Notes: generated by a model from the letters alone, not told the origin. 64,000 bases of DNA from Chiloscyllium plagiosum (GCF_004010195.1 NC_057744.1:29727377-29791376); one strand, 5' to 3'. Shown: positions 1 to 64,000, counted from the first letter of the stretch. Numbers and translations are program-made.

Positions 1-566
1 CTGTTTAACCTCTTCATAATCTCTTGACCGCTCATCTGACAGTGTGGCAAATATCTCACTTGCTCTACCTACCAGTTTAGTCTGAACTAGCATTACCCAT
101 AAATCCTCCGGCCACTCCATCTGCTGAGCTTATTTTTCAAATGAAATAAAGAAGGTTTCAACATCTTTCTCATCAAAATGTGGCAGGGTTTTGACATATT
201 TGTATATATCACTACCTTCTCTTTTAATCTCCATTCTGTTAACTTGACTTTGCTGACTAAGTGACAGCTTCAAATTCAAATTCTCTCTTTTTGCTCAGCT
301 AAGAACATTCTCTCTCCCTCTCTCTTTTCTCTCTCTCTCCCTTTGTTTATCTTCTAATTCCATTTTCCTCAATTGTAATTTAAGTTTTTCTACCTCTACA
401 GCACTTGCCTGTTTCTCTGGCACACCGAAGCGTTTTCAGTAACTCCTTTACAACTTCAGCTTTCCTTTTGTCCTTGGTTAAACCTAAATCTAACTTATTT
501 GCTAATTCTAAAAGTATGGTCTTTTTCTTTCCTTCTCAGACCCTCTTCAGCAATTTTAAGAGCCAT
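1..566 (-). mobile_element. Decayed gag of a Gmr1-like Gypsy LTR retrotransposon (runs off window start)
   Basis: Minus-strand translation of about 210..1 gives DIYKYVKTLPHFDEKDVETFFISFEK*AQQMEWPEDLWVMLVQTKLVGRASEIFATLSDERSRDYEEVKQ, typical of fish Gmr1/Gypsy gag; ATG at 566; stops and frameshifts present. Confidence 0.8.
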
Positions 567-758
567 TTTTCTCACTTTTAATCTAATCAACTACAAGTCA
601 CTGAAATTAAACAAATTGTCTCACCTATGTTTTATAGAAAGATTTAGGACCCTTACCTGCAAGTGTGTAAGTTTGCTGCGATGTTTCGTACCAACCAAAT
701 CTATTCAAATCTGTCTTAAAGCTATTCAAATCACAAATCCAAGACCCAAACTGTTCAA

Positions 759-778
759 ATCCCGACAATGACCCCCCA
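759..778 (-). promoter_or_regulatory. Degenerate primer-binding site (tRNA-Pro-like)
   Basis: TGGGGGGTCATTGTCGGGAT lies 3 nt after the LTR end and resembles the tRNA-Pro PBS TGGGGGCTCGTCCGGGAT. Confidence 0.55.
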
Positions 779-1163
779 AACTGTTACAACACAAGGTAAA
801 CCCTCCTGCTTAATTTAACTTAGCTTCACAGAAAAGATTGATCCCGTGCAGCAATCTGTGAAAATTCGAGAAGCTAAGGACTATTTAAAGTAAAAATTAA
901 CAACTTTATTTTTTAAAAGTATAACAGAGAATAATTAACTAATAACTGCTTACAACTCCTTTCTCTAACCTATCTTTTACCTTCCCCTTCTACATAGAAC
1001 ATTACAGGCCCTTCAGCCCTTGATGTTGTGCCGCCCTGTGAAACCAATCTGAAGTCCATCTAACCGACACTATTCCATTCTCGTCCATATGCCTTTCCAA
1101 AGTCCATTTCAATTCCCGTAAAGGTGGCGAGTCTACAACTGTTGCAGGTAGTGAGTTCCACGC

Positions 1164-1277
1164 GGAGAAAGTGAGGGCTGCAGATGCTGGAGATCAGAGC
1201 TGAAAATGTGTTGCTGGAAAAGCGCAGCAGGTCAGGCAGCATCCAAGGAGCAGGAGAATCGACGTTTCGGGCATGAG
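1164..1277 (-). mobile_element. Penelope terminal-repeat fragment (family B)
   Basis: Near-identical to 16264-16394 and 62749-62877; exact 14-bp TSD agtgagttccacgc at 1150-1163 and 1278-1291. Confidence 0.85.
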
Positions 1278-1464
1278 AGTGAGTTCCACGCCCTTACTAC
1301 TCTCTGAGTAAAGAAACTACCTCTGACATCTGTCCTATATCTATCACCCCTCAATTTGAAGCTTCCTTGTACTAGCCATCATCATCCCAGGAAAAAGGGT
1401 CTCACTGTCCACCTGACTACCTTAATGTCGCGATCAAGTCACCTCTCAACCTCCTTCTGTCCAA

Positions 1465-3302
1465 ATTTGCACCCCAATATGCCAACATTTTCATGTACAG
1501 GTTCGAACAAGGCTTCTGCTCTATGCAAGACCTCCAACCATTACTATATACCAGGTACATTGACGACATTTTCTTCCTCTGGACCCATGGCAAGGAATCA
1601 CTGATAAAACTAAACAGTGATATCAACAAGTTTCATCCCACCATCAAACTCACCATGGACTACTCTCTACTATCTGTCTCATTCTTGAACACATGGACTC
1701 CATCAAGGATGGGCACCTCAGCATCTCACTCTACCACAAACCCATGGATAACCTCATGATGCTACACTTCTCCAGCTTCCACCCGAAACATATTAAACAG
1801 CCATTCCCTATGGACAAGCCCTACGCATAAACAGGGTCTGTTCAGATGAGGAGGAACGTGACAGGCACCTGGAAGTACTCAGGGACGCCTTCATAAGAAT
1901 GGGGTATGATTCTCAACTCATCGACTGCCAGTTCCAACATGCCACAGCGAGGAACCGTATTGACCTCCTCAGGAGACAAACACATGCTGTAACCGACAGG
2001 GTACCCTTCGTTGTTCAGTACTTCCCAGGAGCCGAACAACTATGCCATGTTCTTCGTGACCTGCAACACACTATCAATGAGGATGAGCACCTCACCAAAA
2101 CCTTCCCCACATGTCCACTGCTCGCCTTTAAATAGGCACCAAACCTCAAACAGATCATTGTTCGTAGCAAACTGCCTGGCTTTCAGGACGTTACCATACA
2201 ACCCTGTCATGATAGACGCTGCAAGATGTGTCAGAATGTAGACACGGATACCACAATTACGGGTGGGGACGCCTCCCACCATGTATGTGGCAGGTACTCA
2301 TATGGATGAGCCAACATTGTCTATCTCAAAAGCTGCAGGCAAGGATGCCCTGAGGCACGGTACATTGGCGAGACTAAGCAGAAGCTACGACAATGGATGA
2401 AGGGACGCCGCACAACAATCAACAGACAGGAGTGTTCCCTCCCAGTCGGAGAACACTTCAGCAGTCTGAGACATTCGACCTTGGACCTTCGGGTGACCAT
2501 CCTCCAAGGCAGACTTCGGGACAGGCAGCAACGAAAAGTGGCCGAGCAGAGGCTGATAGTCAAGTTCGGTACCCATAGGGAGGGCCTTAACTGGGAACTT
2601 GGGTTCATGTCACACTACAGGTGACCCCATTGCACTATACACAGACACACACTCTCCCACAGATACACACTCTCCCACAGACCCTCTCTCATACGCTCAC
2701 ACATACATTCCCACACAAACCCTCTCACTGACTTATACGCCTCTACACTTACATACACATCCTGTCTCACAGACATTCATAACCTCCCCCCTCCCCCCCC
2801 CCCCCCCCCCCCCACACACACACATACACATATAAGTTTGTGGGGTGAATTTGTACTTGCAGAATTATATTTTACTTTGCTCAAAAAACGCATGAATCCA
2901 TGTAAGATTCTGTAAATCTGTTTTTTAGATTAGAATCAGTCTGACCATTGTGGCACAGACAGCCTCACAGGGAAGCTCACACCTTCAATATGCTATCTGG
3001 GCCGACATGAGACCAATTGTTAAAGTTCACTTGAGAATGTAACTTTTTTAAAAAAGTTTTGCGTTTAACATATGAAAGAACTGAAATCAACATGTTCATT
3101 CTAGCAGATGAGAGACTTAACAAACAATCCAGGTCTTTTTCAATATATAATTTCAGTTACATCACATTGTAAACGTTTGCTACAAATTCTGTGTCTTACA
3201 ATCTTATTCTCCACAACCACCAGATGAAGGAGCAGCGCTCCGAAAGCTAGTGCTTCCAAATAAACCTGTTGGACTATAACCTGGTGTCGTGTGATTTTTA
3301 AC
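1465..3302 (+). mobile_element. 5'-truncated Penelope-like retroelement (RT C-terminal half, GIY-YIG endonuclease, 3' repeat of family A)
   Basis: FAPQYANIFM...YTRYIDDIFFLW RT motifs, CRQGCPEARYIGET...LPVGEHFS endonuclease motifs, CA/C-rich 3' UTR, terminal repeat at 3218-3302; TSD tctgtccaa at 1456-1464 and 3303-3311; frameshifted. Confidence 0.92.
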
Positions 3303-3789
3303 TCTGTCCAACGAAAACAGCCAAAGTCCCTCAGCCTTTCCTCGTAAGATCTTCTCTCCATACCAGGCAACATCCTGGTAAATCTCCTCTGAACGCTTTC
3401 CAAAGTTTCCACATCTTTCCTAAAATGTGGTGACCAGAACTGCACGCAATACTCCAAGTGCAATCGCACCAGAGTTTTGTACAGCTGCAGCATGACCTCG
3501 TGATTCCGAAACTCGATCCCTCTACTAATAAAAACTAACACATCAAAGGCCTTCTTAACAGCCCTATCAACCTGGATGGTAATTTCAAGGGATCTATGTG
3601 CATGGACACCGAGATCTCTCTGCTCATCTACACACCCAAGAATCTTACCATTCGCCCAATAATCTTTATTTCTGTTGCTCCTTCCAAGGTGAATCACCTC
3701 ACACTTTTTAACATTAAACTCCATTTGTCACCTCTCAGCCCAGCTCTGCAGCTTATCTACAATACTAGTCCGATAAAACCCTCAATTAA

Positions 3790-4238
3790 TAAAGAGCAAA
3801 GAAAATTTATAGACAAGGAACAGGCCCTTCGGCCCTCCAAGCCTGAGTTGATGCAAATCCACTCTCTAAACCTGTCGCCCAATTCCTAAGTATCTGTATC
3901 CTTCTGCTCCCCACCTACTCATGCATCTGTCCAGATGCATCTTAAATGAATCTACCGTGCCTGCCTCTACTACCTCTGCTAGCAACACGTTTCAGACACC
4001 TACCACCCTCTGTGTACTTTCTGTGTGTATCCCTCTTAAACTTTTCACCTCTCACCTTGAAAGTATGACCTCTTGTTATTGAATCCCTCATCCTGGGAAA
4101 AAGCTTATCTCTATCTACCCTGTCTATACCCTTCATGATTTTGTAGACCTCAATCAGGTCTCCTCAATCTCTGTTTTTCTAATGAAAACAATCCTAACAT
4201 ACTCAACCACTCTTCATAGTTAGCACCTTCCATACCAG
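3790..4238 (-). mobile_element. CR1 LINE 3' fragment
   Basis: MKGIDRVDRDKLFPRMRDSITRGH in ORF 3942-4136 followed by a CR1-type 3' UTR. Confidence 0.85.
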
Positions 4239-4711
4239 AAGATTTACCAAAAATTCAAATTTCAAAACCAGGCGCTGTCGAATCTTTTCTTTGTATCTTC
4301 CTCTGTCTTCTTTTCTTCTTCTTAGAGATTAAGTTTCACGGGTCACGGATCGATAAAGGTAACTTTAAGAGAGCTATTTTTCAGACAGTCTGTACATGCT
4401 GGTGGCTTGGCAGTTCTCCCCCAACTGTTCAATTTGTACCGGCCTTATACCCTCATAGCATCAGATTGTGTCATTGACTTTTAATATTGTCAATATACTA
4501 AATGCAAACTTGATTGGGATTTGGTATTTTTCAAATTATAAATAAACTGATTGGCCTAATTTGAACTTTTTTTTATCTCCAGGCAACCAGCTACACCAGC
4601 TGCTTGACCAAAAGGTTATATTGTATCTTGTTCAGAACACTTGGTGCTGTCGGGTAGATCTGCTAGCTTTTAACTTTCTTAAAAGGTACGCTCACCCGCA
4701 TCTTCATAACA

Positions 4712-5290
4712 CATTCCATGCCCTAACCACTTGCTGGATGAAAACGTTTTTTCTCACATCGCCGTTACTTCTTTTGCACATGATTTTAAAGTTATGCCCT
4801 CTCAGTCTGGTTCCTTTTACAAGCAGGAGCAGCTTCTTCCTTGCTCCTCTATCTCGTCCTCTAACAATTTGGAAATACTCTACCAAATCTTCTCTCCAAA
4901 GAGAACGGCCCCTTAAAACCCATTGTCATAACAGAAGCTTCTCATTCCTGAAGCAATCAATCATTCCTGCACTCTCCCCAATGCATTCAGATCTTTCCTA
5001 TTATGTAGCACCCACAACTATACAAAATACTGTGGCTGTGATCAATCAAGTGTCATCTAAGGTCCCTTCCTTCCTCTTGTACTCTATGCTAACAACACTG
5101 CGTGCTTTATTACCTGCTGTCTCCACTTGTCCTGCCACTTCCATTGATCTGTGCAAACACACACCCAGCTCCCTCTGTTCCTGCACTCCCTTTCAGAATT
5201 GTACCCTATATTTGATATTGTCTTTCAATGTTCTTCCTACCAAGGTATAACACCTCACAATTCTCTGAATTGAGACACATCAGCCACCAT
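4712..5290 (-). mobile_element. Old CR1 fragment abutting the LTR
   Basis: TRLRGHNFKI...VRKNVFIQQVVRAWNVL in ORF 4704-4886. Confidence 0.75.
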
Positions 5291-6164
5291 CATCTACAGA
5301 TCAAAGGCCTTTGGAGTGCTACACTGTCCTCAGTTTACAATTTTCTCCAAGTTTCATTATCAGAGATGAGGGAAGGGGAGGTCTCCTGGGTCCTAGTGAG
5401 CACATCACTTGGGGCTCATTACCCCATCAGGATGAAGGAGTTTGGTCTGCGGCAGATCAGGGAGCAACTTGGGCATGCTCAATAGGCACCTGACTGCTTG
5501 GTGTTACTCCACTCAAGACTGAGACTGAATATTATTCCTTCTCGTTGTATTTAATTCCGCATGTGTTTCAGACGTGTGTTTACTATGATCTCAGTGGGAG
5601 GGTGGAGGAGCCAATGGGATGGGAATACTCTTTCTGGGTTTAATCATTGTACTCTGCATGACATGGGATGGAATTTCTGTCACAGGGTTACATTTCAATT
5701 TCACCAACAAATTCTTAAAGCAAACAGTTCATGAAGACAAATGTTACATGTTAACAATTCAAAGATTTAAGTTTCCCTGCGTACGGTTTTATATTGCACT
5801 GGCCAAAGTTTCGTTGAGGAGGATTTTGGCTTAAGAAACAAGTTAATAAAGCACCATTGAATCTAATGTGACTGTACTATATCATGTGATGGGTGTGTTA
5901 AAAACTGAACACAGGAAATGAAACACTTGACATTGTCATGTACAACTGGAGAACATGAACACTGTGACACTGGAGCTCAGCATTTGAGCAGATCGTGTCG
6001 TTTTGCAACTGGTGACAAGAATTGTGCCATCAAGATAGCAAATCAGGAATCAAACAAGCCAGCTTAATCCCTAGAGATGGTGCCACCATCTCCTCACATA
6101 AATAGTCCCATAACATTCCCATGTGATTGCAAGAGATGTTATTTTCATTATGTCTCCCTTTTAT

Positions 6165-7870
6165 CATAGAGAAGGAAAAAGGAACAGGAGTAGGCCATTT
6201 AACCCTTCGAGCCTGCTCCGTCATTCAATATCATCATAATTAATCGTCCAATTCCATACACAGTTCCAACTTTCACTCCATATCCTTGATCCCTTTAGTC
6301 CTAAGAACTGGGATCTAACTCTTTCTTGAAAACATTTAATGTATTGGTCTCAACTGTTTTCTCTGACAGAGAATTCCACAGATTCATCACTCTCTGGGTG
6401 AAAAAGAGAAGTCTCCTCATCTCAATCCTAAATTCCCTACCCTGTCTCATCTATGGCACCTTATTCTGGATTCCCCAGTTATCCGGAACATCCTTCCTGC
6501 ATTTACCCTGTATGTCCTGTTAAATTTTTTAAAGTTTCTATAAGATCACCCCTCATTCTTGTAAACGCCATTGATATAGTCCAGTCACACTTCATACGTC
6601 AGTCTTGTCATCCCAGGAATCAGTCTGGTAAACCTCTATTACACTTCTTCCTTTGCCAGAATATTCTTCCGCAGATAAGGAGCTCAAAACTACACACAGT
6701 ACACAGGTGTGATCTCAGCAAGGCCCTGTACAGCCGTAACATGACATGCTCCTGTCCTCAGTTCTCTCACTATGAAGGTAAACATTTGCGTCCTTCATTG
6801 TGTACTGCACCTACATGCTTACTTTCAGTGACTGGTGTACAAGGACATCCAGACCTTGTTGCATCTTGCCCTTTCCCAATCAATCACCATCAGATCATGC
6901 CTGTCTGCCAGCCAGTTTGCTATTCATGTCCGTACATGGCCTCCAATTCCACGTGCTTTAAGTTTTCCATTCTCATCTCTTACGGGAGACCTGATTGAAC
7001 ACCTTCTGAAAATCCAAGTAAAACACATCCACTGTCTCATTTTCAACGTAAACTTCAAATAGATTTCCGTTTTGTAAACCATGCTCACAATCTTGTTTCA
7101 TTTTTTGCTATTAAAGTTTTATTCTGGACTCTAAAATTTTCCCTCCTACCAATATCAGACTATCACTTTATTCCCCGATCTAACTTCCCCTGTTTCTGAC
7201 TTTAATAACATCCCCAATACTACCACTATAACTTGGGGGTCTGTATACAAGCCCATTGTTATTTTCTTCCTCTTAGGGTTTCTAAATTCTACTCATAACG
7301 ATTCCAATTCACCAGAGCTGATATTGTTTCTTACTGTCACATTAATTTTGTCTTTAACTAGTAATGCTACTCCACTTCCTTCTCCATTTTTGTCCATTTT
7401 TCCTAAAATCTGGATACCCCTGGATATTCAGTTCCCATCCTGGTCACCTTGTAGTCACATCTCCATAATCCCTAACATATCCATTTGTATCTATTTGAGA
7501 AATTAATTCATCCACTTTTTCACAAATTCAGTAACAAGGCCTTAAACCTTGTCTTTCTACCATTTTCAGTCCTGTTCATGTTAATTTGCACTGTGCCTCA
7601 AATTCTCCACTAATCACTTCTCTTATTTTCCCATTCTGTCTGTATAGATTTCCAATCCCCTGCCATGTTAGTTTAAACCCTCTTCAACCACACTAGCAAA
7701 TACTCCCTCTAGGGGGTCAGTTCTGGCACTACCTAGGTGTAACTCATCCTGTATACACTGTTCCCACCTCCCAGAACTGGTCATAATGCCCCTGGAATCT
7801 GCAACCCTGCCTCTTGTGCCATGTCTCCAGTTACATAGTCATCAGATATATCCTGTTATTTCTACTTTGA
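6165..7870 (-). mobile_element. Decayed CR1 with internal deletions (3' end, RT and endonuclease remnants)
   Basis: CR1 3' UTR ggagtaggccatt..., GCVYLDFQKV-like RT motif near 7000-7030 and D-x-x-GI-x-E endonuclease-like motif near 7440-7480. Confidence 0.7.
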
Positions 7871-8850
7871 CTGCAGATAGCAAACAAATTTAGGCTTTGG
7901 GCCAAGTGCTGGAAAATTGGATTAGAACATATCGATGCTTGATTGCCACTGCATGCACAATGGACCTCTTTTCATGCTGTGAATATTCTACAACATGATT
8001 TTAAAGGTAAATTTGATCAATTTTTAAATGTAAAAGTAGTCTCTGCTGAGACCATCAAGAATTGCCATTGCAAACTATATATGAAGTCATCATAGTGAGG
8101 TATTGGGAAAAGTTTTCAATAAGCAAAAACTCTGCCTTGGCTACGATACTGTCACTGTGCAAAGCTGTGTGCAAGTCATTTCAAATCACTTTCCCAACTT
8201 TTAATCTTTCTGTAGTTTGGTTTCTTAGCTTCTCATCTAATTTCTTGTGGCTTTTCCATCCTTATTTCCTTCAATGATGGAAAGCATCAGAGACTTGTAT
8301 GCATTGGGATATATCATGATGAAATATGTCCCATCAGCGTGATTTCTGAATGGGTTCGACCTTGCCGATGTCCTATACTCTGGGCTACAGCCCCTTTTGG
8401 TTCCTCAGGCAGAATAAATATAAAATTCATTCTTTGAGCAATACTTAACTTGGAGTCTAGTCCCTATTGACAGCAACTATTCATTGGTGGTGCATCTCAG
8501 CGCAAGTTAATCATTACTTCAATAACTCAAAGGCCTTGTCACCATGAAGAAGTGTTTGGAAAATTAGCTTATTTTCAGAGCAAGCACATCACCACAGGGA
8601 TAATTTTACCCTCCAAAATATTCACAGTTTATGAAAGTAAACATTTGACATTGAAGTTTACAAAAACAGCAATATATTTTTCTCTGTACAATATATTTGC
8701 AATCTTTTTGATACTTATAACATACATTCCATGTCAAGCTTGAAGATTTATTCAAGTTAGCCCTGAGCATCCCTTAACAAGCAGATCACATAGTCATCCA
8801 AATCCACTCAATTCTCCAAAGAAAGCTGAGCATTGAGCATCTTCATTAAC

Positions 8851-9172
8851 ATTAGAGCATACCATTCAGATTGGAGTGTCCAATACAAGTTGGAATATAT
8901 TATTCAGATTGCAATGTACAATTCAAATTGGAGTGTGCCATTCAGGTTAGAGTGTAGAATTCAGATTGAGTATATCATTCATGAGTGTACCATTCAGATT
9001 GGAACATACTAATCAGATTGGAGCGTCCAATTAAAATTGGAGTATACAATTCAGATTGCAGTGCTCAATTCAGATTGAGTATACCATTCAGATTAGAGTG
9101 TAGAATTCATATTGAGTATATTATTCATGAGTGTAGCATTCAGATTGGAGTGTGCCATTCAGATTGGATGTG
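8851..9172. repeat. Degenerate 19-bp minisatellite, about 16-17 units
   Basis: Unit cattcagattggagtgt(a/g)c, e.g. starts at 9137 and 9156. Confidence 0.9.
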
Positions 9173-9799
9173 TCTTGACTCAATGACTGACATAACATAA
9201 AGGTTAATTTCAAAATTCACAGTAAAGGCACAAATCAGAGTTCAAAGCTAATTTGAATCCATGTTGCTAGAGCAGTAGTCTGGGGTTCAGAAGAATTAGT
9301 CCATTAGTGATATTACCATTGAAGCTCCATCTCAATGCTCAGGTTTCCTTCGTCCCATGGGTTTCCCACCTATAGCCAATTGTATTGACTAATGGGTTTG
9401 CTTTATCTAGAGGGCAATTCTGCAGAACAAGGCCACCATTAAACTGGATTGAGAGCAGGTAAGGCTGATGAGGGGCTGACAGAGATTGCTGATGATCAGG
9501 CGAGGATGTCTGATGAAGGGATTATCTTATCCAGGGCCCTGACACTTGTCAAGGGGACCCAGTCAAGAGGAGGGGATTGACAGGCAGTTCATGGGGCTGG
9601 ATTTGTAGGGTTTTCTTGCTGTACAGGAAGGAATGATTCCTGTCCTTTCTGGTCAAGCAATTTTATAAAGGCTTATGGATTCAACTATCCTCCTGTAGTT
9701 TAAAAAAAAGGAATCAGTATTAAAATGAAGGTGCATAAATTCTTTAAAATATTCAAATGATAGCCCCATAACCTGACTCACTAGCCTTTATCTTGGTTT

Positions 9800-10330
9800 T
9801 GTTATGAAGGTAAGGTGTATACTGTATCTTTAAGAGAGAGAGGACGTAGTAAAGACTGACTGAAAGCACAGTGTCTCGAACAATTTAAACATGTAACACT
9901 TGGGGATCCAAGATGGAGGCGACCCAGTAAGACTGAGTCTATAGTGCTCCTCCCAAGACTTGGGCACAGTGGGTCACTTGGTTGAAACAAAAAGCTGGAG
10001 TTGCATTGCCATGGAATAAAAACAAGTTCAAATTCAGCCAATCTGTTTAAATTATGCCCCAGGTACCAAAATCCAATCGAATTTGAACTTAGTGTTTTGG
10101 ATATAAAACCGGACATTTTGAACAGTTCGGGAGAACTGCAAAAAAGCCAACAAGTATAGACTGCTCACCGAATAGCTATCTGAATGGTATCTATGCATAA
10201 GAAATTTGTACAGCAGAACACCAAAGCCAACCTAGAGAAAAATCTACAAAGGAAAATTGACAAAGGAGAATGGGTAAAGCTGACTTGGTTTTGAAATATG
10301 ATTTCTTTTTGTAAATCTTAATTGTTTTTT
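9800..10330 (+). mobile_element. Partial LTR related to the Gypsy LTR at 782-4711
   Basis: Begins TGTTATGAAG...TGTA..CTTTAAGA like the 4711 end and shares the aattcagccaatc...aaaatccaatc motif; 3' end not found. Confidence 0.6.
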
Positions 10331-11191
10331 TTAATCCCATTAGGGAGAGAAGTCCAGGTTTTTGACCCAGTGACAGTGGAGGAACGGTGATATATTTCCA
10401 GGTCAGGAAGGTGAGAGGTTTGGATGGGATCGTACAGGTGGTAGTGTTCCCATATGGCACAGGATGCATGACTTCTTGACTCAGAAGTAAAAATGTGAGC
10501 GAAGTACAATAGTGAGGGAAGAGAACATTCAAACTCATTTAAGATTTAATAAGACTGATGTCCCAGAGTTGCTGCTGCATTTGACTTTACTGCACTGGAG
10601 AGAGGATGAACATGGTTTCAATGAATTCTGACTGATAACATAAAAGCCACCACTATGATGGTTGATCATGATCTACTTAAGTGTGGATGGTGCTTAGTCA
10701 ACATCTGAACAAACTGATAAAATATAACATTAACCATTGCTTACAATCATACTCAGTGACATAGTGTGGATTGATTAAATTGTAAAATGGAAATCCTGGT
10801 GATTATCTATAATGGTAAAATGGCCATCGTGCATGCACAGACACAGTCTGTGATGTCAGGAGGTCACTTCAGAGTAGGCTGCAGGGAAAATCTACACAAG
10901 TATCAAAAGTGTCATAGTGTTCTGTGTGCCGGGACATCACCATCAGACTGTTTGCCAAAGGCACTGGTGGGATGGGCAAGGCAGAGGCTGGGATTCCAGC
11001 GGGAGCAGGATACCTACACCAGGCAATTAAAAATCTGGAGAATGTGTATAAAGACATATTTCATCCAGCACCATCTTTGAGACTGGTTGCTTTCCAACAC
11101 GTACCACAAACAATAACTTCCTTTTTGAGCCTTTGCTCTCTTTATGCCACCTACAGGCAATGTTTACATGAATCGTCGACAATGGAACTAT

Positions 11192-11310
11192 TAGGCCGTC
11201 TTGTGACACAATGGTAGTGTCCCTACCTCTGGAATGAGGAGCCCTGCATTCGAGTCCCACCTAATCCAGTGGTGTGCAATAATATCTCTGAACTGGTTGA
11301 TTGGAAAAGT
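11192..11310 (+). mobile_element. Short tRNA-derived SINE
   Basis: A-box-like tgacacaatggt and B-box-like ttcgagtccc; second copy on the minus strand at about 16042-16147. Confidence 0.65.
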
Positions 11311-12187
11311 AGGCTTTTTTTAAAGAAAAACTTGCACTAAGGGGTGTCCTTCCAAACTAGGGAAAGCTTGGTGTGTTGTAAAATTGGACATTCCACCTGG
11401 CTCATGTGATTTTAGACCTTGTGGCTGATACTGATATTCTTTACCATGATCAGCTCAACAAAAGCAATACATAAAATAGTGGCGGAGCAAGGAAAGAGAG
11501 ACACATGCTTCAGAGAAAAAAAAACTAGCAGGGATCTTTTATTTTTCACAGGCATGCAATTTCCCGAGGCTGGAGAGGAGGACAGCCTCACAGCTGCAAG
11601 TAATTTTTGTGTCACAATAATGCCACGAGCAAGCATCCCAGTTTATGTTTGTAACCAAGTCACCCGCTTTCATGTGATGAATTGGGTCACTGCAGCAGTG
11701 TGTCAAGGGGGGGAGAAGAATTGTCAAACATCTTTTATGAGGGTCCAGGCTCAGGATGGGGTTTCCAGGAACTCTCAGTGTACATGTGATGGACAGATTG
11801 GCCCAAATAATTTTTAAATTATTTTGTCCAACTCCTTGCAGCCTCCAGGGGCTGTAAGCAGAGAAAAAGCATGATCAATTTTTCACAATGACGTGTAATT
11901 GCTGTGCTACTGAATCTGAACCTCAATCTGCAGGTGCTGTGCCGGCTGTTTGATGGACTGGCTGACTCAACAGGTCATTAACCCTTTGCCCTCTCCGCGA
12001 TAAGATCTTTATTGGTGTTCATGACGTACAGATACAGTATCTCTTTCTGTAAAACCTACCACTGGTCAATTCTTATTGTATCATCAGAACATTTCATGGT
12101 TGTTTGAGAGATTCGACTGGGTTTTCCCTTAATGATTGCAACCATCAAGTTCCGTGGCTTTGCAAGCAGCCTCAGGTGAGTACAATG

Positions 12188-12510
12188 TTGGGGAAGTGAT
12201 GGCCTAGCAGCATTACCATTGGACTAACAATCCAGGTTAATATTCTGGGGACTTTGGTTCAAAACTCAGTGAGGTAGAATTTGCGCTCAATGAAGTTGTA
12301 GAACGAAGCGTCCAATGAAACCATTGTCGATTGTTGGGAAAACTCCATCTGGTTCATATATGTCCTTTAGAGAATGTAACAGCTGTCCTTAGATGTATGT
12401 GACTCCAGGCCCACAGCAGAGCTGTCTCATAACTGTCCTCTGGGCTGTTAGGGATGGACAATAAACTCTGACCTAATCAGTGGCCACATCCTGTGAATGG
12501 ATTTTTTTAA
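12188..12510 (+). mobile_element. tRNA-headed SINE sharing both ends with a LINE (see findings)
   Basis: tggcctag A-box, ggttcaaa B-box, ccatctggttca...tgtcctttag body, tail agggatggacaataaa...cacatcctgtgaatg matching 24895-24955; shorter copy at about 54978-55220. Confidence 0.75.
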
Positions 12511-13163
12511 AATAAAGGTCCTAACTTCTGATTATTCCAGCAGACAATCTATTGACTGCACTGCAAGCTTGGCCCACGTTTCCTCAATGATTTCTCAGGA
12601 TAAACAGAGAAGATGCCATGCTGCCCATTGAAACATCAGCCTTTGGTACACTCTAGTAGCCTTATTTGGAGAATTTTCAGTATGAGGATTCAATTTATGG
12701 TGAAGAGTGATCACATCATTTGTTAAGATCAATGTATTTTTCTCTCTTGACTATGTTCTAATCTTTGGTAATTCTACATTCCTGCCAGGAAAGTCTAAAA
12801 TGAACAAACAACATCACTCTAGGGAACCTGGTGCCCTATGTTGGAAACAAATATAATGGCATAACATGAGTTAGAACCAGAGTGAGAAGAGAACCTGCAC
12901 TGTTGGTGTCACTGTGCATTACAAACCAGTCGTCTAGCCAACTGAGCTAACCAACCCTCAATTAGTACAGAATTATTGTATTATTGATTAAAAGACACAT
13001 TTTGTCCAAGCTTCTCATCTTGCACTCATCAGGACAATTCACAAGAATAGCAATTTAAGTGGAAATCCAACATTTATGCTGTATTTGAAGACAATACTAA
13101 GTGGTAGGTAGGTGAGCTTTGATTATTACAGGCATTGCCTTGGAGAATGCACCAACTAATTCT

Positions 13164-13362
13164 GATGTGGAGGTGCCGATGTTGGACTGGGGTGGACAAA
13201 GTTAAAAATAACACAACATCAGGTTGTAGTCCAACAGATTTATTTGGAAGCGCTAGCTTTCAAGGTGCTGCCACCTGATGAAGGAGCAGCGCTCTGAAAG
13301 CTAGTGCTTCCAAAATAAACCTGTTGGACTATAGCCTGGTGCTGTGTGAATTTTAACTTTGT
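13164..13362. mobile_element. Palindromic Penelope mini-element (family A)
   Basis: Two inverted arms; TSD cca(a/g)ctaattct at 13152-13163 and 13363-13374. Confidence 0.85.
13272..13306 (+). ncRNA. Minimal type I hammerhead-ribozyme motif (family A)
   Basis: cac-CTGATGA-aggagcagcgctct-GAAA-GCTA-gtg: conserved core, stem II, palindromic AGCU and 3-bp stem I. Activity not shown. Confidence 0.7.
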
Positions 13363-13934
13363 CCAGCTAATTCTACTTGACAGTTAGGCTTTGTTGAGAT
13401 TTCAAACCAAATGAGGAATGACCAACAAATGGCTTACACTTATTTTTGGTGAACTGAAACAGGCACCATGGGCGTACAAAGCACAAGGACCTGTATATTA
13501 ATGTATGCAGCTTCTCGAACATGCAAGTGCACCATACTGTGAGCCCAACTGACAAATCTAATTTGGTTGTCCAGTGTATTTCTTTGCATACTCAAGATTA
13601 TTCAACAAATGTTGTTCGTTGCAGTATCATATCTAAAGTTGGACATTGTGCTGCAGGGTTTGTAACCATGGAATGGCTTAGTGCAGTCAGTATTTTGCTT
13701 GTTATGAACAGCTGAAGTAGTATAATCTGCCAAATCTTGGAACATACAGTTAGCATTACACTGGCACTAAAATTCATACATCACCTTACTCACTTGTGTG
13801 ATAAGTAGAATGTCTTTTGGTCTTGATGGTAGCACCCTGATAGAGTTGAGCACCACTTGTACTGCAACTATACAATAGCAGCATGAAATAGTTAGTTTTA
13901 GTTATTTCGCAAAGCTTTGAGATTCTGAGACTCC

Positions 13935-14160
13935 TTTGTCTATCCAACTGTTCTTCTCTCCCTTTTGGGTCTATCCCCACTTATTGTCAGCTCCTTATCC
14001 CTTCTCCTTCCCTATCTTTTGCATAAAAAAAAACAATTTTTTTCCTAGCTACCATCAGTTCTGAGGAAGGGTGACTGGACCTAAAACATTAACTCTGATT
14101 TCCATCCACTAATGCTGCCAGACCTACTGAACCATTCCAGCAATTCTTATTTTTGTTGTT
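13935..14160 (+). mobile_element. Penelope 3' repeat (family C)
   Basis: agttCTGAGGAagggtgactggacct..aaacattaact followed by gctgccagacct.ctga; related copies near 21575-21680, 22300-22520, 27478-27638, 28570-28730, 41485-41650 and 56235-56415. Confidence 0.7.
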
Positions 14161-15374
14161 GTTGAGATTCCTTACTCTTCCAGGAAAATCTCATGTAGAC
14201 TCAGCACTTTCAGTACTGGCATTTACCAGTTATCATTAACTGTTACATTCTCTAAGGCAATAGCTTTACCAATCAGAGTCACTTGCAAATCAATCAGCAG
14301 TTTTCTCTCATATAGTTTAAATGTATAAAACAGCAAACATTTGCATACTCATTCCTCTAGCCTAGATAAAATTCTCCTTTTTTCAGTTCTAACCATGTAT
14401 CTTTAGGTACCGGACCGGCATCTGCAATTACATTTGATTTTGTGGCAATGTGAGTGATTTTCAGGTAGTATGGTTGAAGAAACAAACTCCAATGGAATAA
14501 CTTGATATTCTGAGTCTTAAGTCTTCCATAAATGTTTGCAGGTTGTGGTCAGTACAGTCTGTGGTCTCTTTGTGCCCAATTTGGACATGTCTGACAGTGT
14601 TTGAGAGCTAGTGATAAAGTGAGAGTTTTGTTTTCTTCCAAAAAGCGAAGTAAACATTAGAAATGGTAAATAACACAATTGGTCTCACTATTCTGGCTTC
14701 AACTTTGTAAAGGAGGATAGCTTCTAACCCAATGTTACTCACATCAATGGCTGCTTTAACTACTTTTTTAAAGTTTGGAGTTGCCAATTAAAATCGCCTA
14801 TCATTTTTTAATCCAAGCTACATTCACTTTTTCTGCAATAGATCTGTCAGTAATGCAGCTAAAGTTTGAGACAAACTTTCTGTAGAACATAAGTCCCCAA
14901 CAAACCCATGATTTTGCATTTTATTGTAGGAATAGGGAACTGTGTGACTGTTTCATCCTTTACAGCCCAGTGTAGTGCTCCTCCTTAACCCACTTTGTGT
15001 CCGAGGTAGGTCATTTGGGCCTTAGCAAACTCACTGTTTGTGAGATTGACAACAAAGTCAATGATTTCATTTTTTGGAAGGTTGTTGTAAAAAAGTGTTG
15101 CCGGACACAAAGAGATAGTCCAGGTACACTATGCAATTATATAACCATGGCACTGTCTGGTACACCAGCTTGGCAAATGTGGTTAGGTCATTACCGAGTC
15201 TGAACAGCATGATTCAACACTTGTGTAACCTGTTGATTTCCTTTTATGCAAACACTCAAGAGAACCTGCTAGTATCTCTTGAGTAAATCTATCTTTGTAA
15301 TATAGGTTCTTTTACTGATGCTATGTGTACAATCTTCCAGCCGGAGCATCAGCTAGGAGTCAGTTCTGGTCACT

Positions 15375-17950
15375 ACATTCACCCTTCAGTAGCCAGAACC
15401 TTGTGGAACCACCCAGCTCGGTTATGAGCACAACGGGAGAGCTCTAGGTTGCTAGGCAACATCTGTTGCTGTTTAGCTGATCCCCTCCTGATCCTGGGCC
15501 AGCTTAAGGGAGAGGCCTCTCCCAAATCCATATCATGCAGAGCGTGATGGTGGGGCAGCCTCACTTGTCTCTGATAAAGCTCTTCAATGTGATGACCAGC
15601 CTCATAAAATCTGTTTGCTGTCTGCACTTAGGTGGGTGAATAAGATGAGCATTTCTGTATTGGTTAGTCAGCTTTCAACATGGGCCGCACCCAAATCTCC
15701 ATCCAATTCATCCCACCTGCTCCCCTCATCATCTAGGTCAATGGTAATGGGATTAACTTGTCCCCTTCTCAATATTGATATTGCTCTCTCACCTTGACAT
15801 GACACAACCTTTGCTTTCTCTTCTCCAATCTGGTGTCTGAATCGGATAATTTACTTTCCTGAATCTCTTTGCCAATCTGAACCAGGCTTTTAAAGGTTCA
15901 CCTGTTAATCATAGGATCACCAGCACAAAGTCTCATGGTTAAGGCTTGGGTTTGGGTTGTGGCATCTTTTGTTGCCTCACAGTCCGGAAAAGTTTCAAGT
16001 TGTCTTGATAACCTAACATGGAGATCTCTAGATATTTTGCAATCAACCTATTCAGAGATGTAATTACATAACTCTGGAGCAGGTGGTACTGGAACCTGGG
16101 CCTTCTGGCTCAGAGGTATGGGCACTACCACTACCACAAAAGACCCCCATCTTCTTCTCTAAAAACCTCTCCTTCATTAGTTTCAGAGACTGTACACTTC
16201 GAATGGGGCAAACCCAAAGGACTTATTGGGTGACTGCATAATGATGGGCAGATGAGAGTCTATGAGAAAGTGAGGACTGCAGATGCTGGAGATCAGAGCT
16301 GAAAATGTGTTGCTGGAAAAGCGCAGCAGGTCAGGCAGCATCCAAGGAGCAGGAGAATCGACATTTCGGGCATGAGCCCTTCTTCAAGAATCAGGATGAG
16401 AGTCTATCCCAGTCTCAAGGGGAATTAATGGCAGTCTGCCCTGATTGTTGATGTTAGGTTGTGCAGGAACCACTCTCATGGCCCTGTCACGGAGGATGAC
16501 ACACTGACAACTCTCGCTGTGCCTCAAGTAGGTGACCTGAACTCTTTTGGACATGAAATTTGAGTCTTGATCCAATCAGATCTTGGTGGAAAGACCACAC
16601 CAGGTGAAGAATTGGTTCAACTCCATCATCATTCTTTTGGTGGATATGGTTCTCAGGGATGCAGCCTCTGGGAATTGAATAGGCATGCTCATGATTGTAA
16701 GGATGTGCTGGGAGCCCGCAAATGTTTTTGGCATGGCTCCACATAGTCCACTCACATTTTATTGAATGCTTCCCTAAAAGCAGGTGCAGGAATCATGATT
16801 TCAGATCTGACAGTCACTTCAGTGGCACCGTTACCTGTTGGTCACTGTCCACTCCTCATGTGCAGGCCTGTGGGGGGTGGAGATCTCCACTTCCTCCTCA
16901 GCGTCTCAGTTTTAATGTAGTAACACTCGGGAACTGCTCCCAAGTCAGCTTTAGTGTGAGCTGTCTGAGCTCATGTTTTTGACAAAGGGTCGACATGTTG
17001 GTTAGCTGATAAGCAAGTTTTATTCATTACCTCCTTGAGAGCTCGTGGACTTCCAAAAAAGGTTTTCGATAATCAGCCTAGAGGATCTCTGTTTGCAGTG
17101 CCATCTCAGAAGCTGAGCTTGTTTATCGATAGATAGGATATATACATGTAACTCCTTGACTAGGACCACAGTAACTACTGCAATTTCTGGTCAGAAGGTT
17201 ACTTCTGAGCAGTACAGGTTGGCTGGTACACATATCCTTTAGATCACTACAAGCCTCACCCTGAGGAAATGTGGCCACTCCTTATTTGAATATAAAATGC
17301 CAGCGATTCTTGTCTAACCTGATCTGCACTTTGATAAGTGATTTTCTAGAGATCTGCAACTGATATAAGAACCAAGGCTTGATCTACTGTGATCCCTGAC
17401 TGACTCCCATTCTCTGCCAAATAATTCTCACTGTATTTTCTGTAGTTCCTAGTAGTTGGCCTGGACATTGTTGGTGAAAGCACACAACCTTCTTGGCCTC
17501 ACTTTCCATCTTAGTCCGGAGAAGGATTCCCAACATTCCCCTCTGTCCCATCATTGCTAAATTTCACTCTTGCCACCTCTATTTTTTTCAGTTGGTTGTG
17601 GTGATGATGAAGAGAGGGTTTGTTTCATGGATCAGGTCCTAACCCTGAGCCAATATGACTGCCTGTTTCAGCACAGTCACTTTCTGCTCCCCTGGGGGCA
17701 CTCTCACTAGGAAGGAGATAGAGCTTTTAAACACCTCAGGGAAAATTACTTTACAGAGTTCTCCTAAGTGTTTTCTAGCTTCAGTCCCCACGCCCATTGG
17801 CCACAGCAAACTACATAATTCAGGTACATCTGAGGGTATGGAATTTTTGACATTCTTCACCAGCACTAACTGGTGTATGCATAAGATAGCCTTGTTTATG
17901 TCCTCTTAATCAGTGACACCTTTTTCAGACAAGCAGGAGTAAGCCTGAGA
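15375..17950 (-). mobile_element. Highly decayed Gmr1-like Gypsy internal region (gag, integrase, then RT start)
   Basis: Integrase-like KTFAGSQHILTIMSMPIQFPEAASLRTIST...DQDSNFMSK (16730-16545), RT-start-like HDMDLGEASPL...SPVVLITELGGSTRF (15545-15395), gag-like INKAIL...KNSIP (about 17900-17820). Confidence 0.7.
16264..16394 (-). mobile_element. Penelope terminal-repeat fragment (family B)
   Basis: Exact 13-bp TSD gatgagagtctat at 16251-16263 and 16395-16407. Confidence 0.85.
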
Positions 17951-17980
17951 GCTTATCATTCAGTAATAAAGACCAATGTT

Positions 17981-19555
17981 TTTGACAGGATATCGCATAC
18001 ATATATGAGGGATGTCCTCTCCAAAATGGGCTTTGGGGAGGGAATCGCTAATTGGATCAGACTGCTCTACACCAACATTGTCAGTGCAGTCTCAATCAAT
18101 CGGTGGGAATCAGACAGCTTCCCAGTCAGATCTGGAGTCAGGCAGGGCTGCCCTCTCTCTCCTGCCTTGTTTGTGTGTTGCATAGAGCCATTTGCCGAGT
18201 CCATCAGGAAGGATACGAGCCTGAAAGGGGTGACTATTCCTGGCAGCGGGGGTCTGCAGGTTAAGGCCTCCCTGTACATGGATGACGTCACCGTTTTCTG
18301 CTCGGATCCGCTGTTCGTGCACAGACTCATGTGCATATGTGACCAGTTCGAACGGGTCTCGGGGACCAAGTAAACCGATGCAAGAGTGAGGCCATGCTCT
18401 TTGGGAACTGGGCCGACTTCGGCCTAACGCCAAATCAGGGACCAGCCAAGCTAGGAGCTATGGCCTCAGCAGCCGCCCGCAGCCCAGGCCAGGACATTCG
18501 CAACACAGTCGGGGTGACTTGAAGAAGGTGGAGGATCATACACCTGTCAATCGGAGCGTGTTTGTGAAGATTTTGGTTGAGTGCTGTGGGTTTGAAGCGG
18601 CCGATGAGTGCTGCATGCACAGATGTGTGCGAAGGATGGGTCTGACCTCGCGGCCGTGGAACGCTCTGAGTGGTTGGACCGTTCCGTATCACCTGTCCTT
18701 TGTGGAGAAGTTTATGAAGAAAAACATCTTTGACCACAAGTCCATCAGGAAGTGGTCAGCACGTAGTGTCTTTGAGACCCTTCGGGAAAAGGAGAGGGTG
18801 GATCCTATCGAGTGGTTCCCTGAGCAGACTGTCAAAGTCATTTGGCAGAATGCCTCATCGCCAGAACTTTCCAACAAGCACCAAGACATGGCTTGGCTAG
18901 TGGTGAGAAGGGCTCTGCCTGTGAGATCCTTTATGCATGCCCGGACTCTCAGCCGCACCGCACACTGCCCTCGAAGTGGCTGCGAGGGGGTCGAGACTGT
19001 CACACACCTCCTTCTGGAATGTGCCTATGCAGAGGAAGTCTGGAGAGGAATGCAGTGGTGTTTGTCGAGGTTCGTCCCGAGCAGCGCCGTGATGCGGGAC
19101 TCCGTGCTCTTCGGTCTGTTCCCCGGGACGCACACCGAGACGAACATCAACTGTGCCTGGAGGATCATCAACTCGGTGAAGGACGCTCTCTGGGTGGTCC
19201 GAAACCTGTTGGTCTTCCAGCTGAAGGAGTTGACCCCGACTGAGTGTTGCAGACTGGCACATTCCATGGTCCAGGACTACGTGTTGAGGGACGCGCTGAA
19301 GCTTGGGGCAGCTGCCGCCAAGGCGCGGTGGGGAAAGACCACCGTCTAACATCTGCCTGCCTAAGAAGAACAGGGGGCCCGCGCAGTCATTTGGGCTCCG
19401 TTGGCGCCTCAGCTCAATGTAATCGCACCAACCTGTGAATATGAATGATCACCCTGTTTCGACACGCAAAGAAATGGAATGTTTACAGAATGATGACATG
19501 TCCAATTGTATAGATTAAATATATATGAATAAAGTATATTTTTGAAATAAAAAAA
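17981..19555 (+). mobile_element. 5'-truncated, internally rearranged Tx1/L1-clade LINE
   Basis: FDRISH...GVRQGCPLSP...YMDD RT motifs, C-terminal CPRSGC...ETVTHLLLEC knuckle, AATAAA plus poly(A); TSD aaagaccaatgtt at 17968-17980 and 19556-19568. Confidence 0.93.
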
Positions 19556-20734
19556 AAAGACCAATGTTGGACTGGTCACTTTAGCTGCTGTGCTACCCAC
19601 TCAACTGAGATAAAGAAACTTGCACTTCTGCCTTATCAAACTTAGGAATTCAATGACCATGCTGAATTGCCTCAACCCTTAATTCCTAGCCAGTGGAGTC
19701 TCTATAGGATACTGTAGGATTGCGAGCCCGCAGTTTGAACTGTCCGAATCTGATTTGATTGAATGACTATTTGAAGGTACATGGGGATAGAGGCAGGAGA
19801 AGTAAGACTAACTGGATTGCATTTTGAAAGAACTAGCATAAACTCAGTGGCTGAATGGCCTCTTTCTACATCGTTCTGTGTTTGTAATATAAATAAGTTG
19901 GAAACCGATAATGATCAAAATAAACAATTCCCCACCTCAGAAGACTAACTGCCATCCTTCTACTATATTCTATATTACTGATTTCCTACAGCAGTGATTT
20001 TGAGTTTTCTTGAAGGCAGATTGTCAATTTCGTGCTAATGCATAGTTCTGACACTGTGGCTCATAGTCAAACATCTGAAGAACAAACTCATCATCTATAT
20101 AAAACAACATCAATAGACTTAATATCATTTGTTTCTCTATACCTTCAAAATGACACTGTGGGGCAGAAATGTGCAGACGTCCTCCTTTTGACTTCATTAA
20201 CTGACATCTTAATGCATATAGTGCAAATTAGGTTAGTGTGTATATTGTAAAATGGAGAAAATGTCTGCATATTAGGCACTCATCTCAAAGTGGCATTTCA
20301 AAAAACCTGCCTGCTTTTATTAATTGCATTACATTTTAAAGAGATATGGTTCTCATTGACAACCATTTATTTTCTTTCAGTTGCCAGACCCAGAATAATA
20401 TAATCAACATTGAAACAAATTACTCTGTTGCAAACCATTATTTGCTTGACTCTTCCCAAAGTTACTGCGACAGTCATGATACATGGCCCAACTCTTTCCC
20501 CTATTGCTTGTACATAAGGAGTGATGAAACCTTGGAATTTTCTGGGTTTTTTTGATACAGCTTCATAGGGGATGACAAATACCTTTAACAAATGTCCTAT
20601 CAGGGCATTTTTATATTATAAATATGAAATTGAAATATTATCCTCCAGGAAAATGTGATAGAAACTTATTAAACCAATGCAACTGGACAGCTACATTGCT
20701 GAACAAACAACAATTTGCCTTGATACAGTAAATT

Positions 20735-21270
20735 TAGCACATTACAGAAATGTTACAACATAACAGGAGGATACTTGGCCTCTCATGTCTGTTACAGTTG
20801 GCTCGTGTAGTTCACAGTTCCATTCCCTGCCTTGTCCCTGACATACTGATCATTATTTCTCTTTAGATTATTGTCTACGTTACTTTTTTGACTCCCTGAT
20901 TGACCCTACTCCACCACACTCTCAGGCAATGCATGACCCACCTTAACTCCTTTTGTTTCTTTGCCAATTACTTTAATCCTGTACTTTCTCATTCTCAATA
21001 TTTTCACAAGTGGACCCAGTTTCTGCCTATCCATTCTGTTCAGACCCCTCATGAATTACCTCAATCAGATCCCTGCTCAACCTCCTCTTCTTCAAGGAAA
21101 ATAGTTCTAAATTCTCCAATCCATCTTGGTAACTGAAGTTCCTTGTCCTTCAAGCTATTTCTCATCAATCTTTTCTGTAGTCTCTCAATTGCCTTCAGAT
21201 CCTTTTTATTGTACAGTAACCAGTACTGGACACAATATTCAACCTGAGGCTAAACTGGAATCTTTCACAA
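20735..21270 (-). mobile_element. Old CR1 3' fragment
   Basis: EYCVQYW-like motif (gaatattgtgtccagtactgg) at about 21240-21220 and CR1-like 3' region. Confidence 0.65.
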
Positions 21271-23029
21271 ATTTAATATAAAGTACTGTCATAAGAACAG
21301 TAATGGGCAAAATTTGAACGTGAACTCCAAAAGAACGTTGAGGATAGGTGAATAAAGACTACGTCAATGAGATGAGATTCAGAGAAGGTATTGAAGGAAA
21401 GGAAAGAGGGATAGAGTGGTTTTGGGAGGAAAGTGACAGTTAGCAGTGTTAGGATGATGCAAGTGGAGACGGACAATCAGAGGAATTCGATACCATGGAT
21501 TGGTATTAAACTGGGGAGATTCCAGAGATGCCGTTGAGGTGACGTCATGGAACATCAAGATGAGGATTGTAAAAATGAAACAAAAACAGAAATTGCTGGA
21601 AAAGCTCAGCAGGTTTGCGAACAACTGTGGAGAGAAATCAGAGATAATGTTTTGAATCATCTCAGAACAGAAAGAAGTGTAAAAGTGCAGCTTTGCTGGA
21701 TCTGTAAGCACAGGTCAAAAGTGGAACAAGCATGGTTTAGGACAGGGACTGCCCAGCATTGGATGAAAGGCTGTGCAACAGGATTGTGTAAACGTACTTT
21801 AAACTATATTTCACATATGCTGTGTCATACCTGGGAAGAATGATGAAAGGTTTGCAACAGAAACTTTGCCTTATAGTTGACGTGTCTTACACCTGGCCTG
21901 GATATGAACAATGGTTGGAAGTTACAACTCCCTAAACTGATGTGAAAGATATATTTTAAAAAGTGCCAATTTTCAAGATTGTACAGTGAAATACCTGCAC
22001 CCATTATCATCTCAGTTTCAGTTTATTACTTAGGAATAAACCCAATGAGCTAATTTTCACTTCAGATCATTTGCACTTTCTGAAGCGTAAAGCAGCAATT
22101 CATCCTCACTGGATCTGTCAGGTTGTACCCAAGGGAACTGTTCCACCACTTTCATGTTGTTCACACATCAGTAAAACAGTTCCCCAGAAAATATTAGCTT
22201 CTGTTTGGTTTGGATGCTGGTGTTGATGCCTTCTGGCTATATTTTATCGTGCTCTAGCTCGTAATCCTGTTTAGCAAATCCTATAGTTTTACCGTGAATA
22301 AGAGCAAAGTGCTGGAGATCTGAAAGTAAAATGGGAAGAACTGGAAAAACTCAGCAGGTCTGGCAGCAACTGTTGATAGAGAAACTGAACTGGCATTTTG
22401 AGTCCAATTACTTATATTTGGTTTCTGAAGCAGAGTCAATGGACTTGAAATATTAACTCTTTTTCCACAGAAGCTGCCTGAGCTGCTGAATGTCTCTGTT
22501 TCTATAACTTTCTGTTTTATTTTAAAGGTGCTAAAACATGTAATACATGTAACATGTAAGAGGTAACACCACCACATCTTTAAACCCAACTTATCAGATC
22601 CTTCACAGGCAGAAAGGTTAGTCACTGAAAGATTGAAGGTTGTTTGTAAGGAGCCAGAGGTGACATGAGATTTTGTCAGGTAGCATTTTGCTACAGTCTG
22701 GAATGCGCTGTCTGAAATAATGGTGGAAGTTCAATCATCGTTAAAAAAAAGATTTGCAGAGTGATCAGGAAACAGCAGGGGTTTGGAAACAATTGGATAC
22801 GATTTTTAAGGAGCTGATGGACCTTAGGTGCTGAGAAGAGACACCTTGTCAAAACCTTTCATCTTGCACTTATCAGGACAAGCGTAGAGTGCCAAAATTG
22901 AAATGATCACAACAATTTATACATCAGCAGAAATGTTTCAACAACATGTCTCTATTTTCAGCAAGTATGTCTTTAAAAATGGCATTTTTAAAGCAGCACT
23001 AAAGCATATTTAAGCAATGAGACTTTTTG

Positions 23030-23392
23030 CAAGCTGAGGTCTACAAATTCATGAGAAGTATAGACAGGGTGGATAGCAAAAAACTTTCCCAGAGTAGGGT
23101 CTCAATTACTAGGGATCATGAGTTCAAGGTGAGCGCAGAAAAATTTAAGGGAGATGTGTGTGGAAAGTTCTTTAAGTGGATGGTGGTGGGTGCCTAGAAC
23201 GCAATGCCCACAGAGGTGGTAGAGGTGGGCACGATAATGTAATTTAAGATGCATCCAGACAAATACATGAATGGGCAGGGAGCAGAGATCTTTAGAAAAT
23301 AGGCAACAGGTTTAGATAGAGGATCTGGATCAGTGCAGGCTTGGAGGGCTGAAGGGCCTGTTCCTGTGCTGTAATGTTCTTTGTTCTTTGAT
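23030..23392 (+). mobile_element. CR1 3' fragment
   Basis: Inverted relative of 3790-4150; tail gggcctgttcctgtgctgtaatgttctttgttctttg. Confidence 0.85.
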
Positions 23393-24404
23393 TTCCTTTG
23401 AACAAAGAACAAAGGTTTAATTCTCAGCAATCTAGGAAGGAAAAGCAAAGACTTTTGAATCCTACAGCTTTAATTAATGATAGTTACTCATAGACAGATA
23501 TTATCATTCTCACAGGGCTATGTACACTGTCTGGGTGGGACCAGATTGTGACAGGTGAGATTTTCCCCCTACCTGATGTGGTGAGAGCGGGAACAGGGAA
23601 GGTGACAATATTGGGTGAAAATGAGAAACAAAATCAGATTCTAAATGTTGAGAAACACATTGTCTCGATTTTTCCCTCACGCCTTAAAGGGAGACTTCGG
23701 AACCTCACTCTTAGTGTTCTCTGTAGTAATTGGTGCATTTTCATCTTATCAAAGCTGCAATTTGCCTGACGTGTGTGTCTCTTCTGATTCTTGTCTCAAC
23801 CACTGAGAAATTAAGAAACACAAATTCCCAACAGGTAAAAACAAGGTAAGTACCTTACAGCCACAACTCACCAAATGTTTGCTTCAGTTCTCATACAATC
23901 GCAATGGACACTGGCATCCTGTGTGTTCTTAGTGCTGCCATTTTCTCACCAGCTTGGAAACTACCAGACTCTGTCTACTTTGCATTCCTTTCCTAGCACG
24001 CAGTGAGGAACAGGCTGACAGCCTCTGCAGTTCAGATTGCTTTTTAGCAACAAGGGATAAGCAGGCAGCTTGTGGCAGAGGAGAGCACTGAGCGGTCAGT
24101 TTATTAGTCAGACAGACCATGGACATATCAATGTGTGACACTGTGCTACATCACTGTCAAAGCTGCAGCATGCTCCAGCAGCTTATACTGAAAGAACACT
24201 GCTTCAAGTAAATGGCCATGTGTTCAAGTCCAAAGACACAAATTCATGATGGAATGAATGAAGATGATAGTAAGTCAGTGGTTTCCATCAGAGACAGTCA
24301 AGGGGCTCATCAAGTTAAATTACACAACAGGGGGTTGGCCATGGTCAGTCCTGCAGGCCAAGTGCAAGCAATCTGAGAATTACAGATACAACCTGACTCA
24401 TTAC

Positions 24405-24962
24405 ACATACATCCTGACTCCCCCAAGCCTGTCCACCATCTACAAGGCACAAGTCAGGAGTGTCATGGAATAATCCCCATTTGCCTGGATGAGTGAGGCC
24501 TCAAGAAATTTGACACCGTCCAGGACAAAGCAGCCTGCTTGATTGGCACCACATCCACAAGCATCCACTCCCTCCACTATCAACGTTCAATAGCGGCAGT
24601 GTGTACTATCTCCAAGATGCACTGCAGAAATTTACCAAAGATCTCGGCACCTTCCAAACTCATGACTGCTTGCACCTGGAAGGACAAGGGCAGCACATAT
24701 TTGGAAGCACCACCAACATCAAGTTCCCCTCCAAGCCACTCACCACTCTGACTTGGAAACATATTATCATTCTGAACTGTCACTGGGTCAAAATCATTGG
24801 AATTCCCTCCCTATTGGGATTGTGGGTCAGCCCACAGCAAGTGGACTGCAGCTGTTCAAGAAGGCAGCTCACCACCATGACCTCATCAAGGGCAACTAGG
24901 GACTGGCAATAAATGCTGGTTAGCCAACACCACCCACACCCCACGAATGAATTTGAAAAAAA
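24405..24962 (+). mobile_element. 3' end of a CR1/L2-group LINE distinct from the main CR1 families
   Basis: LTPPSLSTIYKAQVRSVME RT C-terminus and tail gggcaactagggactggcaataaatgctgg...gaatgaat; further pieces at about 10335-10480 (-), 36425-36680 (+) and 62040-62955 (-). Confidence 0.8.
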
Positions 24963-25689
24963 CATCGGTCAGGTGCTGTGGAGACACCAGTCTGGGGTTT
25001 ATGATCTAATTTTACTGCAAAGAGACAAAGGGAAGGAGTGAGTACGATGGAATTGGATGCAAGTGCAGCTAATGGTCATGTGTGAACAAGAGAAGAGATG
25101 AGGTGTCCCCAGTGAATGAGTCGGAAGTGTAGGGGAAGGACATAAAAGTTTAGTAGTTTGGAAGGATGCATTGGGTGAGTGGACGTAATGCATTTTTCAA
25201 CTCTGAGTGGACGTAATGCATGCAATAGACAGGGTTGTAGTCCATGGGTCTTTGTGTGATGTGTGATCACTGGCAGAATGAGAATTGGTTCTACAAGTGT
25301 GAGATCACAGATTAAAGATGGTGATATTTTCCCTTGTGGAGCACAGGAGACTAATGTGGCACCACTGGGCAGCCCTCCTGATGTGGGCACAGCACTGCTC
25401 AGTGCTGCAATTCCTCTCCAGGCTGGCTTCGTCGATTAGCCAGCCCCTTTTGGGAAAGGTCTGTAGGAGAAAGGACCCTTCTGGAAGCAAAGATCTAGCT
25501 TGTCTTTTTCCGCAATGTTTTCAGAATTTAGCACAGCAGTGTAAGAGCCAGTTCCCAGTGCGCAGCATCTGAAGTGGTGTGTGCTTGAGCTTTTAAGATA
25601 GCACCAATAGTCTCAAATCTGCAATGTTAGTGAACATTTCTTCCTATTTGGTCACATATATCATGAGAAGTGTACCCTGCAGCTCATTT

Positions 25690-28085
25690 GCACAGTTGAT
25701 GAGGTGGAAAGTGAAAGATTTGAACTGAAATCAGACAAGGCCCTTGAGGAATATAAAGGAAACAGGAAAGAGACTAACAAGGAATAAGGAGGGCTAAAAG
25801 GAGCCATGAAATGTCCATGGCAAGTATGATTTAAGAGAATCCAATGCATTTTATACATGTATAAGGAGCAAGAGTGTAGCTAGGGAAAGGGTAGGTCCGC
25901 ACAAAGACAAATTTATGCATGGAGTGAGAGGAAGTGAATGAGGTCCTTAATGAGTATTTACCAAGGTAAGATTAGGGAGGGAGATGTTGATATTCTAGAG
26001 CAAATCAATGTTAAGGAAGCTTGGGCGGCATGGCGGCACAGTGGTTAGCACTGCTGCCTCACAACGCCAGAGATGCAGGCTCAATTCCCACCTCAGGCGA
26101 ATCTCTGTGTGGAGTTTCACATTGTCTGGGTGGGGTTCCTCCGGGTGCTCCGGTTTCCTCCCACAATCCAAAACTGTGCAGATTAGGTGAACTGGCCGTG
26201 CTAAATTGCCTGTAGTGTTGGGTGACGGGGTAAATGTGGGGGAATGGGTCTGGGTGGGTTAGGCTTTGGCGGATCAGTGTGGACTTGTTGGGCCGAAGGG
26301 CCTGTTTCCACACTGTAAGTAATCTAAATAAAAAATAAATAACTGGGGTTGGGTATCTTGAAAAACATTAAGGTTGATAAGTCCCACAGTCTGACTGGAT
26401 CTATCCTAGAAATCAGAGGGAGGCAAGGGAGGAGATTGCTGGGGCCTCAATAGAGATCTTTGTATCCTCTTTAGCCATGGGCGAGGTCTCAGAAGAGAAT
26501 AGTCAATGTTGATTTTTTTGTTTAAGGTGGGCAACAGGGATAATCCAGAAAATTATGAGCCAATGAACCTTACATCAATGGTAGGGCCGTTATTGGAGAA
26601 GATTCTTAGGGACAGGATTTACTCGTATTTTGGAAAATAACAGACTATCAAAGACAATCAGCATGGCTTTGTGCCGGGTGGGGAGGGTGTGGGTCTTGGG
26701 TCACAAATTTGATTGAGTGTTTTGAGGAAGTCACAAAGATGATTGATGAAGATAGGACAGTAGATACTATCTACATGAACTTTACTAAAACATTTGACAA
26801 AGTTTCTTGTGGTAGGCTGGCGCAGAAGATTATGTCACATGTGTTCCACGGTGAGTTGGTAAGTTGGACACAAAATGGACTCGGTCGTGGAAGAGAGAGG
26901 GTAATTGTGGAGGGATGTTTTTCTGACTGAAGGTCTGTGACCAGTGGTGTTCTCCACGAATCAGTGCTGGGACTTCTGTTGTTTGTAATATATATGAATG
27001 ATTCAGATGAAACTGTAAGATCAGAATAATAAGTTTGCAGATGGCACAAAAATTGGCAGCATTGTGGATAGTGGGGGAGGTTGTCAAAGGATACAGGTCA
27101 GTTGGAAGGTTGGGCAGAGAAACGGCAGATGGAGTTTAATCTGGATAAGTATGAGGTGGTGCATTTTGGGAAGTCAAATGGAAGAGTTCAGTAAATGGCA
27201 GGATCTTTAGGACCATTTATGTACAGAGGGATCTAATGGTGCAAGTCCACAACTCCCTGAAAGTGGCAACACAAATAGATGAGGTGGTAAAGAATATGTA
27301 CAGCATGTTTGCCTTCATCGGCTGGGGCACTGAGTATAAAAGTTGACAAGTCATGTTGCACCTATATAATATTTTAGTTAGCCCACATTTGGAATATTGC
27401 ATACAGTTCTGGTTTCCATCCTGTAAGAAGAATGTGGAGACTTTGAAAGGGCACAAAAGAGCTTTACCACAATGTTCAGAACAGAAACAGTAATTGCTGG
27501 AGAAACTCAGCAAGTCTGGCAGCATTTGTGCAGGAAAAGCAGAGTTAACGTTTCAGGTCCAGTGACTTTGCTGAGTTTCTCCAGCAATTTCTGTTTTTAT
27601 TGTGAATTTCCAGCATCTGCAGTTCTTTGTTATTTTTTAACCAGGATGTGGACGAGATTGAAGTGTATTAGTTATAAGGAGAGATTAGATGAACTTCGAT
27701 TGTTTTTGCTAGAATGTTGGAGGGTGACAGGTGACCCACTAGAAATGTGTAAAATTATGAGAGGCATGGATATAGTGGATAGACAGTCTTTTTCCCACGG
27801 TGGTAAGGTCAGTTATGGGGGGGTGTGGGCATAGGTTTAAGGTGAGAGGGGGGAAGTTGAGAAGAGATTTTTTTTACACAGACAGTAGTAGATGCTTGGA
27901 ATATGCTGACAGGGAGATGATCAAAGCAGATGATAGCATTGTTTAAGGGACATTTAGATAGACACATGAACAGGCAGAGAATAGAGGGATACAGAACATG
28001 TGCAGGCACATGGGATTATTGTAAAATGGCATCATGACCGGCACAGACATGGTGTTTCTGTGCTGTCCTCTTCTATGTTCTATTA
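25690..28085 (+). mobile_element. Long decayed CR1 ORF2 with nested HE1 SINE and family C element
   Basis: IECFEEVTKMIDEDRTVDTIYMNFTKTFDKV RT motif, KFADGTK, HLEYCIQFW and tail ttctatgttcta. Confidence 0.9.
26022..26327 (+). mobile_element. HE1-type V-SINE
   Basis: tRNA head ggcacagtggttagcactgctgcctcac, V-domain ctccgggtgctccggtttcctcccac and CR1-like tail gggcctgtttccacactgt. Confidence 0.9.
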
Positions 28086-28729
28086 TATGCAAAGATTCAC
28101 CCCTAGCTATTACAGCCTGACACCATGAAACTCAGTCACCCTAACCACCATACATTAACTACAGATTCAGCTCATTGATGTTATTATTACTGCTTGCTGA
28201 TACTTAAGGCTGAGAAATAAAAGGTAATTACTAGTTAATTAGCAACTCTATTTTTGTCAGATAATTAAAATGCACTCATTGTAAATCTCTGAAGTGTCTG
28301 CAGAAGGATGAAAGATCCAGAGATGAAATGGAATTCTTTTACACAGTGAGGTTTGATAATATGGAAAGCACTGTACAATGGCAGCAGATTCAATAGCCGC
28401 ATTCAAAAGGAAATTGTGTAGTGTAAGATAATTGATATGAAAATGTCAGTCGAACAGTGAAGCTGAGGCTCTGTCCACTGTGATATGTAAGTGGTTCAGT
28501 AGCCTTAAGAAGTCTTATGGAGTTTTGGGCAGACAGCAGTCTGGCCTAGTTTCTAATGAAAGCCTATGCCACAGAAATTGCTGGAAAAGCTCAGCAGGTC
28601 TGGTAGCATCTGTGGAGAGAAAACACGAGTTAACATTTCGGGTCGAGTGACCCTTCCTCAGATCTGGGCATCTCAGAACTCAACCTGAAGAGTTAATTCT
28701 GATTCTCTCTCCACAGATGCTGCCAGACT

Positions 28730-29410
28730 GTAAGGGGAAGCTAAATAGGCTGGGGCTGCTTTCCCTGGTGTGTCGGAAGCTGAGGGATGACCTTATAGAG
28801 GTTTACAAAATCATTAGGGGCATTGATAGGGTAAATAGAAAGGTCTTTTGCCTGGGTCTTTTGTGCCCTTTCAAAGTCTCCACATTCTTCTTACAGGATG
28901 GAAACCAGAACTGTATGCAATATTCCAAATGTGGGCTAACTAAAATATTATATAGGTGCAACATGACTTGTCAACTTTTAAGCTAAACAGGCTGGGGCTG
29001 CTTTCCCTGGTGTGTCGGAAGCTGAGGGATAACCTTATAGAGGTTTACAAAATCATCAGGGGCATTGATAGGGTAAATAGAAAGGTCTTTTTCCTGGGGT
29101 GGTGGAGTCCAGAACTAGGGAGCATAGGTTTAGGGTGAGAAGGGAAAGATTTAAAAGGGAGCCAAGGCGCAACTTTTCACACAGAGTATGGCTCATGTAT
29201 GGAATGAGCTGCCTGAGGAAGTGATGGAGGCTGGTACAATTATAACATTTAAAAGGCATCTGGATGGGTATACGAATAGGAAGGGTTTAAAGGGATATGG
29301 GTCAAATGCTGGCAAATGGGACTAGGTTAATTTAGGATATCTGGTCAGCATGGACGAGTGGTACCAAAGAGTCTGTCTCATTGCTGTACATCTCTATGAC
29401 TGTATGGTTC
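28730..29410 (+). mobile_element. CR1 3' fragment with internal duplication and inverted templated insert; splits a family C element
   Basis: LNRLGLLSLVCRKLRD.LIEVYKII occurs twice; tail tctctatgactgtatg; family C sequence resumes at about 29415. Confidence 0.9.
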
Positions 29411-30208
29411 TATGGCCTGCTGAGCTTTTCCAGCAATTTGTTTTTGTTTCTAATTTACAGCATTCACAGTTCTTTTGGTTTATATCATGCCTTATCTACC
29501 TCTTGTTAAGAGTGGTTAATATTCTTAAGAGTTAATTCAACCCATTCTAGTTACTGTGATATAATAAACTGTATCTTGTTATTGGAGATAAGAGCCTCTT
29601 TCTCCTCGTCCATTCCCTACTACTGACTGGTATATGGTTCCTTACACTAGCACAGGAACAAAGATTCACTGCAGCACTCTACCTAATGTCCTCAGGTCAC
29701 ACATCATGACTACATCAAATTGTATAGATACAACTCAAAATTTGGAGAGCTACTGGGGAACCATAGGGGAGTGGAATGAATTGGAACTATTGTTCAGTGG
29801 TCTGGCATTGGCATGATAACCCAAATCACATTCATGTTGTATGATTCAATTATTCTGTGATAAGGTAATTGAATCATTGCAATAAAAGGTGCAAGTTAGA
29901 TCAGGCTTTTTAAAGGAAACATCAAAGATTGAAAGTAATGAAGATGATGGGTCAGTCTGTATCCATGAAGAAATCAGCCAAACTAATGTGTCAGGTGTAA
30001 ATCCTTACATAGATCTGGATGAAATTCTAGATAAACCACATTTAAGAAGGTACAGAAGAGGAAAGGTGTGGGATCAATAGGCAGGAAACATAGAACGACC
30101 TATAAAATAATTCAATGAAAAATGGGGATGGATAAATTGTCGAAATGGAAATACTATAAGACAATATTGCACCTTCTGTTCCTCAGGCTAGATCCTCTAC
30201 CTCAAATT

Positions 30209-30520
30209 GGCAGCAGGGTGGCACAGTGGATAGCACTGCTGCCTCACAGTGCCAGAGACCTGGGTTCAATTCCCACCTCAGGCGACTCTCTGTGTGGAGT
30301 TTGCACGTTCTCCCCATGTCTGTGTGGGTTTCCTCCGGGTGCTCCGGTTTCCTCCCACAATCCAAAAATGTGCAGGTTAGGTGAATTGGCCATGCTAAAT
30401 TGCCCGTAGTGTTAGGTGAAGGGGTAAATGTAGGGTGATGGGTCTGGGTGGGTTGCGCTTTGGCGGGTCGGTGTGGACTTGTTGGGCCAAAGGGCCTGTT
30501 TCCACACCGTAAGCAATCTA
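30209..30520 (+). mobile_element. HE1-type V-SINE
   Basis: Same head, V-domain and tail as 26022-26327. Confidence 0.9.
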
Positions 30521-31094
30521 CTAAAGAATTCCATAATATGCCCTGTTCTCCTCTCTGTGTCATTCAGATGCTGACTTTCTTGCCAATGATAAATAGTGTA
30601 GGGTAATGCAGGTAAACATAGTCCACAAAGATCCACAGGCAGATCAATGGTTTTATATATAAGAGGGGAACTAGTCTGCAAGGCAAGGCAAGGAGGCAGA
30701 TCTCTGCGAGCTTCCACTGACAGCCTGGGTACGGATACTGCACTATTCATCATTCTGGATCATATTCTAGCTAAACGATGTGCTGATCCCATCTACAAGA
30801 CAATGTGAGGTACAATGAGAGAAATTGTAGGTAAGGTTAATATGCAGAGAATATATGGTTGCTGAGGTTGTTTGGTGGCCAACTAGAAAGATGGAATAAA
30901 GAAGCAGGCCAAGTGAAGCATGCTCCAACAGTTAAGGAATCGTGGAGAGGAAAGCAGGAGGTTGACATGAAACAAGCTCTCTTCCCATATAGTGTTTTGA
31001 AGTAGCCTACCCTTCCCAGCAATACCATCACAACTAACTTCTATTCCACAAACTCAGTCAATTCAGATAGATTTCCATCACTTTACAAGTGGTT

Positions 31095-31745
31095 AATGTG
31101 GTCAAGAAGGCATATGGTAAGCTTGCCTTCATCGGTCAAGACAGTATAAAAATTGGCAAGTCACATTGCAGCTGTATGGAACTTTAGTTAGGCCACATCT
31201 GGAATATTATTTACAGCTCTAGTCACCATTACCAGAAGGATGTAGAGGCTTTGGTGAGGGTACAGAAAAGCTTCACCACAATGTAACCTAGTTTGTAAGG
31301 TATTGGCTATGAGGGGAGATTGCACAAACTTTGATTTGTTTTCACTTGAACTTTGGAAGCTGAAGGGTGACCTGATAGAGAGTTTCAATATTATGAGAGG
31401 CATGAATAGAAGGGATAGTTGGAGACATTTTTCCCCAATTACTGTATCAATTACTGAGACATAGGTTTAAGGTAAAAGGGGGGAAGTTTAAAGGAGATGT
31501 GAGAAACAAGTTTTTTTTCAGAGTTTGGTAAGTTCCTGGAATGGGCTGCCAGAGGAGAGATGGAGGCTGATACAACAGTAATGTTTAAGAGACATCTTGC
31601 TAGTTGCAGGAATAGGCAGGGAATAGGCAGATATAAACAGCGTAGATGCAAAAGGTTTCTGATTTGGAAAGGTGTCATGTGTTGGCACAGGCTTGGTGGG
31701 CCGAAGGACCCATTCCTGTGCTACACTCTTCTTTGTTCTCATGTT
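31095..31745 (+). mobile_element. CR1 3' fragment
   Basis: LVRPHLEY motif, LKGDLIE and CR1 3' UTR. Confidence 0.8.
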
Positions 31746-32960
31746 CCACTTTGCCACCACCTCTGCTGGGTCTGTTCTGCTGCTGGGGCAGGACATATCC
31801 AGGGATGGTGATGTTGGTGTTTGGGGCATTGTAATATATGATTCCGTGATTCTGAGTATGTGAGGCTGGAGTTTGACTAATTTGTGAGCTATCTCTTCTA
31901 ATTTTGGCTCTAACCCCCAGATGTTAGTGAGGATGAATTTACAGGGTCAAAAGGGCTGTTTTTGCCATTGTCGTTTCTGGTGCCTAGGTCAGTGCCAGGT
32001 GATCCAAACAATTTCATTTCTTTGTTGAGACTCCACAGTGATTGATACAACTGAATGGTTTGCTTGGCCATTTCAGAAGGCATTTGACAGTCAACTACAT
32101 TGCTGTGGCTCTGGAATCGCATAAGAAAATAACAACTAGGAGAAGGAGTAGGCCATCTGGCCTCTCAAGCCTGCTCCGCCATTCAATAAGCTCATGGCTT
32201 ATCTATTCATGGCATCAGCTCCATTTACGCACTCTTTGACCATAACTCTTCATTCGTTTTCTGTTCAAAAGATTTTCTGTCTTAGCTTTAAACGCATTTA
32301 CTGAGGCAGAGAATTCCACAGATTCACAATCCACAGGGTGAAGAAGTTCATTCTTAATTCAGTCCTAAATCTGTTCTCCCTAACTTTGAGGCTATGCCCT
32401 CTTGTCCTAGTTTTACCTGACAGTGAAAACACCCTCTCCACTTCTATCTTATCATAATTTTATATGTTTCGATAAGATCCACACCCCCCCCCCATCCTTC
32501 AAAATTCCAATGAATATAATCCCAGTCTGCTCAGTCTCTCCTCATAAGCCAATCCCCTCAACTCTGGAATCAACCTAGTGAACCTCCTCTGTAGCCCGTC
32601 TAGTGCCAGTACATCCTTTCTCAAGTAAGGAGACGCAAACTGCACAAAGTACTCTAGGAGTGGCCTCACCAGCTCCCTATATGGCTGCAACATGACCTCC
32701 CCGCTTTTAAACTCATCGCCTTAATGAAAGACAAAATTCAATTGGGCCAGACCAGATGAGGATGGGAAATGTCCTTCCCTGAAGAACATTAGTGAACCAG
32801 ATGGGATTTTCCAAAAACCAAACATAGTTTCATGGTCATCAGTAGATTCTTAATTCTGGATATTTTCATTGAATTTTATTGAACAAAGGGCACCAGAACA
32901 TTAGCTGTGTTTCTAGATTAATAATCTTAAGCGACACTACAACAAGCGTCACCTCCCAAA
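31746..32960 (-). mobile_element. 5' end of a LINE (SINE-like head then APE endonuclease start), interrupted by a CR1 at about 32122-32742
   Basis: Minus strand 31935-31746 reads LTNIWGLEPKLEEIAHKLVKLQPHILRITESY...TIPGYVL...RPSRGGG; upstream sequence matches the SINE at 12188-12440; nested CR1 reads LVRPLLEYFVQF...QRRFTRLIP. Confidence 0.75.
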
Positions 32961-35215
32961 AAAAAGACGTTAGCTATACAGTATTCTGACCTTGACAGTT
33001 TAAAGCCCAGGCTGACCATAGTCCAAACCTACACACTAGATAGAAGAAAATAAAATAAATTATTTTGTGACTTCCACATTTTCTGGAGAAGTGACATTAA
33101 TTTATTTTGAATTGCTCCATTTCGTGTATTATGTATCTGAATTCAAATTTAATAGCAATTAAATAAATTAATTTACGTTAATTTATGCCTTAATTGCAGG
33201 ACAACATAATAAAAGCCATCAGCATTTGGCTCATTTCACCTCTAATAAATGGCAATTGAAGGAGTTAGCTTTTGTGAATAAAGCATTTAATGAGAATGAA
33301 TATGATTAATTGAAAAGATGGGACTGGTGCAGAGGGGAAACAGAAGTTTAATATAGTGAGGGGAATAATTTCTGAAGTGTTACACAGATATAAGAACAAT
33401 GTTCAGATCTATATGGTTGGCAATCATTGAAGAGCCCCATAACCCATAAGCCTAGAGGGATTCATGAGCATGTAATAACACACTCTGCAAATATTATTGT
33501 TAAGTGGTTACTGGGGAGTTCATAACTCACCTTAATTTTACACAAAGCCTGACTACCAACAGTGAGATTAGTTACTTGCCAATTGCAAATTGTCATGGTC
33601 ATAACTGAGAACATTTCATGTTGCACAAAGGGCTCACTCTATAAAATATTTTTAGTGATTGTCCTTCCACCAGTGACTCATAAGTGAAATAAATCTCCAG
33701 AAATTACTAAACACAGTTATCTCTTGCTCTTTGCTCGTTTCCAATTCTCCCATGTTTGGCCTTCCACAGTCAGTCAGAAGGAACTTTTGGATCTTACAAA
33801 TGTACAAACTACTATTTAGCCACTAAAGACTGTTCTGCAAATCAATGAGGTCATGACTGACCCACACCCCAACTCCATTTGACTGCCTAATGTCCATATT
33901 CCTCAATATTATGAACAACAAACATTTTTGTGATTTCAGACTTGGAAGCACTGATTGGCCCCGATATCTATAGCCTCTTGGAATAGACAGCTCCAGATTT
34001 ATACTACCTCACTGGGAACATTGAGAATATCAGCACCACATTATGAAATGATGAAGATGGCGTGATGGGGCTGGCCTTTCCCATCAGCATGAATTAACTT
34101 ACCACAGCTCTAATACAGCAAGGTGCAGTCCAAATGCTGTTGAGTGACATTGGAATTGAGGATTCAAACCTACATCTTTGTGGTTAGGAAGTTGCTCTTG
34201 AGGCACTGACAGGTAGTGCTAACGGCCTTTTGTAAAGCAGTGCATTATTTGTTTTACTGAAGGGTAGATTTGCAAAAGGGTATGCTTGGAAGGAAACATT
34301 TCAAATGGGTCATTCTTATTTATACTTTTCATTGGTGTCAAGATAAGCCTCAAATGTAGGTCACCACAGATAGATGATGCAATAAACAGTCTACTTTAAT
34401 GAAAATGAATGAGACCAGCCACCCGCAAGTGTGTTTTAATGTTTACTGTGGATTGCATACGTGATTTGTGGAGCATTTACTTTTGTTTGGGTCTTTAGAG
34501 TTCCATATGCAGTCACACATTGACTGAAAGAGCAGCTCATTGTTAATCAGGCTTCAACTGCACTTGTTTATCATTGAGAGTATCCAGGTCAGGAGGGGAT
34601 TTCAGGCAAACAAAATACAGAACAAACGTGTTCATCCCTTAGAGACATCCACTGTTGTTTTTTTCTCCTCAAAACAAAGAAAACATAAATGTCCAAAGCA
34701 GTAAATTTGAAATGTATGGAATCTGAGGGGAGAGAAAGCTAATATTTCATCAGAACTGGGGAGGGTGGGGGTGCGAGGAATAGGGTTGGAAGATAAAGGA
34801 GGCCCTTAATATTATTGAACAAAACAAGTACATACAGCAGATAAAGGTTATGAGTTCAGGACAGAGACTGTTATTGCAGTTAATGGATTAAGAGTTTAAA
34901 ACCTGGGAATTGGCATCTTTCTAAAGCTGGTAAGAGGTAACAAAGTGCTGATTGATGTACAAAGATGGGATTAGGTCATTTTATGTAGGTGAGATATTGA
35001 CAAAGTGGAGGTTGTGTTACCCTTGGGATAAGATCATGACTGCAGAATGATCAGGTTTTTACTCAGCCGGAGATGTAGAAATGCTGAGGATGGGGATCGG
35101 CTCTGCATTTTTATGGAGGGGTCATTCAAAGGAAATGTGAGAGAAGTTTAAGAAAATCAAATATAGTTATTGCACATTATTTCAGTCAAGAACAACTAGA
35201 ACACCTTTAAAGGCA

Positions 35216-35370
35216 GAAGTTGCACAACACCAGGTTATACTTCACCTGACGAAGGAGCAGTGCTTCAAAAGCTGTTGATTTTAAATAAACCTGTTGGACG
35301 TTGGACCTGGTGTTGGGTGACGCCTGACTTTGGCCACCCCAGTCTAGCACCAGTACCTCCACATCATGGC
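35216..35370. mobile_element. Penelope mini-element (family A variant)
   Basis: Short inverted arm plus cacCTGACGAaggagcagtgcttc core; TSD-like acctt(t)aaaggca on both sides. Confidence 0.7.
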
Positions 35371-36142
35371 TACCTTAAAGGCATAATGTTTATGCAGGTA
35401 AGTAGATTTTTGAGGTCAAAAAGTTAAATAAAAATAACTCTGAATGTTTTAATAAATTTAATCGGAAATGAAATAAGGAGGGGTAAAGAAATTCGAGAAG
35501 GGTAAAGAATGTCAACAAAATGAATATAAGAGCAGCAAAAACATGATAAATGGTAGTTCAAACAGGTAAAGAGTATTGGAGAAACAGCATAACAGGAGAT
35601 ACAAAAAACAGCAAGATTAGATGCATTTTATACCAAAACAGGGAGAGTGCCGTCTGGTAAAAGAAAAACTCAAAACAACTTTACTAAGTATGAGACATAA
35701 ACTGTTAATACAGTAAATAATACTTCCTCCACTTATTCACAGGGGAAGGGCAATGGCATGTTCTCTATAAATCATAATAATACCAGTAAAATTAATAGCT
35801 TCAAGATCAATAAGATGGAACTTATACAGATTAAAAAGCCTGAAAACAAATAAATCCCTAGGGATGGATGTTATTTATCCTTGAATACTAAATACCAGAG
35901 ACAAGGGATGAGATTTGCAAGTATTGATAATGATCATGGAGCAGCCAATTAATGTTGGAGGAATACTCAAAAACATCTTTGTATGCTGCCTATTGTCCAA
36001 AAGGGTGCCAGATTAAACCCAGATGTCTACAGAGCTTTGTGCTTTACATCCACATTTTCTGAACTAATCTTTAAGTTGATCTATATGATATAGCCTACCT
36101 TACTTATGGGGGAATGATCCCGACTGACCAATGCTTTGCAGC

Positions 36143-36356
36143 TTCTGAATTATAGTGGTGCTGGAAAAGCACAGCAGTTCAGGCAGCATCCGAGCAGTAA
36201 AATCGACATTTTGGGCAAAAGTCCTTCATCAGGAATGCAGGCAGAGTGCCTGAAATGTCGATTTTACTACTCCTGATGCTGCCTGAACTGCTGTGCTTTT
36301 CCAGCACCACTCTAATCCAGAATCTGGTTTCCAGCATCTGCAGTCATTGTTTTTAT
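36143..36356. mobile_element. Palindromic Penelope mini-element (family B variant)
   Basis: Inverted arms; TSD ccaatgcttt(t)gcagc at 36128-36142 and 36357-36372. Confidence 0.85.
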
Positions 36357-36744
36357 CCAATGCTTTTGCAGCACCAATGCCTTGTTGAGGACTGGTATCA
36401 CCAACTTTCACAAACCATTTAACAAAGGCCCTATTGGCAGCTCATCGACCACTTTAAACATCCACTCAGTTGTGGCATATACAATATGCGGGATTCTGCA
36501 AAATGCACCGTAGCAACTCACTAAGTCTTCTTCAAACATCACCTTCAACAAGGACCACCTCAGAAGACAAGAGTATAGGTGTGTCAATGCACCACTTCCA
36601 ATTTCCCCTGTAAGCTGTGCATTAACAGATATTGCACATGTATCACTATGGTGTCGTAATCATTACATTAACTTGCAAACAGCAACATTCTATAAACATC
36701 AATGTGTGATCATGACATTTGTATTAATAATGTTGGTAAAAGGT

Positions 36745-36975
36745 TAAGTATTACTCAGGATATCATGAAGAGCTGCCTGCTTTTCTTCAATCTTATATGC
36801 CCTTCTGAGAATGCAGAAGGGGTTTTGGTTTCACATTCTATCTAAAAGATGACATATCTGACATTGAAGTAGCTCTTTACAGGAGTGTAATCCTGAATTT
36901 TGTGCAGACGTTTTAGAAGTGGTTTTAACCTTTGGAGTCAAATAGGAGAAAGTTAACAATGGAGCCACGGCTGAC
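36745..36975 (-). mobile_element. Deu-domain SINE (SacSINE1/AmnSINE1-like), decayed
   Basis: ggtttcacattctatctaaaagatgacatatctgaca resembles the Deu core; related copies at about 48480-48730 (-), 48920-49240 (+) and 61170-61500 (+). Confidence 0.6.
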
Positions 36976-37127
36976 AAAATGAAAGAAATGATGGATGACA
37001 AAAGTTGTATAATTCATGCTTCTACACATTTTTTTTCTCATATACTTCAATAAATCAAAAAGCCTACACTTGTTATGAACTGCCATTCAGCTGAATGCAC
37101 AAAATATATGAGAAAGCATGACACTGC

Positions 37128-37666
37128 TGTAACAACCCTGAGGATTATTTCAAATAACTATGACCATGCTGCTCCTTTAACAAGATTATGTTGTCCTTGG
37201 TTTTTTTTCAGAGGGGTCATAAAGTCAGAGGTTCCAATATGTCTGGGTTAATCTATTTGAGAATGCTTTAAAGTCTTTCTTTTAAAATATTTATACAATG
37301 AAAAGGGAATGGCCAGTTCTCCCAGTTCAGGGCTTGGTTTTGTGTTCGAGACTGCTAGTCAAAGAAACAGCTCCATGCTGATCCTCTGTCCCTCTGCCAT
37401 CTCTTCTGTCAGAACCTGTGTTAGATTTTACCTTTTTTTGCCAAGGGGCAGTTTATGGGGATGTTGCAAGTGTTTGGAACTGCAACAGAGTCGACTGGGT
37501 TTTCAAATACTTATGTTATTCTAAATTTGATTCTCTTTTTCTCATGTGTATAAATAAATTTTGTTTTGTTTAAAGGCATCACTCCTGGAATATCCACTTT
37601 ACACCTGCTTAAAATAACAAGAGAAGTTAGAGTCTGGGTTACCTTCTTGAAATGTCTGCAGCATAA
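37128..37666 (+). mobile_element. Probable solo LTR
   Basis: Starts TGTAAC, internal aataaa near 37552 and LTR-like composition; terminal CA and TSD not clear. Confidence 0.4.
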
Positions 37667-37821
37667 TTGAAAAACAGCCAATGGATTGTATTCAGCCTAA
37701 ATGACAAAATCAAACATTTTTCAAGTTAACTATAATGAGAAGTTTAGATAACAATAAATGACTGAACTTGCATTGCATATTTCCAGGTTGACGAAGCCCA
37801 TGAAAACAAATGTTGTTTGAT

Positions 37822-38115
37822 CAGATTAGATTACTTACATTGTGGAAACAGGCCCTTCGGCCCAACAAGTCCAGACCGACCCTGCAAAGACCAACCCACC
37901 CAGACTTATTCCCCTACATTTACCCCTTCACCTAACACTACGGGCAATTTAGCACGGCCAGTTCACCTAACCTGCACATTTTTGGACTATGGGAGGAAAC
38001 CGGAGCGCACCCACGCAGACACGGGGAGAATGTGCAAACTCCACACAGACAGTTGCTGAGGCGGGAATTGAACCCGGCCCTGTGAGGCAGCAGAGCTAAC
38101 CACTGTGCCACCGTA
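37822..38115 (-). mobile_element. HE1-type V-SINE
   Basis: Reverse complement of the HE1 head, V-domain and tail. Confidence 0.9.
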
Positions 38116-38209
38116 CCGGAGGTAAAATTGATATGGCTAATTTACTATCCTATTTGGGCACCATTTGAACTCAGGCCTGTTACTGGTTGGTCCAGAATCC
38201 GGCCTGAAT

Positions 38210-38990
38210 CAGGAAGATGTAGGAGCAAAAGTAGGTATTTCAGCCCATTGACTCTGCTCCACCATTCAATGCAATCATGGCAGATCTGATATTCCTAAAT
38301 ATCACTTTCCTGTCTTTACCCCATAATCCTTGATTTCTTCACTGATTAAAAATTGATCTCAGCCGATTTACAGCTCTTTGCAGTAAAGAAGTCAACAGAT
38401 TCATTACCTCTGAGAGAAGATATTCCTCCTCATCTCTGTGTTAAATGGGTGCCCCTGGTCTGAGCATCTTCCACAAGGAGAAACAATCTCCCACCATTGA
38501 TCATATCAAGCCCCCTAACATTCTTTTATGTTATAATAAGGTCTTCTCTAATTCTTTGAAACTCTGATGAGTTCCTGATGAAGGACTTTTGCCCGAAACA
38601 TCGATTTTCCTGCCCCTTGGATGCTGCCTTACCTACTGCGCTTTTCCAGCACCATACTCCCAACTCTCTGTACTAGGGATCAGTCTAGTGAACATTCTCG
38701 AGACTACCTCCAATGCCATAGAGCCATACAACACGGAAACAGGTCCAACCAGTCCGTGCCAACCAAGTTCCCAAACAAAACTAGTCCTACCTGCCAGCGC
38801 TAGGCCAATACTCCTCCAAACATTTCTCAAACATGTGCTTATATAAATGTCTTTTAAATGTTGTAACTGTCACCCAACCATCACTTCTTCTGGAAGTTCA
38901 TTCCACACATGAACCACTCTCTATGTTAAAAATTTCCCCCATGTCTTTTTTTAAATCTTTCTTCCATCACCTTAAAAATATGCCAATTAG
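38210..38990 (-). mobile_element. Mosaic of two CR1 3' fragments and a family B repeat (about 38570-38665, +)
   Basis: CR1 3' UTR motifs; ttcCTGATGAaggacttttgcccGAAAcatcgat at 38572-38605. Confidence 0.75.
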
Positions 38991-39769
38991 ATCACAGTAA
39001 AACCAGAAGGCAAAATGAAGAGGTCTGAACAGGTAAGGATTAAGGTTACATTGAAAGGCCAGAGGTGGAGACCCCTCCCGCAAACCTTCTCCACAGTCTC
39101 ACTTCCATCAACTCCTAAGCCTTTCTCAAACAAGTACAATACTCCCTGAGCCTACCTTTTTAGTAGTCGCGATGGGAATTGAAAATGGGGCATGACTTGA
39201 AACTGGCACAGAATGCCCATTCAACAAGCTGTACTTCTAACGATTGCCAGCTCCTAAGGGGAATGACCTACCATTGACCAACCTCTCCTCACTACGGAGA
39301 GAGTTGCACGCTGGTCTGTGCATTCCTTTGGGTGGCTATTAGATGCTAAAGTGACTCCTTCAGTCCTTTGCCAGCATCTTTGTTGTTTTAGAAATATTTA
39401 TTCAGCCCCTCAAGTTTTCTGGTCTCACTACAGGAATTCAGGCACATCTGAGTGATCAGCACAAAAGGAGCTCGCCAAAACTTGGCATATTTATTCCCAA
39501 ACTCAGGCAGAACTGTCAATCAAAAGCTACATTGGTAAACATACCACTGAATCAATGGCATTTAGCACTGTGATAGCAGACCCAGGGATAGCGAATGATA
39601 TCATGGGCCTTGTACTTCACTCACCTTCAGATCTCTCATCTCTCCTTTTGTACCCACTTCCAATCAATGGCAGCTTCTGAAGAGCCGTTTTGCAATGCAC
39701 TTTGTACCCTACAGTGCAACATAAATGGACGCCATTCAACTCATCGAATCTGTCACTTCAGAAGAGAAT

Positions 39770-40955
39770 TCCAGCGAGTCTGATCACTTTCATCCTCACC
39801 ACATTCACTGCTCATCCTTTCCTGATTGTTTGTCTTTTTTTTAATCTAATTTCCTTTGGAATGCTAATTTGAATCTGTATCCACCACAACATCAAACAGG
39901 CAGTGCATTCCAAATCTTAATTACATCTTTTTATCAAGATTTCCCTCATGTTGCCTTTGTTTTTTTTAATCAATCAACATAAATTAAGTTAAATATGGGC
40001 CTTCTAATGATCAATCCTTCATCCATTGGAAGACATTTCTATGTACTTGAGCTAAAACCTTCATAATTTTATGCTTTTCCATCAAATCCCCTCAGACTTC
40101 TTTACTGGAAGGAGAAAAAATCTCATCTCTCTGTAATCCCTCATGCCCAAAGATAATCTAATACATTTCTTCTGAACCCTCTGCAAAATCTTTATATCCG
40201 GTCTGTGTCCAGAATTGGAAACCACAGTCACAGTAGAATCAAACTGTTTTATACAGATTCAGCAAAAGGTGTCCGCTTTTGTACTTTATGTCTCTATGTA
40301 TCAAGAATGTAAAAACTTCAAGTTTCAATATGAAATACTTTACCAGCTTTTTAGGTGGTTGCACACAAGTGAGAGGGAAACCTTTAGAGTCATAGAGATG
40401 TACTGCACTTTTTAAAAAGTTGCTCCTTTGGCCCCTTTTATATGTTTCCCCTTTCACCCTAAACCTATGGCATCTAATTTTGGACTCCCCCACACCAGGG
40501 AAAAGACCTTGTCTATTTACCCTATCCATACCCCTCATGATTTTATAAACCTCTATATGGTCACCCCTCAGCCTCCGACACTCCAGGGAACCAGCCCCAG
40601 CCTATTCAGCCTCTCCCTATAGCTCAAACCCTCCAGCCCGGCAAAATCATTGTAAACCTTTTCTGATTCACAATATCTCTCTGATAGAAGAGACACCAGA
40701 ATTGCACACGATAAAAGCACCTGAGATGTACTTTTTTCATGTAGAGTGTGGCCCGTGTGTGGAATGAGCTGTTAGAGGAGGTGGTGGAGGCTGGTACAAT
40801 TACAAAATTTACAAGGCATCTGGATGGTATATGAATAGGAAGGGTTTAGGGGGACATGGGCCAAGTGCTTGCAAATGGGACTCAATTAGGTTAGGATATA
40901 TCTAGTCGGCATGGACAAATTGGTGTCTTTTCATGCTATAAATCTATGACTCAAT
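39770..40955. mobile_element. CR1 mosaic in both orientations
   Basis: MRGMDRVNRQGLFPGVGESK (-) in ORF 40239-40538; plus-strand CR1 3' end at 40730-40952. Confidence 0.8.
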
Positions 40956-42228
40956 AACTTGGTCAATTATATTATAAACTAGCTCTGCTTCTGTGAAACT
41001 TTGTGTCAAAATAATATTCTTAAAGACTCTTCAGATTTTCTTCAGGGTTACATTTGGGTTTTTAGGTCCTCTTTTTTTTCTTGCTACCTAACTTTTTGGC
41101 TGATGCAGTCACTTTGTAAAAATACCTTCTCTACTTGTGTTCATATATGGGCTACTTTGACTCACACAAGCAGAACTTAACAAATGTATTGATATCCTCA
41201 ATTATCAACACCACCTTGCAGCCTTCTCCTCTTTCATACCCCTTGCAACTTCCTCCTTTCCCTCCCACACCTTTGCAGCCTCTTCCTTTTCCTTCCCCAG
41301 CATTCTCAGGCTCCATGTTCCGACATCCCCCCACCTTCTCCCTTTCTCTTCCTCCTATCCCTCCCTGACACTTACAGCCTTTGTGCTCCCCCTCCACTCC
41401 TCTCCTGTACTACAGCTCTCAGCAGTCCCCATCCAGAGGTTAAGACACTGGAGTCGGAGCCACTGACCTTTGGCTGGTTCTAAATCAAAAACATAAATTG
41501 CTGGAGAAACTCATCAGCATCCATGATGAAGAGTCACCATACTTGAAATGCTGACATTGTTTTCTACCTATAGGTGCTTCCACACCTGTTGAGTTTCTCC
41601 AGTAATTCTTGTTTATGCTTCAGATCTCCAGCATCAGCAGCTCTTTGTTTTGTTATTCGGCTGGCTGCTTAGTAAGCCTATCAGCAGAAAATACACATGA
41701 TTGGTGAAACATGAGAAAAGTAGGAACTCTGATTGTGGAGCAGCTTCTTACAGATCCTGTTGTGTTCAGGTATGGGGGATAACTTACTCTGACTGCTTGG
41801 TTCTGCCTGACTCTAGATCCTGATGATTATCACCATATACAACCCTTCCCCGAGTTCTGGTCAGTATCCATTTAGAAATCTTGTGTCCAGTTCCGAGCAC
41901 CATACTTCAGGAAGGCTATATTGACCTTGGAAGATGCGTAGGGCAGATTCAGTGGACGGAAACCAGGGCTAAAATTATTACATGATGAGGACAGTTTCAT
42001 AAACTATTTCTTCAAGAAGTCAACATGAAGGGATGACCTATTCTACTTGCTTTAGATCATTGAAAACATTCAGGTAAATGGAGGGAAACTGTTTCCTCTG
42101 GTGGGTAAATGAGGTATATAACCTTAACAGGGGACTGTTCAAGTGTGAAAACAGAAAGAATGTTTTCACAGAAGCAATAGTGGAATTCTGGATCTCTCCC
42201 TGAGGGACTGTTGATGCGGGGACTCAAA

Positions 42229-42500
42229 TGGGTAGCATGGTGAGTCAGTGGTTAGCATTGCTGCCTCACAGTGCCAAAGACCCAGGTTCAATTCCACTCT
42301 TGTGCGACTGTGTGGAGCTTGCACATTCTCCCTGTGTCTGTGTGGGTTTCCTCCCACAGTCCAAAGATGTGCAGGTTAGTTGGATTGGCCCTGGGAAATG
42401 CAGGGCTACAGAGATGGGGTGGGTCTGGGTGCGATGTTCTTCAGAGGGTTGGTATGGACTCGATGGGCTGAATGACCCACTTTCACACTGTAGGGATTTG
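42229..42500 (+). mobile_element. HE1-type V-SINE inside an old CR1 fragment
   Basis: agtggttagcattgctgcctcacag head and V-domain. Confidence 0.85.
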
Positions 42501-43296
42501 ATGAAAATGTCAAACCTGATACAGGTTTTTGTTAGGTAAGGCTACAAAGGCAAAGCAGAGAACAAGACTTTGCACAAATATCTCACCTCTTCCCCCTCCC
42601 TCCCTCCCCAATCACCCATTCTGTGAAGCGGTAACAGCCAGCTACAACACCAATGGTCATGCTGTGGCTCTGCTCACTCCAAGATCCATCTCCCTTCCCT
42701 TATGAGGCTCTGCCCAGATTTATCAGGATCTGCATTTTCTAATCTGATGATTGAATAGATCGGATGTTGAGGTTTGATTTCCCATTGACACTCATCTCAT
42801 CTTATCGCTCATTAAGTCCAAATAATTGCTCGATCACTTCCTGCATTTATATTGAGTAGAAAGGGAAAAACGTATACCATATAATCCTCTAATTCAACTG
42901 GATGAATGATTGGGGGCCAGGAGTCATGACCACTAATTACATGAGGGCAGATATAATGTTTGATGTTTGGCGGGTCTACCCAGCAAATAGTGACAATTTG
43001 GAGCACCGACAGATTGCATTTACTCAAGAGAAAGCTCAATCTGTTTCTGACTGGATACCAAATCATGATGTACAGGCTGTAGTCTCCCTGTAATATGTCC
43101 AGGTTAAAGCACAGTTCCTTTAAGATTGATATGCGTCCATGCATGCACACACATCAAAGGTAACATTGTTTCCTATGCACCAGATTCTTGTTAGGTATGT
43201 CACATGACTCAGATGAAGCATTGGTAAAGAGAATAATAATCATGGCACATAAGGTATCACCATTCCACAGGATCGACTAGGTTGACTGGTAATCAA

Positions 43297-43912
43297 GTCA
43301 TAGAGCAATGCAGCATATAAACAGACCCCTTGGTTAAACTAGTCAACACTGATCATGTTTCCAAACTAAAGTAGTCCCACTTGCCTGTGTTTGGCCCATA
43401 TCCCTCCAAACCTTTCCTATTCATACACTTATCCAAATGTCTTTTAAATGTTGTAACTTTACCCACATCCATCGCTTTCTCTGGAAGTTCCTTTCACACA
43501 CAAACCATCTCTGCATAAAAAAAGTTGCCCTTCATGTCCTTTTTTAAATCTTTCTCCTCTCACCTTAAAAATATGCCCCCTAGTTTTGAACTCCCCCACT
43601 CGAGTGAAAAGACCCTCACTATTTGCCTTATCAATGTCTCTCGTGATTTTATAAACCTCTACAAGGTCACCTCTGAACCTCCCAAGCTCCAGTTAAAAAA
43701 GGTCCCAGCCTTTATTCTTATAACTCAAACCTTCCATTCCCAACAACCTTTTGGTAAATCTTTTCTGAACCATCTCCAATTTAATAATATCCCTCCTAGA
43801 CACAATGACCATATCGGCACAAAATACTCCAGAAGAGGCCTCACCAATGTCCTGTATAACCTCAATATGATATTCCATATTATACTCAAAGGTCTGAGCA
43901 ATGACGGCAACT
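43297..43912 (-). mobile_element. CR1 3' fragment
   Basis: LRLYRTLVRPLLEY and VQKRFTK motifs with CR1 tail. Confidence 0.85.
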
Positions 43913-44617
43913 GTAACCAACATGTCTATTTTTGATGCAAATTTCAAAGAATAAAGAGCCACTGCCTCTCTGTTGGCCTTTTCCTGTCTGATATTTCAAA
44001 ATGTTCATACGTAAAACAACATGAAGTTGGTTGGCACAATAAATATGGAAATGTGTTGCTGGAAAAGCGCAGCAGGTCAGGCAGCATCTAGGGAACAGGA
44101 GAATCGACGTTTCGGGCATTAGCCCTTCTTCAGGAATGAGGAAAGTTGGTCCAGCAGGCTAAGATAAAAGATAGGGAGGAGGGACTTGGGGGAGGGGCGT
44201 CGGAAATGTGATAGGTGGAAAGAGGACAAGGTGAGGGTGATAGGTCAGACTGGGGGGGGGGCGGAGAGGTCGGGAAGAGGATTGCAGGTTAGGAAGGCGG
44301 TGCTGAATTTGATGGATTCTGTTTGAGAATGTGGCTGAAGAGCTTCTATGCAGTTTAGATTATTATGCTGCACTTTGTTCTGTTTAAATACTTAATTTAC
44401 TTATTTCATCAGCTTCAGAGGAAGGGGGACTTCCTGTTTTTGTCTACATCTCGGTCAGTCTAGGTTATGGGGTGTTAACAACAGGTGGTAAGTGTTTATT
44501 ACTTGGGCTATTTTACAATGAACAGGGCTTGTTTTGTATCTGTTGTGTTGTGTTCCTCTTTGATCTGGAGTTCTTGCCACCAGTCTGCATTTTTAAATAT
44601 TTTCATAACTATTCTTG

Positions 44618-45091
44618 NNNNNNNNNNNNNNNNNNNNNNNNNNNNNNNNNNNNNNNNNNNNNNNNNNNNNNNNNNNNNNNNNNNNNNNNNNNNNNNNNNN
44701 NNNNNNNNNNNNNNNNNNNNNNNNNNNNNNNNNNNNNNNNNNNNNNNNNNNNNNNNNNNNNNNNNNNNNNNNNNNNNNNNNNNNNNNNNNNNNNNNNNNN
44801 NNNNNNNNNNNNNNNNNNNNNNNNNNNNNNNNNNNNNNNNNNNNNNNNNNNNNNNNNNNNNNNNNNNNNNNNNNNNNNNNNNNNNNNNNNNNNNNNNNNN
44901 NNNNNNNNNNNNNNNNNNNNNNNNNNNNNNNNNNNNNNNNNNNNNNNNNNNNNNNNNNNNNNNNNNNNNNNNNNNNNNNNNNNNNNNNNNNNNNNNNNNN
45001 NNNNNNNNNNNNNNNNNNNNNNNNNNNNNNNNNNNNNNNNNNNNNNNNNNNNNNNNNNNNNNNNNNNNNNNNNNNNNNNNNNNNNNNNNNN
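44618..45091. other. Assembly gap (474 N)
   Basis: Run of n characters. Confidence 1.
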
Positions 45092-45218
45092 CGCCCCCAC
45101 CCCAGTCTGACCTATTACCCTCACCTTGACCTCTTTCCACCTATCACATTTCCGACGCCCCTCGATGTAGTCACATTTCCGTATCTTTTATCTTAGCCTG
45201 CTGGACCAACTTTCCTCA

Positions 45219-45252
45219 TTCCTGAAGAAGGGCTAATGCCCGAAACGTCGAT
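45219..45252 (+). ncRNA. Minimal hammerhead-ribozyme motif (family B)
   Basis: ttc-CTGAAGA-agggctaatgccc-GAAA-CGTC-gat: core, perfect 4-bp stem II, ACGU palindrome, GUC triplet; stem I only 2-3 bp. Mirror copy at 44102-44136 (-). Confidence 0.6.
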
Positions 45253-45766
45253 TCTCCTGTTCCCTAGATGCTGCCTGACCTGCTGCGCTTTTCCAGCAAC
45301 ACATTTCCATCTCTGATCTCCAGCATCTGCAGACCTCACTTTCTCCTCAAAGATGGCACAATAAATATTCTATTAGTAGTGTCATGTTAGCTAAGGGTGA
45401 AGATAAGCAAGATCTCAGTGCATTGGTTGAATTAAAGTCCAACATATCCAGTCACCAAAGAGTAACAACTCAGAAATCAAACAGAATGCTGGGGTAGAAA
45501 ACCAAAGTATGGCAAAGAAATCAGAGAGAATCTTTCTTGAGCTTTATGTTGTTCCAGTAAAAGCACATCTTGAGTACCAAATCCAGTTATGATCACTGAA
45601 AGATACAAGAATGATTTTGAGGCCTTGGGGTTAATTCAGCGATGGGACTTTATCCCTAATGCTACAGAATTCAACAAAGACTGAAGAATTTGGCGTTGGA
45701 AAGAGGAGAAGGTGAACTGGTCTTTCTAAAGATGGGAAAAAAATGATAGAAGAAAAGCAGATCTGG

Positions 45767-46400
45767 TCATAGAGTCATAGAGATGTACAGCACGGAAACA
45801 GACCCTTCAGTGCAACTTGTCCATGCCAACAAGATATCACAACCTAATCTAGTCCCATTTGCTAACTCTTGGTCCATATCGCTCTAAACCCTTCCTATTC
45901 ATATACCCATCCAAGTGTTTTTTAAATGTTACAGTTGTACCAGCCTCCACCACTTCCTCTGGCAGCTCATTCCATACACACACCGCCCTCTGCGTGAAAA
46001 CATTGCCCCTTAGGTCTCTTTTACATCTTTCCCCTCTACCCCTAAACCTATGCCCTCTAGTTCTGGACTCCCACCTCAGAGAAAAGACTTTGCCTATTTA
46101 TCTTATCTATGCCTCTCATAATTTTGTAAACCTCAGCCTCCGACGCTCCAGGGAAAACAGCCCCTGCCTGTTCAGCCTCTCCCTATAGCTCAAATCCTCT
46201 AACCTATAAGTCCTGCTAAGATTTGCTTTCCCAAAATGCAGCACCTTGCATTTATCGAAATTAAACTCCGTCTGCCACTCCTCAGCCCATTGGCACATCT
46301 GATCAAGATCCCATTATGCTCAGGTAACCTCCTTCGCTGTCCACTATACCTCCAATTTTGGTGTCTTGTGCAAACTTACTAACTATACCTCCTATGGTAC
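45767..46400 (-). mobile_element. CR1 3' fragment with internal deletion
   Basis: QWAEEWQTEFNFDKCKVLHFG joined to LSYRERLNR; tail (gtcataga)n. Confidence 0.88.
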
Positions 46401-49400
46401 ACATGGGATTGGCTCCTAGGTGGTGCAATGGGGGTGAAAACCCTTCTGCAAATGGAGAAATTGTTAAAAGAACTATCTGGTCTTCCTAAAGTAAGGTAGG
46501 CCATTTAACCTTTGACATCATTTCAACCAGAGAATGGAATGACATTTGAAAAATAAATTGCAGTAAACCAGCTCCATACAGGAAGGAACAACTTAAAATC
46601 TAGGTGTTAAATATAACAAAATAGTGGTGTGAAGTGACAGATGTTCTGTTTTAGAGGGCAATCGTGTCAAAAAGGAAACTGTTCCATCCTTTGCTTTGAG
46701 ATTTGTAGAACAATTGAGGCGACCAAAGGCAGAAAGGTCGAGCTCAGGTTTGAATGGGAACTAGGTGAAATGATGTAGTATGTTGCTGTTATGATGGTAC
46801 ATGGGCAGAATGGAAGAGTTTAGCAAAGCAGTCTCTATCGATCTTCCATTAGAAGAGGAGTTCAGCAAATTGGATCAGAGTGGTACATGGAAATTATTGT
46901 CCCATTGCAAAGAACTAAGTATATTGACAAAGGCATGGTTAAAAAAAAACAAATGGACAGTTACTGAAGCAAAAGGGAGAGGGGGAGGAATGGTGTATCT
47001 GCTATTAGTGGTGAAAATCATGCAAGATATTTTCCCAAATATAGAAATTAGTGACATGAAAGCTGAGGATAATCAGAATTCTAATTTCACTGTAAGATGA
47101 GAAAGGTTGTGAATAAAATGGAGTGAATATTCTGAATGGCTCTGCCAGAAAATGAACATTTCAGATATCAACCAGAAACATTAATTCCCTCTACTGTTCC
47201 TGCCTGATTTGCTCAGAATTCCCAGCATTATTTTTAATTTTCAGAATCCTAACATCTGCCATAATTTCCCTTTGTTTGTTTCAGATATCCTGCAACAGGG
47301 CCAGGCATTTAGGGTGATGACTGAAAGCTGGTATTACAGACCTGTTTTTATAGAAATGGGATGGGAGAAAACATAATCCAATCATTGTCGATTAATAACA
47401 GTTGTGCAAAGTCAGTAACGAAGGGAAGAACAGCAAAAAACATGGAAAGGAAAAATGTTAAAGTGTGGCTTCAGTGGAAAGGAAAGCAAAGTCCTTCAGT
47501 TCAGAGCAAGAGCAGGATGTAACAGCAACAAAACTGTTGAGGCAGTGAGAAATAATGAGAGGGATTGTAACAGGAAGTGCTTCACAGAGCATGCATGTTG
47601 GTATGTTTGAAAATCTTACATGTTCTGATTTTGGCATCTGTTTTTTTGAGATAATGTGTGATGCTGAAAGGTGAAAATAGGTTCAGCCAAGCAAACGAGA
47701 GCAGCCTGAGGTGGTCTTTATATATGATGCATCAACACTATTGTTTGTTTCTCCTTTCTGATTAGAACAGGAAACTGCCTTGTGCTTGATTTGATGCAGC
47801 AGGGTGGATTTCTGATGAGAAACCTCAGCTAATCTCTGATAATACAAAATGATGAAGATCATTTTGTTTTATCTCTCAGCTGTACAGCCTAAACAATAGC
47901 CAACTGAAAAGTAATAAATACCATGAGCTAATTAGTACTTCCTGTCAGGAGAGTTTCTACTTCCTGCTCCTATTGTTTCTGTTGACCAAACCAATCCATT
48001 TTTACTTATATTCCGATTTTTTTTCCAATATAACGTACAATCACAAGAACAATTTACTCTTTGTGCGTTGTCACTTCCTCTCAGATTGGTTCCATTTGTA
48101 CAGAAAGGAAAGGGGCATTGAGGCTAATGCTTTTGACAGGCATTAACAACTTAATTATGTATGTTAGTGAAATTGGACCTTTTTTTACTCACAATGCATG
48201 ATTGGTCTTTGTCAGTCAAATAATGGGAACAACTGAGCTGGAGATAGTTACTGATTCTTTTGTTTTCCAAAGAAACTTTAGCACCTGCATCAATATGTGA
48301 TTAATATGTTGTAGCTTGAAGGTCTTATGACAGACACTGTTGGAACTTCCGTGGTGCTGCTTATACTCAACATTTGTTTAAAGATCAATATGTTATTGAA
48401 ATAGCAGATGGAGCCACTAGAATATAGAAAATGGTGCAATTCAGCAGTGCAGGGGACCCTGAAGCCAGTGAATTGTATTTGAAATGTTGTACGAAATACA
48501 GCAGCCAATTTGAGTACAGTAAACAGCAAAGATAATCTGGGGGCTTTTGTGCAATGTTTGTTTGATGATGTATATTGGCCAGCACACTGGGAAAACTCCA
48601 TTAGCTCTTCCTCATACAGTGCAAGAGGATCTTTTACGTGCACCTTGGAGGGAAGATTTGGTTTGACATTGCGTTGAAAGGCAGAACATTTGACAATGAA
48701 GCACTCCCTTAGTGTTGCACTTGGTGTACCCACAACCTTGGATTCCTGCTTCTAATACTGCCCCTCAGCCTGACGTGAAAGATCATATCTTCTTTCCTGC
48801 TGAACTTCAGCTGGGTGCAACCCAGCTCATCCCTTCACTGCTTCAGTTATGAGCTCTCACACACTTCAATGAGCACCATTAAGGTCCTCAGCTGGTTATT
48901 CTGAATCAGATGGTATTGCAATGAGTGTTATATTGTTGGAAGTGAATTCTCTGGTGAGACGTTACACTAAGCCCCTGTCGAAGTGTTTAGGTGGAACTAA
49001 AATAGTCAATTTCTGGAGAAGAGCTGGACATTCCCCTGACCTTATGGTCAATATTCCTCTCTCCATCAGTACCAGGCCACTAAGAGTGGGCAAAGAGTGC
49101 GCTCATCTCAATTGTTGCCTGTGTAATCTTGTGTACTGTTCTATATAGCGACAAAGATCAAAATTATTTCATTGATTGTGAAGCACTGTGGAACATCCTA
49201 AGACCATGACGAGGTATATTAAAAATTAAAAGTACTTTCTTCATGCTCTCAGGCACCATTTCTGTGCTGTTTGAGGTCTCAAGCTAATGAGCAAACTCTG
49301 AGTTCCTTTTGTTCAGCTTTCTTTTAACATGCAAATGTGAAATGGGACTTGATTATAAGAAATTGAGGTCATAGCTAGATTGGAAACAGCGGATTTCTGC

Positions 49401-50740
49401 TTTCACCCCTCAAAAATGTTGAGAAATAAGAGATTGCTTCAATTAATTAACAGTCAGGATCACAAAAAACATATCATGGGCAACCGACTCCATAGGGCAA
49501 ATGATAGTAAACCATTTGTTATTCCCACTGAAACGAGGGACAAAACTGCTGCTTCTTCTGATCAGCCAGGTTAGCAAAGTCAAAGTGTGACGTAGGGCTC
49601 CTTGGGACCTGGCAGTAAAAATTAAAAGCTTCTTTAAAAAGCTTACGTAATAGTCTGGAAAGCCAGAGTCCACTCCCACCCAGGCTCACAAGTTTGGTTT
49701 CCCTTCAAACAATTCAATGATTCTTGTTGATTGTCCTCGACCCACCGATCCCCAACAATCTTCACGGTAGGTAGGCATTGATATAGACAGTTCAATAATC
49801 AATCTCTGGTATTTGCTGATTACTCCCTAACATTCTGGCATGTAGCCTTTTATCCCCTTCACCCACCCCTAGCAACCCCCTCTCCCCACTGACCCCACAG
49901 CAGTCTGTCAATCAGGAGATAGGAGAAAAACAATCATCATAATGTTGTCGGCTAAATTTGACATAAGGTCCTCATCTCACAAACCTCCAAGTCTCTGATA
50001 CCTCTCCCACCTTCGCAAAACTGGATTCCCAGCCACCACTGCCTCTCCATAAATTCTCAGGCCAATGTTTTTATTTGGCTTTATGTCATTTGATCCACCA
50101 GGTGGAGTGAGCAATCCAATTAAGCACCAACTTAAACAGGAGTGACTGCATCAGATTTGCATGTCACCCCACTTCAGTGGCACAACATTGGCATGGTAAC
50201 TACAAATATTCTAAACCTGTGAATACATACTATAGCAAGAAACTCAGAACAACTGTTTGAGAAAAGTGAACAATATAATGTTTGTGTTCAGTTATTCTCT
50301 ACTGGAATCGATCCTCAAATTTGTGTAAATGTCGCAGCCCCAAGATTTGAAATTGGAATTAACTCTTTATGTGACCCACAACTCTCAGAAGGTACCTTTT
50401 GTCTCTGCAAAATGATTTCCACACTTCTTTTCTTTTTAAAATGTTTTTTTTTATCAGGAAAATAATAAGTACAGTTAGATTTACACTCGGAACGGAAGTA
50501 ACTTACTGCGAATACTAGGTCTTCAGAGAAAGGGCCTCGCAAGTTTGTTAGGTGATGATTTTTTTTTCAACCATCCGCTTTGATCTATTTTCATCTTTGA
50601 CTAATAATAGGCAATGGATATTGGTGAGCTGTCATCCAACACCATCGTCTCAACTGACCTTATATCGTTGAGACTTTGGACTTCTTTGATGTATATTATT
50701 GAGTTTTTAATGTCACTCCAGACTGGCTTTCAAGGTCAGT

Positions 50741-50746
50741 TTTATT
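50741..50746 (-). terminator. Candidate poly(A) signal of ROBO4
   Basis: AATAAA on the minus strand about 530 nt after the predicted stop, at the end of a repeat-free stretch. Confidence 0.35.
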
Positions 50747-51273
50747 TAAATACATGTGTTAGATTAATTAGTAATGAGATAAGTTAAAAGCTGATGTATG
50801 CTGGCAGGATGTCTGTGTACACGTACTCAGAAACTCCAAGAACAACAGCCTTACTTTTGAATTTAATCATCTCCCCCATTCGGGCCTCACATGTCTATCT
50901 ACACAATCTACAAACCAATGTCTAGATCCAGTCAGTCACTCTTCATATCACTGTTTTCTAAAATCTGACTGTACACACTCGCTGTTTTGTTTGTAGCTCT
51001 GGATTTTGAATAGGTTGCAAGTTTAGCTGTCTGGCCCTTTGTGGTTCAAAACTACCAAGTTCCCTATAAATGCTACACAGACTACACGTTGAAACCTCCT
51101 CCATTTTGATAAGTGCAGTCTTGTTGAGTAAAAATGTAAATGACTAAGTGCCCATCGATAACCATTGGAATGTCTCCATCCTACAAACAGCCATCCTTAT
51201 GGATCTGGATCCTGATGTCTGTAGGTTTCTGTATGTACAGGGATGGGTCAGGAATTCCAATCCACTCATGTTC

Positions 51274-51452
51274 TTAGACCTTAACCATGGTAAGACCATT
51301 GGTATCTGTTGGAAAATTCATTAATCCAACTTTCTCCACTTTCCTCCGAACAGCAAAACTCTTGTGTACCGGGGCTCCGACTGTTGCGAATGATACATGT
51401 ACTGCATTCAGCGCAGGGTTTGCCTGGATGTCCAATTTGGAGTTGTATCCAT
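51274..51452 (-). CDS. ROBO4: Predicted terminal coding exon of ROBO4-like gene
   Basis: Acceptor ctcctgttttgcag|AT; phase-1 frame open for DGYNSKLDIQANPALNAVHVSFATVGAPVHKSFAVRRKVEKVGLMNFPTDTNGLTMVKV*; phase matches the donor at 55711; non-repetitive. No recognised homology. Confidence 0.5.
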
Positions 51453-52513
51453 CTGCAAAACAGGAGTTAATTCTGATTTAATGTTACAAGCATACAACTC
51501 CCCCAAACCCAATGAAAATGCATCCACTACAGGACATTGTAACACAAGCAGCCCTTTATTTGGCCTCATATTTTCTTTCGCTCTGTTCCATACCACCCCC
51601 AATTTTAGTCAGATCGTGGTCCTATACATAGCCACACTCTCTCACTATTTTGTTTCTGTGCAACCCCAGTTAATTTACTGCGTTCTGAGAGGCTGCTGTA
51701 CCAGTTTGTGAATGAGACACTAAATCACAGACACAACTGTACAAGTTCAACGCTCTAGTAACTACACATCAAAATGTATTAAATTGACCATGACGCATTT
51801 TGGGACATGTTGTGGTCATGAAAGATGCTATATAAATGCAACTTATATTTTTCTTTGTTATTATTGCACTCTTGACAAGAGTCTACATAACTCACCGTGG
51901 CTGCATCGTTAGTATTTCTGAAGCAAAAATCAATATCGTATTTGCTATGATCTTTTACCCTACTCATAACCCATTTAATGTTAGTGAAGTGTTTTCTCCA
52001 ACGCAGCAGAAATCAATAAATATTATTTCAGTTGAGTTATCTGAACTAAAGCTTTAGTGCAAAGCCTGCACTGGGTAATGGAGCCAACGTAACTAGGTTA
52101 AATGAAGCTCCACTTATAGAAGCCAGTCTGCATTGTATTATGGCCACATGAAATCATACTTGTGGCTCCTTCAAACACAGTAAATTAATTCATCTGTTTA
52201 AAACTTCCATAGCAAAGAATTTAATACAGACAGAGTGTGCCTAAACACCCAGCATGACTAGCTCAAATATACTATTTTGCTCTGAATGGCGATTCATATC
52301 TGACACTTTCAAAGCACAGTTAGTTTGATTTCTGATAGAAATGTTGATGTGGGCCAGGCAGGAAAGAGGAACTGAGACCAAACTAGATCAGTCACTATTG
52401 AGCCTGATGGGCCAAAGGGTCTACTCTGTTGCTAAATCCTATGTTCCTTTGCGAGAAGTGGCAAACATCCAAGTGCTGAATCTTCCACTGACAGGGCGAA
52501 GATTGAGAGGGTC

Positions 52514-53044
52514 GAGTGTGTGACGCTGGAAAAGCACAGCAGGTCAGGCAGCATCCAATGAGCAGGAGAATCGATGTTTCGGGCATAAGCCCTTCATCAG
52601 GATGGAGTGGATAGATGGGAATGCTGATGGACAGGTCAAGAGGACGATGCAGAGTTGGAGGCTTGGGACTTGGATAATGTGGGGGGAGAGGAAATGAGGA
52701 AACTGGTGAAATCCACATTGATCCCATGTGGTTGCAGGGTCCTAAAGCAGAATATGAGGCATTCTTCCTCCAGACATTGGGTGGTAAGGGTTTGGCGATG
52801 GAGGAGGCTCAGGACCTGCATGTCCTTGGTGGAGTGGGAGGGGGAGTTGAAGTGTTCAACCATGGGGTGGTGGGATTGGTTGGTGCGGGTGTTCTAGAGA
52901 TATTCTCCATCCTGTTGAAGGGCTTATGCTCGAAACATCAATTCTTCTGCTCCTCGGATGCTGTCTGACCTGCTGTGCTTTCCCAGCACCACACCCCCGA
53001 CTCTGATATCCAGCATCTGCAGTCCTCACTCTCTCCTCGGAGAA
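52514..53044. mobile_element. Inverted-arm Penelope element (family B) with endonuclease C-terminus
   Basis: VEHFNSPSHSTKDMQVL...LEEECLIFCFRTLQPHGINVDF (ORF 52636-52863, -); inverted termini; TSD-like tga(g/a)agggtc. Confidence 0.85.
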
Positions 53045-53597
53045 TGAAAGGGTCAGAGGTCAGAAAATTTCCATTTTATCACATCACTGTACTCTTTAAA
53101 ACCCAACCGTTCATCATAACTTATTATTATTGAGAAAATTACAGGTGGAAATGCTTTTAATAAAATCTACCGTCCTTCTCACCGATAAGCAAAATAATCT
53201 TAAGGATTTGGTGCAACGTTTCATAGTGAAAGAGCAGCTTGTCTAAAACCCATGTATTGTTAGGCTTCCACATCAGAGAGGATTTATTTGAATGGCTCCC
53301 AATCCATCGTGGAGAATTTATGTTCCTTATAGCATCGGATGCTAACCAACCACATATCCATTAATTCCACTGAACTTGCTTTGTGTTTCCAAAAGCAGTT
53401 GAGAAGATTGTGCCTGACAGTTTGCTAAACAATAACCAATATGATCTCCACTGTTGCCTTTCGCTATTTCTGGATTTGGGTTGCTCTTTTGCATCTCAAG
53501 GATACCCAGTGTTTTGTCACTTTTAAATAAAAGAGGGGCTATTCCACATAATTTTAGGTACGGGGGGAATGTGACAATGCTGGATAAGCTACAAGAG

Positions 53598-53895
53598 TTA
53601 GAATCCCTATAGTGTGGAAACAGGCCCTTCAGCCCATTGAGTCATCCACACTGAACAGCATTCTACCTAGACCTGCCATACCCCCTCCCATCACTGTAAA
53701 CCTGCACTTCCCACGGCTAATCCAGCCACCCTGCACATTCCCAGATACTATGGGCAATTTAGCATGGCCAATCCATCTAACCTGCACATCTTTGTACTGT
53801 GTGAGGAAATTCCACACAGACAGTCAACCTGAGCATGGAATCTATATGCCTGGTGCTCTGAGTAACAGTGAAAACCACTGAGTCCCCATGCCACT
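53598..53895 (-). mobile_element. HE1-type V-SINE, decayed
   Basis: gtgtggaaacaggccct tail and gggcaatttagcatggccaatcca.ctaacctgcacatc body. Confidence 0.8.
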
Positions 53896-54599
53896 GTCAA
53901 TAGGATGTATTTTTTGAACAGTGGTAACCTCATGCCACTCACTTGTTTCCTACGAAACCACATACTCCGCATTTATGACAGGAAATTCCGATCAGGGCTC
54001 CTGCAGAAAGGCTGAGCTGTACCTCCATTCTGACAGATGCTTTGGGGCATAAAATAGTCAGGAGAAAGCAATCCACCCTAAATTCTTCACAGTAATCAGC
54101 TGCCTTATTCTATGAATTAGCAGTCCAGCGCCATGGAAAGACACCTAAAGAGTCATGCATAGAGTAAGTGTAAGATTGAGTAATGAGAGAGTAGGGTGCC
54201 AGGTAGGCAGGGGGTAAGGTGCCAGGTGGGTCAGTGTGAGGTCGCCACAGTGTTATTTCTACTCCAGTTGTGCCAGGGCCCTTACCCTCAATGTTTAAAT
54301 CGAGCATCCTGGCACCAAGCTTTCTGATTAGAGACATTGGTCAGTAAGATCAAAATGGAGCAAAGATTTAATCTGAACTTTTGACTCTCCTTGCAGAATA
54401 AGTTTCTCCAAGTCTCTGTTGTCTGACCACAAACAACTTAAAATTTCAAGTTTGGATAAACTTGCTGCATTTCTTCTTTATTACTGAGCAATGCAGAGAT
54501 AGTTCTAGAGTCAAACAGTTGTTTACATAATTTAAATGTCTTGAAACATTACAGAATTTTCCATATACATTGAGTTCATAGCAGCATATCTCAATCATT

Positions 54600-55590
54600 A
54601 CAAATGTACAAACTAGAAGCAGAAATAGACCATTCAGCCCCTTGAATCTGCTCCCCTACTCAATAAAATTGTGGATTATCTTACTGTATCCTCAAATCCA
54701 CATTCCTATCTATCATTGATAACCTTTTATCCCTTCCAAACAAGAATCTATTTAACCTTTGCCCTAAAAATATTCAAATATACTTTGCTTCCACTACCTT
54801 TTCAGGAGGAGAGTTCCAGAGATTAGTGACACTCAGGAAAAATAATTACACCATTTGTTTTAAATGGTTAACCTTATTTGAGGTTCTCCCATTTGGAGGA
54901 AACTTTCTCTCACATATACCCTGTCAGGAAACCTTGAGGATCTTACATGTTTCAATCAAGTCATCTCTAACTCTTCGAGTTGATGGCCTAGTGGTGTAGT
55001 CGCTGGATTGTTAACTCCAAACCTGGGAATGTTCTGGGTATGTGACTCAAAGCCCACCATAGTGGAATTTGAATGTTTTAAAAAATCTGAAATCAAGATT
55101 CTAATGATAACCGTGAATCCATTGCTAATTGTTGGAAAAACCCAACTAGATCACTGATGTCCTTTGGGGAAGGCAACATTAGCCACTGATGCCCTTATAC
55201 CATGAATGAATTTTTTAAAAAGCAGGTATAAGCAGCATCTACCTAATCTTTCCCCATAAGACAGCCCTCTCACTCCAGGTATTAGTTTGGGAAGCCTTTT
55301 CTGAACAATCTCCAACACCTTTACATCCTTTCTGAAATAAGGTCACTATTTCCATGCATAATAACCCAGAAGCAGTTTCACCAGTGCTCTGTATAACTTC
55401 CTTATCTTTGTATTCAATTCCCCTTACAATAAATGATGACTTTTTATGAGCTTTCCTATTTACTTGCTGTACCTGCGTCCTCTCACCTTTTGTGATACAT
55501 GCACAAGGACACCCAGAACCCTCTGCATCCTCGCACCATTTAGATAATATGCTTCTTTCCTGCCAAAATGGACAATTCCACATTTTCCCA
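54600..55590 (-). mobile_element. Decayed CR1 with nested SINE (about 54978-55220)
   Basis: VQQVNRKA...FIVRGIEYK in ORF 55239-55583 and CR1 3' UTR. Confidence 0.75.
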
Positions 55591-55710
55591 AATTTCTGAG
55601 TCAGGATTCACTATCTAAAGAAATTGAGCCCTGCACAAGGACCCGTGAATAGACGAGCTTAAACAAACGCTGCACTGAACCAGATTATAACGCTAATGAA
55701 TCAATTGTAC

Positions 55711-55965
55711 CAGTGGTATATGTGGCCTGTTGTTGCTGGTCTGACATTTTGTTGAAGAGTCCACTGGGGTCTTTTCCAGTAGCAGTCTGCTTCTTTGCTG
55801 CCATTTCCTCCTTTTGGGAGATTCTGTCTTCTATCTCATCAGCCCAAGACATATTCCAATCCCAAATCTGACCAGGTTCACTTGTGGCCTCTGATCCTTC
55901 AGAGCGATTACATGATAGCCCAGCATCAGAGAAGGCAGCAGGCATAGAGGAGGCTGCAGGGAGAG
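55711..55965 (-). CDS. ROBO4: ROBO4-like penultimate coding exon (reads through to a stop at 55685 if the donor is not used)
   Basis: Acceptor tttctctaatcccag|CT in phase 1, matching the donor at 63637; encodes ...GQIWDWNMSWADEIE..., resembling the W-x-W-x-x-x-W-x-E motif near the mammalian ROBO4 C-terminus; weak donor CTG|gtacaa; 255 nt. Confidence 0.75.
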
Positions 55966-56799
55966 CTGGGATTAGAGAAATCAATAGGTTATAATCTATT
56001 CATTTTATACATGGAATAACTCAATAGATTTTAAAAATTAAAGTAATAAAAATTTAATATACAAAAGAAAAGAACACCAAAAAATACAGCAAAAGATTCA
56101 AAGAGCTAATTCAAATGATTCATGCAGGCACACAGTGGAAGTGTGACAGATGCATTTCTGAAGACAACAGGAAAAGTGAGAGTTAGATCCAGTAAGACAC
56201 TAGTTTTGCCTTTTACTAAAGCTCTCTTCTTAATATTACTTCCATTCTTAACGTTTTGAGTCCAGTATGACACTTCTTCAGAACAAGACATTCCAAAGCA
56301 AAGTCATACTTCAAAACATCTACTGTGTTTCTCTCTCCACACCAACAGACCTGCTGAGTTTCTCCAGCATTTTGTTATTATCTCAGAATGCCAGCAACTG
56401 CAGCATCTTGCTTTCATTACTGACATTCTTAACACATCGTGTGGATAAATGGCAGCAGGAAAGAGAGTGCCAGACAGTGGAGCAGCTTGATGTGCTGGGG
56501 GTGGCGGCAGCTGAGAAGGATAGAGAGAGAGAGAAAGAGGGATGCTGAGAAACAGAGAGGGACACAATAGGAGATGTGTGAATCGTGATAGACTGATATA
56601 AAAAGTAACAGGAAGTTACTAAGTTTGTAAACTGTTTTGTATTTAGATTCTTATAGTTTGCCCAAATACCCATGGATTGTGCCACAAATATGCGCCAATC
56701 TCAAGTAACATAGCAATAACGACCTGTCAGTCTTTCACAGCTCTAATCTGTTCTTTCCCATCTCAATCATCCCTCTCCTCTCTGGTCTTATCCTGTTAT

Positions 56800-57135
56800 A
56801 AAGTCATAGAGTCATACAGCACAGAAACAGACGCTTCGGTCCAACCAGTCCACGTTGACCATAATCCCAAACTAAACTAGTCCCACCTGCCTGCACTTGG
56901 CCCATATCCCTCCAAACATTTCTTATTCATATTCTTATCAGAATGTCTTTTAAATATTGTAACTGTACCCGCATTCACCACTTCCTCTGGAAGTTCATTC
57001 CAAACACAAACCACTCTCTGTGTAAAGAAGATTCCTCTCATGTCTTTTCTAAATCTTTCTCCTCTCACCTTAAAAATATGTTGTCTTGTCTTGAAATCCC
57101 CCACCCTCGGGAAAAGACATTTACTTTATCTATAG
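56800..57135 (-). mobile_element. CR1 3' fragment
   Basis: FKVRGERFRKDMRGIFFTQRVVCVWNELP. Confidence 0.88.
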
Positions 57136-57308
57136 CCCTGATATATTTTTGCAGCAAGTGGCCATTTATCAAATTGAGCAAGATAGAATGTTTCATGAAC
57201 GGCCTCATGGCTAAAGTATGTCCTCATCTGACAGTCACAGCTAGAAATTCAGGCAGTTAACTGGATCAGGATCCCAATCTCCGACTGACTTTATGATGAA
57301 GTCAACTA

Positions 57309-57960
57309 CATAGAGTCATAGAGTCATACAGTTATACAGCATGGAAACAGACCCTTTGAGCCAACTCGTCCATGCTGACCAGATATTATAAAGTAATCTA
57401 GTCCCATTTGCCAGTATTTGGCCCATGTCACTTTAAATCATTCCTATTCTTGTAACCATCCAGATGCCTTCTAAATGTTGCAATTGTACCAGCCTCTACC
57501 ACTTCCTCTGACCACTCATTCCATACATGTACTAACTTCTGCGTAAAAAAGCTGCCCCGTAGATCCCTTTTAACTTTTTCCCCTCTCGCCTGAAACCTAT
57601 GCCCTCTAGTTTCAGACTCCCCTACTCTGGGGAAATGCCCTTTGCTGTTCACCCTATCCATGCCCCTCATGATTTTATAAACCTCTATAAGGTCACCCTT
57701 CAACCTCCAATGCTCCAAGGAAAACAGCACCAGCCTATTCAGCTTTTCCCTGTAGCTCAAACCCTCCAACCCTAGTAACATCCTTGTGAATTTTTTCTAA
57801 ACCTTTTCAAGTTTCACAGTATCCTTCCTATAGCAGGGAGACCAGAACTGAATGCAGTATTGCAAAAGTGGATTAACCAATGTCCTGTACAGCTGTAACA
57901 TGACTTCCCAATTCCTACACTCAATGCACTGACCAGTAAAGGCAAGCATACCAAATGCCA
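57309..57960 (-). mobile_element. CR1 3' fragment
   Basis: ORFs 57428-57781 and 57797-57997 are CR1 RT C-terminus; tail (catagagt)n. Confidence 0.9.
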
Positions 57961-58927
57961 ACATGTCCAATTCTAGCTTCCAAAATGCTGCCCCCATTGA
58001 CAGTGGAATTTGGAAATCTCAGACGTTCCAATGTACGAGGCCTAGTACTGGGCAGCTCAGGGAGAGCCCAAGTAGGCCACTGGGGAACTAAGGAATCCTC
58101 TCTTCAGTGAAATGTCAATTTAACTGCAAAGCAATTCCTGTAAACCAGAATGGTTTAAAGCACACACGACTCCTGTGAGAATTGGATCATCACTTTGTTC
58201 ACCTATAAAGTTGAAAGAGATGGGACAGATTTAGGATACAGAAGTAGATTAATTAATTGAAGTGCTGTCTGCTGTCCAGTCAGCATTTCTATAGCTCCAG
58301 ATTCTGGATCAAGCCATAAATATCACAGCCTCGGAGACACAAGAAACCCAATAAACACAAACCCCAATTTAAATGCATTTTACAATTACCCGATAAATGA
58401 GCAGACAAGCAATTCCAATAAAACTGGACTTTTACGTTTCATTTAATCTGTGTACTGCATGGCTCAGAAATCAGACCTGCTACTAAAGGTCAGGAGGAGA
58501 GGTGTTCATCATTATGACATGTACATCCTACAGTTCATTTACAGGGATCTTCAGAGCAGCTTTAAACGTTAGCTATCCATGTATTCGTCTGCATTCACTC
58601 AGACATTAGACGGGAAGCAAGATGTACTCTGAGGAAATAAGGATCATAACACTTGTATGAAGCAAGGACTCTCTCCATCAATAAATAATCAGCGTTTCAA
58701 ATTCCGCTGAAATTTGTTCTTCCAATCCCCAGTCCCAATTCCAGTGGATAGCCAGACCAAACCACCCTACCGTTCCTCCAACTGCAGACACTCTAGATGT
58801 GTGCAACCCGAGAATACCCTCAGAGGATGTGAAGCATTATGTTACAGAACATGCAGGTTAAGGAACATTGTATATAATGCACAGGGGACGGGATTTGGCA
58901 CACACAGATCCTAGTAAATATGCCTGA

Positions 58928-59250
58928 CCAGTGATTAGCACTGTTGCCTTTGAGCACCAGGGTCCCGGGTTCAATTTCACCTTGGGTGACTGTGTGAAGA
59001 TTGCCAATTCTCCCCAGGTCTGCGTGGAAGTGCTCTGGTTTCCTCCCACAGTCCAAAGATGTGCAAGTTAGGTGGACTGGCCTTACTAAATTGCCCATTG
59101 TGTCCAGGGATGTTCAGGCGAGGTGGGTTAGCATTTGGAAAAGCAAGGTTACAGTTATAGGGTAGGTGGGTTTGAGTGAGAAGCTCTTCAGAGGATTGGT
59201 GCAGACTCGAAGGGCCGAATTGCCTGCTTCCACACTGCAGGTATTCTGTA
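58928..59250 (+). mobile_element. HE1-type V-SINE
   Basis: ccgggttcaatt B-box, tgctctggtttcctcccacagtccaaagatgtgca V-domain and tail. Confidence 0.85.
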
Positions 59251-59319
59251 AATGTACTTCAACACCGCCCTATTCTCTGGCCAATATCTCTGTCTCAGAC
59301 TGGCTGCAGAGCTTCAGCA

Positions 59320-59910
59320 TAAGCTGGAAGAACAGCACCTGATTTTCCATTTGGGGAATCTGCAGCCTTCAGGATTCAATATTGAGTTCAATAACCTTAG
59401 TGCTTGAACTCTCCTATGTCCTAGACCCCAACCCAACACACCAGGCCTTGTGATTATATAGTCTGCCTTTACGCGCAACCCATTGTCAGCCATAAACAGA
59501 TTCTATGATGTAGAGGTGCTGAGGTGGAGAAAGTTAAAAAATTACACAACTTCAGGTTATAGTCCAACCAGTTTATTTGGAAGTACTAGCTTTCAGAGCG
59601 ATGTTCCTTCATCAGGTAGCTTGTGGCATAGGATCAAAAGATGCTATAAAGTTTGCTATAAATTTTGTGTCGTATGATCCTATCCACTAGCTACCTGAGG
59701 AAGAAGCAGCGCTCTGAAGGCTTGTACTTCCAAATAAACCTGTTGGGCCAAAAACCTGGTGTTGTGTAATATGTAGCATTAACAGTTTCTGTTAACAGCT
59801 ATTCACTCTCCCAGCCAGATCTTTATCCACTGTTTAGTCTGTCCAACTGTTCTTCTCTCTCTCTTTGGGCTCTATCCCCACCTGTCATTTATCCCTCAAC
59901 ACTTCCCCCA
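59320..59910. mobile_element. Penelope 3' fragment with nested palindromic family A element (59505-59776)
   Basis: KLEEQHLIFHLGNLQPSGFNIEFNN at 59321-59395; nested inverted arms; TSD-like cat(a/t)aacag(a/t)ttct. Confidence 0.8.
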
Positions 59911-60907
59911 AGTGAGAGTACTATGAGTTCAGAGGTCCAGGCTTTTGAGCCAATGAGCAGGCTGATAACAAGAAGATTTGGGAGGAAGGTGCAGTGTACT
60001 TGCAGAAGTTAATTCAGAGAATTTCAGCTTTCCCACTGTTCAACTGCCAGACTTCCAACTCTAAAGGAAGAACAGGCTTTTTCACAGTCCTACCTCACTT
60101 CCAACTCTCCAAATGTACTGCGCGAGACCATCATCGAGGTTTATTCATCTAAACCCTGATTGCATTGATTGTCTAAATGAGAGGTGAGCTGCTCGCAAAT
60201 GAGCCAGTCTTTCCCCAGAAGGGCTTTATTTCAGACCGATATCCATGTGTTGAATTTGACAGTAAAACACTTTCAGAGATTTACAGGTTTACAATTAAAC
60301 CTTCTCATTTAACACAAACACTACCTTCTGTCCAGCTCATCAATGGGGAAGGGCTCAGCTCTTAAATACAAAATCCAATAAACATCATTGTTCTCAATCG
60401 AGCCTGGAGCTGTTCTGACTGACCTTTAAAGGGACCTGCATTTCTATCACTGACAAACATTCAATGCAATTAACTGAGCTAAGAATGGAGAACCATAGAC
60501 AGAACATGTAACATTAGTTAGACAACATACCTACTTTATACTGCTGAGCTTCTCCAGCAATTTCTGTGCACTTTATATTGTTTCTTCTGGAAGTTTCTGC
60601 AAGTAGGGTGACCAGGATTATAGATGATTGGCTTACATTGTCTGTCTTGGCTCAATTGGGATAATACTTCCCTTGTGGGTTAGCCCAGAGTCTTAAGTAT
60701 GTAACCTTGGATAGGGCGAATTCCCAAGGTCTTTTTCCCAGGGTAGGGGAGTCCAAAACTAGGGTGTTATAGGTTTAAGGAGAGATGGAAAAGATTTAAA
60801 AGGGTCCTGAGAGGCAACTTTTTCACATAAAGGGTGATGCATGTATGGAACTAGCTGCTAGAGGAAGTAATGGAGACTGGCACAATTACAACACCTAGAT
60901 TACATAA

Positions 60908-61126
60908 TGATTTGGAGATGCCAGTGTTGGACTGGGATGTACAAAGTTAAAAATCATACAACACCAGGTTATAGTCCAACAGGTTTAATTGGAAGCACAC
61001 TAGCTTTCGGAGCGACCCTCCTTCATCAGGTGATTGATCAGGCTCCTGATGAAGGAGCGTCGCTCCAAAAGCTAGTGCTTCCAATTAAACCTGTTGGACT
61101 ATAACCTAGTGTTGTGTGATTTTTAA
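60908..61126. mobile_element. Palindromic Penelope mini-element (family A)
   Basis: Inverted arms of about 85 bp around a short spacer; TSD ctagattac(a/g)ta at 60896-60907 and 61127-61138. Confidence 0.88.
60998..61032 (-). ncRNA. Minimal hammerhead-ribozyme motif (family A) on the ROBO4 sense strand
   Basis: cac-CTGATGA-aggagggtcgctcc-GAAA-GCTA-gtg with all core positions intact. Confidence 0.7.
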
Positions 61127-61957
61127 CTAGATTACGTAAGGTTATTTGGTTTGTGTTGGACATCTCTATGACTCTAAGAGATCAGTACAGGGAGTGCTGT
61201 ACAATTGGATATAGGTGAGACCCTTTCAAACAGATGTGAAAGATCTTAGAATGTTGTTCCAGTAGAGAGCAGGAGAAATTTTCTGAGCTCTCTGGTTAAT
61301 ATTTTCAACTCAGTTGACACAAACTAAAACACATTTATTTAGTCATTTACCTCATTGCCGTTTGTAGGAGCCTACAGTGTACAAATTGCAGCAACTCCTG
61401 TAAAAATGACTATACTTCAAATAGTATTTCATTGGCTGTAAGGCATTCTGCAACATTTTGCTTTATAGTGAAAGATGCTATACAAATGCAAAATCATTTA
61501 TCTTCCTCCGACACACAATATTTTTATTGCACAGCTTCTAAATAAAAAAAATGCTGTGTCAGAGACAAGGATTTATGGTGAAGTGTTCCATCCAGACTTG
61601 GTCTCTTTTCCCAGGCACTAATTCATTTATAAAGATTTGATGTTTAAAGCCTGGTCTCAGATATTGGTTTATTAAATTACCACAAAGTAGAGCAAATTGT
61701 GTGTACTGATACAAATCTTGTGGAGGCTATTTTTAGCAACTAAAGTGCTCGTATTATTCAGAACAATTGTTAGCGGAGGTTACACTGATAGAGAGAAAGA
61801 ATAGCAGCATCAGCACATTGTCACAACATGATTTCCAACTTGATCGTGAATACACTTTATATCAGGCAACATAGTTCACGCAAAAGAAGCCAACTCTGTA
61901 AATAGCGCCGATTGCTCACATTTTAAAATTATTTTCCCCTGTGCTTTCTCATCCAGG

Positions 61958-62018
61958 TTCTGGATTAGTGGTGCTGGAAGAGCACAGCAGTTCAGGCAGC
62001 ATCCAAGGAGCTTTTTAC
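61958..62018 (-). mobile_element. 61-bp Penelope terminal fragment
   Basis: Exact 14-bp TSD ctttctcatccagg at 61944-61957 and 62019-62032. Confidence 0.8.
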
Positions 62019-62660
62019 CTTTCTCATCCAGGAACAATGGCAGATCAGTGGCCAGAAGAAGGGAATTCCTGGATTTTGACCCAGTGACAGTGAAAGAATG
62101 GTGACACATTTTGAAGGCAGGATGGTGAGTGGCTTGGATGGAAATTTGAAGGTGGTGGGTGTGCCCATGTATCTGCTGCCCTTGCCCTTATATCTATGTG
62201 TTGTCATGGGTTTGAAAGGTGCTGAGTGAGCATCTTCAGTGAATTTCTGCATTGTATCTCATGGATAGTACACACTGCTGTTACTGAGCATCACTGGTAG
62301 AGGGAAGTGGATGCTTGTGGATGTGGTGCCACTCAAGCGTGCTGCTTTATCCTGGATGGTGTTGGAACTGAACTCATCCAGGCAAGTGGGAAGTATTCCA
62401 TCACACTCCTTGTGCCTTGTAGATGGTGGACAGGCTTTGGGAGTCAGAAGGTGAATTACTCATTGCAGTAAACATAGCCTCTGACCAGCTCTTGTTGCTA
62501 TTTTATGTATGTGGCGAGTCCATTAGTGTTTCTGATCAATGGTAACCCCAAGGATGTTGCTGGTGGGGTATTCAGTGATGGTAACATCATTCAATGTCCA
62601 GGGGCAGTGACTGAATTGGGATAGTTATTGCCTGCTATTGTGTGGTGTGAATGTTAATTG

Positions 62661-62877
62661 AAAATGTATTGCTGGAAAAGCACAGCAGGTCAGGCAGCAT
62701 CCAGGGAACAGGAGAAGAGACATTTCGGGCCTAAGCCCTTCTTCAGAAATTCCTGAAGAAGGGCTTATGCCCGAAACGTCGATTCTCCTGTTCCCTGGAT
62801 GCTGCCTGACCTGCTGCGCTTTTCCAGCAACACATTTTCAGCTCTGATCTCCAGCATCTGCAGACCTCACTTTCTCC
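62661..62877. mobile_element. Palindromic Penelope mini-element (family B)
   Basis: Inverted arms; exact 15-bp TSD tgtgaatgttaattg at 62646-62660 and 62878-62892; hammerhead-like core at 62750-62783. Confidence 0.9.
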
Positions 62878-63636
62878 TGTGAATGTTAATTGCCAATTGT
62901 CAGTGCAAGCCTGGACATTGTTCAGATCTTGATGCATTTGCACATGGACTGTTTCAGGCATGAAATTAAGTTAAATTAAATTAAATTAAACTCAAAGTTA
63001 TGGTGTTCACAGTAAACTAGTGGAACAACTGGTTAAAGAACAGGAAACAATGAATATCATTTAAAGGCATAACATGAAAGCTGAAGAAAGGAACAAGTGG
63101 GGGAGATTGCGTCTCAACTCCAGAATCAATACAGATTCTGCTCAAACAAGGACCACCAACCGAAGGACACAGAATGAAGGTAACTCGCAAAAGAACCAGA
63201 GAGGAGATGAGAATTTTCTTTTCACTTTTAAACACATTGACTTGTTTGATCTGGAATTCATTGACGATACAAGGTGCTGAATGCAAATGCAATTGTAACT
63301 TCCAAAAAATGAATCTATTGTCAAAACAAAAAAAAAGATTAATTTTCAGGGTTATGGAGGAAGACTAGGGAGCATCAGCTCTGTCAAAGAGCCAATACAA
63401 ATACAGGGTGTTAAATGACATTTTATTGTATTGAATTATCGCAAACTCTAGAATGGGACATCAACACACACTCTTCTCAGAGAGAGGTGCAATAGCTCCC
63501 CACAGCAACACGCTGATACCCATCAGCTTATCCATAGACCATTAGGTACCACTACTGCCTGGGCTATGAGTCTAAGATGAAACTGGAATTCCTATTCTAT
63601 TCTGCTGTGCTGTTCTGTTGACATGTTGAGATTTAC

Positions 63637-64000
63637 CTGCGTAAGGAGTTGCCATCTCCGTTTGTTTCAGACTGAAGCAAAAACTGTCAACTGCCACAGC
63701 GAGGGCCTGGGCGAAGTTGGCATCCATGAGGAAGGAGCCATCGGAGGAGCTGACCATGCTGCAGCGGGCACTGGTGAAATTGTCCTCGGAGACAGAGCCC
63801 CAGCCATTGGCCAACGAGCCAGCGAGGGAGCTCTCGCACTCGCTGATGCTGGAGGTTGGAGTGCGGCAAAGTCTGTGGAAGAACCTGCGCGAGTTCACAC
63901 GGGCCACCTCCACATCCAGGTCATCATCCTCATCATCGTAGTCTGCATCATCTGTTTCCAGGTCGGAGGGCAGTGGCCCACAGATGTACCCATACGTGTG
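63637..64000 (-). CDS. ROBO4: Roundabout homolog 4-like, cytoplasmic-tail exon (5' part beyond window end)
   Basis: [34 protein letters not shown]...[47 protein letters not shown]; NGWGS/SSSDGSF are ROBO-family motifs and SLANGWGS...ALAVAVDSF is the ROBO4 form; donor GCAG|gtaaat, phase 1. Confidence 0.9.

Follow-up and report, generated by a model that had tools for sequence, protein, structure and literature searches.

Minimal type I hammerhead ribozymes at the ends of metazoan Penelope-like elements (PLEs) were described by Cervera and De la Pena in 2014 (PMC4209133), and PLE minimal hammerheads were also reported by Lunse, Weinberg and Breaker, as cited in PMC6765202. Multi-family pools of thousands of copies have already been published, with 4,000 ribozymes in six families in the coelacanth and 9,000 in eight in Xenopus (PMC4209133); in a recent preprint, one of nine Xenopus dimers was cleaved in vitro. 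PLE tails and two start sites of reverse transcription are likewise documented (PMC8557442, PMC3846280 and PMC11167929), in agreement with the 3'-end asymmetry described below.

The window analysed here comprises 64,000 nucleotides of the genome of the shark Chiloscyllium plagiosum. Judged by sequence, its motifs are the known minimal hammerheads of PLEs, and they very probably represent fossil 3' ends (pseudo-LTRs, pLTRs) of several endonuclease-bearing PLE families, each with a minimal type I hammerhead (Table 1). The predicted design, a core CUGANGA/GAAA with a stem II of 4-5 bp, a stem I of 2-4 bp and a 4-nt palindrome (AGCU or ACGU) replacing stem III, is the consensus architecture of PMC4209133 Fig. 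S3, as the original prediction had expected. What is new is the host lineage of a known kind of ribozyme, together with one testable mechanistic lead.

Table 1. PLE-derived insertions and remnants in the window, by family; hammerheads are given with their strand, and TSD denotes the flanking target-site duplication.
Family	Feature	Position	Strand	Hammerhead and other details	TSD
A	5'-truncated PLE, putatively Neptune-type	1465..3302	+	RT fragment with YIDD, Cx4CxxC linker, GIY-YIG (stops, frameshifts), 3' UTR, hammerhead 3218-3252 (+; U4 mutated), short end; profile iE 1e-104	9 bp, 1456-1464/3303-3311, read by eye
A	Head-to-head pair	13164..13362		13272-13306 (+), core intact, G10.1-U11.1; - arm begins in stem II, long tail	12 bp
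A	Head-to-head pair	35219..35374		35243-35277 (+; G12A, N7=C); long tail ends at ATG	12 bp
A	Head-to-head pair, tac/gta stem I in both arms	59505..59780		59584-59618 (-), 59692-59726 (+); TATAAA 38 nt upstream of + core; inserted into family C 3' UTR	10 bp
A	Head-to-head pair	60908..61126		60998-61032 (-), intact; 61043-61077 (+), G12A	13 bp
B	Solo arm	1164..1277	-	Begins in stem II, long tail	14 bp
B	Solo arm	16264..16394	-	Begins 7 nt before core (C3 mutated), long tail	13 bp
B	Head-to-head pair	36143..36357		36202-36235 (-; G12A)	
B	Solo arm	38572..38667	+	38572-38605, intact core, mismatch in stem II, lost palindrome	Looked for, not found
B	Head-to-head insertion flanking 474-N gap	44047..45351		44103-44136 (-) and 45219-45252 (+), intact; initiator-like TCATTCC at ribozyme 5' edge	17 bp, one mismatch
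B	Head-to-head pair	52514..53044		- arm: GIY-YIG C-terminal remnant 52657-52890, then 52570-52603; + arm begins 7 nt ahead of core (52909-52942)	10 bp
B	Tail-only arm	61955..62018	-		11 bp
B	Head-to-head pair, 6 nt between cores	62661..62877		62750-62783 (+), intact; 62716-62749 (-), stem I lost	15 bp
C	Solo arm	13937..14162	+	124 nt of upstream UTR; 14057-14094 (G12A); CATAAA at -39, initiator-like TCAGTTC at -4	11 bp
C	Partial arm	21570..21659	-		Not found
C	Head-to-head pair	22310..22498		22421-22458 (+; A9C; stem II GAGUC/GACUU)	
C	Head-to-head pair	27476..27636		Full core in neither arm	
C	Head-to-head pair	28571..28728		28628-28665 (-), intact core, damage to stem I and palindrome	
C	Tail-only arm	29413-29475	+		Not found
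C	Head-to-head pair	41478..41655		41519-41556 (+; C3, U16.1 mutated)	
C	Solo arm	47170..47278	+	Begins in stem II	11 bp
C	Head-to-head pair	56248..56423		56246-56285 (-; G12A)	10 bp
C	Remnant split by family A pair	59297..59900	+	GIY-YIG C-terminus 59297-59404 and 3' UTR; own ribozyme end absent	
C	Tail-only arm	60541-60567	+		Not found
D	Arm	12985..13163	-	Hammerhead-like motif 13002-13037 (A14G, H17=G; stem II 2 bp, palindrome 6 nt, stem I 5 bp); CATAAA 46 nt upstream	
D	Candidate endonuclease remnant	13443..13901	-	Upstream of D motif, past family A insertion	
D	Head-to-head pair	22812..22965		22845-22882 (-; G8A), TATAAA 45 nt upstream; + arm begins at about GAAA (22927), C at position 17	

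Nine perfect CTGAnGA/GAAA cores with a stem II of at least 3 bp are present on the two strands (nine per 63.5 kb, in one window only), against 0.35 +/- 0.48 (maximum 1) in 20 dinucleotide shuffles; cores with one mismatch and a stem II of at least 4 bp number 13 against 3.45 (maximum 8). Profile searches of the window delimited 39 arms in 25 insertions. Twenty-three of these arms span the whole core, in keeping with the "about 20" originally counted, and the motif, directly or as its reverse complement, is present at all 14 coordinates cited at that time. The copies had been called intact or decayed; decay is the rule, with 10 of the 23 core-spanning arms, from families A, B and C, free of core defects (none of the two in family D). 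A strict test, demanding all core bases, G10.1-C11.1, a stem II of at least 4 bp, a stem I of at least 2 bp and the palindrome, is passed by four copies (44133-, 45222+, 62753+ and 61029-), the first two being arms of a single insertion, and the other 19 are defective. All four bases (T, A, G, C) occur at position 7, free as foreseen; an extra A follows A9 in 21 of the 23 copies and is absent only from family D; G10.1 is universal, facing C11.1 in 15 copies and U in the remaining eight. The palindrome is AGCU in six of seven family A copies (A15.1 altered in one), ACGU in three of nine in family B, where the others show CpG-type changes to CA/TG, and AAGCUU in one of two in family D. The CpG o/e of the window is 0.26. 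The cut triplets predicted for families A, B and C (CUA, GUC and GUU, respectively) are right.

An Rfam scan of the window at E<=1, of the kind proposed originally, gave four matches with no hammerhead among them (the family B hairpin at 62661-62877 is weakly scored as mir-2432). Single-strand folding energies are unremarkable, with z above -1.4 in six of seven cases, and cofolding gave the palindrome-paired dimer as the minimum-energy structure in one case out of four (62753). The missing Rfam match, the short stems and the plain energies would suit chance motifs in ordinary repeats, without ribozyme ancestry, but the excess over shuffles (9 against 0.35), the sharing of core, G10.1 and palindrome among A, B/C and D despite unrelated tails, and a position in the pLTR identical to that published make this extremely unlikely.

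At least four families with covarying stems had been proposed, and four ribozyme sequences are indeed present. The tails of families B and C, which open with ATG at +46 to +52, are identical at 40 of 58 positions, a value reached in none of 500 shuffles, and tail comparison revealed no likeness of A or D to them; the four ribozyme sequences therefore belong to only three tail lineages, and B and C are, on their tail sequences, sister families. The family signatures hold with amendments. The GGGC/GCCC stem II and ACGU of family B are replaced at 38572 by GGAC/GCCC and ACAU, and the palindrome at 52570 is also ACAU; in family C, the copy at 14057 has G12A and GGGTG/GACCT, and that at 28628 reads AGAT instead of AGTT. 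The family D motifs exist, both with a 2-bp stem II and a mutated core (A14 and H17=G in one, G8 in the other). Family D is represented in the window by two broken copies and one fragment. The tac/gta switch in family A, reported at two sites, is a single event, since 59584 and 59692 are the arms of one TSD-bounded insertion; the two stem pairs changed on both sides within this family (111 of 500 shuffles) go back to that one event. In the alignment of B with C, 14 cells show a change in both partners (1 of 500 shuffles) and true partners are paired in 80% of cases, compared with 16-46% for slid partners, while a pair-count measure (five pairs, 195 of 500 shuffles) is not significant, all these counts being drawn from related sequences of this window. 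Stem covariation would lie mainly between families.

Families A and B each lie downstream of a GIY-YIG remnant, as predicted. The family A hammerhead follows RT, Cx4CxxC and GIY-YIG sequences with 82% identity to Chiloscyllium punctatum proteins; the remnant (1472-2621) aligns in colinear order to shark proteins and to RT+GIY-YIG proteins of 800-880 aa, and its direct Pfam search returned RT at E 0.04 only and no GIY-YIG. The linker, in the piece 2136-2306, conforms to CX2-5CxxC, and by this linker, on which the clade placement rests, family A would be a Neptune-type EN+ PLE; no such linker is preserved in the B, C and D remnants. The family B hammerhead lies 240 nt downstream of the GIY-YIG C-terminus (52657-52890; profile iE 4.8e-12, tblastn 1e-14 to shark protein P0159). 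The tie of family C, which had not been claimed originally, is weak, with tblastn E 1.6e-4 and profile iE 0.07 for 59297-59404 and a 48-nt UTR match (59834-59881 to 13935-13980, 89.6%; E 8e-11). The link claimed for family D was not confirmed, the candidate remnant 13443-13901 having no match in protein and profile searches; it may resemble a Penelope/Poseidon C-terminus, of the GIY-YIG type that lacks the Cys linker. All PLE copies in the window are truncated and broken. A partial-tandem pLTR-ORF-pLTR copy with an intact ORF is absent from the window, unless one is concealed by the N gap at about 44618-45091; this absence weakens the case for an active element and leaves that for a PLE remnant untouched.

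Fourteen head-to-head pairs hold 28 of the 39 arms. Their 3' ends are unequal, one long and one short, in all 12 scorable pairs, and lie 25-47 nt apart in 11 of them. By raw counts, TSD-like repeats of 11-17 bp flank 11 of the 24 inserts examined and repeats of 9-10 bp about five more. The occurrence of compact, TSD-bounded inverted-repeat units of 150-280 bp, the start of many arms at almost one place and the existence of non-autonomous PLE derivatives in vertebrates, including one chondrichthyan, might point to non-autonomous elements (MITE-like or retrozyme-like) spread from short masters. This is unlikely, however, since all 13 readable junctions are mutually different (some with microhomologies of 2-3 nt), the 3' ends of the arms are unequal and of PLE type, long arms extend into the endonuclease gene, and the tandem arrays needed for retrozymes are absent from the window.

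A "very large, diversified ribozyme pool" had also been proposed, which in a functional sense would mean dispersed, host-relevant copies cutting read-through or intronic transcripts. Four copies of 23 are intact by sequence, the density of perfect cores is high, and the window may be genic, with an exon-like frame at 63637-64000; this reading is nevertheless very unlikely, and the functional claim is not upheld. Besides the 19 defective copies, the window contains no tandem hammerhead units, the closest same-family, same-strand copies being separate insertions 1,351 and 1,414 nt apart, and the head-to-head pairs fold into long hairpins (70-86% of bases paired in all seven folded) that would bury the ribozyme; hairpins and lack of a tandem partner together argue for fossils rather than a ribozyme pool. 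Published monomers were uncleaved and dimers weakly cleaved (PMC4209133), and according to PMC11167929 the anole PLE ribozyme requires its protein and RNA-seq reads never end at the cut site. Cleavage probably mattered in active master elements, weakly and with protein help, since families with about 30% protein identity have retained the core (30% across 314 aa between the shark proteins P0001, A-type, and P0159, B-type), and dispersed copies would decay neutrally, mostly unable to cleave.

If the copies are fossil pLTRs, their formation can be outlined as follows. The palindrome would pair two copies into a double hammerhead, and the element protein would nick the two strands of the target with about 10-15 bp between the nicks, a stagger proposed to generate the TSDs. 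Reverse transcription of uncleaved RNA would begin at two sites, lying about 85 and about 125 nt downstream of the core; most cDNAs would halt early, mostly just past the 5' strand of the ribozyme or in stem II, and two of them, one tailed and the other tailless, would be joined head to head.

The 5' ends cluster at the first nucleotides of the ribozyme, where 14 of the 23 arms that get there stop within 10 nt; with zones picked after the data had been seen and ends curated by hand, position-free scan tests of this peak gave P of about 1e-4 and, separately, 0/1,500. None of 33 arms ends at the cleavage site, which fits uncleaved RNA as the template. Families A, C and D have a TATA-like box at a distance of 38-46 nt upstream, and families B and C an initiator-like motif at 4-8 nt upstream, canonical TATA being absent from family B. 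The break points at the ribozyme start may mark the RNA start of the element. We tentatively propose, at somewhat less than even confidence, that the transcript starts at the first nucleotides of the hammerhead and that reverse transcription initiated at both start sites of the 5' pLTR copy runs off the RNA 5' end, so that "strong-stop-like" cDNAs of 90-130 nt give rise to the inverted pLTR and the tiny head-to-head inserts. On this reading, cleavage would do no more than trim the first ~30 nt, cap included, the family D motif would count as a hammerhead despite a stem II of 2 bp, and the sites where PLE transcripts start and reverse transcriptase stops would be preserved across the genome as a very large fossil map. 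The pile-up could instead reflect events at the folded ribozyme, whether stalling of reverse transcription or joining by microhomology, or else end-calling, a serious possibility if short of an even chance. A second cluster in stem II (10 of 33 arms), where an RNA end is unexpected, the junction microhomologies, the post hoc zones and curated ends and the missing TATA of family B all suit it, but none of 23 arms ends within CUGANGA, the main peak falls past the structure, a TSD or the opposite arm fixes the position of 12 of its 14 arms, and the scan tests speak against it.

The systems of PMC4209133 share with this locus the core, the extra nucleotide between 9 and 10.1, G10.1-C11.1, the palindromic 15.2-16.2 and a short stem I, as well as several families per genome, mostly solo or in opposite-strand pairs near truncated PLEs. 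Cartilaginous fish, however, are absent from the species of its Table S1 and Fig. S3; here the family B stem I is mostly 2 bp, the 2-bp stem II of family D is shorter than in any row of Fig. S3, and the local density, in one window, looks far higher. From the canonical type I hammerhead, with a 6-bp stem I and loop contacts, families A-C differ in a stem I of 0-4 bp. Animal non-LTR retrozymes (bioRxiv 10.64898/2026.07.22.740005) are also PLE-derived, with a type I hammerhead, and occur in one chondrichthyan genome, but are defined by tandem units, of which the window has none. With Neptune-clade EN+ PLEs (linker motif as in PMC8557442) family A shares RT, Cx4CxxC and, at the C-terminus, GIY-YIG, and the locus shares inverted 5'-truncated copies, a one-sided tail (30-40 bp in such elements) and TSDs, although here every copy is truncated and broken. 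The Penelope pLTRs of Adineta vaga (PMC3846280) and the Penelope promoter of D. virilis (PMC2377424) offer further parallels: an inverted pLTR, TSDs of 8-10 bp, a 31-bp tail, a pLTR spanning the first codons, and TATA and initiator-like sequences within it. Head-to-head junctions are explained there by self-priming on an antisense template, however, and transcription in D. virilis begins 46 bp ahead of an intron of 75 bp that ends at helix I, with the ribozyme not at the first bases of the RNA. In the Anolis Poseidon element PAc (Frangieh et al. 2024, PMC11167929) the start codon lies at stem II, unlike here, but, as proposed for this shark genome, two start sites of reverse transcription set the tail, both strands are primed, uncleaved RNA is the template and the reading frame begins near the ribozyme.

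The minimal hammerhead motifs of the window are real, correctly named and mostly inert. At all 14 coordinates listed in the original prediction the motif is present, either on the + strand or as its reverse complement. Counting both strands, nine cores match CTGAnGA...GAAA perfectly and have 3 or more pairs in stem II, where 20 shuffles that preserve dinucleotides contain 0.35 on average (maximum 1); cores with one mismatch and a stem II of at least 4 pairs number 13, against 3.45 (maximum 8). By family profiles and end mapping, 39 arms (hammerhead-bearing or tail-only end-pieces of Penelope-like elements, PLEs) were assigned to 25 insertions, of which 14 are head-to-head pairs and 11 are solo arms, and PLE inserts cover about 10% of the window. 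The announced set of about 20 copies, intact or decayed, is borne out by 23 arms spanning the whole core, but intact ones are few: 10 of the 23 are without a core defect, and only four (44133-, 45222+, 62753+ and 61029-) pass a strict test combining an intact core, G10.1-C11.1 as the first stem II pair, 4 pairs in stem II, 2 pairs in stem I and the palindrome. CpG-type changes account for many of the core and palindrome defects (G12A after C; ACGU to ACAU or AUGU), and the CpG ratio of the window is 0.26. The suggested Rfam check gave four matches at E<=1 in the window, with no hammerhead among them; those to mir-2432 and MIR6024, far below the gathering score, are the head-to-head pairs 62716-62780 and 27483-27598, the RNA hairpins of such inserts being long and mistakable for microRNA precursors.

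Four hammerhead sequence types, families A-D, occur at the PLE ends. Families A, B and C show the features that define minimal PLE hammerheads in the published consensus (PMC4209133): an additional A following A9, a G in position 10.1, a palindromic 15.2-16.2 and a short stem I. Family D, represented by two core-mutated copies and one fragment, has a stem II of 2 pairs, a 6-nt palindrome and a stem I of 5-6 pairs. The downstream tail is common to B and C (40/58 positions identical, a value reached in 0/500 shuffles), and the tails of A and D resemble neither; the four ribozyme sequences thus represent three tail lineages. Covariation of the stems, as originally claimed, is upheld in part. In the B+C alignment 80% of the cells are paired and both sides have changed in 14 cells (1/500 shuffles), but the count of covarying pairs is not unusual (195/500), and most changes separate B from C, with one within C (G-C to A-U at 10.2-11.2). 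The tac/gta switch reported for family A does not represent two events, as both arms belong to one insertion. At E<0.1, a covariance model trained on 14 B+C copies found these again, along with three partial B/C arms, but missed every A and D copy, so that it yields no cross-family alignment. A subfamily of B is marked by a GGAC/GCCC stem II, which contains an A-C mismatch; it is present in two distinct insertions, 36202-36235 and 38572-38605, and this variant was therefore carried by the master.

Protein-coding remnants in the window are collected in the table, together with other matched features. The frame at 2310-2621 shows 70-82% identity to proteins of Chiloscyllium punctatum and Hemiscyllium ocellatum (10 of the 11 matches being so named), which points to a bamboo-shark-like fish as the source of the window. 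The Cx4CxxC-type linker of the family A element is a mark of Neptune or Nematis elements (PMC8557442). With a profile built from 154 homologues, the predicted link of each of families A, B and D to its own GIY-YIG remnant was recovered for A and B and failed for D; Pfam found no GIY-YIG on the window's own translated pieces. The best relative of the family B endonuclease is a Chiloscyllium protein, and its identity to the A-type protein is only 30%. Downstream of the weaker family C match lies a family A insertion, followed by a UTR that matches the one preceding the C ribozyme at 14061 (89.6% over 48 nt). A candidate family D endonuclease is the segment 13443-13901, which we take to resemble a Penelope/Poseidon C-terminus; it gave no match with the local profile of Neptune-type matches, Pfam or PDB sequences, and none of 118 candidates from a family D homologue search reached E<=0.001. 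The family A pairs 13164-13362 and 59505-59780 are nested PLE insertions, the first within the 3' UTR region of a D copy and the second within that of a C copy.

Features matched in the window
Feature	Positions	Strand	Evidence and remarks
U4 snRNA match	8040-8166	-	59.9 bits, above gathering score; internal deletion; probably a pseudogene
Family A 5'-truncated PLE	1465-3302		YIDD, Cx4CxxC linker, GIY-YIG; stops and frameshifts; A ribozyme at end
Non-LTR retrotransposon remnant, GC-rich	17885-19349	+	RT E 8e-16, zf-RVT E 1e-11
Family B endonuclease C-terminus	52657-52890		Profile iE 4.8e-12; 55 nt-240 nt upstream of B ribozyme at 52600
Family C endonuclease C-terminus, weaker match	59258-59404		E 1.6e-4

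Besides these, the window holds many fragments that we presume to be CR1-like LINE 3' ends and SINE-like repeats, e.g., 3140-3727 (-), 26059-26367 (-), 30183-30563 (-) and 57428-57796 (-). An acidic and Ser-rich open frame at 63637-64000 (-) ends at a GT donor at 63637; it includes a stretch that we assume to be typical of the cytoplasmic tail of Roundabout (ROBO), in which case the window would lie within a host gene on the - strand or immediately behind it.

Published minimal hammerheads do not cleave as monomers and cleave weakly as dimers (PMC4209133), cleavage of the anole PLE hammerhead depends on its protein (PMC11167929), and in a preprint one of nine Xenopus dimers cleaved. The very large, diversified ribozyme pool proposed originally is not supported as a pool of active copies: most are inert, no same-family copies on the same strand lie nearer to each other than 1,351 nt in the window, and all seven head-to-head pairs folded are predicted to form hairpins with 70-86% of bases paired. 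Folding of single strands gave little information (z above -1.4 in six of seven), as did cofolding, where the minimum-energy structure was the palindrome-paired dimer in one of four cases. The window's copies are best read as fossils, and selection on the ribozyme as having acted in master elements.

The insertions share the architecture published for PLEs, an inverted 5'-truncated copy, a one-sided tail and a short target-site duplication (TSD) (PMC8557442, PMC3846280, PMC8969392), for which in vitro work offers an explanation: RT starts at two internal sites, and both strands serve for priming (PMC11167929). As raw counts without a shuffle background, 11 of the 24 inserts examined are bordered by direct repeats of 11-17 bp that differ at no more than one position, and about five more by repeats of 9-10 bp. 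The 3' ends are unequal in all 12 scorable pairs (28571 and 22812 being unscorable), one arm being 25-47 nt longer in 11 and about 100 nt longer in one. A retrozyme origin was rejected for want of tandem units, and a MITE family for want of junctions common to copies. A 474-N assembly gap at about 44618-45091 falls exactly between the arms of an intact family B inverted pair and may hide a longer, young, assembly-resistant element. In all four long arms read, the family B tail can be translated without interruption starting with an ATG at +46, and two of three C arms have the same start; rotifer pseudo-LTRs (pLTRs), the corresponding element ends, likewise include first codons (PMC3846280). 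The B/C tail peptide was the N-terminus of 0/159 collected proteins, and the ATG is a candidate ORF start.

The 5' ends of the arms, hand-curated for all 39, are far from evenly spread. With C3, the first core nucleotide, as 0 and the cut at about +28, in zones drawn after the data were seen and with only arms reaching a zone as its denominator (arms of one pair not being independent), ends fall at +64..+34 in 6/39 arms, at +33..+24 in 0/33, at +23..+9 in 10/33, at +8..+1 in 0/23, at 0..-9 in 14/23 and at -10..-130 in 4/9, another five being longer or cut by a gap. With no ends around the cut, the idea that they are set by the cleavage site was rejected. Per nt, arms stop at a rate of 0.083 in the 0..-9 zone and of about 0.005 upstream and downstream of it, and the peak persists when only the 30 arms whose ends are fixed by a TSD or by the partner arm are counted (12/19, in 10/18 insertions). 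Position-free tests against a constant stop rate gave P of about 1.2e-4 in a count scan and 0/1,500 in a hazard scan; the left-arm end of the D pair 22812 had been moved from -7 to -47 on a weak upstream alignment (90/2,000 shuffles), lowering the peak from 15 to 14. In the simplest reading of these positions, transcripts start with the first bases of the ribozyme, and cDNA synthesis often runs off at this RNA end. In a rival one, the pile-up reflects stalling on the folded ribozyme or joining through microhomology there, processes from which the stem II cluster at +23..+9 probably derives.

Upstream of the core, two consensus motifs, TATA-like and initiator (YYANWYY), were scored in copies with upstream sequence kept, against backgrounds of 0.0016 and 0.0125 per nt, respectively. 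TATAAA, CATAAA or TACAAA lies 38-40 nt before C3 in A (2/2) and C (1/1), and a TATA-like box 45-46 nt before it in D (2/2); a canonical TATA is found in none of three B copies. Initiator-like motifs with their A at -4 or -8 occur in B (3/3) and C (1/1) and are absent near the core in A and D. In family C, at 28610-28630 (-), a branch-point-like TTAAC at the cut site is followed by a pyrimidine tract and, about 20 nt on, by an AG just before the ATG, the acceptor-like AG being present in 5/7 copies scored by eye; the family A tail has a similar stretch at 35320-35345 (+) and ends at an ATG. Together with the known PLE introns, these features suggest that the ribozymes may lie inside a 5' UTR intron.

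The class of PLE minimal hammerheads, its link to PLEs, the co-occurrence of several families in one genome and pairs on opposite strands have already been published (PMC4209133), and multi-family pools are on record for fish, coelacanth, frog and reptiles. Cartilaginous fish are absent from Table S1 and Fig. S3 of that paper and from the supplement of PMC8557442; a retrozyme preprint (bioRxiv 10.64898/2026.07.22.740005) includes one chondrichthyan genome, and Penelope is among the repeats named for the whale shark (PMC8455134). Our literature search turned up nothing on PLE hammerheads of sharks or on an accumulation of 5' ends at the ribozyme, although subscription journals, repeat databases and preprint supplements may cover both. 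The ribozyme finding adds a new host lineage and no new kind. Nine perfect cores in 63.5 kb correspond to about 140 per Mb in this one window; were it typical, this single-window extrapolation would place shark pools far above the 4,000-9,000 copies published for coelacanth and Xenopus. What makes the finding valuable is mechanism, since the role of the PLE hammerhead and the origin of inverted pLTRs are described as open questions (PMC8557442, PMC11167929, PMC3846280); end positions in thousands of short shark copies would test questions of PLE replication directly, and the signal makes such a test cheap. In Penelope of D. virilis an intron lies between the start site and the ribozyme (PMC2377424), unlike in the shark families if their RNA begins at the ribozyme itself.
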